From Psammoneis japonica (Eukaryota), in the NCBI GenBank assembly GCA_008632985.1, contig QPGO01000106.1, positions 124,001 through 188,000 on the forward strand: a stretch of 64,000 nucleotides of DNA, in the 5' to 3' direction. Shown here piece by piece: positions 1 through 64,000 of this stretch (the stretch's first letter is position 1; each line of letters begins with the position of its first letter). Position numbers and translations under genes: made by a program. The notes under the pieces were generated by a model. The model searched no databases. It was not told where the DNA came from and was given only the letters and a program-made list of their open reading frames with translations.

Positions 1-1109
1 TGATAGGACAAAAACTTTTCGGTATCCCAACCATTGTCGGAAAAGGGCATCCATTCAATAAAGCGAACATCCAAATTGGGCAACCTTTCGGTAAGCAAAC
101 AAAAATCTTTGAGTTCCTCATGGTTAATACCCTTCATGACGACCATGTTGAGCTTGACACGACCCTTTGGAAAGATTTGACAAGCACGCTCTATGGATCG
201 CCAAACCTTGTCAAAGGCGTTTCGTCGTGTCAATTCTTGAAATTTGGTCCGATCCAACGTGTCCAAGGAAATGTTAATGTGCGTCAAGCCGGCATCCAAG
301 AGTTGCTGCAATTGGTCGGAAGAGGTGGAAAGCGTCACACCGTTGGTCGTAATTCCAATCTGTTCCAGAGTCGGAAACTTGGACAACTCGCTTACAATCT
401 CCACCAAGTCTTTGCGCAACAGTGGTTCGCCTCCCGTCAAACGAATCTTGGTGACGCCGGCCTTTATAAACATGCGTGTCAACGTCAGCAATTCAACCGT
501 TGACAGCAATTCGTTGGATGGTGACAGCGGCACACCCTCGGGTGGCATGCAATATTGACAACGCAAATTGCACTTTTCCACCAAGGACAAACGCAAATAG
601 GAATGATGACGTTGAAATTTGTCCGTCAAGATTTGTTCGTTTGGTAATACGGGTGGGAGCTCGTCCATGCGTTGTCGTAGTTCTTCCAGCGATAATAATG
701 TAGTGTCCTTTTCTGGTTTATTCTTTTTTGTTGTTTCTGTAGTGGATGGTGATTTGTTCCATATTTTTACAATTGCGTCTTGTGCTTGATCTAGTTCTAA
801 TTGTTCCTGAAGTGCCTTGAGTCTCGGGCGACTGCTTTTCTTGCGGGTGGTACTCACAGTACCTGTTCTCGTTGTTGTTGTTCTTGAAGCTCTTATTTTC
901 TTCTGAGATGTACTATCCAAGGATATGGATGAAAAATTAGATACAGGACTCCATCTTGTTGTTTGTGAATAATGGGATGGCAGCAACAGTCCGTTTTCAG
1001 CAATTGTTTCTCGCACTAAAGAAGAAAATTGAGGTATGTTTGATAGTTGTTGTTGTTTTCTGAAACGCAAAGAGCGGGTCAACAAAGACCCTCGCGCAAG
1101 ATGAACCAT
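1..1109 (-). CDS. CNX2: GTP 3',8-cyclase (MoaA/CNX2/MOCS1A, molybdenum cofactor biosynthesis), 3' end outside window
   Basis: Open frame translated by hand from ATG at 1109 (MVHLARGSLLTRSLRFRK..., transit-peptide-like). It contains LTDKFQRHHSYLRLSLVEKCNLRCQYCMP (CxxxCxxC), KIRLTGGEPLLRKDL and VKLNMVVMKGIN...VRFIEWMPF. Not in the ORF track because it runs off the window edge. Confidence 0.95.
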   Translation of the reverse strand, partial: MVHLARGSLLTRSLRFRKQQQLSNIPQFSSLVRETIAENGLLLPSHYSQTTRWSPVSNFSSISLDSTSQKKIRASRTTTTRTGTVSTTRKKSSRPRLKALQEQLELDQAQDAIVKIWNKSPSTTETTKKNKPEKDTTLLSLEELRQRMDELPPVLPNEQILTDKFQRHHSYLRLSLVEKCNLRCQYCMPPEGVPLSPSNELLSTVELLTLTRMFIKAGVTKIRLTGGEPLLRKDLVEIVSELSKFPTLEQIGITTNGVTLSTSSDQLQQLLDAGLTHINISLDTLDRTKFQELTRRNAFDKVWRSIERACQIFPKGRVKLNMVVMKGINHEELKDFCLLTERLPNLDVRFIEWMPFSDNGWDTEKFLSY

Positions 1110-2529
1110 TATAATATATGCTAGAGACAAGCCTGGCTTTTTCTATTGCAACAAGAATTGCAAGACCTCTGAGAAACAACAACAACAACACAACGCCAAC
1201 AACGAACAAAGTTCCAGTCGAAAAAAAAAAGTGAGAAACAACGCGAGAGCGAGCGACGTGGGACGTGGCGTCTGCGTAGACTGTCGTAGAAAACATACTG
1301 CAAGCAAAACTACCGGCAGTGGGGGCGGGGGATGGCATGCAAGACACTATCGTATCGGACCATGGCAGACGACATCAAAAAAGCGCGCGATCGCGATCGA
1401 AGCGGGTGAAGGAAAGCGCAGCTGCATGCAACGCGCCAACTGGGAAAAGAAGGAGAGGAAGAACATGCAAGCCCCTACAAAAAAGGCTTGCCCAACAAGT
1501 GCTCCTCATGCAAGAACAAGAGAGTGGTGATGGAGGAAGACCCAAGAGATGAGAGGAGAGGGCCATCTGTGCACAGCAGCAGTGCCGACAAAACGAAAGC
1601 AAACGTGTGCCTTCATCACTCAGGCAAGAAATGTGCACACTGCTGAGGTCAGACGTTGCAGCTGTCCTTCTTCTGCATGCCACTGGTGTGCATTTTGTGT
1701 GAGGAGACCTTGAGATGCTTGCTCTTGCTTGGCAACATCTGACCTTTTTCTGCCAACACTGTGCATTTTGTGTGAGAGGAAACCTCCTTTGTGCTTGGCT
1801 GCTCTTGCTTGGTGGAGAGCATGCTGCTGGTGGGAGACAAAACAACAACAACAAAATTTCCACAAGAGAGGTGATTTTTGGCAAGAAAATGATGGCACAA
1901 TGCATGCACTGTTGTTTTTCAGGTGCGCTTGATGGCCTGTTTTGCTGTTTCTTTCACTGGATCTTCACTTGTTTGAAAGAGTGTCCTCTTCATTGTGTGG
2001 AAAGAGAGAGAGAGAGCTGAAAAAGAAGAGTGTGACCTCTGCTGGTGTGCTGCTCCATTTTGTGTGTGTGAAAAGTCAGGAAAGCCAACTTCGCAGAGGG
2101 GAATTTCATGTGCAATCAATTCTCTCAAAGAACGACAGATTTGTCAACCTCTGAGCAGGCATCTTGAATGACTTGTCAGTGGTGGTGCTCAAATGGCAGC
2201 ATCAAAGCTCAATGGCCATTGCACAATTTGGGTGGAGTTTTGTGCTTGGCGGCAGAGGCAGGTGTGTGCAGTGCAGCTGCACAAAGGAGAATCTTGAGAC
2301 AGAATTTCATCACTGTTTGAGCAAGAAGCTCCACTTTAGAATGAAGGAAAACAGCCACATTGCAGCATGCCTCGCCACTGGACAACACGGCGAGACCATG
2401 CACAAGCCTCTTGTACGTGGCAACGCGGTGTTGTTGACACGTGCCTGGGAAGCACGACCACAGGAGGGCGTGGCTCTAGGTCTCAGGCAATTCCAGAAGG
2501 ATGCTAAGAGAGCATCCGTGTGAAGCACA

Positions 2530-3290
2530 CTGGCCCGTATAAAATTCAAAGACGCGGAAAGGACACCTTGCAATTGTGGGCAGTCACAATGATTGACCCA
2601 GCAACCAGGTGGTTCGAGATTAAAGAAGTGTCTGCGAAACGCGCAGACGTCGCAGCAAACGTCGTGGAACAAACGTGGCCATGCAGACATCCGTGGCCAA
2701 CCCAGGCAGTTTATGACCGTGGGACAGAATTCATGGCAGAATTTAGCCAGATGATTAAAAGTGACCATGGGATTTTGAAGAAACCCACAAGTGAACGGAA
2801 TCCACAGGCAAATGCCACAGTGGAGCGTGTGCACCAGACACTTGGCAACATGGTGCGTTCCTTTTCAGTGCAGGATGTGGAACTGGATGAAGATGACCCA
2901 TGGAGTGGCATCCTCTCCGCAGTGGCCTTCGCTGTTAGAGCTGCGGCACACACGACCACGCGTGCAAGTCCCATGCAATTGGTCTTCGGACATGATGCGG
3001 TTTTGTCTGTTGCCCATCGTGCTGAGTGGAAGCACATAGAAACCAGAAAGCAGAAGCTCACCCACTTAAACAACAAGCGTGAAAATCAGAAACGCAAGGA
3101 GCATCAACACACCGCAGGGCAATTGGCACTCATCAAACAGGAACAATCCTCTAAATGCGGTTCTGACAGCTGTGCAGGACCCGCCAGAGTTGTCCGTGCA
3201 TGTGACAACGGCACGTTGCGTGTCCAGAATGGAGCGCTGACAGACACGTGCAATCTACGGCAGATTGCACCCTGTCACCAGCAAGACATT
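2530..3290 (+). pseudogene. Retrotransposon integrase core plus C-terminal GPY/F-like region (degenerate)
   Basis: GPYKI...MIDPATRWFEI, YDRGTEF, NPQANATVERVHQTLGNM, SPMQLVFG. Several positions expected to be Tyr read His or Cys (RHPWP, DHGI, CAGP). Confidence 0.9.
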
Positions 3291-4339
3291 CTGTCACTTA
3301 ACGGCCCTGATCATGGGGGAGTTTGCAGCATGCCTTGCTGCTGGACAACATGGCGAGACCGTGCACAAGCCTCTTGCACATGGCAACGCAGTGTTGTCAA
3401 CACGCACCTGGGAAGCACGACCACAGGAGGGCGTGGCTCTGGGTCTTGGGCAATTCCAGAAGGATGCCAAGAGAGCATCCGTGTGAAGCACACTAGCCCG
3501 TCGTCTGGCCCACGATGGCAGCGTGATTCCACACGATGACATCACTCGTGCATGGCGCGTGATGGCTTGATTTGCACGATCCACAATGCGAACGCACGAT
3601 CGATTTGATGCGATCCAAATGCGAACGAACAGGGATTTGGCAAGATTCCCTGTTCGCACGATCCCATTTTCTCTACTCTAAACTGGCTCATAATTTTCAC
3701 AACGACAAAGTTGCAACACATCTTCTTTTTCAGCGCCCAGTGCACACATGGGGCACAGCAGGACCCGCCAGAGTTGTCCGTGTGTGTGACAACGGCACGT
3801 TGCGTGTCCAGAATGGAGCGCTGATGGACACGTGCAATCTACGGCAGATTGCACCCTGTCACCAGCAAGACATTCTGTCACTCAACGGCCCTGATCATGG
3901 GGGAGTGTGCAGCATGCCTCACTGCTGGACAACACGGCGAGACCGTGCATGAGCCTCTTGCACGTGGCTGCGCAGTGTTGTTAACACGCACCTGGGAAGC
4001 ACGACCACAGGAGGGCGTGGCTCTGGGTCTTGGGCAATTCCAGAAGGATGCTGAGAGAGCATCCGTGTGAAGCACACTGGCCCGTCGTCTGGCCCACGAT
4101 GGCAGTGTGATTCCACACAATGACATCACTCGTGCATGGCGTGTGATGGCTTGATTCGCACGATCCACAATGCGAACGCACGATTGATTTGATGCAATCC
4201 AAATGCGAGCGAATGGGGATTTGGCAAGATTCCCCATTCGCACGATCCCATTTTCTCTGCTCTAAACTGGCTCACAATTTTCACAATGACAAAGTCGCAA
4301 CACATCTTCTTTTTCAGCGCCCAGTGCACACATGGGGCA
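3174..4339 (+). repeat. Tandem duplication with 584-bp period (integrase tail + PPT + LTR)
   Basis: GCAGGACCCGCCAGAGTTGTCCG starts at 3174 and 3758. Both units end ...CACATGGGGCA at 3755 and 4339. Confidence 0.95.
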
Positions 4340-5883
4340 ACATGACCAAGACATCATGCCGCTCATGTTGTTTTGTTCTGCTTTGTGCCTTTGCACCCAA
4401 TCAAAATTTGATTGATGTGTTGGTGTGTCTAAAGAAAGCATCACCCACAACAACTTCAAGCAAACATGTCAAATTACAAAATTCACACCACACCAGCACC
4501 ACATCACAAAGACACCGACATGTTTTGTTTTTTGTGTGTGTTTGGCACCAAGAGCCGAGTGTTGTAAAGAGTTTTTTCTTTGAATTCTGAGGAATGGAAA
4601 AAAGCAAAAACATGTCAAAAATGCTGCAAGTCAAAAGGCTGTCCACAAGGCAAAACAATCAGCAAAAAAATCAAAATTCCAGCCTTGTTGCTGACCTCTT
4701 TCAGAGCTTGTGCTGCTGCTCTCTCAGTCATCATGATGGCAGCTTTGGCGCAAAAACAAGCAAGTTCATGGGGCAGCATGGAGCATGATGGTGGCACCAT
4801 TTTCAGTGTGCATGACTCTGCAGTTCATGACATGAAAAAATGCGTCTTTTTTGGAGCTCAATTTTCTCACATGGATTTGGTGCCAGGGGCATGTTGTGAG
4901 ACACAGAACAAAAAACAAGGAAAACCTCATGCTTTGTCAAACATTTCTCACCCAAAGTTGCTGGCATGGCCACAAGAGCATGCCAGCAGCATCTCTGAAG
5001 CAAGAAGAAACACAGGAGAAGGAGCACACTGGCAGTTGACACACCAGGAGATTTTTGTGCAGCTGAGCAAGAAGCTGGTGCTGCACAGCATTTTTGTTTG
5101 AGAGAAGCACCTGGTGTGTGGTGCTCCAAGAACAGCAGCCCGAGGTGTGAACTGACCCATGCTTCATGTTGACCAGGCATTTTCTTCTGACATTGAAGAA
5201 ATCATCCAGCTGATTTTTGGTCTCACAAGAGTTTGTGACATTTCTGCAGAAGAGCGTGCATGCAAACACGTGTGTGCGCCATGCATCGTCATGACAAAAC
5301 AACTCTGTCATGTCATGTCTTCACAGCCCAACAGTGCAAGGTCCATCAAAAGAGCTCAAATGCATTTCTCCCACCAAAAGCCCAGCAGCAAGAGAACAAG
5401 CTCTTTCTTTCTGCAGTGCAAGTGGAAGAGAAGAGCTGCAAACTTGAGGAAGAGAGTTTGCAAAATGAGGTGCTTCTTTCTTGCCGCTCCCCTGATGGTG
5501 TGGGAACATGCTGCATGCTGGGAGAACAGGGTTGAGCAGAAAGCAAAACAATTTTTGGCATCATGAGCAGCTTTCCCCCCCATGACTTTCGTGTGAAGGC
5601 AAAACGGGTGAGGTGTGGGTGAAGGTCGTGCAGCCCACTCCTTGGAGGGCTCCTCTGCTCAACACCATCGCAACACATGAAATTTCTTCAACAGGAGATG
5701 CTTCTTTGAAAGTGTTTCCATCTCACATGGTGGCATCAACTTCCATTGCCACTGATGGTGGGAGCATGCTGGGAGAAGATAGAGGGTCAAGCATGGTCCA
5801 AAAAATTTCTGGCGCATGATCTGTCAGGGGTTGCCACAGCCTTGAATTGCTTGCGCGCTTTTCGCGCTCAAGGAGGAAATGGA

Positions 5884-6358
5884 TGACGTGCGCGTGATCA
5901 CGTCCCACTTCTTTGGGTTCTGCTCAACGTCATCGCAACACATAAAGTATCTTCAAAACCTGAGAGTCGTTAATGACTCACGATGACGTATCAGGTTGAA
6001 TTTGATTCCCCATGACGCTGAACTGACGTCGACCAAGTCGACGTCACAAATTTTTCTCGTTGAAAACTTACTGAAGAGTTTTGTATGTAGGATTTGTAGG
6101 GAAACTGTCGTTGATGCCACATCGATTTGGGCTTGTCCACCGAGGGAAGATAACGTCTTGTTAACCTCTATTTTTGAAATTGTATAGAAATTATTAGTTT
6201 TTCAATTCGTATGCGAACTCTAGAGTTCTGAATTTCAAGTAAATATCTACACAAAGTACCGAAAGCCAACGAACACCTGTAGAAAGTGACGTAGAATGTA
6301 CCAGTCAACGTGGAATTCTACGAGGCGAATGTTCTTTCTGTGGACCACGCAAACGTCA
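5884..6358. promoter_or_regulatory. Cluster of seven TGACGT/ACGTCA motifs upstream of the gene at 6433
   Basis: Motifs at 5884, 5927, 5984, 6024, 6041, 6287 and 6353. TGACGT is a known bZIP/aureochrome-type site; function here is inferred. Confidence 0.4.
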
Positions 6359-6432
6359 TCGCTCCTCTTCGAGTGCCCTCGCTCATGAAGCTCTCATTTT
6401 TTTTGTTCAGCACGCCGACGACGAAAAACACA

Positions 6433-6849
6433 ATGATGAAGCAAGCTCTCTACCTCGCCTTGCTCGCCCTGGTGCTCTTTGTCTCTGGTACTACCGCCGC
6501 TGAAGATGAAGCACCAGAATTCTTGCGTCGTGAATTGGCCAAGAAGACCTGCGACATTTGCCCGCTCGTCACTCTTGACGATGTGAGCTGCTCAGGTTTC
6601 AAGATCAAGACCCGAGAACTTTGGGGCTCCTTTGCCAAGAAAAAGGATGACGGAAGCTATGATAACGAAGACTGTGACCAGAGGTGCTGCACCACTATTG
6701 CGGGAGGCGAAGATTCGTGCTGTGAAGACTACCCCGCCGGTTACTACGTTGCCTTCGCCTTGGGTGTTCTTGGATTGGTTGCCATGCTTGGATACTGCGT
6801 CTACTACGCCGTGTTCAAGAAGAAGGCTGAAAGCGAAGAGAAGGAGTAA
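6433..6849 (+). CDS. Small Cys-rich single-pass membrane protein with signal peptide
   Basis: MMKQALYLALLALVLFVSG signal peptide, Cys-rich ectodomain, TM helix (YYVAFALGVLGLVAMLGYCVYYAVF) followed by KKK. Normal codon usage. Confidence 0.8.
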   Translation: MMKQALYLALLALVLFVSGTTAAEDEAPEFLRRELAKKTCDICPLVTLDDVSCSGFKIKTRELWGSFAKKKDDGSYDNEDCDQRCCTTIAGGEDSCCEDYPAGYYVAFALGVLGLVAMLGYCVYYAVFKKKAESEEKE

Positions 6850-7489
6850 GCGAAGGATTTTTGAGATCTTTTTGATATTCTTGCGCAATCCAAGAAGTCT
6901 CTCTGGAAGATACAACTGTTCTTTCAGGCAGCAAGTTGGCATGCTGGCTTTTATGTGTTCTGTGTAATTATCATTATCATTCTCCAACCAAGGTGATGCT
7001 AACTGTAATTAGAAAAAAAACGTGTTGATACTACACTTGAGTTTGATTCTCTTTGCTGTTGTATGTCTAGCATCAGCAAGTTCCGTCCGCCTGCTAGACT
7101 ATTGGGGGATCGCTGCAAGTGGTCTAATATTTTGATTTACTGTAGTACAGTACGGTCTCTCTACAGATTATGTTGCATGCTTATGAAAGCCTTTGCGTAC
7201 AGCAGCAACAGTTAATGTGATGCACAAGCGCCGTCATCTCCTTTTCTCCTACTTAGTTGCGTGTACAGTGTACAGTGCCTACAGGTGAAAGCATTGGAAA
7301 CTAGGTTCTCTCTGCAAGTCTCCGGGGGTTCGTACATACTAGGTTGCGCCCCCTTTTCGAGCTGCATGTACGACTATTTTGGTATATTGATTCCAAAGCC
7401 TTTCGACTCTCTAGTAGAAATTTGCAGTATGCATTATATTATATCCGAAAGGATTGTAGAAACTGTGATATAGCATGCCGTGTAGAGTT

Positions 7490-8716
7490 TCAGTTCTCTA
7501 ATCTCCGAGTCTCGAATGGCTCTATGCTCTTGCTGCTGTTGTTTTGAAAAGCCTTCCAGTCTAGCCAACCTTGCCGAGCTTTTTTCACGGCATCCTCGTA
7601 GACAATAATATCGTCTGCAAGTCTCGCGAACAAGATGGATTCTTGTGAATCGGACAGGACAACATCGGCTGCCGCTTCTTTTGGCCAACTCGAGCGACCG
7701 TTATTAAACTCGCTCCAGCCAAAAACGGATCGCATCATGTCCACGCTATGCTCCATGTCTTCCAAGACTGTAACTAGATCCATCAATTCAAGGTTGGATT
7801 GAGCTTGGTATCGAAGCGCAGTTGCGTTCTCTACGTTGCCATACGTCGACGCGCCACCCAAGAATTGCAGAATTGAGTTTGTTCGTTTCAATTGACAGGG
7901 ACTCGTGGGATCCAGAAAATAGTCGGCAAATGTCTTGTTACGAATACATTCGTGCTTGTATCCGTACTTGATTTCCTTGAACCATGACTCTTCCAACGCT
8001 CGTGGGGAACGCACTTGTGTCCATGTGATCCATTTCTTGTCTTTGAACAACACGTCTCGCTCGGCAGGAGAAAGATTTTCTAGACTACCCTCGAGCTGCA
8101 CAAAAGTGACATTGGCAGAACAGTTTGTCAAGGTTGGGCAGATTGAGTTTGGGAATCTCAATCCGGCAGTAACTTCCCCGTTCTTCTGAGCAATTGCGTT
8201 GATGTATGTCCCTCCGGCCTTGGATATGTGATGAAAAAAGATGGGTTTCCGCTCTCTCTGTTGCCTACCACCTTGTTCTGTTTTTGAATGGGATGATGAT
8301 TCTCTCCGTGGTCCTGTCCTCAAATGCCGCTCTTGTTGACTATTTTGATACTTTGCTTCTTCTGTGGATTTCGAGTGAAATGACTTCTCATCTACTGCTT
8401 TCGAATGTCGCTCTTCTTGTACCATCAGTGATTGCTTTTCTGGGAGCAGAGGGCCTGCTTCAACAGTTATAGAATTGGATGTATCCCCTTGGAAAGCAGC
8501 ATCTCTCAAACGTCGCTCAAGCACTTTTGGTCGGAGTCTATCTGACGAAAGAATGAGTGAGTCTGCCGGAGCAGGTACTCTTGGCAGTTCAGTGTAAATC
8601 CTGGAGTACTGGTTGTAGATCAAGGAAACATATGACAAAAGCAGCAATACCAGGTAGTTTCTTGAAATCGAGACACGAATCATCGTTCTATTTGAGATCT
8701 TTCGTCCTGCGTCCAT
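7490..8716 (-). CDS. Type II membrane sulfotransferase-like protein
   Basis: 408-aa ORF with an N-terminal TM segment, FFHHISKAGGT (5'-PSB-like PAPS-binding motif) and VRSP...ESWF (3'-PB-like). Confidence 0.72.
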   Translation of the reverse strand: MDAGRKISNRTMIRVSISRNYLVLLLLSYVSLIYNQYSRIYTELPRVPAPADSLILSSDRLRPKVLERRLRDAAFQGDTSNSITVEAGPLLPEKQSLMVQEERHSKAVDEKSFHSKSTEEAKYQNSQQERHLRTGPRRESSSHSKTEQGGRQQRERKPIFFHHISKAGGTYINAIAQKNGEVTAGLRFPNSICPTLTNCSANVTFVQLEGSLENLSPAERDVLFKDKKWITWTQVRSPRALEESWFKEIKYGYKHECIRNKTFADYFLDPTSPCQLKRTNSILQFLGGASTYGNVENATALRYQAQSNLELMDLVTVLEDMEHSVDMMRSVFGWSEFNNGRSSWPKEAAADVVLSDSQESILFARLADDIIVYEDAVKKARQGWLDWKAFQNNSSKSIEPFETRRLEN

Positions 8717-9047
8717 TGTGTTGTTGTGCCATCAACTATCTTTTCTTATGTGGGGTACTTGGTCTTGGTCCTTGGTCCCGTCGGAGGCTTTTTTTGTCGG
8801 GGGATCGGCGGAGTGCCGAAGTTTATTTCCGTTCAAGATATATAAGTATTCGTCATCTGCAAAAGTGTTATTATGTATGGTTGTACTAAAATTTTCTATA
8901 CATTCCTCATTTTGGATATTCAATACATGTAACGCACGAATCATCAGCTCAATCCAACTTTTTGCGAAAAAAGACCGAAAAGCATAAAAAATAAGAAACT
9001 TGTGTGCCTGCGCCAGTAAAAGGACATGCCGCAATTGCCACTCCAGC

Positions 9048-9518
9048 AGTCGGAAGAATCGAATCTAACACCATCGCTGCACCGCGGCAAAGGTGGTCGA
9101 GTCATTGGCATTGACTTGTCACCACAAGATGCAGGCAGCTGTTGTTGCCTTCTGTGTGGCTGGAGGTGGAAAAAATGCTCTCGCTGCTTGTCACCAAGCC
9201 TGCAAATGGCCCAGATTTTGACACGAAGTTCTGGACCTTTTGACTCATCACCAGAGACATGCTCTGCTCTCCCGCTGCAAAAAACAATTCAACAACATTG
9301 ACCTTCACAAGGAAACACAAAGGCACACACCACCAGCACTTGAAACAACTGATCAAAACCATCTGTTTGCTCTCTCCTGCACTTGTGTCTCTCAATCGCT
9401 TCTCTCCAGCTGGCAAGCAGTGCTCTGCTTGTCCTTGAAATCCAAAGCAGTGTGACCATGTCAGATCACCCCATTTGTGCACAAGATCAATTTTGTGCCA
9501 GCTCAAAGCACACTTTCA
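9048..9518 (+). repeat. Diverged, TpA-converted copy of 19658-20022
   Basis: Shared collinear blocks GTCGGAAGAA.CGAATCTAACACC.TCG.TGCACCGCGGCAAAGG, TTGAAACA...GATCAAA, TGCACAAGATCAA and CAAAGCA.ACTTTCA. Confidence 0.8.
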
Positions 9519-9945
9519 AGCAGCTCATCCAAAAGCTCATTTTTGAGGTCGATGACCCAGATCATGTCCTTGCCGAGCGACTCGCCACTTTGTTTTGGTT
9601 TTCGCTGGTGGCAGGCAGCCAAGAAGTGCAACTTGCACCATGAGTGAGAGTGGTCCATTTGGCTGTCCAACCTCTGACATGTTTGCATGCATGCTCTTGC
9701 TTGCTGCCAATGTGATGAATGCGCGCCAGGTTGGGTTGTGTTTCTCAGATTTTGCAGCGGGTGTGGGACAAGCTCAGTGGCACCTTCATCACTCCAGATG
9801 CTTTCAAGAAGTGTCAAGCCACTCTCTGACAGGTGATGGCTGAGTGCAAACAAGTTGCTGCCCAAAGCACCATCCATTGTGAATTCGAGTTGGCAGCAAA
9901 ATGTTGCTGCCATTGGATTTGGTGGAGGCACCAACATCGCCAGAT

Positions 9946-10344
9946 GACGGGCTCCAGTCCCAGGTGGGACTCCGTGTGACATTGGGCCCGTAGAATTCTG
10001 CGTGCGAGCTCTGTGGCAAATTTGTCAAGCAATGAAAATGTGAATGATCGCCAACAGAAAAAGAGGCAATTTTACGAATGCATCTCCTCCTCCACACTTG
10101 CAGCACATCATCAACAGTTTGCCCGGGTGTGTTCTTCAGACATCAAAGAACACACCCAGAGCATTTTCATTCTCACAAATGTTGAAAATGGAAAGCCTTT
10201 GGCATTGCAAAATGGGGAGCATGAAACAATTTCATAGAATGTCACACACAGAAATCTGCGTGCGCGACATGCCGCGCGATCCAAAAAACTCTTGATGTCA
10301 CAGTGCAGCAGTGCGAGGTCCCCCACCCACAGCTGGAACGCGTC
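9946..10344. mobile_element. MITE-like non-autonomous DNA transposon, older converted copy
   Basis: GACG...CGTC termini with imperfect TIRs and a 4-bp TSD AGAT (9942-9945, 10345-10348). Ends are homologous to 15171-15560. Confidence 0.85.
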
Positions 10345-12689
10345 AGATGCAAAGCCAAGATCTTGCAGAATTTCAAAAGCTGAAGAAGCCATGAATCCTT
10401 TTTTTCAAAATCAAAACATGCAATGCCAAGCATGATGCAGGCATCAACAGCATCCAGATTCCCCAGAACCCCGCTGTGAATCCCAAAGAGCAAACTGGTG
10501 GCTGTGTTGCCATCAACATGCTGGAAGATGTTGCAAGCATTTCAGTCAATCTCAAGGAACTCCTCTCCAACAGCTCCTCTTTTTGTCAGTCAATCAAACC
10601 ATGAAGGCAATGCCATCATGACTGACCTCATCCTTGGCGGGGTGACTGCGAGAGAACAATTTCTCTTTGAGTGAGGCCACCAATCTCATTGTGTGTCCAC
10701 CACTTGAAACATCAGTCTCCTGTGCTTGCATCCCCACTCCTGACCAAATTGGATTTGGAGAGAAAAATCAAGCTACAGCAAGAGCCCACTTTGGCATCAA
10801 TTCATTCTGGGCTTTGCTTGGAACACTGTTGGAAGGCAGTGCATGCTCCACACATGTGTGCTCCACTGCTTCCGTGTCAGATGCCAATCCTGCAACACAG
10901 CAACACAGTGTGAGGCCTTGGACAGCACAGCACTCATTGACTTGCATTCCTCTGAAATTGTTGAGCTGCACTCTGTGCTGGGGTCATTTGTGCAGACTGC
11001 GAGTGACTCACATTCATGAAGTGGACACTTTCAACTCATCTCAAGTGTCATGTGGTGCTCTTTGGCAGAGAACACAGAGCATCACAGTGTGTGCAACCCT
11101 GGGATTTGTGGCACTCACCATTTAAATGCAGCAGGCACACCTGCCTGTTTTGAAGAACTCATGCTGGAGATCAGCTGCATGACTCAGAAAATGGCAGCTG
11201 TTCACAGAGAGTTGCAGCAATGGCATGTCTTGAGAGAGGATTGCCCAAGTTGCAAATTCTGCCTTGTGTGGTGGTGCACACCATTGGTTGAAAACAGCTC
11301 TTGTCCTTTCCCACTCATTTCACTCCAACTTGCGTGATCATCCCATCTGCGGCACACCAGCCAGGGCAGCAGAAATTTCCCCTTTTGTTGGAACCAGATT
11401 CGAGACAGTCTGCTTGATGTCTTCAATGAGCATGCTCAAGGTGCTTTCTTTTTGAGTTGCCTGATCATGCATCATCATCATGGCTGTGCATCCAAGGATG
11501 TGTTGATGATGCCTCAAAACAAGCCAATGATTTTTGTGTGCCCCCTCAACCCTCCTCAGTGTTGGAGTTGTCTTTCCACATGCAGGGGGAGACAGCCAAC
11601 TTTGTTGGTGTGTGACCTTTTGAGTGCAGCAGGTCATGAGCTTGAATTGACAAAATGCCTCTTTTGTGTCATTGAGTGGACATTTGCTGAAGATGGTGAG
11701 CTGCACCTGCAACCATGCAACAACAAGATTGACATCAAAATGTGCTCCACAGACCACTCCTTCAAGGGATCAAGCAATCAGCTGCACACTTGCTCTTCCC
11801 ACAAGACCCTTGGCCCCATCACAAAGCCCCTGCTGGCACTCAGATGACTCAGTTTTTTGGGCCTGAAGAAAAGTGCCAATGGTGTGGCAAATTTTCTCCT
11901 GTCATGCCCCCTCAATTGAAGTCAGGCATGGAATCATCATTTTGCCTGCTGCTTGTCTTTGATTGTGCGTGTCCTGCCAAATGCTCATTTCTTGATTGAG
12001 GAGCTGCAGCCAGGAAGTGCAGTGCAAGGGCATGCAGCAATCTTTGCCCAGTGTGAGTGTGACCAAAAAACATGGGATGATGGTGGAGTGTTTTCTGCAG
12101 ATCCTGTTCCCTTGGTGGTGGCAGTTTTTGGTCTCCTTGGGCATCAAACAAGATGTGGCGCAGCTTGCGCAGTTCCTCCAACAATTGTGTGGGGCTGGAC
12201 AACCTCACATTTTGCATCACATTGCAATCTCTTGTTCAACACAGTTTCATTTGGGGACCCACACTGGCTTTCTGCAAGATGTTTGCTCCAAGTTGCCCCG
12301 TGCAGAATCAAAATGGTTCATGTCACTTTGCTCTTTTCTTGCAGGAGTGAGTCGTGCATGCATCAACTTTGACAATGCCAGTGTCCTCCTCTTGCAGTGG
12401 GACAATGGCCAGTGCATCATTTGTGTGGTGCTGGAATTTGGTGTTTTGTTGCAGCCATTCAGGGGTGTGATGGGCAAACTGTTGTCAGCTGTTCCTTTGT
12501 GTTCTCGCTGTTGCAGATGTCATGCTGCTTCCCAGCGGGTTGTCCCTCCACCACCACAAGCTTGGTGACAGCCACTCTCTTCTCAGCAGCTCCTCTGCTT
12601 TGAGTCAAATTGAAGAGGTGTGTCCCTCTTTCTGTGCATCTTGTGCAGCCGGCAGTTTTTGATCCATTCCTGACTTGGAAAGCTTTCGG

Positions 12690-13180
12690 GTGACATTTCT
12701 GCCACATGGTGCAACCAAAGGACCAAATGTCAGCATGATGGCCTTTTGCAAGGTGAGCAATTGCGCCTCTCAAAACCATTTCTGGTGCAAAGAAGCCAGG
12801 GGTTCTGCCCCAAAACCCATGGATGCAGACGACTTTGCTCACTTTGTCCAAACTCTGGGCACACCAACCCTTGACATTGTTGCAAGTGATGTTGCTGACA
12901 CAACACAGCATCTTTGAAAGGATGGCATTTTTGGTTTCAGATTGTCCATGTGAGTGACTCTGTTGGAATGAAGATGCACAGACAAGAGGCTCAAGAACAC
13001 CCAAAGCAATTTCCTTGAGATGCATGTCACCACAATCATGTGTGCAATGCTCACAAAACTGTTGCAGATCCAAGTGACTTTGTGAAAAGCCACAATGTTG
13101 GGGTGAATTGCAGTTTTCAGTGTGCTGGTTTTGCTCTTGATGCACTCAAGCTGAAGGCAGTTTCTTGATTGCAAATTTCT
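12690..13180 (-). pseudogene. Ser/Thr protein kinase relic
   Basis: Across shifted frames, in the correct subdomain order: IHPNIVAFH, LHSNRVTHMDNLKP (HRDLKP-like), GRTPGFFAPE and ADIWSFGC. Confidence 0.75.
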
Positions 13181-14048
13181 CTTGGGTGTTGAAATGGATG
13201 CTGACATGAACTTGGGAGCAGAACCAGGCACCCATCACTTTCCCAATCTTGTGGTGTCCAAGGTGCTGTGGGTTTCTCTGATGCCACAGTTGATGGGCCC
13301 AACTGCAGCACTGTTCATTTTGTCAGTGGCAAAGAGGCATTGCAGAGCTGCACTTGCTTTTTTTGTTGTTTTCCCTTTTGCTTTTCCTGATGCTCCTGTT
13401 TGTTCTGCCTCTGTTTGCACACTTCAAGTTCCTTGACAGCTTTGACAAGCTTTTGTTCAATCCTCCACTTGGTTGCCATGGTGTCAACTCTGTCTTGGTG
13501 AGCTTGTTCAACAGTGTTGCTGAGTTCTTGGCCCAGCTCTTCCTGTGGTGCTTTTCTCTTGTTGTCCTCCTGCAGTGAGGATGGAGTTGCAATCAACTTG
13601 TTTGGAAGGTTGGACCTGAACTCCTTTCCATTCCATTCTGAAGATCACCTCCTTTTGACAAAGGCAGATGGTCTGTGCCGAGGCATTCCTTGCGAGGACA
13701 TGGTTTGCTCAATGCACGTCCATGGTGGTGAGCAGGTGAGTGCGCATTCATGGTGACAACCGTTTTTGTCAAAAGTGCAAAAGGAGTTGATGTTGGTTCC
13801 CTTGATTGTGAGCCTCGCAAGCCCCTCAGGAATGTGGTTGCACAGTGCGGTTGGCATGAGGGAAATCTTTCGTCAGCATTTCTCCCAGTGGTTCGCGGTG
13901 AGCCATGAGTTCGGATTTTGTTTGTGGGAGTTTTCGAAATGCTTTGTCAGAGTGTTTTTTTTTTTTGAAATTTTGTTGGGTCAGTGCAAACTCACTGTAG
14001 AACGTGCCTGCCGGCCAACAATGCCGCATGAAACATTGGTGCTTTATC

Positions 14049-15800
14049 TCACTGGTTCGTGTGACGTGAAAGAATGTGCAAGATGGTGCAAAGTTTGCAT
14101 TGCAGCAATTCAATGTCTTTGTCACTCATGTGCCTGACAAATTCAAAAGCAGGAAGCATCCTTTCGCTGTTCACATCTTCTGTCGGCGTGTGCAACGGCA
14201 TGCTTGGCAGTTCTTCCAACTGTTTCGCTGGTTCACACAGCACTTCCGATGTCATGTTTGTCTTGATGTCAAGAAGCTTCTGGAGCTTCGACACATTGTG
14301 CTGGCTCACATTGTCCTTGCTTCCTTTGGCCAAGATGCTAAATTTCCAACCATCATCCGTGGCACACGAAAGAAGAGCCAACACTGATCCAGTCTTATCT
14401 TGAAGCTTGCTTTCGGGTTTGACCATGCTGCAAATGGCAAAGTCGTGGCCCGTCGTGGGATTTGTGAGTTTGCACAGAATTCGAGAGCAGCAAGCAGCCA
14501 TCTCTTGTCCAGAATGGCAATTGACGACAAAGGCAATGTGCTGAACATTGGCCGACACGGTTGGAAGGGACATCAGAATGCTTTCGTCAGTGTGAAAGAA
14601 CAGTTCTCATCTCTGCGGCTGTCTCCACAGTGCTGAACAGCTTTGTCCCTGGAAACAAATTGACGAAAGGATGTGATCTCAATGTCCTTCAGACATTTGT
14701 CCAGACAAATGGCGCTCAAGTCCAAATCAACTTCTTTCGAGGAGACGGTCCATGCCGCAGCAAACTTGATGGATTGAGTTGACTCAGGAACACAGTCATT
14801 GAGCAACATGGACCTGCCTGGCCCCACAACAGCCGAAGCCTCCCATGGTGGAAAAATGTCTTCCGTTGTCTGTGCATTCAAGTCGTGGGTGTAACTTTGG
14901 AGGTGCGGTGACAAACCTCCAAAATCGCGCATGTCTGGGTGGCTTTCGTCGACAACTTCCACTGCCCCAAACATCGAACAATTTCGACAAATCATGCGGA
15001 AAAGAACAATGGCAGTGGCATCAGCACCGCATGACTGAGGACGAATCTCGTGTGCGCTGCTGGCAGCACCGTTGGGAAAGAAGCATGCTCGAATGGGTGT
15101 CATTTGATCAAGGCTTGCGTCCCGAGAGAGTGCTGTTAGAACAAAATGACAGGCCAGGCACTCCTCAGCAGACGGGTTCCAGTCCTAGGTGGGACTCCGT
15201 GTGACATTGGGCCCGTAGAATTCTACGTGCGAGCTCCGTAGTACGCGAATTTAATTAATGGATATATTTATCTTCAACATCAAATAGACGGCCAAGTTTG
15301 TGGTACAATTATGCCTCTTGCCACTCGACTTTTTTGCAAATGCGCCTGCCCTACGCGATTCTTAAGACATTATAGAATCGCGCTGTAACAAAAAATGTCA
15401 AAAGTTGTTGGACGGATCGCTCAATAAGTGCACCGTAAAATGACAAAAAATATCGAAAAAATCACGTAGAAATCTACGTGCGCGACATACGACGTGATTC
15501 AAAAAACTGTCGATGTCACAGTTCAGTAGTGCGAGGTCCCACCTAGACCTGGAACGCGTCAGCAGCTTTCCGTAATTCAACAAGGCAGTCATGCCCAAAA
15601 CTGCTTTTGTCTTTGTCTTCTTTTTGGCACAGAATCACCCCTTCATCAATGGCTTGAGGGTTTCCGGAAAAGACCGAGTGCTTGAACATTGCCTTTCCGG
15701 CATGATCGACGGCAACGCAGCTTGCATCAACCTGCGGCATTGACATTCTTCCGATGATGACCCGGATTCCAGTCCCGCTTTGGGCACCACGACTCAACCA
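14049..15800 (-). pseudogene. Tandem TerD-domain protein relic interrupted by a MITE
   Basis: VDASCVAVD...SVFSGN and VDLDLSAICLD...VSRDKAVQHCGDSR resemble TerD repeats. Removing the MITE and one TSD copy restores the frame (...VELRKAA|EECLACHFVLT...MTPIRACFF). Confidence 0.7.
15171..15560. mobile_element. MITE-like non-autonomous DNA transposon, young unconverted copy
   Basis: Imperfect TIRs GACGGGTTCCAGTCCTAGGTGGGAC / GTCCCACCTAGACCTGGAACGCGTC and a 4-bp TSD AGCA (15167-15170, 15561-15564). Precise excision restores the host reading frame. Confidence 0.92.
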
Positions 15801-16099
15801 TTGGCACGCATGGCCACAATTTCACCACAAAAATGTGCTGTGATTCCTTTCAGTTCTCGTGTCAACCCAAAGCACTGGAATCAAGAATGTTCACAGTCAC
15901 AACTGACAGCCTTGAAAAGAGAGTGAGAAAAAATCGACCACGCGAGAGGGTGCATTGTGGTGATTGAGCGGGCTTTTCTCACAGTGAATTTGGTGTGTTT
16001 GACAGACACAAATTTTCAACCATGACAGAGAGCTGGTTGCTCAGAATGTGATCTTTCATCACCCATCACAGATGCTGATTTTTGTGCTGTGCTGAGGCC

Positions 16100-19000
16100 C
16101 GACCGACCCTCTCCCCGAACTCCTCAGAGAGACACTCCTTCCGTGTCAGACACTCTCCCCTGTTTGCTGCGAGAACATGCGACATTTGTCCCTGCCAAAT
16201 CCAAGCAACAAAAGCAGCCTGCTTTCCATTTTTAATTTTGTTGTCAATGTGTTTGTCAAACAAACCAAAGCTTTCCCACCAACCAAGCACCAAGTTGCAT
16301 GCCAGTGTGATCTTCTGAGCCTCTTCAGTGCTCTCATCATTGTTGCTTGGTTGGTCACCATCATCCTGACCCTTGCTTCTCCTCCCTCTTCTTCATCATC
16401 CTCGTCATTGCCTGGCAGCTCTGGCGTGGCTTGTGTTTTTGCTTCCTGCCTTCTGTGCAGGTTGCTTCCTGGCTGCCTCTCTCTCTTTCCCTTTTTTGCT
16501 TTTGTCCTTCTTGTTCCTGTGGCATTGCCCATCAAACTTCACAGCCATCTCACTGGCCCTGTTTGGGCCTCGCCACGCAGCTCACTCTGTTGATGCTCTC
16601 TGCTCTCCTTTGTCTCCCCATGACTCACACTGTGGCGGGGTTTGTGCAGACAGGATCTGGTGGCTGCTCTTCGTTCCAATCATCCTGCCCCCCCCATTGA
16701 ATTTTCCAAGCCTTCACTGCCTTGTGTCCCCACATCTCTTCCAGCAGCTCTCTGGAGGAGGCAGTTGCCACAGCCTGGATGCCCACTTTTGTAGAAAAAG
16801 CACCACAGAAACAGCGGCAGCAGAGAGGCTGCAGATTGCAGCATTTGAAGATTTGTTGGGCTTTTGGGGGGCACAGCAGCAATGAACACAGGAATTTGCC
16901 ACCAGCAAGTGCTTGAACAGGCTGCCAAACAACTTGGCTTGGGAGAGGAGGTCAACAATTGTCTGGCCAAGAGGACAAGGCACACTTCTTGATTCAGCCA
17001 TTGGATGGCCACTTGTGTTGCACTCCACTCATCAATTGAGGAAATGGCCTGCAATGACAAGCAAAACCTCTTTTCAAGTCCAGCACTCACAAAGGTCATT
17101 GTTTTGTTGCCAGGGCACTTGAGCCAGCACCAGTTGCTGCTTTGGCGTGGCACTGCCATTTTTGGTGGTGCCGACCCTGGCCAATTGCTGTGTGCTCCTG
17201 CCACACATTGTGTGCTGGGGGCTGGTGTTGGCTTGTTGCTCAAGTTGCAGGAGAGGACAGAAGTGCAGCAGCACCTTTAAATGCAGATTCTGGATTTTGC
17301 TTTAACTCTGGGACAATCACACCACTGGGGTCATGGCTGTCATCCTCCATCTCACATCTTGCCCTCTCCAAAACAGCACACCTGCCACTGAGCTGCAGGA
17401 GGTGGTGGTCAGTGATGATCAAAACAAAACCCAAAATCCGTTTTAAAGTGCTGCTGTGCTTCCACCCTGCAGCTCTGGCAACAAGCCAACTCACACTCCC
17501 AGCACACTGCACGCAGCAGGAGCACACAACACCTGGCCAGAATTGGCATTGCCGTCAGGTGATGCCATGCCAAAACAACTTGCAATGGCGCACATTCCTC
17601 TGGCAGCCAGATGCCAAGCTTTGTGCACACTTGACTTGACCGTGGCCAACCAATTGTGCAATCTTTGTGCAGAATGTGCAAGATGTTCATCAACTGAGCT
17701 TGACAAGTGTGACCTGTCTCTGGCTGGACAGTTGTCTGCCCCTTTTGAAGCAAATGGCTCAAACCTCCGCCTCAGCATCATGATGCTGGGAGGACTTCCT
17801 TGTTTTGGAGTCATGTCCATGCACATCATCATTGCGCATGTCCCACAACTCCCACCATTGAAACCAAACAAAGCCTCCAATTGTGGCTGCCCAATCCAAT
17901 CATTTTTCCTTTGTCAGACAGCAAGGGTTGACACACACTGGTGGATGACAGACAAATGTTGGTTGCACATGCAGGCATCATCCCACCCTCATCAGTGGAT
18001 TCATCTGGTGGCCACTCATTGACGCTGGAATCATCATCATCAACACCAGCAGAAGGAGCACACACAGGCAAGAGCTTTTTCCCTCCTGAGAAATGAAAGT
18101 GTGAGTTGATGGCTGCCTTGAAACCTGCCAAGAGAGGGGCCACAAAAGGGCAGGTGTGGTCACAATCATTCCTGCCAACTCCAGATTCATTCATGTGATC
18201 TGTCACACTGACCTTGAGAATCAACCTTTTGCCATCTGGATTTCTTTTGCCCAGCACCCAAGCATCATGTTCCAGTTTGCAAAGTTCTTCCCGCAGCTGC
18301 ATGAGCTTTGGAAGCTGTTCCTCTTGCATGATTTTTTGACAGTTGGCAAAGTTAGCCTGGTGCCCTCTGCAGCCTTTTCTGAGTCAAGAATCTCCTCCAT
18401 GGCACTCAGAAATTTGTTGTTGTCAGAAGCCAGCAATTTCGCTGGTGCAGCCATGCAAGATGAAAGGAATTTGGTTGCCATGTCAACATCGTTGGGCTCA
18501 GCGTGATGCACGATTCCATCCCTGCATTTTGAGCCAAGCAATTCACAGGTCTTGGCAGAATTTGCAACCAACAGGAGGTCACAGGAGGAGCCACTGCTAT
18601 GTTCCCACAAAAGAGCATCAAACACATTGCTTGTGCCATGCAGCAAAGTCTGCCACCCTCCTGGTTCTTGGTCCTCTTCCAAAAAATGGCAGCCATTGGC
18701 ACGCTCTGCCAAGGGACAGCAGAAAAGTTGACAGGTTGGAGACTTGGGGATCTGGCGGCCGTTGCTGTGATTTGCCCCCCCCCCCCCCCCCCCAATGGCG
18801 AACTTGTTGCTTGTCAGAGCAGAACTTGCTCCGGATTTTGTGCAGCCCCGGCTGGCCTGATGCAGATGGATGGCATTTTGGCTCAATGCAATTTTTGTGC
18901 AGCACCCTCCCAAGACCTTTTCTCCCATGTCCAGACCTTGTCAAGTGTTGTGAGAATTTGAGCATTGCAACAACAGTCAGAGTCAAATTCTGCCCGGACT

Positions 19001-19190
19001 TCTGCTTTTCTTAGAGCAGCAGCCTCAGCAATGGCCTTGGCCAGCATCCTGTTCAACTCATCTCCTTTTGTCAGATTCAATCCAGAGGTGGGAGATCCTG
19101 GAGGAACTGTTGGCCTGCCCATCGTGGGAGCTGCGGGGTGTCCTGCTGAACAATTTCCCACATCTGTGCTTCAAATCGCATTTTTTTGGT
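16100..19190 (-). pseudogene. Long decayed ORF of unidentified family
   Basis: Successive protein-like minus-strand fragments (e.g. LNRMLAKAIAEAAALRKAEVRAEF, KLMQLREELCKLEHDAWVLGK) ending in an acidic/basic tail. No family recognised. Confidence 0.4.
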
Positions 19191-20055
19191 GTCAAAGGCA
19201 GGAAATCAATCAAGCAAAGGTTGGGTCCTTGTTGTTGTTTCTTCTTCTCCTGTTACCAGCCGTGTTGATCAAAAAAGGCGCTGATGTTGTTGATGTTGGG
19301 CGCTGATCGCTGATGCTGTTTATGTCAGGGATCAATTCAGAGTGTCATTAAAGGACTCAAATCGTTTCTTTACTGGTGCAGTAAATGTCATTGTGGGGTG
19401 TGTGAACGTTAATGCGCATCTTAGTTTCAAAATTGCTACTGTAAGGTTATAATAATCGTCTTCTGGTATTTTAAGTTTGTACAGTTAGAGTAGGTGTGAA
19501 AAGTCAATAACCACAGGGAACAAAGAATGAGTTACTGTACTAGTGGTGAAGTAAACGAATGCAAAAGTACCAATGGCAGGCTTTGATCACCTTTATTTTG
19601 TGGCGAGCTCGTTTCGCCTGTATATTTGTGAGAAAGGACATGAAAGTAAGACCTAAAGTCGGAAGAAACGAATCTAACACCGTCGATGCACCGCGGCAAA
19701 GGCGATCGAATCATTGACACTGGTTTAACTCAACAAGGTGTAGGTGTTGCCTTCTAGCTCGTGACGGATAAAATTACACTCGCTTATTAGGCCTGTACAA
19801 CAACATAGATCGTCACAACGAAACAGAGAGGGCGCAGCATTTGAAACAGTCGATCAAACCACTTGTTTGTTGTACTTGTTTCTCAATCACTTATCTAGTT
19901 AGCATTTTGTTTATCCTGAAATTAGCACGACAATGTCAGACGCCAGACCGCGAGTTACGCCAGGCTTTAACCATCCGATTTTGCACAAGATCAACTCTGT
20001 GTTCGTCCAAAGCATACTTTCACGCGGTGTCTTTCCAAGGATTTTACTTTGTGGC

Positions 20056-20403
20056 TTATTCATCGTCGTCGTCTACAGCTGGGTTGGCATAGCCAATGAT
20101 GAATGCAGCAATCGCGGTTGCCACGCCAAACGCCGCCAAAATTGGGACAGCCAAAATAGCAGGAGAATTCATAAGGCCACCAAGTGCTTGAGTCAAGACC
20201 GACGTGGGATCGATAGGTTCAGCCGCAAGAGTAGTACTACTCGTAATCACATCCAGCATAGCTTGTGGGGGCAATGCGTTTGTCGGCGCCACACCACTTG
20301 ATCTTGATGCAAACGTTGGTGCCGGAGCAAAGGCGCTGGTGCATGCAAGCATGGCACAACATGCCGCCAACACAAGAAACGATCGCATTGATAAAGATAA
20401 CAT
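20056..20403 (-). CDS. Small plastid-targeted membrane protein
   Basis: Signal peptide followed by TSAFAP (ASAFAP-type motif), one hydrophobic helix and an acidic C-terminus. Confidence 0.8.
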   Translation of the reverse strand: MLSLSMRSFLVLAACCAMLACTSAFAPAPTFASRSSGVAPTNALPPQAMLDVITSSTTLAAEPIDPTSVLTQALGGLMNSPAILAVPILAAFGVATAIAAFIIGYANPAVDDDDE

Positions 20404-21257
20404 CGTGGTTTCCAATTCGTATAGAACAATGTCTCAACACCGTCAGCACACTATTACTGTATAATACCGGTAGAGCACTTAGCACACAATGCTTCTTTCG
20501 ATCTTCCGTGTTGCATGCACAGATTTGGCGCCGAACACGTCACAGGTCTTTTCCCGCGCGATTTTCGACTCTGCGCGAAAAAAGGGGCGCGCAACAACCA
20601 GGGGCGGCGCGGTGGGAGTGGAAGCCGTCATTGAGGAGCTATCAACGCAGCTTGACCACCTTCCTCAGTTCAAAACTATTCTTCCACCTACTTGTTTATC
20701 GACTTCTGCCAAAGCTTGTGGCAGCAGGGGTTTTCTCGCGTTTCGAGAACTGACTCTGGCTGCTAGAGACCGCCCCTGCCTGGGGATGATGAAGAAGAAA
20801 TGGAGCTGGGAGCTGTCCCGTGTTCTGTTTTGTCATAAAACAGGGCCTATGCCAACGAATATTTCACTTAGCAAATGATGTGATGCTGGGGAAGGTTGCT
20901 TGAAATTCATGAGAGTGGCGCCCTCCCGCCACAGTTACAAGTGCAGAGAGGGAATGAGAGTCCCGTCTGATCCCGTGAATCTTCCCAGTACATCCGCTCG
21001 TAGAACTTCACGCAGAAATTCAAATCGTGGCGAACCCACTAAAAAAATCGCATCTCCCCCCTCTCCCGCCTCTCTTGCTTTTTTTCTATTCTCGCGTCGC
21101 TTCACATCGCGAACGAACTGCCAGCACAAATCAGGAAGAGGTTGATGTTGTTTGAACGCACACCTTCCATTCTTCTATTCATAAGTCATCACCATTCTTT
21201 CTAATCAATATTCCTGTTTCGCAGCGGAGGTAATTCAGGCAAAGCCGAGCAGAAACA

Positions 21258-24200
21258 ATGGCGGAAGAGGCTGAACCGGACACAGCCTCGTGGGTCGAAG
21301 TCAAAGTAACCTCCTTGTTTACGGCAGTGACGACAGCCGCATTTCTTATTGTTTTCGAAATGGCTCGGCGTTCTCCTTATCTTTCTCAAGTGTTTGATCG
21401 TCGAAGAACGACAAACTTTTTAAAAGGAAAAGTACCGCCGCCCCTGAGCCGAAAAAGCATACTGGAATGGCTTTTTGTGTCTACAGACCCGGAATATTTA
21501 GAATACTGTGAAATGGCACATATGAAACAAGTTGTTGAAGAACGCAAACGACAACAGATTGCGGCAGGAACAAGAGATTTTGACGAGGTAAGAAGCCGCC
21601 ATGGCGCAAATATCGGATGATCCGGCTCTTTTTGCACAGCATTGATTCGTGGCAAGAATGAATTTATTCGTTCTCATAGCTTTTCATTGATTCCAAAAAT
21701 GCCACCAAACTGATCCACGTAGAAATAGTACTGGGCAACTCCGATCGTGCTTTGAAATGCAAACTTAAGCATTGTATATGAATATTCAACTTTGCACATG
21801 TTGTTGCTCACATTTTCATTATTTTTTGTCTTCACATTTTTTTGTCTTCACCCAAGTCACGCATCGCATCTTCTTCATCACCTTCCAACCTCGACGCTAT
21901 TCCAGAAGAGGAAACCGATGACGAAGATGAAGACGATTCTTCCTCAAATGAAGTAGAAGATGAGGAAGGAGATATTGAAGAGGGTCGCCCTGGTTTGTCC
22001 AAAACTGACGGAGGTTTAGCCGCGAAGGTTTCAATCGCGAGTAGTTTGCAAGGTTCAATCATTCGAAAAAAGCCACGTCGTAATAACATTGGACGCGTAT
22101 CTCATCCTCTGACTCCAGATGTGGTCATTATTGACGGTCGTCGACTGCCAGCCAAAGTCGCCGACTACGCACTTAGTGGCGATCTGACGGAATCGCAGAT
22201 TGAGCGATACGAGGAAAAGTTGATTGAGAAAGAGAACAAGGAGGAGCGCGAGTTTCGACAACGACAAAAAGGACATCGTTCTCATTGGTGTTTTTGGAAA
22301 TTGCAATTTCTTGGGACACAATCTCGTATTAGACGTGGTCGTCTCTGCTGCAACAAGCGAAATGCACCTCCCTCTCCTTCTTCCGAGGATGGTTCAGACG
22401 GGGCCAAGTCGGCTCGTACATTAACCACTGCAGGCAGTATGAGTCCTCCTAGTCCCGAATCGCGCATGTCTCGCGTTTCCTCGGGAAGATCCATTCTGAG
22501 CAACTTTCTTGGTGATTCTCCCATGTCAGGTTTTGTTATGAATCGTCATTTGAAGTCCACGGCGGTGCAGAGCAAACGCCCACTCGAACCTGCCGATCGG
22601 GAGTTGTTGCGCTGTATTGGATTGGATGCCTTTGTCATGATTCGCTTTTTGCGGTTGGGATTTGACTGTACTTTTTATCCCTTTCTCTTGGCGTGTCTCA
22701 CGTTGGGACCCACCTATGCGACCAATGATTACGATGGAGACTCGGATGGTGTGTCAAACGAGGGGTATTTCCGCTTTACGATCAATACCTTGGAACCGGA
22801 TTCGCCTCGACTTTGGGTGCCGTGGGCATTTTCCATTTTGTACTTTTCCTATGTGTTGCGCAAGATGTGGATTGAATGGGAGACGTTCATGGTTTTACGG
22901 TTTGACTTTCTTGCAAATGGCGATCTCAAGACACCAGAGCTCGAAAACAACAAAGCCCTGATAAAGGAAGACGTTCGACTTCATCTTGAACAGTATCGCA
23001 ACTCTTGTTTGGTAGAATACATTCCTGAGTCGCATCAACGTGACAAGGAGCTTTTTGAGTTTTTTGACGCTGTCTTTCCGAATCAAATCAAGCGTGCAGA
23101 GGTGCTTCTTAATGCCGTGACTTTGACTAAGCTTGTTAAAGAACGGAAGCGATACGTGGAAGCGTATGAGAACACTGCCGCCCAACATTATCATGCAAAA
23201 CAGAAATACCGTAGGCAGGTTGAGCATGCCAAGCACGGCGGTTGTTGCCGCAGTGCTCCAGAACCACCGGAAGAGCCCATGATTCCGATAGGACGAAAGA
23301 GCATGTTTTGCTGTGGAAACCAGAAAATGGTGAGGGCGCTTCCACACTATCTTTCCGAGATTAAGCGACTCAATGGTGAGGTCGAAGAGGAGCATCGGCG
23401 CATCATGGAGGAGAAGCACAAGGCCGAAGATAAGGAAGAGTCACAGAATATCTTCTCCTTTGGCCTGAGACAAGGCTTGAAGTATGTGGTGGGGGCTGGT
23501 ACCGAGTTCACGGTACGTTCGCAATCAGTGTCGTTCCGCACATTTTTACATATCATATCTTATCATTCTTCTGCTTGGTTCTGCAGTGTGCAACTGGCTT
23601 CGTCGAGTTCACGAACCTCACTGCCAAGCAATGTGGTAAGATTCTCAGTTTGCTTTTATCCGAAGTAGCTGTATTCCGGTCTGTCTCTAATTTTAAATCC
23701 CCTCCACGTGAACCACAGCAATTCAGTGCAACATTTCGGGGACTACAGACTTTATGCTGACCACCCCGGCTCCAGACCCACAGGATCTCGTTTGGAAGAA
23801 CGCTACTGTCGAAGTTGACACCATCCGTGTGAAACGCGTTCAGTGCGATGCCCTACTATTCACCGCGGCACTCTTCTGGTCAGTAGTTGTCACATTCATC
23901 ACGAGTATTTCGAATATGGACAAGCTGGAAGACGTTCTACCGGAAAACATGATTCCGGAAGAGGATAGTTTTTGGTATGGTCTCATCCAAGGTTATGTGC
24001 CCGTTCTATTTCTGGAATTCTTCATGTTATTTGTTCCTATTGTTTTGCGAATTGTCGGAAAGCAATTTATTCGTTTCAAGACAAGGTCCGAAGTCGATCA
24101 GTTTGTGTTCTTTTGGCATTTCGTTTATCGAGTTTGCAATTTGCTCATCATTATGATTTCTGGGAGTATCTTTTCGATGCTTCAGGACTTTCAGTCAAGT

Positions 24201-25534
24201 CCAAGCGATGCGGTGACTCAACTTGCGTCCAACATTGCGCAATCATCTCAGTTCTTTTTGAACAACATGATCTTTGCAGCCGGTACCGAGGCTTCGTGGG
24301 AACTTGCCCAAATGCCCAAGATGTTTGTGCATTTTATCACATACCGGATTGTAACGGTGGAAGCAAAGAGTATGCGTTCACTTGAAAAGCTAGATAAGGC
24401 GGAGAGGTTTGAGTGGGGTCACGTTATACCGCCGTTCATATTCGCGTTTCTCGTGTCGTAAGTATGGTGCTTGGCATTCGCAGCCGCTGCTCTGCATGCG
24501 TTTCTCTCACTCATTCCTATTTCCTTCACCTCCGTCGATCCTCTTGACAGGGCTGTGTATTGGTAAGCTCCGCAAGTGGGACTGGCAATCGATTTTGTGT
24601 TTTCTTGGCGTGCGCAATCGACTAACACGCATTGTTGTTGTCCTTTGTGCTGCAGTGCAATGGTTCCGGTACTACTCGGGGCATGCGCTATCTTTTTCTA
24701 CATCTCGTACAAGGTTTACATGTACCAAGCCCTGTAAGTTTTTCTTGAGTGTTGTCGCATTTCGTGTAGTTTTGCGGTATGGGAGTGCTAACATCTATGG
24801 TTGAATTGACACCGGCAGATACGTCTACGCTCAACCTTATGAAGGAGGTGGCAAGCTGATGTATATGATAAATCGAACGGTGTTCATCATAATTTACATT
24901 GCTGTTATTATCTTTTCGACGGTGTTGGGATTGCGTCAGGCTACTGTGCAAGCTCCGTCTTTCTTCTTCGTTATGATGGCTTTTACCATCTTTGTAGACA
25001 TCAAAATCTCAAAGAAGTTTGTAACACCAAGCCTTTCGCTTGCGCTCCCAACCGCAAGAATCATTGATGAGGAGAACAAGGTAAGTTGCAATAAGAGCTC
25101 TGTCGCTGTAGCGTCGCCACACGTACCCTCGCTCACACGTCATGTTCTCATTATGACCACAGATGATGGAGGAGCGTGCTCGTCGTTACAAAGAGTACAG
25201 AGCTGCAAAGCTCGAGAAGAGCAAGCAAGATAAAAGGAATTCCCGCACGTCTAAGAGGCTGGAAAAGCTTGAAGAAATAGAAAACGGCACGCCGGAGAGG
25301 CGAAGGATCCAGTTTTCAGATAAAGAGGCGAGCTCCAATGGGCAGCCACGACGTCGTGACGGAAGTAGCTCAGCCACGGATACTTCAGAGCTCCGAAGTT
25401 CTCCAGAGTCAAAGGAAAGCAACGTTAAATCAAAATCAAATTGGGAGGCGAGCAAGAAGTATGAATTCTATTTGTACAGGCAACCAATCATGAACAAGAC
25501 TTTGTGGGAAACCAAGCCTCGTCCCTATCGTTGA
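21258..25534 (+). CDS. CSC1/OSCA (DUF221, RSN1_7TM) mechanosensitive channel, multi-exon
   Basis: N-terminal TM; IGLDAFVMIRFLRLG; ATGFVEF; PAPDPQDLVWKN; multi-TM region; YVYAQPYEGGG; several GT-AG introns. Exon edges not fully resolved. Confidence 0.9.
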
Positions 25535-25666
25535 TACTACTCTCGTAGTGACGCTGGCTGCCACACCCTTGTCTCCAGAAATATGCTGATTCCGCATACT
25601 AGGAGCAGAGAGCAAGCAATCATCCATGTAACAATTTAAAACAACTGTTATAAAATTATGAATTCT

Positions 25667-27892
25667 TCACATTATTGTACAGGCGCCGCATGTCGCCGAG
25701 GCGGTTTGTTGTGCTTGAGCTTCCGCATCATTGGTACCCTCCTTTTTTGTACTCGCACCTGTAACGCTTTGGACGACCTCCTTCATCCCAGTCATGTCGA
25801 GGCACCTGGAAGCTGCGTCTGCAATGGGGTCGTTCTTTCTGTCTTCTTCGAGTTCATCGTCCGGAAAGTCCGATGATCCGACCGCGGGTTTTGTCACCTT
25901 TACATCGTCTCCATTCTTTGGCCCTTGTTGTTTCTCTGTGGTTGCGCTTTCCTTTGTACTTTCTATCGCTTCCGTAGGCGAAACGGTTCGCGAGGTGACT
26001 TCCACAGCCACCGGAGCGACACCCGACTCGCCCATGGGTTTTGGCTTCTTCACTTCCCCATCTCCTTCACTGGCTTCCTCTGGAGTCGCCTTTTCTGCAG
26101 CCGTAGGCTCCTTCGTACCGGCCTCTTCAGCGGCTTCCTCCTCCTCCTTGGTTGTTTCCACTTGCTTCTCCGTCACTTCCGTAGCATCTGGCTCTGCAGT
26201 TCTTTCAGCTTGACTGCCAGGTTCCGATTGCGACTTGGCGCTATCCAAATTCTCTGGAACAACCGCATCAGCTGCTGCTGCTGCTGCTGCTGTATCTGCT
26301 GTAGTCGTCATTGGCTCCTTTTTTGCAGCAACCGTCTCTTCTTTGCTTTTTCTGTCGGCGCCATTTTCACTCGGTTGGACCGCTCTAGTCTCTGGAGCAG
26401 GTTCCTCCTCCTTCTCAATCATGTATCCTTTGACTGCATGGTCATTTGTTGGTTCGCTTTCTTCTTTTGGCGTCTGGGCATTTGAGGTGGTAGGTTCAAC
26501 ATTGTCTGTTTCCTCCGTTGTTTTTACTTGATCTTCCTTCATGCCCGCCTCATCGACATCACTGGCCTCCTCGGTCACTGTTGCTTTGGCGACTCCCTCC
26601 TCCTCCAATTCCTCTGGAACAAGCGCACCGGTTGCTGCATTGTTGTCTACAGTCCTTGGTGGCTTTGGTTCCTCCTCCTCTTGCCTCGGTTCAGCCTCTT
26701 TTGTTGCGTCGGTTGGAACAGCCTTCTCCTCCACCTTTTTGGGTTCCACAATTGCGTGATGGCCAGTTGGTTCGTCCTTGCCTCATGTACGGCCAGATCG
26801 TTGGTTGGTTCCTCCGTCTCGCCCATTTCGACAATATCCTCCTCTGTTGTTGTTTTGTCGGCATTTTCAACAGCAATCGGTTTCGTCGCTGGTGAATCCT
26901 CCACGGGTGTTTCATCCGATGGAGTCGACGATATCTCGATAGCAATGGGTTCCGCTGCCGCTGGTGTTTCCTCCACGGGTGTTTCATCTGACGGAGTCAA
27001 CGATGTCTCGATCGTATCGGGCTCGTTTGATCTTGTTGGTTCTGCGGCCTCCTCTAAGGTTGGTTTGTCATGTTGTGCTTTGGGTGAGGCGGTAGGTTTG
27101 TCGTCGGCGTCTGTAGGAATTATGATGTCGTCCGGTGATGGCTCCTTGTCTGTCTCTGGCACATTGAAATTAGAATTGACGTTTTCTGTTGATTCTTTAT
27201 CCGCACTTTTTTCTACGGATTCGGGTGTTTCATCCGACGGAATCGATTCTTCCTCCTCGACACTGGATTCTTTCGTTATTGCGGTCTCCGCCTCCACCAC
27301 TTTTGCTTTGTTTAATACAACAGCAGCCGGTTCTTCTGTCTCTACCATTTTTTTTGTATCTGTATCCATGGCTTCTTTTGCCTCATCATGTACTACATTG
27401 TATGCTTTTTCGGGGAGATTGGGTTCGACAGTTATTTCATCCGTTGTATTGGCGTCTTCCTCCACTACTGCAGGCCTTTTTTCTTTTGAATCTTGCTCAA
27501 TGGAATCTTTGGCAGTCGGTGCCTCCTCTTTTTCTTTTGCTGGTTCGGCTGACGACGACTCAATACCACCTAATGGTTGTTTGGGGGAAACATCATCGTG
27601 GCTTGTTTCTTCTTTTGATACTTCTGCTCTAGTTGTTGTCGTTGGTATAGGATTGTTTGGTGCTTCTGGTAGTGTCGATTCCGTTGCTGCTGTTGCTGCT
27701 ACCTTTTCCGAAATTTCATTTTCAACAACTTGCTCGTCCGTGGGAACGTCCGGCACATTCGGAAAATCATCATTGTCCTCCTTGGCAAGTGGTGGTAAAA
27801 TGGCATCGTCCGCGACTACTTCCTTGGCATTATCACCTTTGACATGTTCCATGATGGTTGCGTTTTCGACAAAAGGCTTCTTGTTCTGACAT
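25667..27892 (-). CDS. Glu/Thr/Ala-rich low-complexity protein with C-terminal CaaX motif
   Basis: Two overlapping acidic ORFs joined by a probable indel near 26750. Internal PSDETP repeats; ends ATCGACTIM*. The start at 27892 assumes another indel; the alternative ATG is at 27852. Confidence 0.7.
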
Positions 27893-28593
27893 GATGGTTG
27901 TGGTGTCAAGGAATGATGGGTGTGTTTTTGTTCTTTTGCCGCATGCTTTTCACTCCAGGCCCGTTGGCGAAAAAGTGAGGCAACTTTCTTCGAATGAAAC
28001 ACTACGATGCTGTAGACGTTGATAAGAAATTCACTATGAAAATTTTCATACAAATCAAAAGTCTTTAATACATTATTTTTAATAAATATACTATTAAATA
28101 ATATAGACGTATTTTTATTATGTGTTTCATTTTATGTCATTTTTAAAATCTCACACCCGATACAAAAATGATTTACTATCATCCACTTTGAGCGTCACTA
28201 CCAAACTCCACGATCCTTCCACGTTCCTTGGAAAACCTCCGGAATCAAGAATACCACCGCCTGTGATTTCCACGACACGGCGCAAGTTCCACCCCAAAGT
28301 CGAGAAGTTTGGTCATTCGCGTCGTTGGCATGTGTTGTCTACACAAATCCCCCGTACAGTTTCTACTGGTTCGTCAGTTGAATTTCAAAAACCACGTGTT
28401 TTGTACCAAATCTACGAGAAGTTACAAACAAGCTCACATTCTGCTTCGGTCTTGGTGCGAGAACCAAAAGAAGAAAAGATCGCTCCACACTTGCTGTGTT
28501 GTTGTTGCGACCTACACGTTTTTGGTTGTTTATCATTCATCACAATCTCTCTCTAGTCAACGCGAGCAAAGCAACAACAATACCGTCACACAC

Positions 28594-31265
28594 ATGCCTC
28601 CTCAAGAAAACACCACCACCACCACCACCATGACTACTACATCTTCTTCCAAAAAGCTATCGTTTTGTGAAGAACGTTACGGTCCCTATCCACGTGCCAT
28701 TCCCATTCCGGCTCTTTCCAAAGACAGCAATGATACACCCAGTGTCAGTGTCGTCCAATCGGCAAAGACCATGTTTGACATGCCTCCCGATCATCGTGAT
28801 GTTGGTACACCTGATGAATGGGTCCCACGTGATGGACGATTGGTGCGTTTGACGGGACGTCATCCCTTTAATGTCGAACCACCGTTGAGTATTCACAATC
28901 AATACAAATTCATTACACCCTCCTCTCTTCATTATGTCCGTAATCACGGTGCGTGTCCAAAACTATCCTGGGACGAGCACACGATTGACGTCGGTGGTCC
29001 ACTCTTGACCAAGCCCTATTCGATTGGCATGGATGAATTGGCGGGATGGAACCACGTGAATTGCCCGTCACGTTGGTATGTGCCGGCAATCGTCGTAAGG
29101 AACAAAACATGATTCGTCAAACGATTGGTTTCAATTGGGGACCCTCCGGTGTGTCGACCAATGTATGGAAGGGTGTCTTGTTGCGAGATTTGTTGATTCG
29201 GGGTGGAATTGATCCTGAAACGATGGATATGGAAGATAAGCACGTGGAGTTTATTGGAGTAGAAGATCTTCCAAACAAGGTTGGACCGGGGCCGTTTCCC
29301 GATGAGCCGTGGGGCAAATTGGTAAAGTATGGAACTTCGGTTCCTCTGGCACGAGCCATGAATCCCGCCTACGACATTCTCATTGCCTACCAAGCCAACG
29401 GTGAAGTCCTTCAGCCCGATCACGGATTCCCGTTCGTCTCATTATTCCCGGATACATTGGTGGACGCATGATCAAGTGGCTCAAGACCATCAATGTGATT
29501 GAGCACGAAACCAAGAATCACTATCACTACCATGACAACCGTATCCTTCCGCCACACATTACAGCCGAAGAGTCTCTCAAGGGTGAATGGTGGTACAAAC
29601 CCGAGTACATTTTCAACGAACTCAACATCAATTCCGCCATTTCGGCACCCGATCATCAAGAAACCTTGAGCATTGCCAAGAATATTGGCAAGGACTACGA
29701 GATGGCAGGTTACGCTTACACGGGTGGCGGCCGCAAAATTACTCGTGTCGAAATTACGACGGACGGCGGTATTCATTGGGAACTGGCCGAGATTGAACGC
29801 AAGGAAAAGCCTACGCCGCACGGCATGTATTGGTGTTGGATTTGGTGGACCTACAAGATTGCCGTGGCGGATTTGGTGGGATGCAAGGAAATTTGGGTCC
29901 GTGCATGGGATGAGTCCAACAATCCCCAACCGACCAATCCGACATGGAACTTGATGGGTATGGGTAACAATCAAGTCTTTCGTGTCAAGGTGCACATGGA
30001 CAAGACGGCTGCCGGGGAACACGTGTTTCGCTTTGAACATCCCACTCAACCCGGACAAGAAACGGGTGGTTGGATGACGACGGCTGCCGGTAAGCCCGAC
30101 AGTGCCGGATTTGGACGGCTCTTGGATCAAGTCGAAGCGTCCGCCGAGGCGGCACCTGCACCGCCACCCAAGAATGTCAAGGGACGACTCATCACCATGA
30201 AGGAAGTTGAAGAACACAATACCGAAGAAGATGTTTGGATTGTCGTCAAGGATAAGGTGTACGATTGTACCGAATACCTTGAACTCCATCCCGGTGGTAT
30301 TGATTCCATTGTCATTAACGCCGGTGGAGACGCTACTGAAGACTTTGTGGCGATCCATTCCGTCAAGGCTACCAACATGTTGGAAAAGTTTTATATTGGT
30401 AACCTCGATACCAAGTCTATCCAAAAGACCGACAAGAAGGAGAATGAAGACGACACCATGGTGGATGCGCAGGGACGCAAATTGCCTTGAACCCCAAGAA
30501 AAAGATTGGATTTCGTCTACAGAAAAAGGTACAGCTGTCGCGAGATTCGTATCTTTTGGACTTTGCTCTACAAAGTCCCGAACACATTTTGGGTTTGCCC
30601 ACGGGCAAACACTTGTTCTTGTCGGCTACCATTAATGGCGAAATGGTCATGAGACGGTACACTCCCATTTCATCCAACTACGATGTGGGTTGTGTCAAGT
30701 TTGTCATCAAGGAGTACCCGCCGGCACCCCAAGATTCCCCGAGGGAGGAAAGATGAGTCAGCACTTGGCCAAAATGAAGGAGGGAGACTTTTTGGATATG
30801 CGCGGTCCAGTGGGTGAATTTGAGTACCTGCAAGATGGCAAGTTCTTGCTGGATGGCGAAGAGTGCTTTGCGTCCCGCTTCAACTTGGTGGCGGGTGGTA
30901 CAGGTATTACACCCACCATGCAGATTGCCTCCGAGGTGTTGCGCCACCCCAGCGACACGACGCAACTCTCCCTCATTTTTGCGTGCCGTGAAGAAAACGA
31001 TTTATTGTGTCGTTCGACGCTCGACGAATGGGCCAAGACCTTCCCCGACAAGTTTAAAGTCCATTACATTTTGAGTGATCGTTGGAGAAAGGATTGGCAA
31101 TACTCGACGGGCTTTGTCAACAAGGACTTGTTTGAAGAACACTTTTATCCCGCCGGCGACGATGTTTACAATCTCATGTGTGGACCGCCCATCATGATTG
31201 ACAAGGGATGCACTCCCAATCTCGAGGCTCTTGGACATACCAAGGACCGAATGTTTGCCTTTTAG
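28594..31265 (+). CDS. NR: Assimilatory nitrate reductase, copy 1 (four apparent frameshifts)
   Basis: Moco domain ([25 protein letters not shown]), dimer domain, cytochrome b5 (HPGG) and FAD/NADH domain ([19 protein letters not shown]). Frame breaks near 29046, 29433, 30485 and 30730. Confidence 0.96.
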
Positions 31266-31731
31266 ACAATATTTGCTCACGATGATCACAAGAGCATACA
31301 AGCCAGTTTTGATTATTCCAATATAGTACATATTATTTGCAACTCACTTTGACAATGGATGTTGGCCTTATTAGACTAAACCTTAGAAGATCAATTCGAA
31401 GAGATAGTTTCACACTTGCAATGGCAGTCGTTATCGCTTTGATTGACTGATATCGTAAGAATGAACCGACTTTCGTCATCGATAGATGCTCGTCAAACAG
31501 TACTGCACTTAGAGTCTCTATATTTATGTACAAATTGCTACCCAAAACACGGTGATGTTCAGTGCTCTCCTGATCATTATGTATTGTTTCTTGATTTCGT
31601 TTTACTCCACGTGGGAGGGCCTGGCAGCCTTGTTTCAATCTGGTTAGCCATGGAGCAGGAAGATAACACTGAGCATCGCTCAAAAAATTCAAAATGTGCA
31701 ATGAATACGACGGTAATAATGGATTGTCCGA

Positions 31732-34700
31732 CTACTTCACCACCATCATCGAACATGTCGAGTTGGTATGCAGACCGCCGCACTGAGTGACTGTAACGTT
31801 GAAATTGATTTTGGTGCCCACGCCTCCTGAACTTGAGATTGTTGCAGTGTCACCAATAAATGTGACCTTGCACTCACTGGAGCCCTTCTTGCCGCTCTTT
31901 TTACCACACTTCTTGGAGCTGCTCTTTTTGCCTTTCTTACCGTGCTGCTCGCCACAAGTGCAATTGTAGCCCGTGATCTCTACTGTAATATCGTTTGGGG
32001 AGTAGCAATTGTCTTCGGCTGTTGCCACGGTCATGCTGAGAGGATGCACCTGACTGACATCATCGGGACTTATGTCAAAGGTCTCACACAGAACTGTGGG
32101 AGGCGTCGTGTCTTGCACTGTAATCTCTTGTGTGTACTGAGCGGAATTACCGTCGCTATCCTCAGTGGAGAAAACGCGAGAGAGGGAGTAGCTAAAATCA
32201 CAAGCTCCATGCGTTCGCGTATCAGAGGCGGTGACTTCTAGGGGCGCGTCACCAATCGTCGGACAATTATCCTCTGCTGTGACTTTGGCTGGTGCTGGAA
32301 TTGCGTCGCATTCCACTAACTCGTCTGCTGGCACTCCATGAAGCACAGGCGACTGATTGTCCATGACAATAACGGTAGCAAAGCAGTGACTAGACAATTT
32401 GCTGACCCCGCTAGTCACAAGGAGAGACACGGGATTTTCACCAACACTGTATGGACCAGCCGGCTCCTGGACAACCGTCAATGTCCCACCAGCGGGATCG
32501 TAACTAGAATTGTCGACTGATGCAGTGCCAATCGAGCATTTTCCTGCTTCAGCGTTGACCTCTACGTCGTGGCAGAGAGCAGCAGGACGAGTGACCTCAA
32601 TTGCAGCCTTGATTGCAGCTGTGAAAGCTTGCCCGATCCCACTCGCACTACCACCAAGACAGACAATCGGATCGCCCTCTCCAATCGTAGCTCTGTCGAG
32701 AGAACAGAAGAAAACGTATGAGTAACTCGGATTTTTCGCAGGTGGACTAATCTTTCGTTCTGATACTTACGAGCCGCAGTTTACACCGCCGTAAGGAGCC
32801 ACAGCACCCGTGGCCAAGGCAATTTGTTCCAGTTGAGAAATAGCTTCTGATGGTGTTCCATCTCTCGCAACACTGACGACTTTCACTGACTGAGAGGTAA
32901 ACTCTTGCAGACGACGACGAACAGTGACACCAGCAGCGCGCAGTGAAGTGATCGTGTGGTTAAAGGTAGGACCAGGGTGGTCTCCCTCATCGTGAAAGCC
33001 CGAGTCCGTCCACATCAAGATGAAGCGGGCCGAACCAGGTCGAAACTGAGCATCTTGATTTGGATTCACATACGAATCACCAGTAGGGTCAACGGAGTAA
33101 ACGAGCGCCGCTAGTTGAGATTCCTTGTCGTCGAGGCCTCCGCCCGGGTATAAGGGTTGGCCTTTTGCCATCTTGTCGATTTCAGAAATAACAGAGTCGT
33201 AGCCATCATTGTCTCCATCTGGTGGAATAGGTACAAGACGTTGGTATGGGAAGTCGAACGACTCACCGAAGACTCCTAGTGGGTAGTCCCGGAATCTGGC
33301 CAACCCAAAGTGCACATCATCTCCCTCGTCCATGATCCTTTGTAAAATACTTGGCGCTGCTGTAATGAATGCATCAATGTCGTCTCGGAAGCTGTGTGTA
33401 TTATCAACTAAAAGATAAACATCTAGCTTGCCCGGAGGTATGACTTTCGTCACTTCAACGGTTGCGACCCCTGGTGTACTGCTTGTATCAATGGCTGTAA
33501 CTCTGATTTCACCACCAGGAAGAGCAAATGAATCCCCGGCGCCTAAATTACCTCGAAGGTCTGTCCAACGCGCTGGGTTCCTGTTACGCTGGACCGAGTG
33601 AACAAGCACACGGTCCGGATACGCACCCGTATCTTGGTTGATACCGGTATCTCGATTAAAACTGATATAATAGTCCGGAAAACCAAGGGCGATTTTAAGA
33701 ACCACCGTATGCGAGGAGTCTGAATCGCCGTACTCAGCGAGCCCGACCATTTGGTAGGTGCCTTCCTGATCAAGTAGACCAGCTTGCGCCGGAATGATTT
33801 CCGCATGGCGGTCGTCATACCCTGTATTGGAGACAACGTAGCCAACACGTAAGTTGATAGCCTCGTAGGGTGTACAATACGCCGAACTGACTTGCTAGTG
33901 TACTTACATCCCAAGAACCAGTTGTGTGGTCCGTTGAAACATCTTTGGCAAAACTCATCCCCCCCATCACTGCCTCCCATCTGTCCTGTGAAATCGCCAT
34001 ATTCTGCGCCTCCTTCCGTAGCATGGTGCAAGCCTATAGTGTGACCATATTCATGTACCTTAGAAAGGAAAATAGAAAGCATCATGATCAGCGGGCCAAA
34101 AAAAATTAGAAAAAAGGTCCCTCGGCCACCGAGAGATTCTGCACTCACATGACCACATGTCGATTCGTAAAAAGCCCTATTGAGGTTGACCGTATCGCCA
34201 ACTGCAAATCCTGGAAGAGTCCTGTTTTTCCAAAACCAGTCTAGTTCAGGTGGGAAAAAGTAAATGAACTTGTCAGCGTCGTCCTTCCAGTTTGCTCCAA
34301 GGTCCCTGGCAATCTGTGCGTCAGCAAAGCCTCTTGCTTTGGAAACACTCTCGTTGAAGACATTTTGGCTAATAGATACTTGATACACCCCGGGAGTAGC
34401 AAGCGTGTTGTCGTTAATAGATGTGGCTTTTGAAATCGTAAACTTTCCATCTGAACAGTCGTGCAAGATTGTTCTCATGTTGATTGAATCATCGAACAGG
34501 TCGTCCGCAATCTTGGCGACTGTAGGCGGATTTGTACAGGCAACTGGGCTGCAGTTGGGTGCAAGAACGCGAATTCCTAGAACAAGTTCATTGCCAAGAA
34601 CTGCTAGATGACGGTGCTCCTGTTCCGTCAATGAATGTTTCTGTGAGGCAGGTGAATTCAGACTTCATAAAGTGAGATAAATTTTGAGGAATAGAAAGAT

Positions 34701-34872
34701 GAACGGCAGTGATACGGTCTCCAAAATTTTTGCTTACATCTGCTCCCACCTGATTTCCTCGGAGAAGAGAATGTCGGAGTGGCTCTGCCATGGACTTAGG
34801 TTTTTCCAGCATGCCCTCCACATTCGGTCCGCCGTGCCAAAGAAGAAACAACCCAATGGTTTGGATCTTCAT
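31732..34872 (-). CDS. Secreted M11 (gametolysin-like) metallopeptidase with vWA and HYR-like domains, multi-exon
   Basis: Signal peptide; HEYGHTIGLHH zinc motif; vWA motif LLVDNTHSF; VQDTTPP-type repeats. Introns near 32690-32770, 33820-33910 and 34060-34150. Confidence 0.75.
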
Positions 34873-35910
34873 CGTTTTTCAACCTTTCTTCTATCAGTCC
34901 ACTGGATCTTCGGTGAAGGAAGAGGAAGCATAATGAGTGAGAGTACCGCCACATATTCATTGCCAAATAGAGAAAGAAAAGGAGAAAGGCTCGATATACG
35001 GTGTGATGGATTGTGAAAAGAAGACAAGTTCGATGCAGATCGCAGCAGGAGGTGCTCTGGCCGCCCTTCCGCCAAATCTTGCCGCGACCACGAATCACAA
35101 CTTTGGTTGTGCCACGAATCAATGCACGAATGAATAACAGCGGAAGTCTGTCTGTACATGCATTTCTACATGTTTTTGTACTGCGATCACTAACCGAATG
35201 ACTGACGGGACTGAAAGTCGTTTTGATTCTGGTCGCGCCACAAAATCATTGGAACGCAGAACTTTGATGAGGACGCTAGTCTAGCGACAGAAACCAACAT
35301 CGCAATGAAGCGCAACCAAATTGAGTAACAGACGACACAAGTTGAAATACGTGACACATATGACCATGTGCGCAGGACGAAACATGTAAATAGAGCAGTC
35401 TCTATCGATGGAGTGCACTTGAGGTGAAAATGACTCTTTTCCTTGCATTCGATCATGTCCGATGCATGATGCAAGACCTTTGCAGATGTACCGATGTTCC
35501 ATCATGGGGTGGCCCATCACAACTCACCTTTGATGGTGTTTTTGTACTTTTATGTACTTTTAGTTGTCACGAAGTGGGTCGTTTTATTTTTATGGCAACT
35601 TCCGTTGCAATATTTCTCTTCCGCAATTGCGCAAATTGAAGTTGTGAATGACGTCGCGCAAACACAGGCCTGTTTCTCGATTTTCATTGGTGAGTGTGTC
35701 GTGAGTACATCAAATTATAACGGCCAGACATGAAACACGATTTGGATGTGAGTCGGCGTTGCCGTGAGGGCAAAACGCAATGCGGATTGAATGAATATTA
35801 CTGTTTCAAATGTATTGCCTACTTCTTTGAGTATAGTATCACGTAGTGTTTCAAAAAGATGGCTTCTATATGGAGTAGGGTAGTACAAGTACGTAGTGCA
35901 TCATGTTTCC

Positions 35911-37664
35911 TTACATGAAATCTTGAAGGTTTGCAAAAACGGCTTCAAGCCCTTCTCCCCCAAAAATAGCGTCAAGACCAAATCCAAGACCAAGACCAGC
36001 CTCACCGACCGCACCAGCACCCAGAAGGGCAATGAAACCACCTATGAACAAAAATCCAAACGCTGCACCAACATCAATGGCCATTTCATTTCTCCATCCT
36101 TCGTACAAGAAGTTGAATTGAATACTGAAAAAGATGGGCAGAATGGGTTGCAGCATCTTGGTCACGACACCGGCATAGTTAAAGTTCTCTAGTCTCGTGC
36201 CCTTTTCGTCATTGACGAGCTTGGCTGGCGTATCGAACCCACGAATGATGATATCGGAAGCAAATCGACTAAGACCTTGAACCACGGCGCTGCGAATCAA
36301 CCTACGACCTCTGTATTGTTGCAACTTGCTGTTGATTTCAGAACGAGTCTTGGCAGACTCCAATTCCTGTGCCAAAACAAAGGCGTCCTCAATAGCTTGG
36401 CATCCTCCCTGTCCAAGGTTGGGCATCATGGCGTGGACACTGTCTCCAAGCAGAGCCACCGAACCCTTGGTCCATGGCTTCATTACGCTCGGAGGACGAT
36501 CATAAAGATCTCGCTGTTCAATTTCATGCTCTTGTGTTGCTTTCAGAATGTGATGAATCTCGTCGGACCAGCCCGTGAAGATACCTTGCAAGTACTTGGA
36601 GGAGCCTTCGGGCTTTTCCTCCTTCTCGGCGGATCCTGCCGGTCGGGCCAAGAAGGCATACCACTGGTAGTTTCCATTACCAATGTCGGTAATGACAAAG
36701 TACTGTCCAGGTCCAATGTACACCTTGTATCCGACTTGACCGTTATCAAAACTGTCGTATTTCAACTCTCCGGCAAACACAGTGTAACCGGAATACGCCA
36801 CACCACTCTCTTCACCCCTGACGCTCTCATCTCTCATTTTGGCACGCACCGCACTCCAGATACCGTCGGCACCAATCAAGACATCACCCTCAACTTCCTT
36901 TCCGGAATCCAAAATGGCCTTGACACCACCGTCGGGTGTTTCTTCATAGGATTGTACACCGTCCCCATTCTGAACGACACCCTTGGGAAGACTCTCCAAG
37001 AAAATGTTTTGCAAATCGGGTCGATCAATCACACCGGTATACGGCATGCCACGGCTCTCGGCAGGACTGCCCAAATCAAACTTGGCATACCATTCACTCC
37101 GAATTCCATCCTTGATTCCATTCTCCTTGTCTCCCGTAAAAGTAAATCGCTCCATGACCTTGTCGTAGACGTCCTTGTCCATTTCCTTGACCACCTGCAG
37201 AGCGTTACTGGCGAGTTGAATGGGACCACCGAAACGTTTGAATTCGTCGGTTCGTTCGAGAACCGTCACGTCCATGGTGGAGTGCTTGGATAATTCATTG
37301 GCAAGTGCAAGACCACCGACGCCGGCTCCGGCAATTAACACTTTGAGCGGATTCTCGGCTGTGATTTCTCCGGCTCGAGTCGCCGACGTAGCAGCGGGTG
37401 GTGGGACGGTTGCGACATGGCGAGGAGCAACTTTCAATGCCGAACTAAAAGAGAGAGACAATATCAAAAAAGTGAGTATGGTGTCATTGGTAGATACAAA
37501 AAGATTCAGAGGGATGAGAAAGATCGTGAGAACCAGGTTGAGATCGAAGAACGAGAAGAAACTTACCCTCTTGGTTGATTCGGCACAAATGCATCAGAGG
37601 AGGTCACCACGAGGGCGGCAAGAACGGCACAAAGAGCTTTCCCACTAAACTGAGACACCACCAT
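35911..37664 (-). CDS. ZEP: Zeaxanthin/diatoxanthin epoxidase (ZEP3-like, C-terminal TM)
   Basis: Exon 1 MVVSQFSGKALCAVLAALVVTSSDAFVP; intron 37445-37566; GAGVGG, GPIQLASNAL, GADGIWSAVR and GDSVHAMMPNLGQGGCQAIED motifs. Confidence 0.93.
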
Positions 37665-38267
37665 GGTATTAAAAAGAGAACTCCGACGAGTTTTATGACT
37701 AGAAGCTGTAGTCGTAAAGCAAAAAGCACGTCGACACCACATCAGAAAGAAGAGATGCCGAAACAGATGAAACTCGCAACAGAAAGGCTTCCGTGTCGTG
37801 TGCTTACGTCAATAATGGGCAATATAACTTGAAATAGATGTATTCAATGCTTTAGATTTTATCACATGACAGTACTTAGGGTTGCGAAGCCTGGTGACAC
37901 CACCCCCGACACACGTCATCGTTCCAGCAATGGGTGGCGGCATCCAGCCACGACTGTGAGAGAGTCACACCTAACCAAGATATAAAAAAAACTTCGTAGT
38001 CGTAGAAATCAACAGTGGGCCCCAACCGCAGTTTCAAAGTGACAAGTCCTTGATTTTTAAAATTCAAATTATCTACTCGTACCGGCATTGACGAAACACT
38101 ATGATGATGAAGGTTGGGACACTGTGGATGGCTTGCGTGCGTTTTCGGGAGTCGAACGTGGACGACAGCGAGCGTCGTTCGCCCGTGTGACTGTGGTGGT
38201 CGACAATTTTGCTGCATCTCCAACTTCAAAATCATGCAAATCATGTTGGTCAGACAACGGTGCCATT

Positions 38268-39300
38268 TTACCAATCCAATAACATTGCGGTTTTCTCTCC
38301 ATCTCCATCGAAACGACAAAGACCTGCGTCCCTTGCGTCTTGATGCGCGTCGTTCAGCTCCTTGCGGGTCGGTCTTTTTGCCAGGCCCCACTTCTTATCT
38401 TTTCGTGCCTTGTGTTCCGGTCGATATTGGTCCATTACATTTGTAAAGGTGTCCTTGCTCACCTCCTTGGCCAAAAAGGATGCGACACAGCATGTGCCAG
38501 CAAGGTCATGTGGCAAGATTAAATGTCGTACCAGCACACCACGACGAGCCAGACCGGACTTACGGTCAAGTTGTAATGGTCCAACCTGCCGGTGCATCTC
38601 CTTTATAGCAGCTTGGTTGATTTCTGGATAGTTATCGACCTTGGAAAGCTTGCGACCTACGACTCGAGAGGCGTATTTGGCATCGGGCATGTAAATGTCA
38701 ACCACACCCTCTAGTAATCGTAGAGATGCTACCGAATCGTATCCTCCAGTGTTCCACACAAGAGGAAGCTTGAGTCCCATTTTGGCGGCAATCAGTACGG
38801 CACGTAGAATGGGTGCAACATTGTGCGTAGGGGAAACAAAATTGATATTATGGCATCCCTTCAACTGCAACGTGAGCATGGTTTCAGCCAATTGCTCATC
38901 GTTCATGAGCTCGCCTTGGTCCATGGCTGATAGTTCCCAGTTTTGGCAGTACATGCACTTGAGATTGCACGCTCCAAAGAATATGGTTCCAGAGCCTCTT
39001 GTTCCGACAAGACAACTCTCTTCTCCAAAATGCGGAAAAGCGGAAGATACAATGGAATGCGTTCCAACCCTGCATTCGCCCCAGTCTTTGGGATCGGACG
39101 AGAGTCTGTTGGTCTCGCAGTATCGTCCGCACGCAATACAGGCCGTAAACATGTCCATGGCACGTTCGACACGACGCTCAAGCTCACCACTGGCTAACAA
39201 TCTCAAGTAGGATGGCCAGACGGGAATCCCCGAGAGATTTGGCGGCGGTAGTGCTTGATGCCGAGGTTCTTGAGAAGAACCATGATGACGCTCCAGACGA
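38268..39300 (-). CDS. Radical SAM domain, PflX-like (probably the C-terminal part of a fusion with the upstream reductase)
   Basis: PSYLRLLASGELERRV, CIACGRYC, PHFGEESCLVGTRGSGTIFF, CNLKCMYCQN, GCHNINFVSPTH, DIYMPDAKY and GVLVRHLILP. Confidence 0.88.
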
Positions 39301-41287
39301 GAACCACATGTGGACGCCGCTCGTGCTTCCCGTGGTCCACTATTATGGGATGGTAGCCAGGAGTGTCGACCGACCAGCAATCCGTTAATATTCGGTTTTC
39401 CTCCTCCATGGTCCGCATCAGTCTCTCGGCAGCTTGATCATTCAGTCCACCCGCGGTCCTCGCAACGTCTCTCAGTGCCTCCTTGACTCCCTCCACCAGT
39501 TCGAGTCTCCCGCACAGATACACACGACCACGACGTGCTAGTATCTCTTTCCAAATCGCAACAGCAGCTTTTTCTCGGATCACATCCTGAACATGCTCCT
39601 TGCGTTGGCCAGGTATTCGCGAGAATGCAAAGTTCAGATTGAGGCCAAGATTGTTTTGGAAATGCATCAATTGATTCCTGTACAGAACTTGAGACGGCGT
39701 GCGACATCCAAACAAGATCCACACGTTGGAAAGGGAATGAGACAATGAAACTAGCTGAGCGTCTTGTCGTTTTACTTGTTCCTCCAGAAACCCTACGCAC
39801 GGTCCGACACCGGAACCGGCAGCCACCAACAATGCAGACGAACCATCCGAAACAAATCGAAATTGCGAAGGACGGAAAAATACCGATACTTCACTCCCTT
39901 GGTCAAGATTGGCTATGTAGTTGGAACATAGTCCACCCTCTGTAACCGCAATGCAGAGACCAATTGTAGTAGTAGTTGCAGCTCCTCGATCCACCGAAAC
40001 GACCGAGTACAATCTTGGCAACATGAGCCCGCATGCCCGTGCCAATGCCTGAAGCGAAGGACGGCATTCAAACAGAATTGCAACATCCAAATGGTTAAGG
40101 CGCCGTCCTGCGAGCCATGCGTCAAATAGCGAATCATCATTGCTTTCGGTATGTGTTTCAGCATCACCAAGAGCCGTCAAGTCCCTGGCCAGCGCTCGTA
40201 ATTCCATTGTTCCAACAAATGGAAGCAGTGATCGCAACACACTCGGAGTGGCTCGTCCTGCCAAATCAACATGGACCGTCAAGAGCTCGAGTGCAGATAT
40301 CTCACGCTCGGTCCAGTATGCGCCATTACCATTGTTTGGTTGTCGCTCCAAAATTTTGGTAGACATGTCGGGTGGAATATCCAGCCACGTTAACGCCCGA
40401 TTTACAAGGTCGGGGCCATTTTGCGGATAAATTCCGACATGGTCACCCGGTTGAAAATCGTCTGGTACGTAATGACTAGCAAGTGTAATGGAAACATGCA
40501 AGACAGATCTTTCTTGTTGTTGTTGCAAATCATCCAACAGCTCCTTGTTTTCTGTCAAACTTGCCACGGCGCTGCCTGGAAGAATGGCCGAGCGACGCCA
40601 GTCTGTACCAGTGGATAATGATTTTGCGACCGAGCCTGCTGCTTGAGCAGCACGTTTTTCTAGAATTGTCGAAACAATGTTGACCACTCGGTCACTCCAC
40701 TGTTGAAACGCTCCCGACTGATCCGTTTGCACATCTCCTGTAGCAAGGGGTAAAAGTCTTGTTCCGCCTTTGTCATGCAGTGCAGAATCTACCAGTTTGG
40801 CAAAAGCACAATAATGTTGATATGTACTGTCGCCCAAACCAAACACGGCAAAAAGAGGTACCGTCATAGTGTTGTTTTTTGATTTTCTAGAAAGCCAGTT
40901 TGCAAACTCGGCGGCATGATGGGGAGCATCACCGTCTCCAAACGTGGACGCCACCACCAATACGATGCGTGCGTGTTGGGACAAATTTAATTCGTCTTGT
41001 TGATGATTTGCATTCGACCAGTCTATATCGACCACCTCATCGACGAGTCTCGCATTGACTTTATAGCCGTCGAGACGAGGCAACAATTCGTCTTGTACTA
41101 GCGTTTCCGCCGTAAAGGATTGTGTGCAAATCAACACCAAAATGTCGTGTGTAATATCCTCCAAGTCTTGTTGTGTTTGCATGTCGCTGTCTGTAGGGGA
41201 GTCTCCTATAGTGCAGTTGTTGGTTGTAATAGAAGAAGGTCGATAACGGGGATCACATTCATGGTCATCAGAAATAGGGTTCGCATC
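39203..41287 (-). CDS. Diflavin (FMN/FAD/NADPH) reductase, cytochrome P450 reductase-like
   Basis: Flavodoxin motifs STFGDGDAP and FGLGDSTYQHYC; FAD motif PRLYSVVS; NADPH motifs AGSGVGP, FGCR, AFSR, YLCG; terminal RILTDCWS. Start codon approximate. Confidence 0.9.
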   Translation of the reverse strand, partial: DANPISDDHECDPRYRPSSITTNNCTIGDSPTDSDMQTQQDLEDITHDILVLICTQSFTAETLVQDELLPRLDGYKVNARLVDEVVDIDWSNANHQQDELNLSQHARIVLVVASTFGDGDAPHHAAEFANWLSRKSKNNTMTVPLFAVFGLGDSTYQHYCAFAKLVDSALHDKGGTRLLPLATGDVQTDQSGAFQQWSDRVVNIVSTILEKRAAQAAGSVAKSLSTGTDWRRSAILPGSAVASLTENKELLDDLQQQQERSVLHVSITLASHYVPDDFQPGDHVGIYPQNGPDLVNRALTWLDIPPDMSTKILERQPNNGNGAYWTEREISALELLTVHVDLAGRATPSVLRSLLPFVGTMELRALARDLTALGDAETHTESNDDSLFDAWLAGRRLNHLDVAILFECRPSLQALARACGLMLPRLYSVVSVDRGAATTTTIGLCIAVTEGGLCSNYIANLDQGSEVSVFFRPSQFRFVSDGSSALLVAAGSGVGPCVGFLEEQVKRQDAQLVSLSHSLSNVWILFGCRTPSQVLYRNQLMHFQNNLGLNLNFAFSRIPGQRKEHVQDVIREKAAVAIWKEILARRGRVYLCGRLELVEGVKEALRDVARTAGGLNDQAAERLMRTMEEENRILTDCWSVDTPGYHPIIVDHGKHERRPHVVLVWSVIMVLLKNLGIKHYRRQISRGFPSGHPT

Positions 41288-41504
41288 ATCCATCGAAGCG
41301 GGTTGATTGGGTTGGTCCAATTCAAATTTTCAAAACATAAAGAACAGTGCCGAATGGACAAAAGAGGGATTCCTCTCATTTTTGATGATTCAGACCCCAA
41401 AACAAGGACAATGTTTCTCCAAAATGAGAAAAAGCAGCTCAACACTTTTTTCACAGAAAACCCAGCAAATCTCTCCAAATCCACCGGACAACACCCAACA
41501 CCAC

Positions 41505-42033
41505 CGCTCTACTCTAGCTAGAATAGAGAGCTACTACTAGCTAGCAGCTACTCTCGCTCTACTCTAGCTCTAGTAGTGACCGACTACCGCATCTACCATA
41601 CTATCTCGAACCTGCTCTCGGTCAACATGTGGTGCTGTTAGTGTACCTATGATTGCGTGCATGTGCAATTTAAATGCCAGCTACTATTAATATCTATAGG
41701 GTCATGCGAAGTTCAGCAGCATGTTCCCCAAACCTCCATTATAAATTCATCGATGCGACCTCTCTATCGCTCTCTCTAGCTACTCTAGTAGTAGTAGTAG
41801 CTACTTTAGTAGAGCTACTCTCTAGCTTAGCTAGCTAGTGGCTACTCTCGCTCTAGTAGAGACCGACTACCGCATCTACCATACGTATCTCGAACATGCG
41901 GTGCTGTTAGTGTACCTAGTATGATTGCGCGCATGTGTAATGTGAATGCTAGCTACTATAGTAATATCTATAGGGACATGCGAACTTCAGCAGCATGTTC
42001 CCCAAAGCTCCATTATAAATTCATCGATGCGAC
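41505..42033. repeat. Imperfect tandem duplication (~260 bp) with CTAG/TAG-rich heads
   Basis: GACCGACTACCGCATCTACCATAC and CCATTATAAATTCATCGATGCGAC each occur twice (units ~41505-41759 and ~41768-42033). Confidence 0.9.
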
Positions 42034-42147
42034 ATGTAATAATTCCGAATAAGACACTGGCGTACCTTCTCTGAGATATATGCAGAATGTAACAATATAA
42101 ATGAAACCCAAAGTAAACATAAGCTGCACTGAGTCAGCTAAACGCTG

Positions 42148-43359
42148 TTAAGGAGAGGCACACGCAGGAAAGCTATCAAAGGTGCCGTTACTGCCCTGGA
42201 AAAGATAAGGCCCCGGGACGACGGCGGGGTTGGTGACGCTTGTCAAATCCCAACACAGAACTTGGTCAAACGCTGTTGCACCATTGAACATGAAGCTCAT
42301 GTTTTCCACTAACCCCGTATCCCAATCCAACTGCTGGTTAAAAACTGGCGCATCTCGGAACATGTCAAACATGCTTGTAACCTGAGCCGTGTCCCACGCC
42401 AATGGCTGGTCAAATACCGTACTAAGTCGGAACATACTGTTCATATCAACAACGTTCGATGTATCCCAATTCAATGGTTGGTTAAAGGAACTTGCTTCGC
42501 GGAACATCGAGTTCATTTTAGTAACACTCGACGTGTCCCAATTCAACAGTTGGTTGAAGGCCGTCGCACCAAAGAACATTGATTGCATGAATTGCACATT
42601 TTCCGTGTTAAAGACCAATGGTTCGTTGAAGGACGTAGCATCATGAAACATGTTTTCCATTGCTAGCACATTCACCGTGTTCCAGTCTAAGGGTTGAGAA
42701 AAGGCTGTTGCTCCATAGAACATGTCGCTCATCCAACGCACAACAGCAGTGTTCCAATCCAGTGGTTGGTTAAAGGATGTCGCGCCAAGGAACATAAAGC
42801 GCATGTCTCTCACATTCTGTGTGTCCCATGCCAATGGTTTGTTGAAAGACGTAGCACCACGGAACATTGAGTTCAAGGTCAACACGTTCGTCGTATCCCA
42901 ATTTAGTTCTTGATTAAATGCTGATGCACCGTTAAACATGGAACTCATGTCTGTCACTGCAGCAGTGTCCCAGCACACCAATGGTTCATTGAAAGCATCG
43001 GCATCTTGAAACAAGTTTGACATATCTGTCACGAAGGTTGTGTTCCATTCAGATATGGACCCGTACGTCTCCTCCACCGTGTTACGGAGCTCGCCACCAG
43101 CCAGCCAATCATCTACCGCACCCTGAATGACAGAATCTGTAAGGGGTTCAAACTGCTTCTTTCCCTTTCCACATTTCTTATTTGATGCCTCCGAACTACT
43201 GCTGCTACTGCCACTGCTGTTAGCACTGCTGCCACCATTTAGTCGCCGAACACGATCGTGGCGTAGATTATGCTCATCGTTCGTCACTCCCTTCTCGAGC
43301 GAAGCAACCGACATCGCCTCAAGAAGAACCAACGCTGCCACAAAATAGAAGCTCGTCAT
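42148..43359 (-). CDS. BspA-like/DUF285 repeat surface protein
   Basis: Signal peptide followed by many tandem ~22-aa repeats of the form WDTxxVxxMxxMFxGAxxFNQxLx. Confidence 0.92.
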   Translation of the reverse strand: MTSFYFVAALVLLEAMSVASLEKGVTNDEHNLRHDRVRRLNGGSSANSSGSSSSSSEASNKKCGKGKKQFEPLTDSVIQGAVDDWLAGGELRNTVEETYGSISEWNTTFVTDMSNLFQDADAFNEPLVCWDTAAVTDMSSMFNGASAFNQELNWDTTNVLTLNSMFRGATSFNKPLAWDTQNVRDMRFMFLGATSFNQPLDWNTAVVRWMSDMFYGATAFSQPLDWNTVNVLAMENMFHDATSFNEPLVFNTENVQFMQSMFFGATAFNQLLNWDTSSVTKMNSMFREASSFNQPLNWDTSNVVDMNSMFRLSTVFDQPLAWDTAQVTSMFDMFRDAPVFNQQLDWDTGLVENMSFMFNGATAFDQVLCWDLTSVTNPAVVPGPYLFQGSNGTFDSFPACASP

Positions 43360-44414
43360 GATGATTTCTTTCCTCTTGCGTATTATTCTGTTTTGTGAAA
43401 GAAAGCATGGTAGAAACAAAAAGTTTGTTAGGAATGTCCAAAGAAGGCGACCAAGACAGCAGCAGCCAACTCAACCGTTCTATCGGTTGGGTCTCTAGTA
43501 GCTAGCTAGATTGGTACTCTGGCGGTCGCCGAAGAACAAAACAAACAAACAGATGATTATCTCGGACTTACAGTGCTGTTGGGCTTGATGTTCCGCAAAT
43601 GAACATTATGTGCAAGGTGCAAGGCAGTGAATTATTAGTGACACGCCGAGAACCCTTTTCTCTCTATACAACAGTACTGTACTGTACTTCTTGAAACATT
43701 TATTGGACCGTCAAAGACAATGTCTCGGTGATCCTACTATTAAAATATTCACACGACCGCAGAAACGAATGCTAATACTTCGTGAAACATTTATTGGACA
43801 GTCAATGACCATGCCATGATGCCTCGGTCATCCTACATACTTTGTACTTTATTCTTAGAGTACTTCTACGTTCTTAATCGGTACGGTGGAAGCATTATTT
43901 AAAACAACTTTCTGTGTGATTTAAGCTACTTATAATAATGAAGTTACTGTAACACTCCTTCCTACTGTACAGTGACAAATTAGGGTAAGAACAATAAATG
44001 TTATGAAACATTTATTGGAGAACATGCAAGGCAGTGCTTACCGGTAAGTCTCTTTGTTTACCACAGCGACACGCGCGCAATTTTTTTTTCGCGTGCGGCG
44101 AAACGTGGCCACCATCATGTCAACAACACAACAAATGGAACGTCGCCGTTCCGAGTCATTACAACACATGGCACATCCATGCCACACGGGGTGATCGTTG
44201 GCACGGCAAGGTGTATTATGAAAGCTTGGTTTGGTTTGTTGCTGTGTTGGTGTTGCTTTTTTGCGTCTTGTCTTGCCTGCTGTCGCACCGGCACTTCTTG
44301 CATTTCGACAGGTGCGACGGACCGTCATCAACAGAATCTGTGCTGTTGTTTTTGTCATCCACAGGATGGAATCTGGTGGAACAACAGCAAACAAACAGGT
44401 GAGCATGCATCACA

Positions 44415-46320
44415 ATGCCATTGTTCTGTTGCGTTGGATTGCCCTTTTTCCCATTTCACACTCCCTCAGAGCTTGCCCTTGCTCTTTGTGGGGGCAGCAG
44501 CAGCAGTGGGATCAGCAGCACCTCTGAAGCCAGCAACAAGGCCTCTCATTTGAGTGACACTGACTTGTCATTTGGAGCCCATGGGAACTTTTGGACAATT
44601 TCTGATGACGAGGACTCTGTCTCATCTTGCGACTCTTCCGGGTGGTCCATTGGCAGCAGCGAGGGCAGCAACTCGGATGACGAGCTCGGGGATGAATTTG
44701 AGGAAGAACCCAAGAAGAGAGCCAGGTTAGTTCCATGCAATGAGCGCCACCCTGACAGGAGGAAGTGACACAAGGACCCAACCAAACCTTGGGTTCAAGT
44801 CACTCCTGGGCTCCTCCTTGCTTGGTTTGGAGTCATGTTTGTTCTGGCTGCGATGAAACTCCAGTGGCAAGACCTGCTTTGGATGGAAACTTGCAACTTG
44901 GCAGTGCCATGGATTCAGAACTCCATGCCCCGAAATGCCTTTGTGCAGATTCAAAGGTTTGTCCACTTTGTTGACAACAGAAAGTTGCCAAGGCACGGCA
45001 CCTCAAGATGCCGCCAGTTGCAGAAGACAATCCCCTTTGTGAACAAAATTGGCAAAAGACTCAGGGACGGGTGGGTGATTGGAGAGAAGCTGGCAGTCAA
45101 TGAGTCCATGATTCTCTGCAAGGGCAGGTCAGGGCTGCAAAGTGTGTTCAATGCATGCCTGCCAAACCAATCAAACACGGCACAAAAGTGTGGGCGCACT
45201 GTGTTGCACCAAAACTGGATGTCTCTGTGGCATTTTGCATCTGCACCAGCAAGGAGAATGATGATGCCTCACCACTGCAAGTGGTTCCAAGGTTGTTGTC
45301 CATGGACCCTGAACTGGTTTTGTTGGGCAAAGGATGCAAGCTGGCGTGCACCGACAATTTCCACACGTCGGAAGAGCTCATGAAACTTGTGCATGACACG
45401 CACGGCATGTTGATGGTTGGCATGGTGAAGATGTTGAAGAAAAAGGGAGCATTGTCCAAGGTGCCTCGTGGGTGGTTGCGATGGGCTCAGAAGACTGTGA
45501 AAGGAAACAAGAGCAATGCGGCTGGGTTTGCAGTGCAGGCGACGACTTGGAAAGACAGAAAACAGGTTGGCGTGTTGCACAACCACATGGTGGGTGCACC
45601 AGGAAGTGCAAAACATTGTGGTGGGACGACAATGAGCACAGTTGAGTTCCTGTCTCATCCCATGTGGTCATCCCCGAATGCATCAACTTCATGTGTGCTG
45701 TGGATGAAGAAGACAGGGAGACTGCTGCTGACTGGTCCATCAGCTTGAAGGGAAATTGGTGCCACCTCTGCATCATGTGCCATTGCATGGACGGGGTGAC
45801 ACACACGATGAAAGTGATGACAAAAAGGCTTGCAACAGTGGGGCACCCCTTTCACAAACATGCTGAGCCCACATGATGGAAATTCAAGTGGATGATGGAC
45901 CTGGGCATGCAGTGCATCAACAAAGGTGCTGGCATGAATTGGGCGGACATGAATGACCAAACGAAAAAGCCGAAATGGATCCGACAGAGGGCGTGCACAC
46001 CTTGCAGCTGTGGAGAATGCTTTTTCTGTAAACATGGCCCCACGCATGATGGAAAGACCCACCAACCGAAGAAAGGGAGAAAGAGGCCTGTGTGGGAAGA
46101 AGACCTTGTGCATGATGAGAAAGCGATGAAGATGTTTGACCGCAGCAAAAATTGCTGTGATTGCATCAGGAAGAACAGATTGCATGTGCCAGATGCAAGC
46201 TGCAATGCCTTGAGAAAAAGATGCTGTGCATCTTTGCGTGGGTGTAGAAAATGTGGCAAAGCAATTTGCAAAGCATGCTGGCCAGAACATGATCACCCAG
46301 GGCACATCAGGAACAGGTGA
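44415..46320 (+). mobile_element. piggyBac-like transposase relic
   Basis: MPRNAFVQIQRFVHF, LAVNESMI, MPAKPIKHGTKVW, TDNFHTS, WKDRKQV, FMCAVD and a Cys-rich C-terminus. Frameshifted; no TIRs found. Confidence 0.85.
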
Positions 46321-47544
46321 GCAATGCACAACATCAGTGCGTGATGCCGAGGCATGACATGAAATGCATTGAATGACAAACAACAATGGAAGAGATGACA
46401 ACATGGGCTTGCTTTGGAAAAAAGACAAAAGCTTGCCTGCATCCATCGCTTTCGCCCCCCATCCATCATTCAAATCCAACATTGTCAAACAGGCGCCACG
46501 ACAACTGTTTCCAAATCCTTCTTTCCAAAGGAGCCGACTTCTTGAAAGTGGTGTGTGTCCTTGCCATTCTCATGGTGTCAGCACTGACACCTGAATCCAA
46601 GCAACAAACACTGCTGTGAACAGTCTGCTGCCATGCCATCAATGGTGCTGGACTCTCTGTCAACTCTGATGCAACAAATGAGCGCAGCCAGAAACTCGCG
46701 TTAGCATGAAATGTGTTGAGTGACAAATGACAACAACGCAAGAGACAGCAATGTAACTTCCTTTGGGGATGAAACAAAAGCTTGTCTGCATCCCCCCCCT
46801 CTGCAATTCAAAGCATGATTCACAGCTGCAATGTCTCAAATGGCGGCAACAACAGCAACATCATGAATGCAGTCAAATTGCTGCAGCAGAAGAAGCGGCA
46901 ATGACAGGAAGCACATTGTTGAAATCAAGAGCTCAATTGGATGATGGAAGACATCACCTGCTGTGGTGATTCTGCCACAATGATGAAGACAATCACATCA
47001 TTGTGGCTGTTGGCATCAGAGCAGATGTGGTGTGTGGTGTGTTGTTTTGAAAAAAAGTGCATCTGCGTGACCGTGCAAAAAATCTGCAGCAATCCGCGCT
47101 GGCAAACAAAGAGTTGCAACACAATTGTCATTTGTTTGTTGGACCATCAAATGCTGCACCATGTTGTCTCGGTCATCCTCTGTTCATGGAGACTGACAGC
47201 GCCAGCAGGGATGACGCACTGCGCTTGGGCTTGTCGGTTTGGGGGGGGAGAATTTTTTGACAAAAAATGGGATGGGGAATCCCCCCCCCCCCCCGACAAA
47301 AAGCCGGGGGGGGCAGTTTTTGGAAAAAGTCATCTGACGATCAACCAAGCATGTCATGCTGCTTTAAACCAACACTCCACTTGGCACCTGGACAGGAGCC
47401 CTGCCATCACACGCAAGAAGGAGAGAGAGTGTTGAAGTCTTGTTTGATTTTCGTTGAACAAGTTCCTCAAGTTTTGGGCTCACCAGCCCATTGGGTCTGC
47501 CATGAGTGCAAAAAGATTGATGCTGCTGAGGTGGCCACCAGTGG

Positions 47545-50500
47545 TTGGTGGTGTTCATGAAGATCAGTGGTGACAGCTCACCTTTGGCTCCCCATTGTTT
47601 GCAAGCACTTGCACAGTTTGAGTTTGACTTTCCTGGGGAACTCCATTTGTTCCCCTGCTGCCCTGGTTGGAGAAGCGGAGTTGACAAAATGGTCATGGAA
47701 TGGACGCTTGAATGTGCTGATGAGGGCATGGGCTCTTCTTCTGCAGCTCAAGGAGTCATTGAAGTTCTTCAGCCACATTGTCGTGCTTTTTGCAATGCGC
47801 GGTGTGTGCAACCTCAAGGCATTCCCCAATCGTGGCTTGGCTGTGCTCCAAGTGAGAAGTTGTTGATTGAAGCGCACTTCAAAATTGTGATGGACAACCA
47901 CAGCAAATCTGCTGCAGGCATCCCTGCGGCAGCTGCCAACAATGCTGCTTTCCTGCTTCTGTGGGCTGTCCACAGGAGCAATGCTGATCCCGCAGAAGCA
48001 CACAATGGAAAATGCGAGTCCTGGGTGAGACTGGCGATGGGGTGTGGGACGAGTTCCACACAGCTGAGACCAGCACAACTGGCCATTGTGCAAGTGACTC
48101 ACCCTGTGTGAAGTGTCTGTGCACCATGTGTGGCTGATTCCAAGCAAGGGCTCAAACTCCGCATGTCTCACTGTTGTGCATGCTCTGTGCAAAATGGTCT
48201 CACAATTTTGCACAACACAGAAAATCTCTGCCCAAGAACTCACACCCTGTTCCTGCACAGGTCAGGGCAGATGCACAACAGTTGAGCTTCAGCAAGATCA
48301 TGTCCATTGACACATCATGTGAGGCTCCAAAGTGGCTGGCAATTTGGAAGGAACAGCAAATGTGTGAGACACTGCTGATTGCCACCAAAGCTGAATGCTT
48401 TGAACCATTGATGGCCTTTTTTGCTTTGTCTGACAATCACGCTGAGGTGCAATCAGCATTTTTGCAGCTTGTGTCACAAGGGTTCAATCCCATTTTTGCT
48501 TTCTCTGATGTGCCCCCCTCTCTCAAGATTGTGGGATGATGGAGGAAACATCAGAATCGACATGTCAAGACATTTCCAGTGCAATGGAGTCTTTTCAGTC
48601 ATGGTGAAAAACGGCAATCTTCCAATTCTTGAGATGCAAGGAAAGCTGGAGCACCTTGCCACAAGTTAGAGTGCAATTGCTGGAGTTGACACCCTTGAAA
48701 ACTCTTTGCAAGAGACGAGTGAAGCAACTCACACCACCTCTCTCAACATTCAGCACCTTTGATGATGGCACAAGGAACAAAACACCCACCATCATGCTTG
48801 GATCACTTGCTTGTCCAAACATTCTTGTGATTCATTTGGGCAAGATGCAAAACAAACCAGAGATTTTGTTGAATTTGCAGAGCCTTTTGTCTGAAGAAGA
48901 CATTGCATTTGTTGGTGGCAACATCCGGGATGACCTTGCAAAATTGAAGAAGAGATTCAAGGATGCAGGCTTTGCCATGAGCAACTCAAGAAATCTGGAA
49001 ATGACGGCAATGCACTGTCAACTTGTTCAATGCATGAAGGGGCAACACGAAGAGTCTCATTGTGTGCCCACATGTGAGCAACATGCCTGATGATTGAGAG
49101 CGCATGATTGACACAGAAGATGAATCTTTGGAACACTTGGACAAACTTTTGGATGAGAGGGAAAGCAATGATGATGAAGGGGCTCATTTTCTGGAAGTGA
49201 TTGACCTCAAATCTGCTGACAATGAAGCAAATCTAACAGCAGCGCAGGAAATGCAATGAGCTGCAGCTAGTGGGGCAGTCCAGTCACTGCTTGAACAAGC
49301 TGCCAACAAGCCAGCAGCTCAGTTGATTGCAAGTGGTGCTGCAAATCTTGACAATGCAGCTGATGGCCAAGAATTGCTGCCACAAGTGCCGGGCAATGCT
49401 TTCCATTTTGTGTCAGGTGTGCACGCACGGGTGCTTGTTTTCCAACACTGGAAAGCCACTTTTTTGCAGCTCTGTGAGACACTGTGTTTGTCTTTGGCAA
49501 CAATGACAAAAAAGCAGTTGCTGCTGCATTGTCCAGGAAAGGAAAATTGTGGCAACATGCCATGAACCATCACAGTGTCTGAGGTTCTTTGCAGGCAGGT
49601 CAAAGTGGTGTTTGATTGCTTTCAAGACAAGATTGACTCAAAATCTCAGAAGCCACTTTTCAACTTGCAGGCCAGAGCCAAAGCTGACCAAGCCTTGTCA
49701 AGGTGGGGCAAGCTGTCGGACCCATGGGGGGCTTCATTTTGTGCTCCCAGTTTGGATGGGGTTGGAGAGCCAATGATGGACAAAGACAAACTGCAGCAGC
49801 TGCGGCATTGTTTCTGGGATGCAGGGACAGCTGAGTTGGTGGGGCATTTGCAGGGCCCAAGATCATTTGGTCAAGCCCCTGCTGTGGGACCAACACTCTC
49901 TGCATCCATGCTTCTGAATCACCATCACTGGCACAAAGAGCTGGCACACATCTGAGAGGCACTGACCAGGGTTCCCAACCACACATTGCTGCAACTCACT
50001 TTTTTGGCAAATGCAACAAACAAGTTGCTCAGATGGTTCCACAAAAGCCCCAAGCACACTGGTTGGGCAGCACATGATGAGGGAGTCACAATGACTTGGT
50101 TTTCATCTGCAGCTGTTGGTGCAGAAGCATTTGGCTGTGAAGAGAGCCAAATCCATTGTGGAGACTCATGGCCTGCTTGATGGACTTCAACCTGCCATGC
50201 ACACCTCTTGCTCACAGGGCCAAAGAAGAGCACCTGCTGTTTGAGGCACTGCTTGAACAATTGATTCAGGATGGCTGCTCCTCAGGCACACGATGAGATG
50301 CTTTCCAAATGACACATGAATTGTGAAGTCTTGCTCATGACTTCATCAAGATCCCACCTCAGCTTTTAAGAGGCAAAAGATGAAGATTTTCATGTTGGCC
50401 ACTTGATTGCTCACTGCAAACAGTGGCAAGTTAATGCAAACAAAGCATCTGCAATTGAAGAGGCCATGTGAAAGATGAAGTGCTGCAGGCACTGAAGCAC
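47545..50500 (+). pseudogene. Relic of a large protein with a 3'-5' exonuclease-like domain and a transposase-like C-terminal region
   Basis: LLSEEDIAFVGGNIRDDLAKL (WRN-exo-like), GNAFHF, DSKSQKPLFN and KLSDPWG. Heavily degenerate; family assignment is from recollection only. Confidence 0.5.
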
Positions 50501-51978
50501 AACAATGGCTTTTGGAGTTCCTGAGCCTCTTGAGAAAGAGCCGCTGTGCAGAGCAGCAGAGTCAACAGAACAAGCAGCCAACTCAGCTGAATTCCCAGAT
50601 GAACTGCCCAACAAGTCACCTGTGCAAAACTCCACTGGCAATGATGGGAGGGACCAAGCCATGGCAGCTCTCCACAGGAGGCTTGCACGGTGGCATCTGG
50701 GGCTGTCAAAGCACCTCCACAGCGACATTGCAAGTCACGCCATTTCCTGTGGCACTGTTGGCTCCATTTCAGCATGTGCAGCATTCACCATTTCCATTGT
50801 CATGCCATCTGAACCAGCAACTGGGGGTGTTCCGGCAATGCTGGTTCCCAGCAAGAAGAGAGCAAGGACCAAAAAACAATGGCAGTGTGCTGGAAGTGTC
50901 ATGACCCCCGGGCTGGAAGTGTCATGACCCCCGGTGCAAGGCACCACACACTCATGGTGCATGCAACAATGGCTGGAAATGAGTGCAGTGCTGCCACAAT
51001 TGTTGATTTCTTTCCTTTTTCTTTTCTCTCTTTTTCCCTTCTAGCCCCTCCTCCCGCTCTCTGTTCTTGCTTCAGCTCACAGGGGCAGCTCGTCAAACAG
51101 TGTGGGTAAAGCTGCACAATGGCAACGAAACAACAGCAATGGCAGATGTGATGCTGTTGCCATCAGAAGGTCACTCACACCAATGTCACAGTGTCAATCA
51201 TGCTCCAGGCAGGGAAAGTGATCAGAGTGCTTTGCATCTGTTGGATTTTCCACAAATTCACTCTCTCTTGCACTTGACATGCAGCATCTCACATGGCAGA
51301 GTCATCCTGGGCTGTGATTGCTGCCTGGCACTGCAAAAACCTTCTACAAAATTTCAGCATTCTGGGTGGGTGCATCGAAGAAGAATTTGGGAATTTGGTG
51401 GCCACCCCCCAGCACCTCCAATGATGGCTCACCAGACCAGAAGCAGTCCTGACAGAAGACCAGGACTGCAAAAGACATTGGCCAGAAGCAGTGTCAGCGG
51501 CAAGAACAACCGTTGCTGCTGCTGCATTTGATGTTGACATTGGGAACCCAAAATGATTTTCAGTTGTGCAGTGTTTCTGCCCACAAAGCTACAAATGCTG
51601 GGTTGCACTTGTTTTGCATTGCATGTGTGCTCTGACCCTGTTCATGGTTGTGGATTAAATGGCATGTCAGGCATTGTTGAAAGCTTGGCATGGGCAGCAG
51701 TCGGGAAGGGCTGTGCAAATTTCAGGACGCTCGAGTCGAGTTAATCAAAACGCTCTGCCCACACCAGGTGAAAAATTGCCCTCACAGGGCGGGCCCTTCT
51801 CATGCCGTCTTCCGTCAGCCGTCAGCCTTCAACTTCAAACTCTCGTTGTTGCTTTCGAACAGACTCTGTGGATTAAGTCTAACGTGAGAGTTGCATTTTG
51901 TGTGGGAGTAAGGGTGAGGGAAACACTTTTGCAAAAATAACTACACAGAGAGCTTGAAACAGAATCATTGACAACAAC

Positions 51979-52347
51979 ATGGCAGCGAACTATTCTGAAC
52001 GCGCACAACAACTCGGTCTTGACAGCCCCGACAAAATCAAGAGGGTGCTGGCCATGCCTAATGTGGTAATTTTGGACGTTCGAACACACGAGGAAATCGC
52101 TCAAGACAAGCACGATACAACAGACAAGAAGTGGGTTGCATCGGGCTGCACAACGGTCGAGTGTCATGCGTTGGAAACGGATCCAACCAGTATCTTGCCC
52201 GACAAGAATGCGCCCGTCGTGGTTCATTGCCGATCCGGACGACGAGCGGTACGAGCCAAACAAGTCTTGCTGGAAAAGGGATACAAGACTGTTGTCAATG
52301 CGGGTGGTCTCGAGGATATTCGAGTCTTTGATGCTCCAGAAAAGTAG
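51979..52347 (+). CDS. Single-domain rhodanese
   Basis: ILDVRTHEE, VVHCRSGRRA and NAGG motifs. Confidence 0.92.
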   Translation: MAANYSERAQQLGLDSPDKIKRVLAMPNVVILDVRTHEEIAQDKHDTTDKKWVASGCTTVECHALETDPTSILPDKNAPVVVHCRSGRRAVRAKQVLLEKGYKTVVNAGGLEDIRVFDAPEK

Positions 52348-52976
52348 TGTAGTGCGTAGAGTGGAATTATGGAATATTGCACGTGCCTCTTGATAAACCT
52401 TTGTATTTCATAAGGCTCTATAGTTGCTACCAGTCGGTATCTCTGTTTTCCAGCAAACAATGCAGTGCAGATGACCTGGTGATGAATTGTGTGCGGATCA
52501 CTCAGTGCCCCCCCGCCATCAGCGCAAAATCTTTGAACGGCATACATGAGGGATTCCAAAGAATGACCTCCCATCCAATGTCGGTATATCACATTCAAAG
52601 TGGGCCCTTTACTCTCTCTACTCTCTTAGTAATAGAGAGATAACCTTAGTCGTACCGGTAGATGCCGAAGAGTCGTCTCTCACCATTCTTGTGCGTCGGG
52701 TGGCGGATCACGACTGGACTCCAAAAAGAGAATAGAGAATTAGAGACTGATTCGATTACAAATTTTCAAAATTTTAGTGTTATTCAATTTGTCATTATTC
52801 TATTTCCTTCATGACGCACGTGCGTACGTGGTGACGAACAAAAAGATACTCAGCTTGATGTTGGTTGGCGAATGGCGAACAAAGCAAGCATCAGCATTCC
52901 ATGCCTGAAGTCTGTTGTCAGTTTGCCAAAGAGACCAAGCTTCTGTTATATTGCTAGTCAGCTCGCAAGTATTAAA

Positions 52977-54278
52977 ATGAGACTGGTACATTTTCTATGC
53001 CAACTTATCGGCCTTTCAGTGGCTTCAGCGTTTGTTCCAAACAACCCAACGTTTTTCACTGCATCTCCTTCATCTACATCGCAGTTGTTTGCATCCCCAG
53101 CAGATGAAAACGACTCTTCTTCTTCTTCTCTCGACAAATTGGAACACTCTGTCAAGACGGTCTTGTTTGGTATCGGCTTGACGCTTGCAAGTTGGAGTGG
53201 CGTTGGACTGTCGTCGACTGCTCCACAGCCTGCGTTTGCGTCGGACGGTCTCGCGATTGCCACTTGTTTGTTTCAAAAATGTCAATTACCATTGGCCAAA
53301 TGCATTGCCAATCCCAAATGTCTCGCCAATGTCATTTGCATCAACACGTGCAACGGCAAGAGGATGAGATTGGGTGCCAGATAAAGTGCGGAGACATTTT
53401 TGAAAACGATGTAGTGGGTGAATTCAACAAGTGTGCCGTATCCGACATGAGTTGTGTGCCGCGTAAAGAAGATACAGGAGAATATCCAGTCCCGCCGGCT
53501 GCCAATTTGGTTTCCAAATTTGATACAAAATTCTTTAATGAACGCTTGTACATTACGGCCGGACAGAATCCTCTCTTTGATATCTTTCCGTGTCAAGTGC
53601 ATTTCTTTACCGAAACTGAACCGGGTACCTTTTTTGGAAAACTCAATTGGCGTATTGAAGAACCCGATGGTGAATTCTTTACCCGGGATGCGTTGCAACG
53701 ATTTGTACAGATCCAAAGCAACCAGCGCATTTGATCAATCACGACAATGAATATTTGCATTATCAAGACGACTGGTGGATTGTAGACTACGCCATGGATG
53801 GCAATCCCGAGGGCGTGCCGCCGTTTGCCTTTGTCTATTACCGCGGAAGCAACGATGCGTGGGATGGATACGGTGGGGCTGTCGTGTACACTCGCGCCGC
53901 GTCCCTGCCCCAAGAGTTGTTGCCAAGGCTGCGAGAAGCAGCCAAAAAGGTGAATTTCGATTTTGACAAGGACTTTGTTCAAACCGACAACTCGTGTCCT
54001 GTACAATCCAAGGAGGAAGCCTTGCTGTTGCGAGAAAAGTTTGCCGGTAAAGTGGCGCTTCAAACAGAACAGCAATTACAAACACAAGCTGTACGAGTGC
54101 GAGGTAACGCAATCAACTCGGCGCAAGCGCAAAACTGTATATTGAGCAAAAGGTAGACCAAGCCGAAAAGGCCTTCGAAGAATTGGAGAGAAAGACGGGT
54201 GAATTTGAAAAGGAAATCGTCAAGGATGTAGGCGACTTAGAAAAGGAAGTGGTCAAGGACGTACTCGGGGGCAAGTAA
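52977..54278 (+). CDS. VDE: Violaxanthin/diadinoxanthin de-epoxidase (three apparent frameshifts)
   Basis: ASAFVP targeting motif; Cys-rich domain; lipocalin motifs (ITAGQNPLFDIFPCQ, DNEYLHYQDDW, YYRGSNDAWDGYGGA); Glu-rich tail. Confidence 0.94.
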
Positions 54279-54967
54279 TTCTGACACGCTAGTGTAGATA
54301 CTCTCTAGAAAGTCAAGCACTGCAGTACCATCTACTGTAACTAAATTCTCGTTGGTTCAAAACGAAATTACAATCATGTATGCGACCTTCACAAAATAGG
54401 TTCCTAGCAGTAGATATTTTCTGCTAAGTCTGGTAATCAAGCTTTCCGAATTTGGATCTTGCTGCGTTTGATGTTGTAAATGTCGTTATCAATTCGTCGT
54501 CGCTGAGGGATGGGCACTGCAAACGAATCGGTGAAACTTGGGCGGACGTGAAAGTTTCTCATGACAGCAAACGGATCATCTCCCTGAGGATCGTCCATAG
54601 GCAGGTATTCTTTTGGAGCTAGACTAAGGACCAAGGGAGAACAGCTGTGCGAAAACTACGGCGAACGGAGCTACTAGTACTTAGCCCATCACGGCTACGT
54701 CTTAGATAACATATCTATGATTGTGCGCTCGTTTATACTTGTCCAGTCCAATGTCGAATAGTGCAAAGAATGAAACAGGCAAGATGTTAAAACGCTTGTC
54801 AGAGAATGGCACCCTGTCTCTTGATCCTTCGTTATGAGTTGGATGCATGCACGAGCGCGCGCTTGACGTTGTTGCTGTCTCCTCTATCTTGGATCCGCAA
54901 AAGGGCCAATGCGCATGGAAGATTGACATTTGATATGGGTGGGATTTGATCGGGCAGTTCCTTGACC

Positions 54968-55144
54968 CAGGATACAGCGATATGATGTCATAGGTAAGCT
55001 TCGGGCAGAGACGTACCATGACGCAAGACAACAATCTCGAGCAGAACCCTTCGCCCTCCAGGATACAGCGATATGATGTCATAAGTAAGCTTCGGGCAGA
55101 GACGTACCATGACGCAAGACAACAATCTCGAGCAGAACCCTTCG
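54968..55144. repeat. Near-perfect tandem duplication, ~91-bp period
   Basis: CCAGGATACAGCGATATGATGTCATA...GCAGAACCCTTCG occurs twice. Confidence 0.95.
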
Positions 55145-55413
55145 TCTGGTGCAAGAGGAAGTGGCACATTCGAAGAAATGAGAAAACGGGTCAGCATCCT
55201 TCGGAGCCAGCCTGAGCATATGACTACAGTACATAGGCAAACTAAAGGGGAAATTGCGTTCTGCACACACCCCGAGATGCACCAATACCATAGCTTGGTC
55301 TATTGACTACACACGGCACGCTAGAATCGAAGACCATCTAATAGCTCAAATCGAATTGCTGTATGCTAGCATTATTTTATATATCGGAGAAACAAAATTG
55401 GGTTGGGTGATTT

Positions 55414-58099
55414 CTAGAAGGCAAACAACTTTTCCTTGTGGTGACCCAAAGCAACAAGGTTGGGCGTGCAGCCCTTGTCAATCATGATGGGTGGTCCGCA
55501 CATCAGATTGTAGACATCATCCGCAGCAGGATAGAACTGCTTCTCAAACAACGCCTTGTCGACGAAGCCCGTGGAGTACTTCCAGTTTTCGGGCCACCTA
55601 TCCGACAAGATGTAATGAACTTTGAACCTGTCGGGGAACTTCTCTGCCCACTCGTCAAGAGTAGAACGCATCAGCAAGTCATTTTTTTCACGGCAGGCAA
55701 AGATGAGGGACAATTGCGTTGTGTCCTCAGGGTGACGCAGAATTTCGGCCGCAATCTGCATTGTAGGTGTAATACCTGTACCACCGGCAACCAAGTTGAA
55801 GCGCGACGCAAAGCACTCCTCGCCATCAAGCAAGAATTTGCCGTCCTTCAGGTACTCAAACTCGCCCACTGGACCACGCATATCCAAAAAGTCTCCCACT
55901 TCCATTTTGGCCAAGTGTTGGCTCATCTTTCCTCCCTCGGGGAACCTTGGAGGTGCGGGTGGGTACTCCTTAATGACAAACTTGACGCAACCCACGTCGT
56001 AATTGGAAGAGATGGGAGTGTACCGTCTCATGACCATTTCACCATTAATAGTGGCCGACAAGAACAAGTGCTTGCCTGTTGGCAATCCGAGAATGTGTTC
56101 CGGACTCTGCAATTCAAAGTCGAGCATGTACGAATCTCTTGAAAGCTTGACCTTTTCGCGAAGACGGAAGGGAATCTTTTCTTGGGATTCAACGCAATCT
56201 TTCTACCCTGAGCGTCCAAGATATCACTGGGCTCTTCCTTCTTGCCGCCAGCAGATCCCTTGTCCAACTCTCCAATGTAGAATTTCTCAAGCATCTTTGT
56301 CGCCTTTGCAGAGTGGATGGCAACAAAGTCTTCCGTGGCGTCATCACCGGCGTTGATAATAATGGAGTCAATGCCACCGGGATGCAATTCAAGATACTCG
56401 GTGCAGTCATAGACCTTGTCCTTGACGACGATCCACGCGTCCTCTTCGGTGTTATGCTTCTCCACCTCAGCCATGGTGATGAGTTTTCCCTTAATGTCCT
56501 TGGGTGCGGGAGCAGGTTCAGCCTCCTCTGCGACTTGCAATTCCAAAGGTTTCCAAAGCCAGCAGACTTGGGCTTTCCGGCGGCTGTAGTCATCCATCCT
56601 CCCGTTTCTTGTCCCGGTTGAGTGGGATGCTCAAAGCGGAAGACGTGTTCTCCCTCTGCAGTCTTGTCCATGTGAACCTTGACGCGGAACACTTGGTTGT
56701 TTCCCATACCCATCAAGTTCCAGGTTGGCTCTGTAGGTTGGACGTTGTTAGATTCATCCCACGCACGGACCCAAATCTCCTTGCAACCAACAAAGTCAGC
56801 CACGGGAATCTTGTACGACCACCAAATCCAACACCAATACATGCCGTACTCGGTGGGGCGCTCCTTGCGGTCGAGTTCGCAGAGCTCCCAATGAACACCG
56901 CCGTCCGTGGAAATCTCAACACGGGAGATCTTGCGTCCGCCACCCGTGTAAGCGTAACCAGCCATCTCGTAGTCCTTGCCGATATTCTTGGCAATGCTCA
57001 AAGTTTCTTGGTGATCGGGTGCCGAAATGGCAGAGTTGATGTTGAGCTCGTTGAAAATGTACTCGGGTTTGTACCACCACTCTCCCTTGAGAGATTCTTC
57101 GGCCGTAATGTGGGGCGGAAGGATGCGGTTGTCATGGTAGTGGTAGTGATTCTTCGTCTCGTGCTCGATCACATTGATGGTCTTGAGCCACTTGATCATG
57201 CGTCCACCAATGTATCCGGGAATAATGAGACGGACGGGGAAACCGTGATCGGGCTGAAGGACCTCACCGTTGGCTTGGTAGGCAATAATGATATCATAGG
57301 CGGGATTCATGGCTCGTGCCAGAGGAACCGAAGTTCCATACTTGACAAGCTTGCCCCACGGCTCATCGGGAAACGGACCGGGTCCAACCTTGTTTGGAAG
57401 ATCTTCAACACCAATGAACTCAACGTGCTTGCCAGCCATGTTCCTGTCGGAGACACCAGCCTTCATGAGTAGGTCGCGAAGCATGACACCCTTCCAAACA
57501 TTGGTGGAAACACCAGAGGGTCCCCAGTTGAAACCAATGGTTTGACGAATCATGTTTTGCTCCTTGCGACGGTTTCCGGCACAGACAAGCGTCACAGGCA
57601 ACTCACGAGGTTCCATCGCGGCTAGTTCGTCCATGCTAATTTCCAAAGGAATAGGCACAAGTGGGCCACCAATGTTAATCGTGTGTTCTTCCCACGTGAG
57701 TTTGGGACATGCTCCGTGGTTGCGAACGTAGTGCATGGAGGAGGGTGTGATGAATTTGTATTTGTTGTGCACGCTAAGCGGAGGTTCAACGTTGAATGGA
57801 TGACGTCCCGTTAATCGGACAAGACGACCGTCACGCGGCACCCATTCATCAGGAGTACCGACATCACGGTAGTCAGGCATGCTCTTCAAATCCCACATGG
57901 TTGTGGCATTCTCGATCATTTCGGGTGGCGGCACTTCCCCGTCCTTGTTGAGGGCAGGCACCGGGATGGCTCGAGGGTACGGTCCATAAAGCTCGGCGCA
58001 AGTCATGTTGCTCTCATCTTTAGGCTCGTCCATCGTCTTCAAGTCTACTACTGAACCACCGCGGTTCATGTCGACCGTCATTTCTGTTTTAGGAGCCAT
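55414..58099 (-). CDS. NR: Assimilatory nitrate reductase, copy 2 (two apparent frameshifts)
   Basis: Starts MAPKTEMT. Same Moco, b5 and FAD motifs as copy 1. Frame breaks near 56550 and 56185. Confidence 0.96.
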
Positions 58100-58574
58100 A
58101 TTTGCATTCGACGTTTGAAAGAAAACGACGAAGGAAAATTGTGAGAAAAATGTGGTCGTTGGGTTGTGTCGGAGTGCCATCATGAGCGCATGACGTACTC
58201 TGGGCTGCTTCCGTGGAAACTACGGCACTTTGCACTTATTGACGTCAAAGTATTCCGAAGTACTTATGTGCCACGTCAGTACGATGTGCTCGACTTATGG
58301 ATCGAGAAGGTCCAAGTTCCGGAATTTTCCTTGTCATCGCCTGGTCGTACGCACTGTATTGGATGCCACGTACGTCGAACTTCAGTAGGATTCTACAGAA
58401 CGATACTGGAAGTTCAAGTTATGCCGTGACTGAAAAATTTGAGTCACACGTACGACAGCTGCCGCCACCCCCGCCACGACGTCTTTCGCCATGATGCCGG
58501 CACCTCCAACCTTCCGTACCATCGCATTGCATCTTCGTGAAGGAGCGATCAAAGTGCTAGGTGCGAATCACTAA

Positions 58575-59092
58575 AGACGAACTCATGGCAAACAAGATGC
58601 TGAATCGAAAAATCTACCGAACGCCGCAGCATGCAAACCTTTGCGCACCCGAGCTGCAATGTTTCGCTCATATTTTTTTTTAAAATTTTGAACTCTACTG
58701 CTGTCTATGATGTTGTCAAATTCGATAAAGAATGGTCGTCGATTGCGTTGCTTGGAACCTAACAAAATGCCACTTGCAATGTCAAGTCACTGTAACTAAT
58801 GGTAGCTACGCACTTCCTCTACGAACAAGCTGATAGCCCTGATTGCGGATAATACTCGTCTCACCTGCAAAGGCCCGACGTATCTTCCATGCCAAAAATA
58901 TCGAAAAGGCAATGAATGCTGTCTATATTCCTCCAACAAATTGATTATAAGCCCAGGCGGCGGCATGCGGAATGCCACAGCAGTCTTGCAAATCCTTTTG
59001 CCGCTTTTTCGATACCGTCTTCACTTTCACCGACCCAACCTGACTGAATGCTTGCCTCGACTTGTTTCGACGATGCAAAAGCCGCTACGGTA
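58575..59092 (-). pseudogene. Partial diverged duplicate of the 3' end of the gene at 59840
   Basis: AFASSKQVEASIQS versus AFASSEQVEASIQS, plus shared downstream sequence GTCAAATTCGATAAAGAATGG. Confidence 0.75.
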
Positions 59093-59839
59093 GCCCTGAA
59101 ACTAATCAAGTGGTGTTTTGCAGTTGTGCGCTTGTTGAAAGTTATCATTTTTTAACTCTCTCATCTCAGAATTTCAATGCCATTCAATCGCTTCTCTCTG
59201 AATAGTACGAGATTTCTCGAAGACGAGATTGCTGCGGATTAGATGGAGAGCGACTTGTTCGCCACGGTTGAAAAATCGACCGCTGCTGTTGTTAGGTGAT
59301 ACGCTCGTGCCGACAGGGAGGGCAAGCGAGAGAGTAAGATAGAAAACTGCAATGCCGTACACAACAGAGTGTTCTAGATGTTGTGAGACGATCAGAGCTA
59401 GTCTCTGGGCCGAAAAAAGTGATCGATAGCGTGTCGGAGAGGGAAGAGCAACTCCGATCTGGAGATCGTGTCGATTACAATCAACGGAAGTTCAGTCATG
59501 GTTTCCTGTAATATGATAAGTATGTAGTCTATCGGTGCAGTCATGATGAGGTTCCACAACATTTGAACCGCGCTCAGCGCGTGGTAGCTACGCGCGTATG
59601 ATCGGCATTGGCCAGGTTCGTGGAGGAGCGATCGAGTAGACTACGCTTACGAAACACAACAGACGAACTTCATGGTTCATGGAAAACATGAAGATAATTC
59701 TTTTGAAGTTTTGAACTCTACTACATGTCTATGATAGTGTCAAATTCGATAAAGAATGGACTTCGATTGCGTTGCTTGGAGCCTCAAAAAATTTGTCACT
59801 TACAATGCTTGTGCAATGTCAAGTAACAGAAGATGGTAG

Positions 59840-60900
59840 CTAAGCACTTCTTCTACTAGAAGTAGTAACAAGCTGATAGCCCTGACTGCGAATAATACTT
59901 CTACTCGTCTCGCCTGCAACGGCGCGACGCATCTTCCATGTCAGAAACATCGAAAATGAAATGAATGCTGCCATAATTCCTCCCACAAAGAGATTGTAAG
60001 CCCAGGCGACGGAAGGCGGAATACTGCAGCAGTCTTGCAAATCCTTTTGCCGCTTTTCGATATCGTCCTCGCTTTCGCCGTCAGCAATCCACGTACAGAC
60101 CCAACTTGACTGAATGCTTGCCTCGACTTGTTCCGAAGATGCAAAAGCTACTGGTACTGTAGGCATGTAGATATGCAGCAACAGCAAGGCCGATACCACC
60201 GCCATCAGCATCGTGACGGATCCCCAAAGAAAGTGTCTAGCTCTCTGCAGTTGATAAGGCCTGTAAACTATTATGTTGGGATCTCCGTCGAGTAAAGTGA
60301 CAGTCAAGCAATCTCCAACTTGCACATGCTCTTCCGGAGCAACCACGACTATTCGATCGATTGTGGTATTTGCGGCTCCACCATCATCAGAGTCTCTTCC
60401 CCCGCCCTCTGTTTCTTCGTCGACTATGACTGTTTCCTTTTCCTGAACACATTGAACATTACACACACCACCCTCCTCCTCCTCATGGTCGAACGTATCA
60501 GTCTCGTCTTGTACATCAATATAACAAAAAACACGTTGTTGATAACAGCGAAAAGGTGTTTGTGGCAGCACCGTGATGCGTTTAATGATTGCAGAGCGCT
60601 GCACGTCCTACTGTCCGTTTTATGATTGCGACGCAACAGTTTGGTAGCCGCAACCACAACAATACCATTAGCACACTGCATATTCCCACAGCGCAGTGTA
60701 GGACGAGTCGAAGGATGAGCTCCATACAATAATCAAAAATGAAAAAATACAAGCCCCCCAGCACCGCAAAGAACCACGTAAAGCGACAAATGGGGTTGCA
60801 GGAACACCATTGTGTCCGCCATGACGGTTCAATCATTATGCTTGAATCCTCCTCCTCCGATGGCAACGATGAAATGCTTGCGGAGTCGTTGCTTGCTCTG
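59840..60900 (-). CDS. Hypothetical multi-pass membrane protein, 5' end uncertain
   Basis: 254-aa ORF with two hydrophobic helices; an upstream hydrophobic ORF lies in another frame. Confidence 0.45.
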
Positions 60901-61349
60901 GCAAACCAGTGCTAGCTGAGAAAAGGATGTACCAACAGCAACAAAGAGGATGTATGTGGTACTGGTATCCACATGACAAGAAGCTGTTGGAACTGGAAAT
61001 ATCCAACATCCAGCAAAAGATCCATCTGTCTGAGCGAGAATTCCTGAAATCCTGCACAGAAAAAAATTGAATGTCACGCCATTTTCGTCTGTTTCCAACC
61101 CGTTTCGGGGTCTTCCACCCCCCCCCCCGCCCCTCGCGCGATACCTTTACTGGCACCCGTGTGTTTCTGCCAAAGACTAGAGTGAACATTCCAATTCATA
61201 AAATCATCCTATAATCCATCATATTACTAAGTATGCACTCCAAACCTTGCGCACGAGACATTGAACGGTTTGAAGTGATGCACATTGGTTGAAAACGACG
61301 CAGATTTCGCAGCTCCCTTGGTACCTGAAACCCAGCTCGTACATGCCAA

Positions 61350-62852
61350 TTATTCGTAATATTTAATGTTCTTGTTGAGTGTAAAGAGATTTTTCGGGTC
61401 GTACTTTTTCTTGGCTTTCTCGAGAAAGGCTTTTTGCTCCTTTGTGAAGAAATTGATGCGCCTTCCGTCCGTGTCGCAAAAGTTATGAGGACCGTCCTGG
61501 CCACCAAGCTCCAAAACCTTTGTCTTGAGACGGGTTGCCCAATCTTTGACGCTTTGAATCTGCTCCGGCGTTGCCTCTGGCTCGTATCCAGCCTCAATGA
61601 TAATCCACGCGATAGCCTTGCGGTGTGGGAGCGAGCTCTTGGAGCCATCGTTTCTTTGCATCTCTCCGTTGAGACGTTGGGCGAGAATAGTACCCTTGGT
61701 GTTCTTTCCGGGATAGTCCACACGTGCAAAATGAATCAAGGCGTCACGAAGAGCCTCGTCAAACGAATAGACCATGGCTCCAAGGGCTACAGCATAGCAT
61801 CGCTGTTGAACCGGTTCGAGAATGGGAGCGATTTCTTCAATGTAGTCCTTACGACCCAAAGTGTTTTCCAAACGAAACCAAGCACCCAACTGAGATACCT
61901 TGGCAAGAAACGGAATATCTTGATAGGATTCCGCCGACTTGGCTTGGTCGCCACCAATCACAGTGGCCACAGTAACGAAAACCGGTGCTCCGGCGGGCAA
62001 TGCACAAATGCTGCTGCCCTCATCCGGAATGTCTTCAAGGACTTGGGCATAACTGTCCAACACCATCTTGAGACGAGCCATGGTGGGTGCAAAGTGGACC
62101 ACCGTACCTCCAAAGGTATTGGTGACATCAAAGAGCTTAAAGGTCCACTCGACCACAACTCCAAAGTTGCCACCACCGCCACGAAGAGCGCGCATCAAAT
62201 CCGAGTACTTGTTATCGTCTGTAGCAACGACAATCTCTCCAGAAGGAAGAACTACCTTGGCAGAAAGGACAGTATCACAACTAAAGCCTGCTTGACCGCC
62301 CAGATATCCGGCACCACCGGCAAGGGTCAATCCGGAGACGCCCGTATCTTCGTTGGTGCCCGTCATGAAGGAGTATCCCGTCCCTTTGAGAGCTTCATGG
62401 GCAGCTTTAATTTTGGCACCACCTTCCACCGTCATGGTCTTGGCGTCCTTGTCGACCGAAACTTGGTTGAGCTTTTCCAAGTCCATAACAATCGAATTGT
62501 CCACCATACAGTAATGAGAATGACACCCTCCGGCAATACAAAGAACATACTTGTCGGCATTTAATTTTCCAACCATCTTGATAACTTCCGCTACATCGTT
62601 GACACTCTCCACGACAATAATGGCTCCGGGGTAGTTGGCATCGTTGAAAAAGAAGGTACGTTCACGTTGCATATGGTATGCCTCCTGCTGCTCAGAATCA
62701 TTACCATCTGGCAAGAGCACTTTGCCCTGAATCTTTTTACCCAGAGCCATCAAATCATCATGAATGGGTGCTACGTGTTGGCTTGCAGCCTCAACACGGG
62801 AATCATCGCGGGGCTTGACAGCCGGCGGAGCTTTGGAGAAGATGCTTCCCAT
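61350..62852 (-). CDS. FAD-linked oxidoreductase (BBE/VAO family)
   Basis: AGGCHS, GVSGLTLAGGAG, ALRGGGGNFGVV and KKKYDPKNLF motifs. N-terminal MGSIFS is a possible myristoylation site. Confidence 0.92.
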   Translation of the reverse strand: MGSIFSKAPPAVKPRDDSRVEAASQHVAPIHDDLMALGKKIQGKVLLPDGNDSEQQEAYHMQRERTFFFNDANYPGAIIVVESVNDVAEVIKMVGKLNADKYVLCIAGGCHSHYCMVDNSIVMDLEKLNQVSVDKDAKTMTVEGGAKIKAAHEALKGTGYSFMTGTNEDTGVSGLTLAGGAGYLGGQAGFSCDTVLSAKVVLPSGEIVVATDDNKYSDLMRALRGGGGNFGVVVEWTFKLFDVTNTFGGTVVHFAPTMARLKMVLDSYAQVLEDIPDEGSSICALPAGAPVFVTVATVIGGDQAKSAESYQDIPFLAKVSQLGAWFRLENTLGRKDYIEEIAPILEPVQQRCYAVALGAMVYSFDEALRDALIHFARVDYPGKNTKGTILAQRLNGEMQRNDGSKSSLPHRKAIAWIIIEAGYEPEATPEQIQSVKDWATRLKTKVLELGGQDGPHNFCDTDGRRINFFTKEQKAFLEKAKKKYDPKNLFTLNKNIKYYE

Positions 62853-63299
62853 GGCGGTGTATTATCTCTGCGAAAATACTTCACAGCAAAAAATGAGCTT
62901 CACGTTTCGTCGTCCGTGACGCTTTTTGGCATTTTCTGATTTTTTCGATTTTTCTCTTTTTTTCGAAGCAATCAGCGCGGCGACCTCGTGGTAGTCCCAT
63001 CTAGAGTAACTTAGCCACTTATGATTTCGTAAGGGCTACTTTTAGCCCGTTGGGGTGCTTGTGGCTACTCTCTAGCTATGCTATTCTTTGTAACCTTCAA
63101 TCACTCAGCTCATCTATCAGGCTCTCTCCCCATCATAGTGAGAAGAATTTTGTACAGCAAGCTGTGTGGTGTCTTTGTAAATGTCCGAGGTTAACCTTTG
63201 CAACCTCAAAGATTCTCGTCGAATGCATCTGACATCTATGTTTATGCGAATAGTTCTAGACAATTGACTTGGTCCCTCGCACACTCAATACATATTATC

Positions 63300-63984
63300 T
63301 CAACGTACTTTCTCCAGGGAGAACTCTAGTGTCCAGGCTTCCAACGTTTGTATTTCAAATTTCAATGGCAAGCATGCGTTATCAAATGTTGTGGACGGAT
63401 TCGATGAGCCGTGTGATAGACAATTCGATATCACCAAGCCCCGATTCAATCCCAAAATCAGGTCGCTATCGTTGTCTTGTAAATATTGCACGCAGTGATT
63501 CTGTCCCGTCCAGTGAAAGACTTGAACTCCATTGTATCGTTGACTCGCCACAGCAGTGCTTCTCCACTTCCAAAATACGACTTTCCATTGGGACGCCATG
63601 GTGAGCTAGTAAAGGAGCCGAATATTTCGCCCGAGGTTGTTTCAATCACAAGGAGCGTTTTGGGAGACGATTGGATGTTTGATACGAGTGACCCGAGTAG
63701 ACGAGCCCTGCGACAATAACATGAAAAAAGAGCATTAGCAAAAGACAGAATTACAACATGTAAAGATGCACAGCTCGCATCATTGTACTCACATCCCGTG
63801 CCGTTGTGTGTTTGAGAAAAAAATTGTCGGCTTGCACCGAAAAGGGAAGGTGCGGACGTATTGATTCCATGAGCTGTGGTGTCAAGACATCGTGATGTTG
63901 TTCAGTAGTGCTCAGCACCGCCAAGTCATTTTCAGCAGAATAAACATCTGGAGATAGAATGCTTTCGGACGCAATCATCGTCAT
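63300..63984 (-). CDS. TLDc-domain (OXR1-like) protein, spliced and frameshifted
   Basis: IRPHLPFSVQ, IETTSGEIFGSFTSSPW, YFGSGEALLW, PSTTFDN and FEIQTLEAW. Confidence 0.8.
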
Positions 63985-64000
63985 GGCAAGAGTCTTTTTC

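Follow-up and report, generated by a model that had tools for sequence, protein, structure and literature searches.

The window analysed here, a stretch of 64,000 nucleotides from the diatom Psammoneis japonica, contains four blocks almost free of the dinucleotide TA, and these blocks are a mutational footprint and not a native composition. We put at roughly 75% the probability that the footprint is explained, as a whole, by transitions at TpA together with CpG decay, both confined to degenerate mobile-element DNA. The footprint, its direction, its sequence context and the limits of its domains are directly observed. The core of the original prediction, which had A:T pairs changing to G:C at TpA on either strand in degenerate mobile DNA, is supported, on top of CpG decay, and the three checks that it had itself named as able to overturn it all came out on its side.

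TA-depleted domains and their content

Pooled dinucleotide counts over the 64-kb window gave 59 TA in the four blocks, which total 21,592 nt (observed/expected ratio, o/e, 0.04), and 1712 TA in the remaining 42,408 nt, where TA is itself mildly avoided (o/e 0.58). Within the blocks CG is also depleted (430, o/e 0.33) and TG and CA are in excess (2385 and 2351, each with o/e 1.76), compared with ratios of 0.97 for CG, 1.20 for TG and 1.19 for CA outside. Arithmetic on the pooled counts sets deficits of about 746 TA and about 843 CG against a combined TG and CA excess of about 1511, so that what is lost and what is gained nearly balance. The G+C content does not fall (0.49 in the blocks, 0.47 outside), and the GpC ratio is 1.25 in the blocks and 1.00 outside. 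At the outside rate about 872 TA would be expected in the blocks, and the Poisson probability of finding 63 or fewer has a log10 of -280; for the longest run without TA (2875 nt, 11123-13998) the corresponding value is -50. Stop-like trinucleotides within the blocks number 27 for TAA, 19 for TAG and 517 for TGA.

Block coordinates were taken from the gaps between TA. In 1-kb windows, the TA ratio is 0.00-0.08 over approximately 1500-6000, 9000-14500, 15500-19000 and 44500-51500, and 0.4-0.9 in the majority of the others. Block edges are sharp within 100-200 nt, and the flanking algal genes have ordinary TA content. The TA-poor and TG/CA-rich blocks that had been described amid genes of normal TA (about 22 kb) are thus real, with 21.6 kb and closely similar coordinates. 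The block placed at about 9070-19300 proved to be depleted but not continuous, since it is interrupted over 436 nt (15138-15573) by an island where TA is normal. The features are as follows.

1477..5943, no strand: TA-depleted domain 1; 27 TA in 4467 nt; TA gaps 1476-2337 and 4565-5780
1477-2336 and 4566-5779, no strand: outer parts of domain 1; TA-free
2337-4565, no strand: centre of domain 1; partial depletion, with the integrase remnant and the 582-nt tandem copies inside
2508..3536, + strand: integrase (rve) remnant of an LTR-type retroelement, a weak match (Pfam PF00665, E 2e-05, 25.2 bits, under the 32.6 cut-off)
3174..4339, + strand: two tandem 582-nt copies (3174-3755 and 3758-4339), 94% identical
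9067..15137, no strand: TA-depleted domain 2a; 10 TA in 6071 nt; holds the longest TA-free run
9941..10346, + strand: older MITE-like copy of a high-copy element, hypermutated; 3 TA
15166..15563, + strand: young MITE-like copy with normal TA (26 TA in 398 nt), forming the island
15574..19254, no strand: TA-depleted domain 2b, continuing 2a past the MITE insertion; 8 TA in 3681 nt
44218..51590, no strand: TA-depleted domain 3; 14 TA in 7373 nt; stretches without TA measure 1301, 1302 and 1099 nt
44550..46296, + strand: piggyBac-type (DDE_Tnp_1_7) transposase remnant (Pfam PF13843, E 4e-11, 43.2 bits, above the 22.4 cut-off)

The mobile content of the domains consists of piggyBac, integrase and MITE sequences, and about half of the depleted DNA is without recognisable origin. 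Among the 30 larger block ORFs searched against Pfam, only piggyBac exceeded its cut-off; rve, TerD and Pkinase fell below theirs. The integrase remnant also matches retroviral integrases in the PDB at E 0.002-0.004. Domain 2a carries only the sub-threshold matches to Pkinase (12459-13145, - strand) and TerD (14049-15184, - strand), the TerD-like ORF found only weak, unrelated matches among PDB sequences, and domain 2b has no Pfam match. A further 150 block ORFs of at least 70 aa gave no Pfam matches, the entire window gave no Rfam matches at the gathering threshold, and no deaminase domain was matched among the ORFs of the 64-kb window. Except for embedded MITE pieces, the blocks are single-copy today at a likeness of at least 85%, with a k-mer depth in run X1 of about 66, like that of the flanks.

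Dead transposon DNA makes up about a third of the window. Block 2 has direct repeats at its edges (9048-9135/19657-19744 and 9290-9323/19798-19831), which did not resolve into either LTRs or a target duplication.

Depletion is uneven in block 1, where most of the 27 TA sit in the part-depleted centre. Losses of TA and of CpG otherwise occupy common domains with common edges, but TA is zero at 14400-15100 and 15600-15900 although CG is near normal there, and the two losses are therefore separable.

Mutation spectrum of homologous copies

The two tandem copies of domain 1 differ at 33 positions, 32 of them in YpR steps (327 nt) and one in the remaining 255 nt (Fisher p = 8e-8), which bears out the claim that homologous copies differ almost solely at TA, CG, CA and TG sites. 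In a control pair of nitrate-reductase paralogues, 287 of 1338 positions differ in YpR steps and 157 of 1105 elsewhere. The tandem copies have TA against CA or TG at five sites and CG against TG or CA at ten. At seven more, CA in one copy stands opposite TG in the other, which indicates independent hits after the duplication. TA is shared by both copies at two sites and CG at 30. Survival per copy is about 0.25 for TA and about 0.87 for CG, values that serve only as a rough proxy for rates.

The MITE pair records the direction of change. When the ends of the old copy are aligned with those of the young one, eight TA can be compared: one is kept, three have become TG and four CA, with no reverse changes. 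The young copy has inverted ends of 28 nt (15168-15195 and 15536-15563, 86% complementary), is flanked on both sides by the same 6 nt (CAGCAG), and keeps its 26 TA despite sitting inside a TA-free domain, with sharp TA edges around it. This spared recent insertion provides a built-in clock. Summed X1 k-mer depths are about 54,000 for the old and 131,000 for the young MITE, compared with about 66 for single-copy DNA, and among the polymorphisms listed in high-copy MITE contigs, 18 of 28 oppose TA or CG to TG or CA, a hint of a genome-wide process. The window thus presents a gradation, from the unmutated young MITE through the half-mutated centre of block 1 to the saturated remainder. This gradation fits mutation in bursts, and it fits equally well a process that is slow but steady, or one that has ceased.

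The piggyBac remnant and its relatives

The transposase remnant is spread over three reading frames, the frame changing near 45131 and again near 45600, and in tblastn it is colinear with residues 339-908 of its closest homologue, P0121, at 34-46% identity. Its 573 codons include no Tyr, 26 His and 36 Cys, while the median Tyr content of homologous proteins is 3.95%. Opposite the 26 Tyr of P0121 we found TGC eight times, CAC three times, CAT three times and Tyr not once; TGT is likewise absent from these former Tyr codons, against the eight TGC. Tyr is kept in none of the nine Tyr-majority columns of the alignment, four of which now read His (CAC three times, CAT once) and three Cys (TGC). The predicted conversion of conserved Tyr to His (CAY) or Cys (TGY) is therefore seen in seven of nine columns. 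Residue classes other than Tyr are 50-100% retained.

Family members elsewhere are not equally TpA-free; had they been, this would have counted against the prediction. All 75 metagenome loci related to the transposon family have TA ratios of 0.50-0.93, and none of them has a TA-free run longer than 477 nt, compared with 2875 nt in the window. No TA-depleted locus occurred among these 75 relatives, which were located with a pattern that favoured intact copies, and in this sample the signature does not extend past the diatom genome. The TA-free state is consequently not native to the transposon family. A word-indexed protein search returned no longer relatives of the piggyBac ORF; an exhaustive search found them. 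A PDB match to piggyBat (E 0.099) was too distant for reading Tyr positions.

Sequence context and strand pattern

Transitions of T to C and of A to G are enriched in TpA context, as had been anticipated, in the tandem copies, the Tyr columns, the sites opposite P0121 Tyr and the MITE pair. With both strands counted, residual TA is enriched for a 5' pyrimidine (chi-square p = 1e-12), and TTAA, TTAG and CTAA are the contexts that survive best. An A followed by C is hit preferentially: at sites where C lies 3' of A on one strand only, that strand was hit in 12 of 14 cases (p = 0.013), with ancestral states drawn from small samples (30 events). NTGC and GCAN account for 46% of the gain in TG and CA. 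Tetranucleotide gains and losses measured against the outside baseline do not balance for each flank, and were used only for this NTGC/GCAN excess. A search for the enzyme can be narrowed by this T-A-C motif.

Both strands are hit, with TG and CA outcomes finely intermixed. Runs tests and bin overdispersion revealed no more clustering of TG and CA by strand in the blocks than outside, and there is accordingly no hint of a processive enzyme. An apparent order of TGC, TGC, TGC, CAC, CAC, CAC, CAT along the transposase was dropped as evidence after these strand-coordination tests.

Reads and base calling

Six long contig pieces from a public run (X1) cover 4400-24399 at a k-mer depth of 60-68 both inside and outside the blocks. 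These contigs, built of exact 31-mers, carry TG or CA at the depleted sites: each piece has one to three substitutions relative to the window, with the same choice of CA or TG over some 11 kb of depleted DNA. X1 pieces cross introns that contigs of run X2 splice out, which identifies X1 as genomic DNA; its library type is not on record, it may come from the window's own sample, and we take it to be independent of the base calls of the assembly. X2 is probably RNA-derived, judging from the GT..AG joints of its spliced contigs. One X2 contig covers 18920-19397 with zero differences; 9069-18406 is almost uncovered by X2 contigs, which we do not take as evidence of silencing. The short contigs of run X3 map to the young MITE alone.

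Some base-callers are disturbed by 5mC, and a long-read base-caller might misread modified TA (and CG) steps as TG or CA. The 1-nt insertions that distinguish the window from X1 (13357, 13862, 14089, 14593 and 19981) are compatible with a long-read assembly, and the unrecorded X1 library also counts on the side of an artefact. Noisy raw long reads, however, would not be expected to reproduce the TA-free sequence as exact 31-mer contigs at that depth, the X2 contig matches exactly, and within the domain the young MITE shows normal TA. The same signature was moreover obtained with Illumina data in Bigelowiella natans, according to a preprint (bioRxiv 10.64898/2026.01.13.699255). A base-calling artefact is unlikely, and we give misreading of modified steps only a very small probability.

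The comparison with X1 also bears on current activity. Among the 12 single-copy differences listed between window and X1, one is a block TA (10774, TA to CA), two are TA to TG changes in normal flanks and six are of CpG type. Block TpA is not over-represented among these differences (1 of the 10 in blocks), and no de novo event was seen.

Proposed process

We propose that the blocks are old, degenerate mobile DNA of a centric diatom, made up of piggyBac, a piece of a retroelement, MITE copies and sequence that cannot be identified, and that two context-specific transition processes, both limited to the same domains, would have rewritten them. One would be the ordinary decay of methylated CpG to TpG or CpA, about two-thirds complete. 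The other would convert TpA to TpG or CpA, with A:T becoming G:C at one or the other of the step's two base pairs, and would be at least 93% complete. By a rough estimate this second process would run some ten times as fast as CpG decay does and 100-1000 times as fast as the background. It would never create in-frame stops; Tyr codons would be lost and TAA and TAG would become TGA or sense codons.

Loss of CpG, as read from base composition, points to cytosine methylation in the blocks. Diatom 5mC is reported to be limited to TEs and to co-localise with H3K9me3/H3K27me3 (PMC12344493), a restriction that fits the CpG half of the signal. The TpA process may similarly be directed at methylated, silenced chromatin, and it is probably of the same kind as the TpA-only hypermutation of B. 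natans. Where the original prediction spoke of silenced DNA and of genome defence, the TpA footprint in mobile DNA stands, and silencing and defence we infer. Its picture of a 'reverse-RIP' in repeat DNA needs a correction: recognition of repeats in the present day, as in RIP, is not indicated, the blocks being single-copy. As for chemistry, the leading reading, at somewhat less than an even chance, is that a candidate enzyme, TadA/ADAT2-like or another deaminase, would deaminate adenine in DNA to hypoxanthine.

Alternative explanations

Chemistry at thymine would leave the same record, since TA is palindromic, T to C on one strand is A to G on the other, and all counts fit both. A TET/JBP-type oxidase or similar enzyme would produce 5-hydroxymethyl- or 5-formyl-uracil at TpA in silenced chromatin, which would mispair with G and yield T to C. 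Modified uracils do mispair, and in some protists TpA is the preferred site of T modification. The T-A-C preference argues against this chemistry, as TadA-type adenine deaminases have a matching motif, UAC(G), and we know of no precedent for thymine modification at G-T-A, which is T-A-C read on the opposite strand; we give it a minor share of the probability. A biased repair pathway that restores C:G from deaminated 5mC might also resolve TpA mismatches to G:C, by analogy with the very-short-patch repair of E. coli, which depletes CTAG, and the domains and edges common to TA and CpG loss would suit it. However, the estimated rates would demand an implausible supply of TA mismatches, and TA is lost completely where CpG is near normal. 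The preprint's rate for B. natans, about 6e-7 per site per generation and in bursts, resembles active mutagenesis (bioRxiv 10.64898/2026.01.13.699255), and biased repair is on balance quite improbable.

Two other explanations have next to no probability left, being already contradicted. Elements that were always TA-free, or purged of TA by a TA-cutting nuclease or by TA/TTAA-targeting insertions, would explain the blocks by composition or selection; nothing specific favours this beyond the mild avoidance of TA outside the blocks. A transposase devoid of the Tyr conserved in its homologues is not functional, however, the relatives have normal TA, tandem copies read CA and TG at the same site, and TTAA survives best rather than being purged most. 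Similarly, double-stranded transposon RNA edited from A to I by an ADAR-like enzyme could be copied into DNA through reverse transcription, but piggyBac, the element with the firmest identification, is a DNA transposon and the MITE is affected too, which contradicts an origin in RNA. The intermixing of hits on both strands also departs from a one-strand signature, and the 3' preference is for C, not for the G that ADAR is understood to favour. To our knowledge, ADAR is confined to animals. In favour of editing, ADAR prefers U 5' of the edited A, as stated in the preprint (bioRxiv 10.64898/2026.01.13.699255).

Implications

Returning to adenine deamination, we tentatively suggest, with the odds clearly against it for now, that an ancient DNA adenine deaminase system directed at chromatin could be common to diatoms and chlorarachniophytes and be widespread across the SAR supergroup. 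Such a system would recognise 5'-T-A-(C) in silenced mobile and viral DNA and drive it to a TA-free state. If so, it would act as a 'reverse RIP' that disables elements through loss of Tyr codons, TATA, AATAAA signals and TTAA/TA insertion sites while G+C is not lowered, and its enzyme would be the first natural one to deaminate adenine in chromosomal DNA, of interest to evolutionary biologists and to developers of base editors. A TpA-only footprint in a second, distant algal lineage would turn a single-species curiosity into a candidate general genome defence of marine protists. The diatom case indicates that saturation over kilobases is possible and that the domains are shared with cytosine-methylation decay. 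In practice, TA-free domains mislead gene finding in diatom genomes, where they present long ORFs, no Tyr and TGA as the sole stop, and they also skew the annotation of repeats and the dating of transposons.

Comparison with known systems

Deamination of 5mC explains the CpG half of the signal, including the CG ratio of the blocks and the ten CG differences between tandem copies. It cannot remove TpA, and the loss of TA here is more complete and in places separable.

Fungal RIP changes C to T mainly at CpA, creates TpA and stop codons, and needs duplicated sequence and a premeiotic stage, neither of which is indicated in the diatom. The diatom blocks resemble its products in their domain-wise, context-specific transition hypermutation, in the inactivation of mobile DNA and in a sharp-edged dinucleotide footprint. 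The direction is nevertheless opposite, for TpA is removed, CpA and TpG rise, G+C is not lowered and no new in-frame stops can appear.

Deaminases of the TadA/ADAT2 type offer a likeness in sequence preference. Wild-type TadA is reported to depend on UACG, and TadA-8e to prefer UA (PMC12296453); the 5' T before the target A and the following C of our footprint resemble these preferences. The natural enzymes, in contrast, act on tRNA loops and not on chromatin DNA.

The closest known system is that of B. natans, in which integrated viral DNA undergoes T/A to C/G hypermutation at TpA only, which its authors compare with RIP (Mettrop et al., bioRxiv 10.64898/2026.01.13.699255). The original prediction had known of no description of such a process; this 2026 preprint supplies one. 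In mutation-accumulation lines, it reports, two viral inserts carried 231 mutations, of which 230 were A to G or T to C, all at TpA, at a rate about 1000-fold above that of the rest of the genome. It further describes 124 clustered 1-kb windows in which TpA is depleted and CpA+TpG enriched, with DDE transposase and reverse transcriptase domains enriched, names ADAT2 as candidate enzyme, and finds the activity apparently episodic. Both systems share transitions restricted to TpA, yielding TpG or CpA according to strand (here as a footprint), and confinement to foreign or mobile DNA in an otherwise normal genome, here in four sharp-edged domains. They differ in host, a chlorarachniophyte (rhizarian) against a diatom (stramenopile), and in target, giant-virus and virophage inserts against transposon and MITE relics. 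De novo mutations were measured in B. natans, whose inserts still hold 3.3-9.2% TpA, whereas the diatom footprint is fossil and near saturation. The diatom blocks also show CpG decay over the same extent and a preference for a 3' C, and the main text of the preprint does not contain the words 'CpG', 'trinucleotide' or 'diatom'. In the literature searched, the preprint alone surfaced, and no report of a TpA-erasing signature in diatoms was found. The idea itself is therefore already in print; what is new here is the diatom host, the near-saturation, the coupling with CpG decay and the T-A-C preference.

Dinucleotide footprint and domain limits

A 1-kb sliding profile of the window gave observed/expected (o/e) ratios for TA of 0.00-0.08 over ~1500-6000, ~9000-14500, ~15500-19000 and ~44500-51500, and of 0.4-0.9 in most 1-kb windows outside these stretches. 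From the gaps between successive TA dinucleotides, the limits of the depleted domains were set as follows:

1477-5943: block 1
9067-15137 and 15574-19254: block 2
44218-51590: block 3

The pooled domains (21,592 nt) contain 59 TA (o/e 0.04), 430 CG (0.33), 2385 TG (1.76) and 2351 CA (1.76), compared with 1712 TA (o/e 0.58) and ratios of 0.97 for CG, 1.20 for TG and 1.19 for CA in the remaining 42,408 nt, confirming the TA-free, TG/CA-rich blocks noticed in the original prediction. About 872 TA would be expected in the domains at the outside rate (Poisson log10 P for at most 63, -280), and the longest TA-free run extends over 2875 nt (11123-13998; log10 P -50). Losses and gains balance: by arithmetic on the pooled counts, deficits of ~746 TA and ~843 CG stand against a TG plus CA excess of ~1511, and G+C content is nearly unchanged (0.49 in domains, 0.47 outside). 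Domain edges are sharp, resolving to 100-200 nt, and the stop-like trinucleotides of the blocks comprise 517 TGA versus 27 TAA and 19 TAG. Depletion of TA is only partial in the centre of block 1 (2337-4565). At 14400-15100 and 15600-15900, TA is zero while CG is near normal; consequently, the loss of TA is no by-product of the loss of CpG, and CpG deamination alone is insufficient to explain the footprint.

We put the probability that this TpA-depletion footprint is real at about 0.9. That the TA-free blocks were produced by sequencing or assembly is highly improbable, since contigs assembled from k-mers of the public run X1 show the same choice of CA or TG as the window. The region 4400-24399 is matched by six long X1 pieces with k-mer depths of 60-68, alike in and out of the blocks, and 1-3 substitutions apiece, so that the X1 reads carry this choice across ~11 kb of depleted sites; of the 31-mers sampled from 43201-53200, X1 has a fraction of 0.89. 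The X1 pieces run continuously through introns that contigs of a second run, X2, skip with GT..AG ends, which indicates that X1 derives from genomic DNA and X2 from RNA, and one X2 contig is identical to the window over 18920-19397, of which 335 nt are depleted DNA. In favor of an artefact, X1 may be the assembly's own source sample, and its record omits the library type; exact-31-mer contigs of this quality should, however, be unobtainable from raw noisy long reads. The check for base-calling artefacts proposed with the original prediction thus returned TG/CA, matching the window, in what is possibly the same sample.

X1 contigs have single-base insertions relative to the window at 13357, 13862, 14089, 14593 and 19981, the one behind 14593 falling where two minus-strand TerD-like ORFs, 14049-14606 and 14573-15184, overlap. 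Allelic indels or errors of assembly may thus account for some of the frame breaks in the blocks. A second X1 contig of 320 nt, aligned at 13404-13731 in block 2, shows 41 substitutions and 8 gaps and may stem from a paralogue or from a divergent allele.

Flanking genes

The genes flanking the blocks are of photosynthetic stramenopile type and include nitrate-reductase paralogues, a violaxanthin de-epoxidase, a DUF285 repeat protein and a CSC1/RSN1 channel, among others. Proteins named from Ditylum, Odontella and Thalassiosira share 80-84% identity with the nitrate reductase, which assigns the window to a centric diatom and agrees with the guess made from the sequence. The two nitrate-reductase copies are inverted to each other, ~24 kb apart and ~80% identical over 2.5 kb:

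28795-31266: left copy, matched in the ORFs scanned only from the molybdopterin-binding domain onward
55413-57868: right copy

Elsewhere in the flanks, 26001-28000 shows marked strand asymmetry (AT skew -0.44), and overlapping long ORFs at 26486-27889 (plus strand) and 26647-28131 (minus strand) are without Pfam match. The stretch 41001-42500 is TA-rich (o/e 1.06-1.26), the opposite extreme from the blocks. Within it, immediately upstream of the DUF285 repeat gene (42148-43470), lies a degenerate ~250-nt tandem pair (41515-41759 and 41798-42033, 82%).

Mobile elements in the blocks

The single Pfam match above cut-off in the blocks was a piggyBac-type transposase (PF13843, 43.2 bits). Matches to integrase (rve), TerD and protein kinase were all sub-threshold, and 150 further smaller ORFs had none. 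An exhaustive protein search recovered 434 relatives of the piggyBac ORF, one of them annotated as from Thalassiosira exigua, and tblastn with such relatives delineated a remnant in block 3 that follows residues 339-908 of P0121, the best match, in colinear order. Block 2 contains two copies of a MITE-like element of ~400 nt with 28-nt inverted ends. The coordinates of these elements are:

44550-46296: piggyBac transposase remnant, in three frames
9941-10346: MITE-like element, old copy
15166-15563: MITE-like element, young copy

The 6-nt flanks of each MITE copy are identical at both ends (CAGATG and CAGCAG). Summed X1 k-mer depths of the MITE pieces reach 54,000-131,000 versus ~66 for single-copy DNA, which corresponds to roughly a thousand copies of the element or more, perhaps ~2000; the blocks are at single-copy depth at a likeness of at least 85%. 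The tiny run X3 gave only short contigs (47-154 nt), all on the young copy. Direct repeats (9048-9323 and 19657-19831, 82%) flank block 2, ~10.6 kb apart, and the left repeat, within the depleted domain, reads TG/CA where the right repeat, outside, reads TA.

Direction of mutation

Tandem copies at 3174-3755 and 3758-4339 differ at 33 bases, 32 of which fall in pyrimidine-purine (YpR) dinucleotides (327 nt) and one in the other 255 nt (Fisher p = 8e-8); in the nitrate-reductase paralogues, which served as a control pair, 287 of 1338 positions differ in YpR versus 157 of 1105 elsewhere. Seven sites read CA in one tandem copy and TG in the other, as independent strand-wise hits on one ancestral step would produce. 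The transposase remnant has lost its tyrosines. At nine columns where 8 or more homologues align and 50% or more of them have Tyr, it retains none and has His at four (CAC three times, CAT once), Cys at three (all TGC), Trp at one and Leu at one, while non-Tyr residue classes are kept at 50-100%. Over 592 positions aligned with P0121, no Tyr stands opposite the 26 of P0121 (TGC 8, CAC 3, CAT 3, TGG 3, other 9), and the 573 codons of the remnant include 0 Tyr, 26 His and 36 Cys, against a median of 3.95% Tyr in piggyBac homologues.

The MITE pair indicates the same direction, with 26 TA in the young copy and 3 in the old. Where the ends of the two copies align, the young one has 8 TA, of which one persists in the old copy, three are TG there and four are CA, with no change in the reverse direction. 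Furthermore, TA o/e lies at 0.50-0.93 in every one of 75 related metagenomic loci (226,073 nt in total), among which no TA-free run exceeds 477 nt. Together, the tandem copies, the Tyr loss, the MITE pair and the TA-normal relatives establish that TA was ancestral and was turned into TG or CA. This supports the core of the original prediction, a domain-restricted TpA to TpG/CpA hypermutation on top of CpG decay. Among the 150 homologues listed, three (P0130, P0136 and P0220) have less than 1% Tyr, and their gene models might derive from copies with partial TpA mutation in other organisms.

Properties of the process

In the tandem pair, TA survives in both copies at 2 sites and in a single copy at 5; the corresponding numbers for CG are 30 and 10. 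The resulting per-copy survival (~0.25 for TA, ~0.87 for CG) yields a rough estimate, from small counts, of TpA mutation ~10 times faster than CpG mutation and 100-1000 times above background. TG and CA are equal overall in the blocks, and runs tests and bin overdispersion revealed no more clustering of the two there than outside.

Residual TA (n = 63, both strands) is preceded by T 56, C 38, G 21 and A 11 times, compared with A 920, C 732, G 1063 and T 717 outside, an enrichment of 5' pyrimidines (p = 1e-12). The best-surviving contexts are TTAA (13), TTAG (9) and CTAA (7); ATAT, ATAC, GTAT and GTAC have 2 survivors together. Among 30 events with an inferable ancestor, 14 had C 3' of the A on one strand only, and the hit fell on that strand at 12 of these (p = 0.013). 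This bias, the former Tyr codons reading TGC 8 times and TGT never, the 46% share of NTGC/GCAN in the TG/CA gain, and the rise of GpC (o/e 1.25 in blocks versus 1.00 outside) point to the A of T-A-C as preferred target. Under the genetic code, TpA to TpG/CpA changes create an in-frame TGA from TAA only, which explains why long ORFs persist in the blocks; these ORFs are consequently no sign of function.

Three stages are represented, from the untouched young MITE copy through the partly mutated block 1 centre to saturation in the remainder of the blocks. The 12 listed single-copy differences between window and X1 give no sign of present activity (one TA to CA in a block, two TA to TG in normal flanks, six of CpG type). 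Of 28 listed polymorphisms in the high-copy MITE contigs, 9 are TA versus TG/CA and 9 CG versus TG/CA, suggesting that changes of this type are present in many further copies across the genome.

Comparison with known systems

RIP (repeat-induced point mutation) was rejected because its mutations run in the opposite direction. ADAR-type editing was rejected as well, since the process strikes DNA transposons on both strands and prefers a 3' C. Literature searches retrieved no report of a TpA-depletion signature in diatoms. The original prediction was right in its idea, but the process is no longer undescribed, as TpA-only hypermutation is in print for Bigelowiella natans (bioRxiv 10.64898/2026.01.13.699255). 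According to this preprint, 231 of 302 nuclear mutations in mutation-accumulation lines fell in one giant-virus and one virophage insert, 230 of the 231 were A to G or T to C, all at TpA, and the insert rate (~6e-7) exceeded that of the rest of the genome a thousand-fold, in some lines only. Its authors make a comparison with RIP and propose an ADAT2-like adenine deaminase; a term search of its main text found neither CpG nor trinucleotide context nor diatoms.

DNA adenine deamination is a possible chemistry that we advance tentatively. Wild-type TadA is described as dependent on UACG and TadA-8e as favoring UA (PMC12296453), a motif matching the T-A-C footprint of the diatom blocks. Stramenopiles are reported to have lineage-specific deaminases, including a deaminase-SAM-Tudor architecture (PMC3239186), and these are candidate enzymes only. 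In the diatom Phaeodactylum, 5mC is described as confined to transposable elements and associated with H3K9me3/H3K27me3 (PMC12344493); by analogy, this pattern would fit the CpG half of the signal and hints at how the domains may be defined.

The diatom process is probably of the same kind as the TpA hypermutation of B. natans, from which it differs in its diatom host, its saturated fossil footprint and the transposon relics that are its targets.

Follow-up and report, generated by a model that had tools for sequence, protein, structure and literature searches.

The retrotransposon at 2361–4339

The window, by which we mean the whole 64-kb stretch of DNA analysed, contains blocks of genes, four domains that are almost devoid of the dinucleotide TA and, near its left end, three copies of a long terminal repeat (LTR). 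All three LTR copies belong to a single Ty3/gypsy-type element with an internal deletion, which spans positions 2361–4339. It is composed as follows:

2357–2360, + strand: ACAT, left candidate for a 4-bp target-site duplication; repeated at 4340–4343, a 4-bp match being weak by itself
2361–2538, + strand: 5′ LTR stub of 178 bp, corresponding to the start of the LTR; homology stops at 2538
2539–3323, + strand: remains of a Ty3/gypsy-type pol, comprising the integrase core and C-terminus; Pfam rve matches with E = 2e-5 and 25.2 bits, below the curated cut-off of 32.6
3324–3755, + strand: 3′ LTR copy A, 432 bp, TG...CA; other genomic copies enter unrelated flanks at 3757–3760
3758–3907, + strand: re-duplicated final 150 bp of the internal region, a copy of 3174–3323
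3908–4339, + strand: 3′ LTR copy B
4340–4343, + strand: ACAT, right candidate target-site duplication, directly after the last LTR

The element has the direct 432-bp LTRs of a Ty3/gypsy retrotransposon, running from TGCAG to GGGCA, with ACAT on both sides. Its 5′ LTR stub, which is 90.5% identical to 3323–3501 and 90.4% identical to 3908–4085, is joined straight onto a 5′-truncated integrase, i.e. the element has suffered an internal deletion. The integrase remnant shares 38–58% amino acid identity with nine metagenome loci that are not TA-poor (observed/expected ratio, O/E, for TA 0.69–1.17); in viral contigs no integrase relative was found. The full pol order (RVT_1, RNase H, Integrase_H2C2, rve) was seen only in the relative L001 (58% amino acid identity); of these domains just a remnant of the integrase is left in the window copy, adjoining the 3′ LTR. 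The tandem units 3174–3755 and 3758–4339 are 94.3% identical over 582 bp, and the 583-bp back-joint between them is present in two contigs of run X1. We envisage an element of 5′ LTR stub, integrase remnant and 3′ LTR, in which the LTR, together with the 150 bp of internal region preceding it, was then duplicated in tandem.

Substitutions among the LTR copies

The preliminary description had aligned the first 178 bp of the copies starting at 2361, 3324 and 3908 and counted 15 variable dinucleotide sites, 14 of them restricted to the states TA, CG, CA and TG. Enumeration of the three-copy alignment gave the same result. The 23 variable columns, 22 with transitions and one with a transversion, make up 15 dinucleotide sites, and 14 of these are limited to CG, CA, TG and TA, the lone exception being AA/AA/TG at 2422/3385/3969. 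The trios quoted at the time, namely TA/CA/TG at 2505/3468/4052, TG/CA/TA at 2435/3398/3982 and CG/TG/CA at 2373/3336/3920, read as written, and the site 2532/3495/4079 has TG/TA/TG. When the copies are compared in pairs, transitions and transversions number 17:0 and 16:1 between the 5′ copy and the two 3′ copies and 31:2 in the 582-bp tandem pair. The transitions fall in YpR context in 17/17, 15/16 and 29/31 cases, respectively, against a background share of YpR positions of 0.55–0.56 (binomial P = 4e-5, 1e-3 and 4e-6), and just 3 of the 25 differing sites of the tandem pair lie outside YpR steps.

Three gene-block duplicates from the same window served as controls. Their transitions and transversions stand at 256:227, 33:26 and 11:18, i.e. 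roughly 1:1, and transitions are not enriched in YpR context (107/256, 13/33 and 5/11; P = 0.9–0.97). The duplicate with the ratio of 11:18 (41515–41759/41798–42033, 81.6% identity) is situated between two Pfam-matched ORFs in a 1-kb bin with a TA O/E of 1.06.

It had been suggested that trios of TA, CA and TG go back to an ancestral TA hit independently on opposite strands. Hits on TA on either strand are supported, but the description had not set them apart from the ordinary decay of CpG to TpG/CpA, which makes up about a third of the sites: CG is involved in 5 of the 15 sites among the LTR copies, and 10 of the 25 sites in the tandem pair are CG versus TG/CA. We propose that two processes act side by side. 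In one, TpA becomes CpA or TpG: the step is self-complementary, and the A:T to G:C transition can strike it on either strand. In the other, CpG becomes TpG or CpA, the usual fate of methylated CpG. Both converge on CA/TG. Since the same ancestral TA can be hit on opposite strands in two copies, CA versus TG double differences and TA/CA/TG trios result. The tandem pair contains seven such double differences, whereas the CpG route leads one to expect 0.4. If some 20 ancestral TA are assumed, 78% of them decayed per copy, a model of TA decay predicts 1.0/7.0/6.0 intact, single and double sites compared with 2/5/7 observed. The fitted CpG decay in the same pair is 13% per copy. Per site, the TpA process in the 2361–4339 element outpaces the CpG process about tenfold. 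A direct switch from CA to TG by 2-bp inversion, the two being reverse complements, was also considered and rejected, since the counts agree with the TA-decay model and many of the differences are single steps, TA/CA or TA/TG.

Direction, regional limits and mass balance of the change

The element lies within the first of four TA-free domains, which together occupy 21 of the 64 kb and have a TA O/E of 0.02–0.03 and a CG O/E of 0.17–0.32. These domains and the mobile-element relics in and between them are:

1477–2360, no strand: TA-free host DNA upstream of the element; 1 TA in 884 bp, TA O/E 0.02, CG O/E 0.17
4340–5779, no strand: TA-free host DNA downstream of the element; 3 TA in 1440 bp, TA O/E 0.03, CG O/E 0.20
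9067–15136, no strand: TA-free domain D2; 10 TA in 6070 bp, CG O/E 0.32
9946–10346, + strand: MITE-like element, old TA-poor copy
15168–15563, + strand: the same MITE-like element, young TA-rich copy with 28-nt terminal inverted repeats
15574–19011, no strand: TA-free domain D3; 7 TA in 3438 bp, CG O/E 0.24
44218–51589, no strand: TA-free domain D4; 14 TA in 7372 bp, CG O/E 0.26
44769–45380, + strand: piggyBac-type transposase relic in D4 (Pfam DDE_Tnp_1_7, E = 4e-11)

D2 includes a stretch of 2875 bp without any TA (11123–13998) as well as weak TerD and kinase relics. In D2, D3 and D4 the share of CA+TG rises from 14.9% to about 22%, whereas that of TA (4.0%) drops to 0.2% and that of CG (5.4%) to 1.5–1.9%. 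The total YpR fraction is unchanged at 0.23–0.24, and the gain in CA+TG equals the loss of TA plus CG. Over the 64 1-kb bins, TA correlates positively with CG (Spearman 0.71) and negatively with CA/TG (−0.77). The O/E values of CA and TG differ by no more than about 8%, i.e. the strands are hit equally. In the genes the CG O/E is 0.97 compared with 0.17–0.32 in the domains, as expected of the decay of methylated CpG, in which a CpG deficit with TpG/CpA excess is confined to transposon DNA. The gypsy, piggyBac and MITE relics lie inside the sharply bounded domains, and the gene-block duplicates have an ordinary spectrum. The decay is regional: it is near complete in the four domains, whereas neighbouring genes, intergenic spacers and a recently inserted MITE retain TA.

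Pfam searches of the TA-poor blocks gave matches for 6 of 117 stop-free frames. They comprised the piggyBac-type transposase, weak matches to TerD (two) and to a kinase fragment (one), and a frame matching Rhodanese and, weakly, Tachylectin. The Rhodanese/Tachylectin frame lies at the edge of a gene block. As to the genes of the window, the nitrate reductase is 80–84% identical to diatom enzymes, and the best named match of a P450-reductase-like protein is from a diatom (42%); on these grounds the chlorarachniophyte Bigelowiella natans was rejected as the source of the DNA.

The direction of the change can be read from coding relics. The metagenome loci were used as protein outgroups, not as family copies; the alignment comprised four of the nine, with L006, L008 and L009 left out, as well as L004 and L007, because the matched stretches of the latter two contain stops. 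At nine integrase columns Tyr is present in at least two of the four homologues. Here the window has CAY (His) three times, TGY (Cys) four times and TAT once; the remaining column, with GCC, is not explained by the TA-decay model. The piggyBac relic has no Tyr codon at all compared with 1–8 Tyr in 20 homologues, and it shows TGC at both best-conserved Tyr columns.

The MITE-like pair points the same way. At nine TA of the TA-rich copy, the TA-poor copy has CA four times, TG four times and TA once, which amounts to eight changes from TA to CA/TG and none in reverse. Where both terminal repeats of the young copy have TA, those of the TA-poor copy read CA and TG. The young copy forms an island in TA-free DNA, with 26 TA in 403 bp (15171–15573; TA O/E 0.85).

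Contigs of public runs that match the element family add to this picture. The family majority is TA where the window has CA/TG at 2707 (99%), 2793 (79%), 3685 (70%), 3961 (57%), 2688 (55%) and 3441 (54%), and the family reads give homologue-like codons at 2688 (TAT, Tyr), 2707 (GTA, Val) and 2793 (AAA, Lys). The TA-majority direction was thus found at at least six places; the reverse case, TA in the window and CA/TG in the family, did not occur among the 40 variants listed out of 134. At at least ten places a family-majority CG stands against CA/TG in the window. It is important to note that the majority state of a family is no proof of ancestry. At the first of the quoted trios, contigs matching 3468 have 97.6% C, i.e. 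CA, and the family plurality at this site may be CA rather than TA; because the three LTR copies compete for contigs, the polarisation of LTR sites is ambiguous. Several CA/TG dimorphisms of the family are uneven, e.g. 87:13 and 85:15, with TA/CG intermediates almost absent among the variants listed. Inherited subfamily differences fit these better than independent decay of each copy, and therefore some of the differences between the window copies could be family haplotypes or polishing effects rather than mutations at the locus.

From the earlier reading, the context-bound spectrum and the hits on TA on either strand, giving CA/TG, are upheld by the Tyr codons, the family contigs and the TA-free domains. 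The proposed origin of the LTR start TGCAGCA from TGTAGTA is not: TGCAGCA is present in all three copies, with no other letter among the variants listed.

Alternative explanations and comparison with known systems

We consider the following reading to be correct with a probability of roughly 0.8: the locus holds one old, deleted Ty3/gypsy-type element, and the differences between its copies record TpA and CpG decay of silenced mobile DNA in a diatom. Cytosine deamination alone would turn the direction around. The ancestral states would be CG or CA/TG, CpG decay would be followed by conversion of CpA/TpG to TpA in the manner of repeat-induced point mutation (RIP) or non-CpG methylation, and TA would be the derived end state. 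The participation of CG in 5 of the 15 LTR sites, the family-majority CG at at least ten places, the 97.6% CA in contigs matching 3468 and the TG/TA/TG site at 2532/3495/4079, which is readable as TG to TA, all accord with it. The composition, however, already contradicts this view, as the oldest relics are TA-free and not TA-rich; with a TpA/ApT of 0.03–0.04 and a (CpA+TpG)/(ApC+GpT) of 1.96–2.09, the domains show the opposite of a RIP signature. Conserved Tyr codons have turned into His and Cys, the MITE pair counts 8:0 for TA to CA/TG, and the CpG route accounts for 0.4 of the seven CA/TG doubles, which makes cytosine deamination by itself very unlikely. One may also do without regional targeting by assuming a genome-wide bias from TA and CG to CA/TG, with selection keeping TA and CG in genes and regulatory spacers and old neutral DNA drifting to a TA-free state. 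Such a bias could explain why gene blocks are TA-poor as well (O/E about 0.58), and TA is scarce in the family majority sequence of the element, too. It is nevertheless improbable in view of the domain borders, at which 0–4 TA per kb change to 35–60 within a few hundred bases, the single-copy TA-free flank beside a TA-rich MITE island, and the duplicate with the ratio of 11:18, which lacks a YpR excess in a bin of TA O/E 1.06.

Alternatively, double-stranded retroelement transcripts could have undergone ADAR-like A-to-I editing prior to reverse transcription, so that the LTR variants would be inherited from edited templates. The preference of ADAR for a 5′ U, to which the B. natans preprint discussed below also refers, would yield UG from UA, and the family does share many variants and CA/TG dimorphisms. 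However, ADARs are known from animals only. RNA editing would affect retro-copied sequence alone, yet the same signature marks piggyBac-type and MITE-like DNA-transposon relics and the single-copy flank, and the LTRs of one insertion and its local tandem duplicate differ from each other; RNA editing is thus a highly improbable source. We likewise give very little credence to an artefact, be it base-calling errors at modified bases or polishing of a high-copy repeat with reads from other copies. The family comprises hundreds of copies, with a summed depth of 9,000–58,000 compared with 66 in the flank, so that the three LTR copies could conceivably have been mis-polished. On the other hand, a 2475-base contig of run X1 with a depth of 66 has no differences over its flank part 2200–2388, a match that is not independent since X1 may be the source sample. 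Furthermore, the TA-free domains span 21 kb, single-copy sequence included, the Tyr to His/Cys changes in coding relics are coherent, and in related contigs of a marine-sediment metagenome, run X5, transitions make up 24 of the 27 change kinds listed.

The preferred reading, TpA and CpG decay of silenced mobile DNA, can be set against known systems. With RIP of ascomycete fungi it shares the restriction to transitions, the dinucleotide context, the occurrence in mobile or duplicated DNA and the destruction of coding capacity. RIP, however, converts CpA to TpA and makes DNA TA-rich, whereas here TA is lost and CpA/TpG accumulate; across element and domains TpA/ApT is 0.03–0.20 and (CpA+TpG)/(ApC+GpT) 1.57–2.09, which is not the pattern of RIP by the usual thresholds. 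Nor does a dependence on sequence duplication show here, as the TA-free upstream flank is single-copy by depth (66 in run X1 over 2200–2347). The decay of methylated CpG in vertebrates and plants likewise turns CG into TG/CA in transposon DNA; it covers the CG-derived sites only and cannot remove TA. ADAR and APOBEC enzymes of animals act on RNA or single-stranded cDNA. They resemble the present case in causing clustered, deaminase-type transitions in mobile elements, and the 5′-U preference of ADAR matches TpA, but here DNA-transposon relics and resident single-copy DNA are affected, with both strands hit equally.

The closest parallel is found in Bigelowiella natans. According to a 2026 preprint, 230 of 231 mutations in two viral insertions of mutation-accumulation lines were A>G or T>C, all at TpA, and arose some 1000-fold faster than the background (Mettrop et al., bioRxiv 10.64898/2026.01.13.699255). 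In both cases TpA changes to CpA/TpG on either strand and only in foreign or mobile DNA, and the lasting footprint consists of clusters of 1-kb windows with TpA depletion and CpA+TpG enrichment. In our window 21 of 64 1-kb bins have this footprint, in runs 3–6, 10–15, 17–19 and 45–52, and the A:T to G:C change at TpA is seen at seven of nine Tyr codons, at at least six family-TA places and in the 8:0 count of the MITE pair. There are also differences. The host is a diatom, whereas B. natans is a chlorarachniophyte and thus a rhizarian. Instead of the giant-virus and virophage insertions reported there, an LTR retrotransposon, a MITE-like element, a piggyBac relic and unannotatable DNA are affected. 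The TA O/E is 0.02–0.03 rather than the 0.45 given for the NCLDV region of B. natans, and four clusters occur in 64 kb compared with 124 cited for that whole genome. De novo mutations were observed in B. natans, at about 1e-7 per site per generation by that account, whereas here the footprint is read from sequence alone. Finally, no G:C to A:T component was seen in B. natans and the preprint makes no mention of CpG, whereas in the window CpG decay is co-located with TpA decay. Therefore, the two systems need not be the same, and the CG versus TG/CA changes may stem from a process of their own that affects these domains as well.

Signature, direction, regional confinement and mass balance are shown by the sequence itself, whereas the chemistry behind them is inferred. 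For the TpA changes, enzymatic deamination of adenine in TpA to inosine, which is read as G and which has been proposed for B. natans, would be the most likely route, albeit at slightly less than even odds. The main alternative, mispairing with G of a thymine that is modified at TpA, seems rather unlikely. CpG decay probably proceeds via 5-methylcytosine; transposons are methylated in other diatoms (PMC9998398).

Full-text literature searches for TpA hypermutation in diatoms or elsewhere returned only papers on fungal RIP and the B. natans preprint; within that scope, a directed change of TpA to CpA/TpG had been shown for a single alga. Our data suggest that the same kind of TpA-directed process exists in a diatom, with a far stronger footprint, on ordinary transposons and alongside CpG decay. 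Some practical consequences follow. LTR divergence is a badly inflated clock at this locus, as the copies differ by 5.7–9.5% overall, yet 3 of 25 tandem-pair sites lie outside YpR. Spurious ORFs are to be expected from gene finders wherever TA is absent (stop-free frames of 150 amino acids or more number 76 in the window), and homology searches for relics should permit Tyr to His/Cys changes.

More tentatively, with the odds leaning against it, diatoms might possess a domain-targeted, TpA-directed DNA-editing defence that mirrors fungal RIP and is homologous to, or convergent with, the chlorarachniophyte system; together with CpG methylation it would erase both self-complementary YpR steps of invading DNA until tracts of kilobases are left without a single TA. 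A system common to both lineages would have an old origin within the SAR supergroup. TpA is depleted almost universally, for reasons that have long been unclear. If true, the proposal would offer a widely acting but overlooked explanation for this depletion, for false long ORFs lacking TAA and TAG stops, and for LTR ages overestimated roughly tenfold in these genomes. As diatoms are major and experimentally tractable phytoplankton, the enzyme or base modification, the choice of domains and the sharing across SAR would become testable.

An internally deleted retrotransposon and the differences among its LTR copies

The three LTR copies starting at 2361, 3324 and 3908 belong to a single old, internally deleted Ty3/gypsy-type insertion with a re-duplicated 3' end. 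This assignment is based on the tandem unit, the joint between LTR stub and integrase frame, the domain order of L001, one of nine related metagenome integrase loci (RVT_1, RNase H, Integrase_H2C2, rve), and the ACAT on both sides of the whole structure. Its parts are:

From 2361: 5' LTR stub, the first 178 bp of the LTR, 90.4-90.5% identical to the other copies
2539-3323: 5'-truncated integrase reading frame, abutting the stub directly (Pfam rve, E 2e-5, under the curated cut-off)
3174-3755 and 3758-4339: tandem 582-bp unit, 94.3% identity (BLAST within the window and repeat finder), each comprising the final 150 bp of the internal region and then a 432-bp LTR with TG...CA ends

The integrase frame shares 38-58% amino-acid identity with the nine metagenome loci. 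The family is very abundant: summed contig depth in X1, a public read run of the same organism, reaches 9,000-58,000 over the element versus 66 in the flank. The family comparison took in 2,122 contigs from public runs. Among these runs, the marine-sediment metagenome X5 holds 12 contigs related to the element (2568-3674, mostly <95% identity), in which transitions make up 24 of 27 listed kinds of change.

Alignment of the three copies gave 23 variable columns in 178 bp, i.e. 22 transitions and one transversion, which group into 15 dinucleotide sites. At 14 of these, all states are CG, CA, TG or TA (YpR steps), and this column-by-column listing bears out the count in the preliminary description, whose three example sites match the sequence exactly. 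CG occurs in five sites, TA in five (two of them TA/CA/TG trios), and four show CA versus TG alone. The sole other site is AA/AA/TG at 2422/3385/3969. TG at 3969-3970 is found in LTR copy B, and AA in both other copies and ~100% of the family contigs there; one speculative path is that an A>T transversion first created a TpA, with later decay to TpG.

The tandem pair has 33 differences at 25 sites, with 31 transitions and 2 transversions. Only YpR states occur at 22 of these sites, including seven CA/TG doubles; just three sites lie outside YpR steps, one being AA/TG. YpR steps hold 29 of the 31 transitions against a background of 0.557 (P = 4e-6), as well as 17/17 and 15/16 of those between the stub and each 3' copy. 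Transitions also account for 115 of the 117 kinds of change listed for the X1 family reads. Three duplicates within gene blocks of the window served as controls (transitions:transversions in brackets):

28795-31266 and 55413-57868: nitrate-reductase paralogues in inverted orientation, 2.4 kb, 80.6% DNA identity (256:227)
450-bp pair (33:26)
240-bp pair between two Pfam-matched ORFs (11:18)

In all three, the YpR share of transitions is at or under background. The pattern thus exceeds chance and is specific to the element's compartment, not the gene blocks.

Ordinary eukaryotic genes are present in the window. The nitrate reductase at 55413-57868 is 80-84% identical at the protein level to the enzymes of Ditylum, Odontella, Thalassiosira and other diatoms, without a near-identical match. 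The window accordingly comes from a diatom and not from Bigelowiella natans. At 38268-41329 (minus strand), a flavodoxin/FAD/NAD P450-reductase-like ORF is followed by a radical-SAM ORF on the same strand. In the best homologues all four domains sit together in one protein of 1000-1150 aa, and the two ORFs are therefore probably one fused gene.

At several family dimorphisms (3023-4, 3131-2, 3245-6 and others) the CA:TG ratios are unequal, almost without intermediates. These look like inherited subfamily differences, so part of the variation among the three window copies may represent family haplotypes or stem from polishing, and not from mutation at this locus. The conclusion on the spectrum is independent of whether the differences are local mutations, haplotypes or polishing.

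Direction and relative rates of change

The preliminary description had proposed that ancestral TA was hit independently on opposite strands, and this main interpretation is supported in substance. Four tests agree on the direction TA to CA/TG: integrase outgroups, family reads, a MITE pair and a piggyBac relic. Moreover, the TA-free end state makes a source by CpA-to-TpA changes impossible.

For the outgroups, the window integrase was aligned with four of the nine metagenome integrases, and columns with Tyr in at least two homologues were scored (n=9). There the window copy has CAT/CAC (His) three times, TGC/TGT (Cys) four times, GCC once and TAT once. Of its 262 residues, 2 are Tyr, 12 His and 6 Cys, compared with 6-9 Tyr, 3-6 His and 0-1 Cys in the homologues. 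Among the 40 of 134 variant rows listed in the family reads, TA is the family majority where the window has CA/TG at 2707 (99%), 2793 (79%), 3685 (70%), 3961 (57%), 2688 (55%) and 3441 (54%), and the opposite case, window TA with family-majority CA/TG, does not occur. The family letters at 2688, 2707 and 2793 give back Tyr, Val and Lys, matching the homologues. Ordinary CpG decay is seen in ten of the listed rows, where the family majority is CG and the window has CA or TG. At 3468, part of the TA/CA/TG trio 2505/3468/4052, 97.6% of the family contigs have C; this value is ambiguous, because each contig is assigned to one of the three LTR copies and TA-bearing ones would be placed at 2505. All three copies share the LTR start TGCAGCA, with no other letter there among the listed variant rows; its proposed origin from TGTAGTA is neither supported nor contradicted.

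The other two tests draw on the following features:

15168-15563: young, TA-rich copy of a MITE-like element, about 396 bp with 28-nt terminal inverted repeats (26 TA in 403 bp)
9946-10346: old, TA-poor copy of the same element
44769-45380: piggyBac-type transposase relic (Pfam E 4e-11)

The young MITE-like copy is a TA-rich island within TA-free DNA. Over the two well-aligned ends of the pair, nine TA of the TA-rich copy correspond to four CA, four TG and one TA in the TA-poor copy, with no reverse changes. The young copy has TA in both terminal repeats where the old copy has CA and TG, and the repeats of the latter are no longer detectably complementary. The piggyBac relic has no Tyr versus 1-8 in 20 homologues, and TGC stands at its two best-conserved Tyr columns. 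Some of the homologues (P0146, P0151 and P0153) are themselves Tyr-poor and His-rich, with 1-3 Tyr and 6-10 His in about 130 residues, and a few rows have Cys or His at columns with Tyr in others; these sequences hint at the same decay in other assemblies.

The CA/TG doubles bear on the rates. The tandem pair has seven, versus 0.4 expected via CpG, given 30 CpG sites that are intact and 10 with a single decay. When about 20 ancestral TA are assumed, of which each copy has lost 78%, a TA-decay model yields 1.0, 7.0 and 6.0 sites in the intact, single and double classes; 2, 5 and 7 were observed. For CpG the fit gives a decay of 13% per copy, so TpA decays roughly ten times faster per site than CpG in the element, and both decay far faster than the remaining sequence.

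TA-free domains of the window

Observed/expected ratios for the whole window are 0.41 for TA, 0.74 for CG and 1.38-1.39 for CA and TG. This composition is a mosaic of gene blocks (TA ~0.58, CG ~0.97) and four TA-free domains (TA 0.02-0.03, CG 0.17-0.32, CA and TG 1.7-1.9):

1477-5779: first domain, broken by the element
9067-15136: domain D2
15574-19011: domain D3
44218-51589: domain D4

There is no TA across 2,875 bp (11123-13998). The total YpR fraction is constant everywhere (0.23-0.24). In D2, D3 and D4, TA falls from 4.0% to 0.2% and CG from 5.4% to 1.5-1.9%, while CA+TG rises from 14.9% to about 22%. The gain equals the combined loss, as expected from transitions inside YpR steps. The element itself is intermediate (TA 0.21, CG 0.77 of expectation) and its immediate flanks are more depleted; it was thus inserted into DNA that had already lost its TA, and has decayed since then.

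Besides the piggyBac relic, the domains contain weak TerD and kinase relics; the other stop-free frames inside them gave no Pfam match. In D2, two adjacent stop-free frames at 14052-15184 (minus strand) match TerD weakly (E about 1e-4), and 12462-13145 holds a kinase fragment, likewise weak. Together these could represent remnants of a foreign gene cluster. Stop-free frames of 150 aa or more number 76 in the window, and in the TA-free domains many of them overlap across the two strands; as the loss of TA also removes the stop codons TAA and TAG, such frames can mislead gene prediction. A 440-aa frame with six DUF285 repeats (42148-43470, minus strand; E 4e-134) adjoins a very TA-dense spacer (43834-44059) that borders D4. 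At 26001-28000, the AT skew is -0.44 and long frames without Pfam match overlap on both strands.

Possible mechanism and comparison with known systems

Taken together, a regional, strand-symmetric and transition-confined process removes TpA and, more slowly, CpG; the CA and TG excesses differ by about 8% at most. A genome-wide bias is less favoured than regional targeting, because the duplicate between genes in a gene block lacks both transition bias and TA loss, and because the domain borders are sharp. The CpG part would reflect 5-methylcytosine deamination in transposon DNA that is methylated; transposon methylation is documented in diatoms (PMC9998398). For the TpA part, the simplest explanation would be that adenine in TpA is deaminated on either strand, the route proposed for B. 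natans, although a thymine modification mispairing with G would give the same footprint.

In a full-text literature search, the B. natans preprint (Mettrop et al., bioRxiv 10.64898/2026.01.13.699255) was the sole directly relevant work. In the mutation-accumulation lines studied there, A>G or T>C changes, without exception at TpA, made up 230 of the 231 mutations found in two viral insertions, at about 1000 times the background rate. With the thresholds given there, 21 of 64 1-kb bins of the window qualify, in four runs. The two cases differ in host (here a diatom), in targets (transposons instead of viral insertions), in the near-total TpA depletion seen here and in the co-located CpG decay, CpG being unmentioned in the preprint. 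Fungal RIP, the mirror image of the window's pattern, is excluded by its own indices. The initial observation is confirmed, and it belongs to a genuine regional phenomenon whose extent goes well beyond three LTR copies. A type of hypermutation described only very recently is thereby seen in another lineage, here with CpG decay as an additional component.
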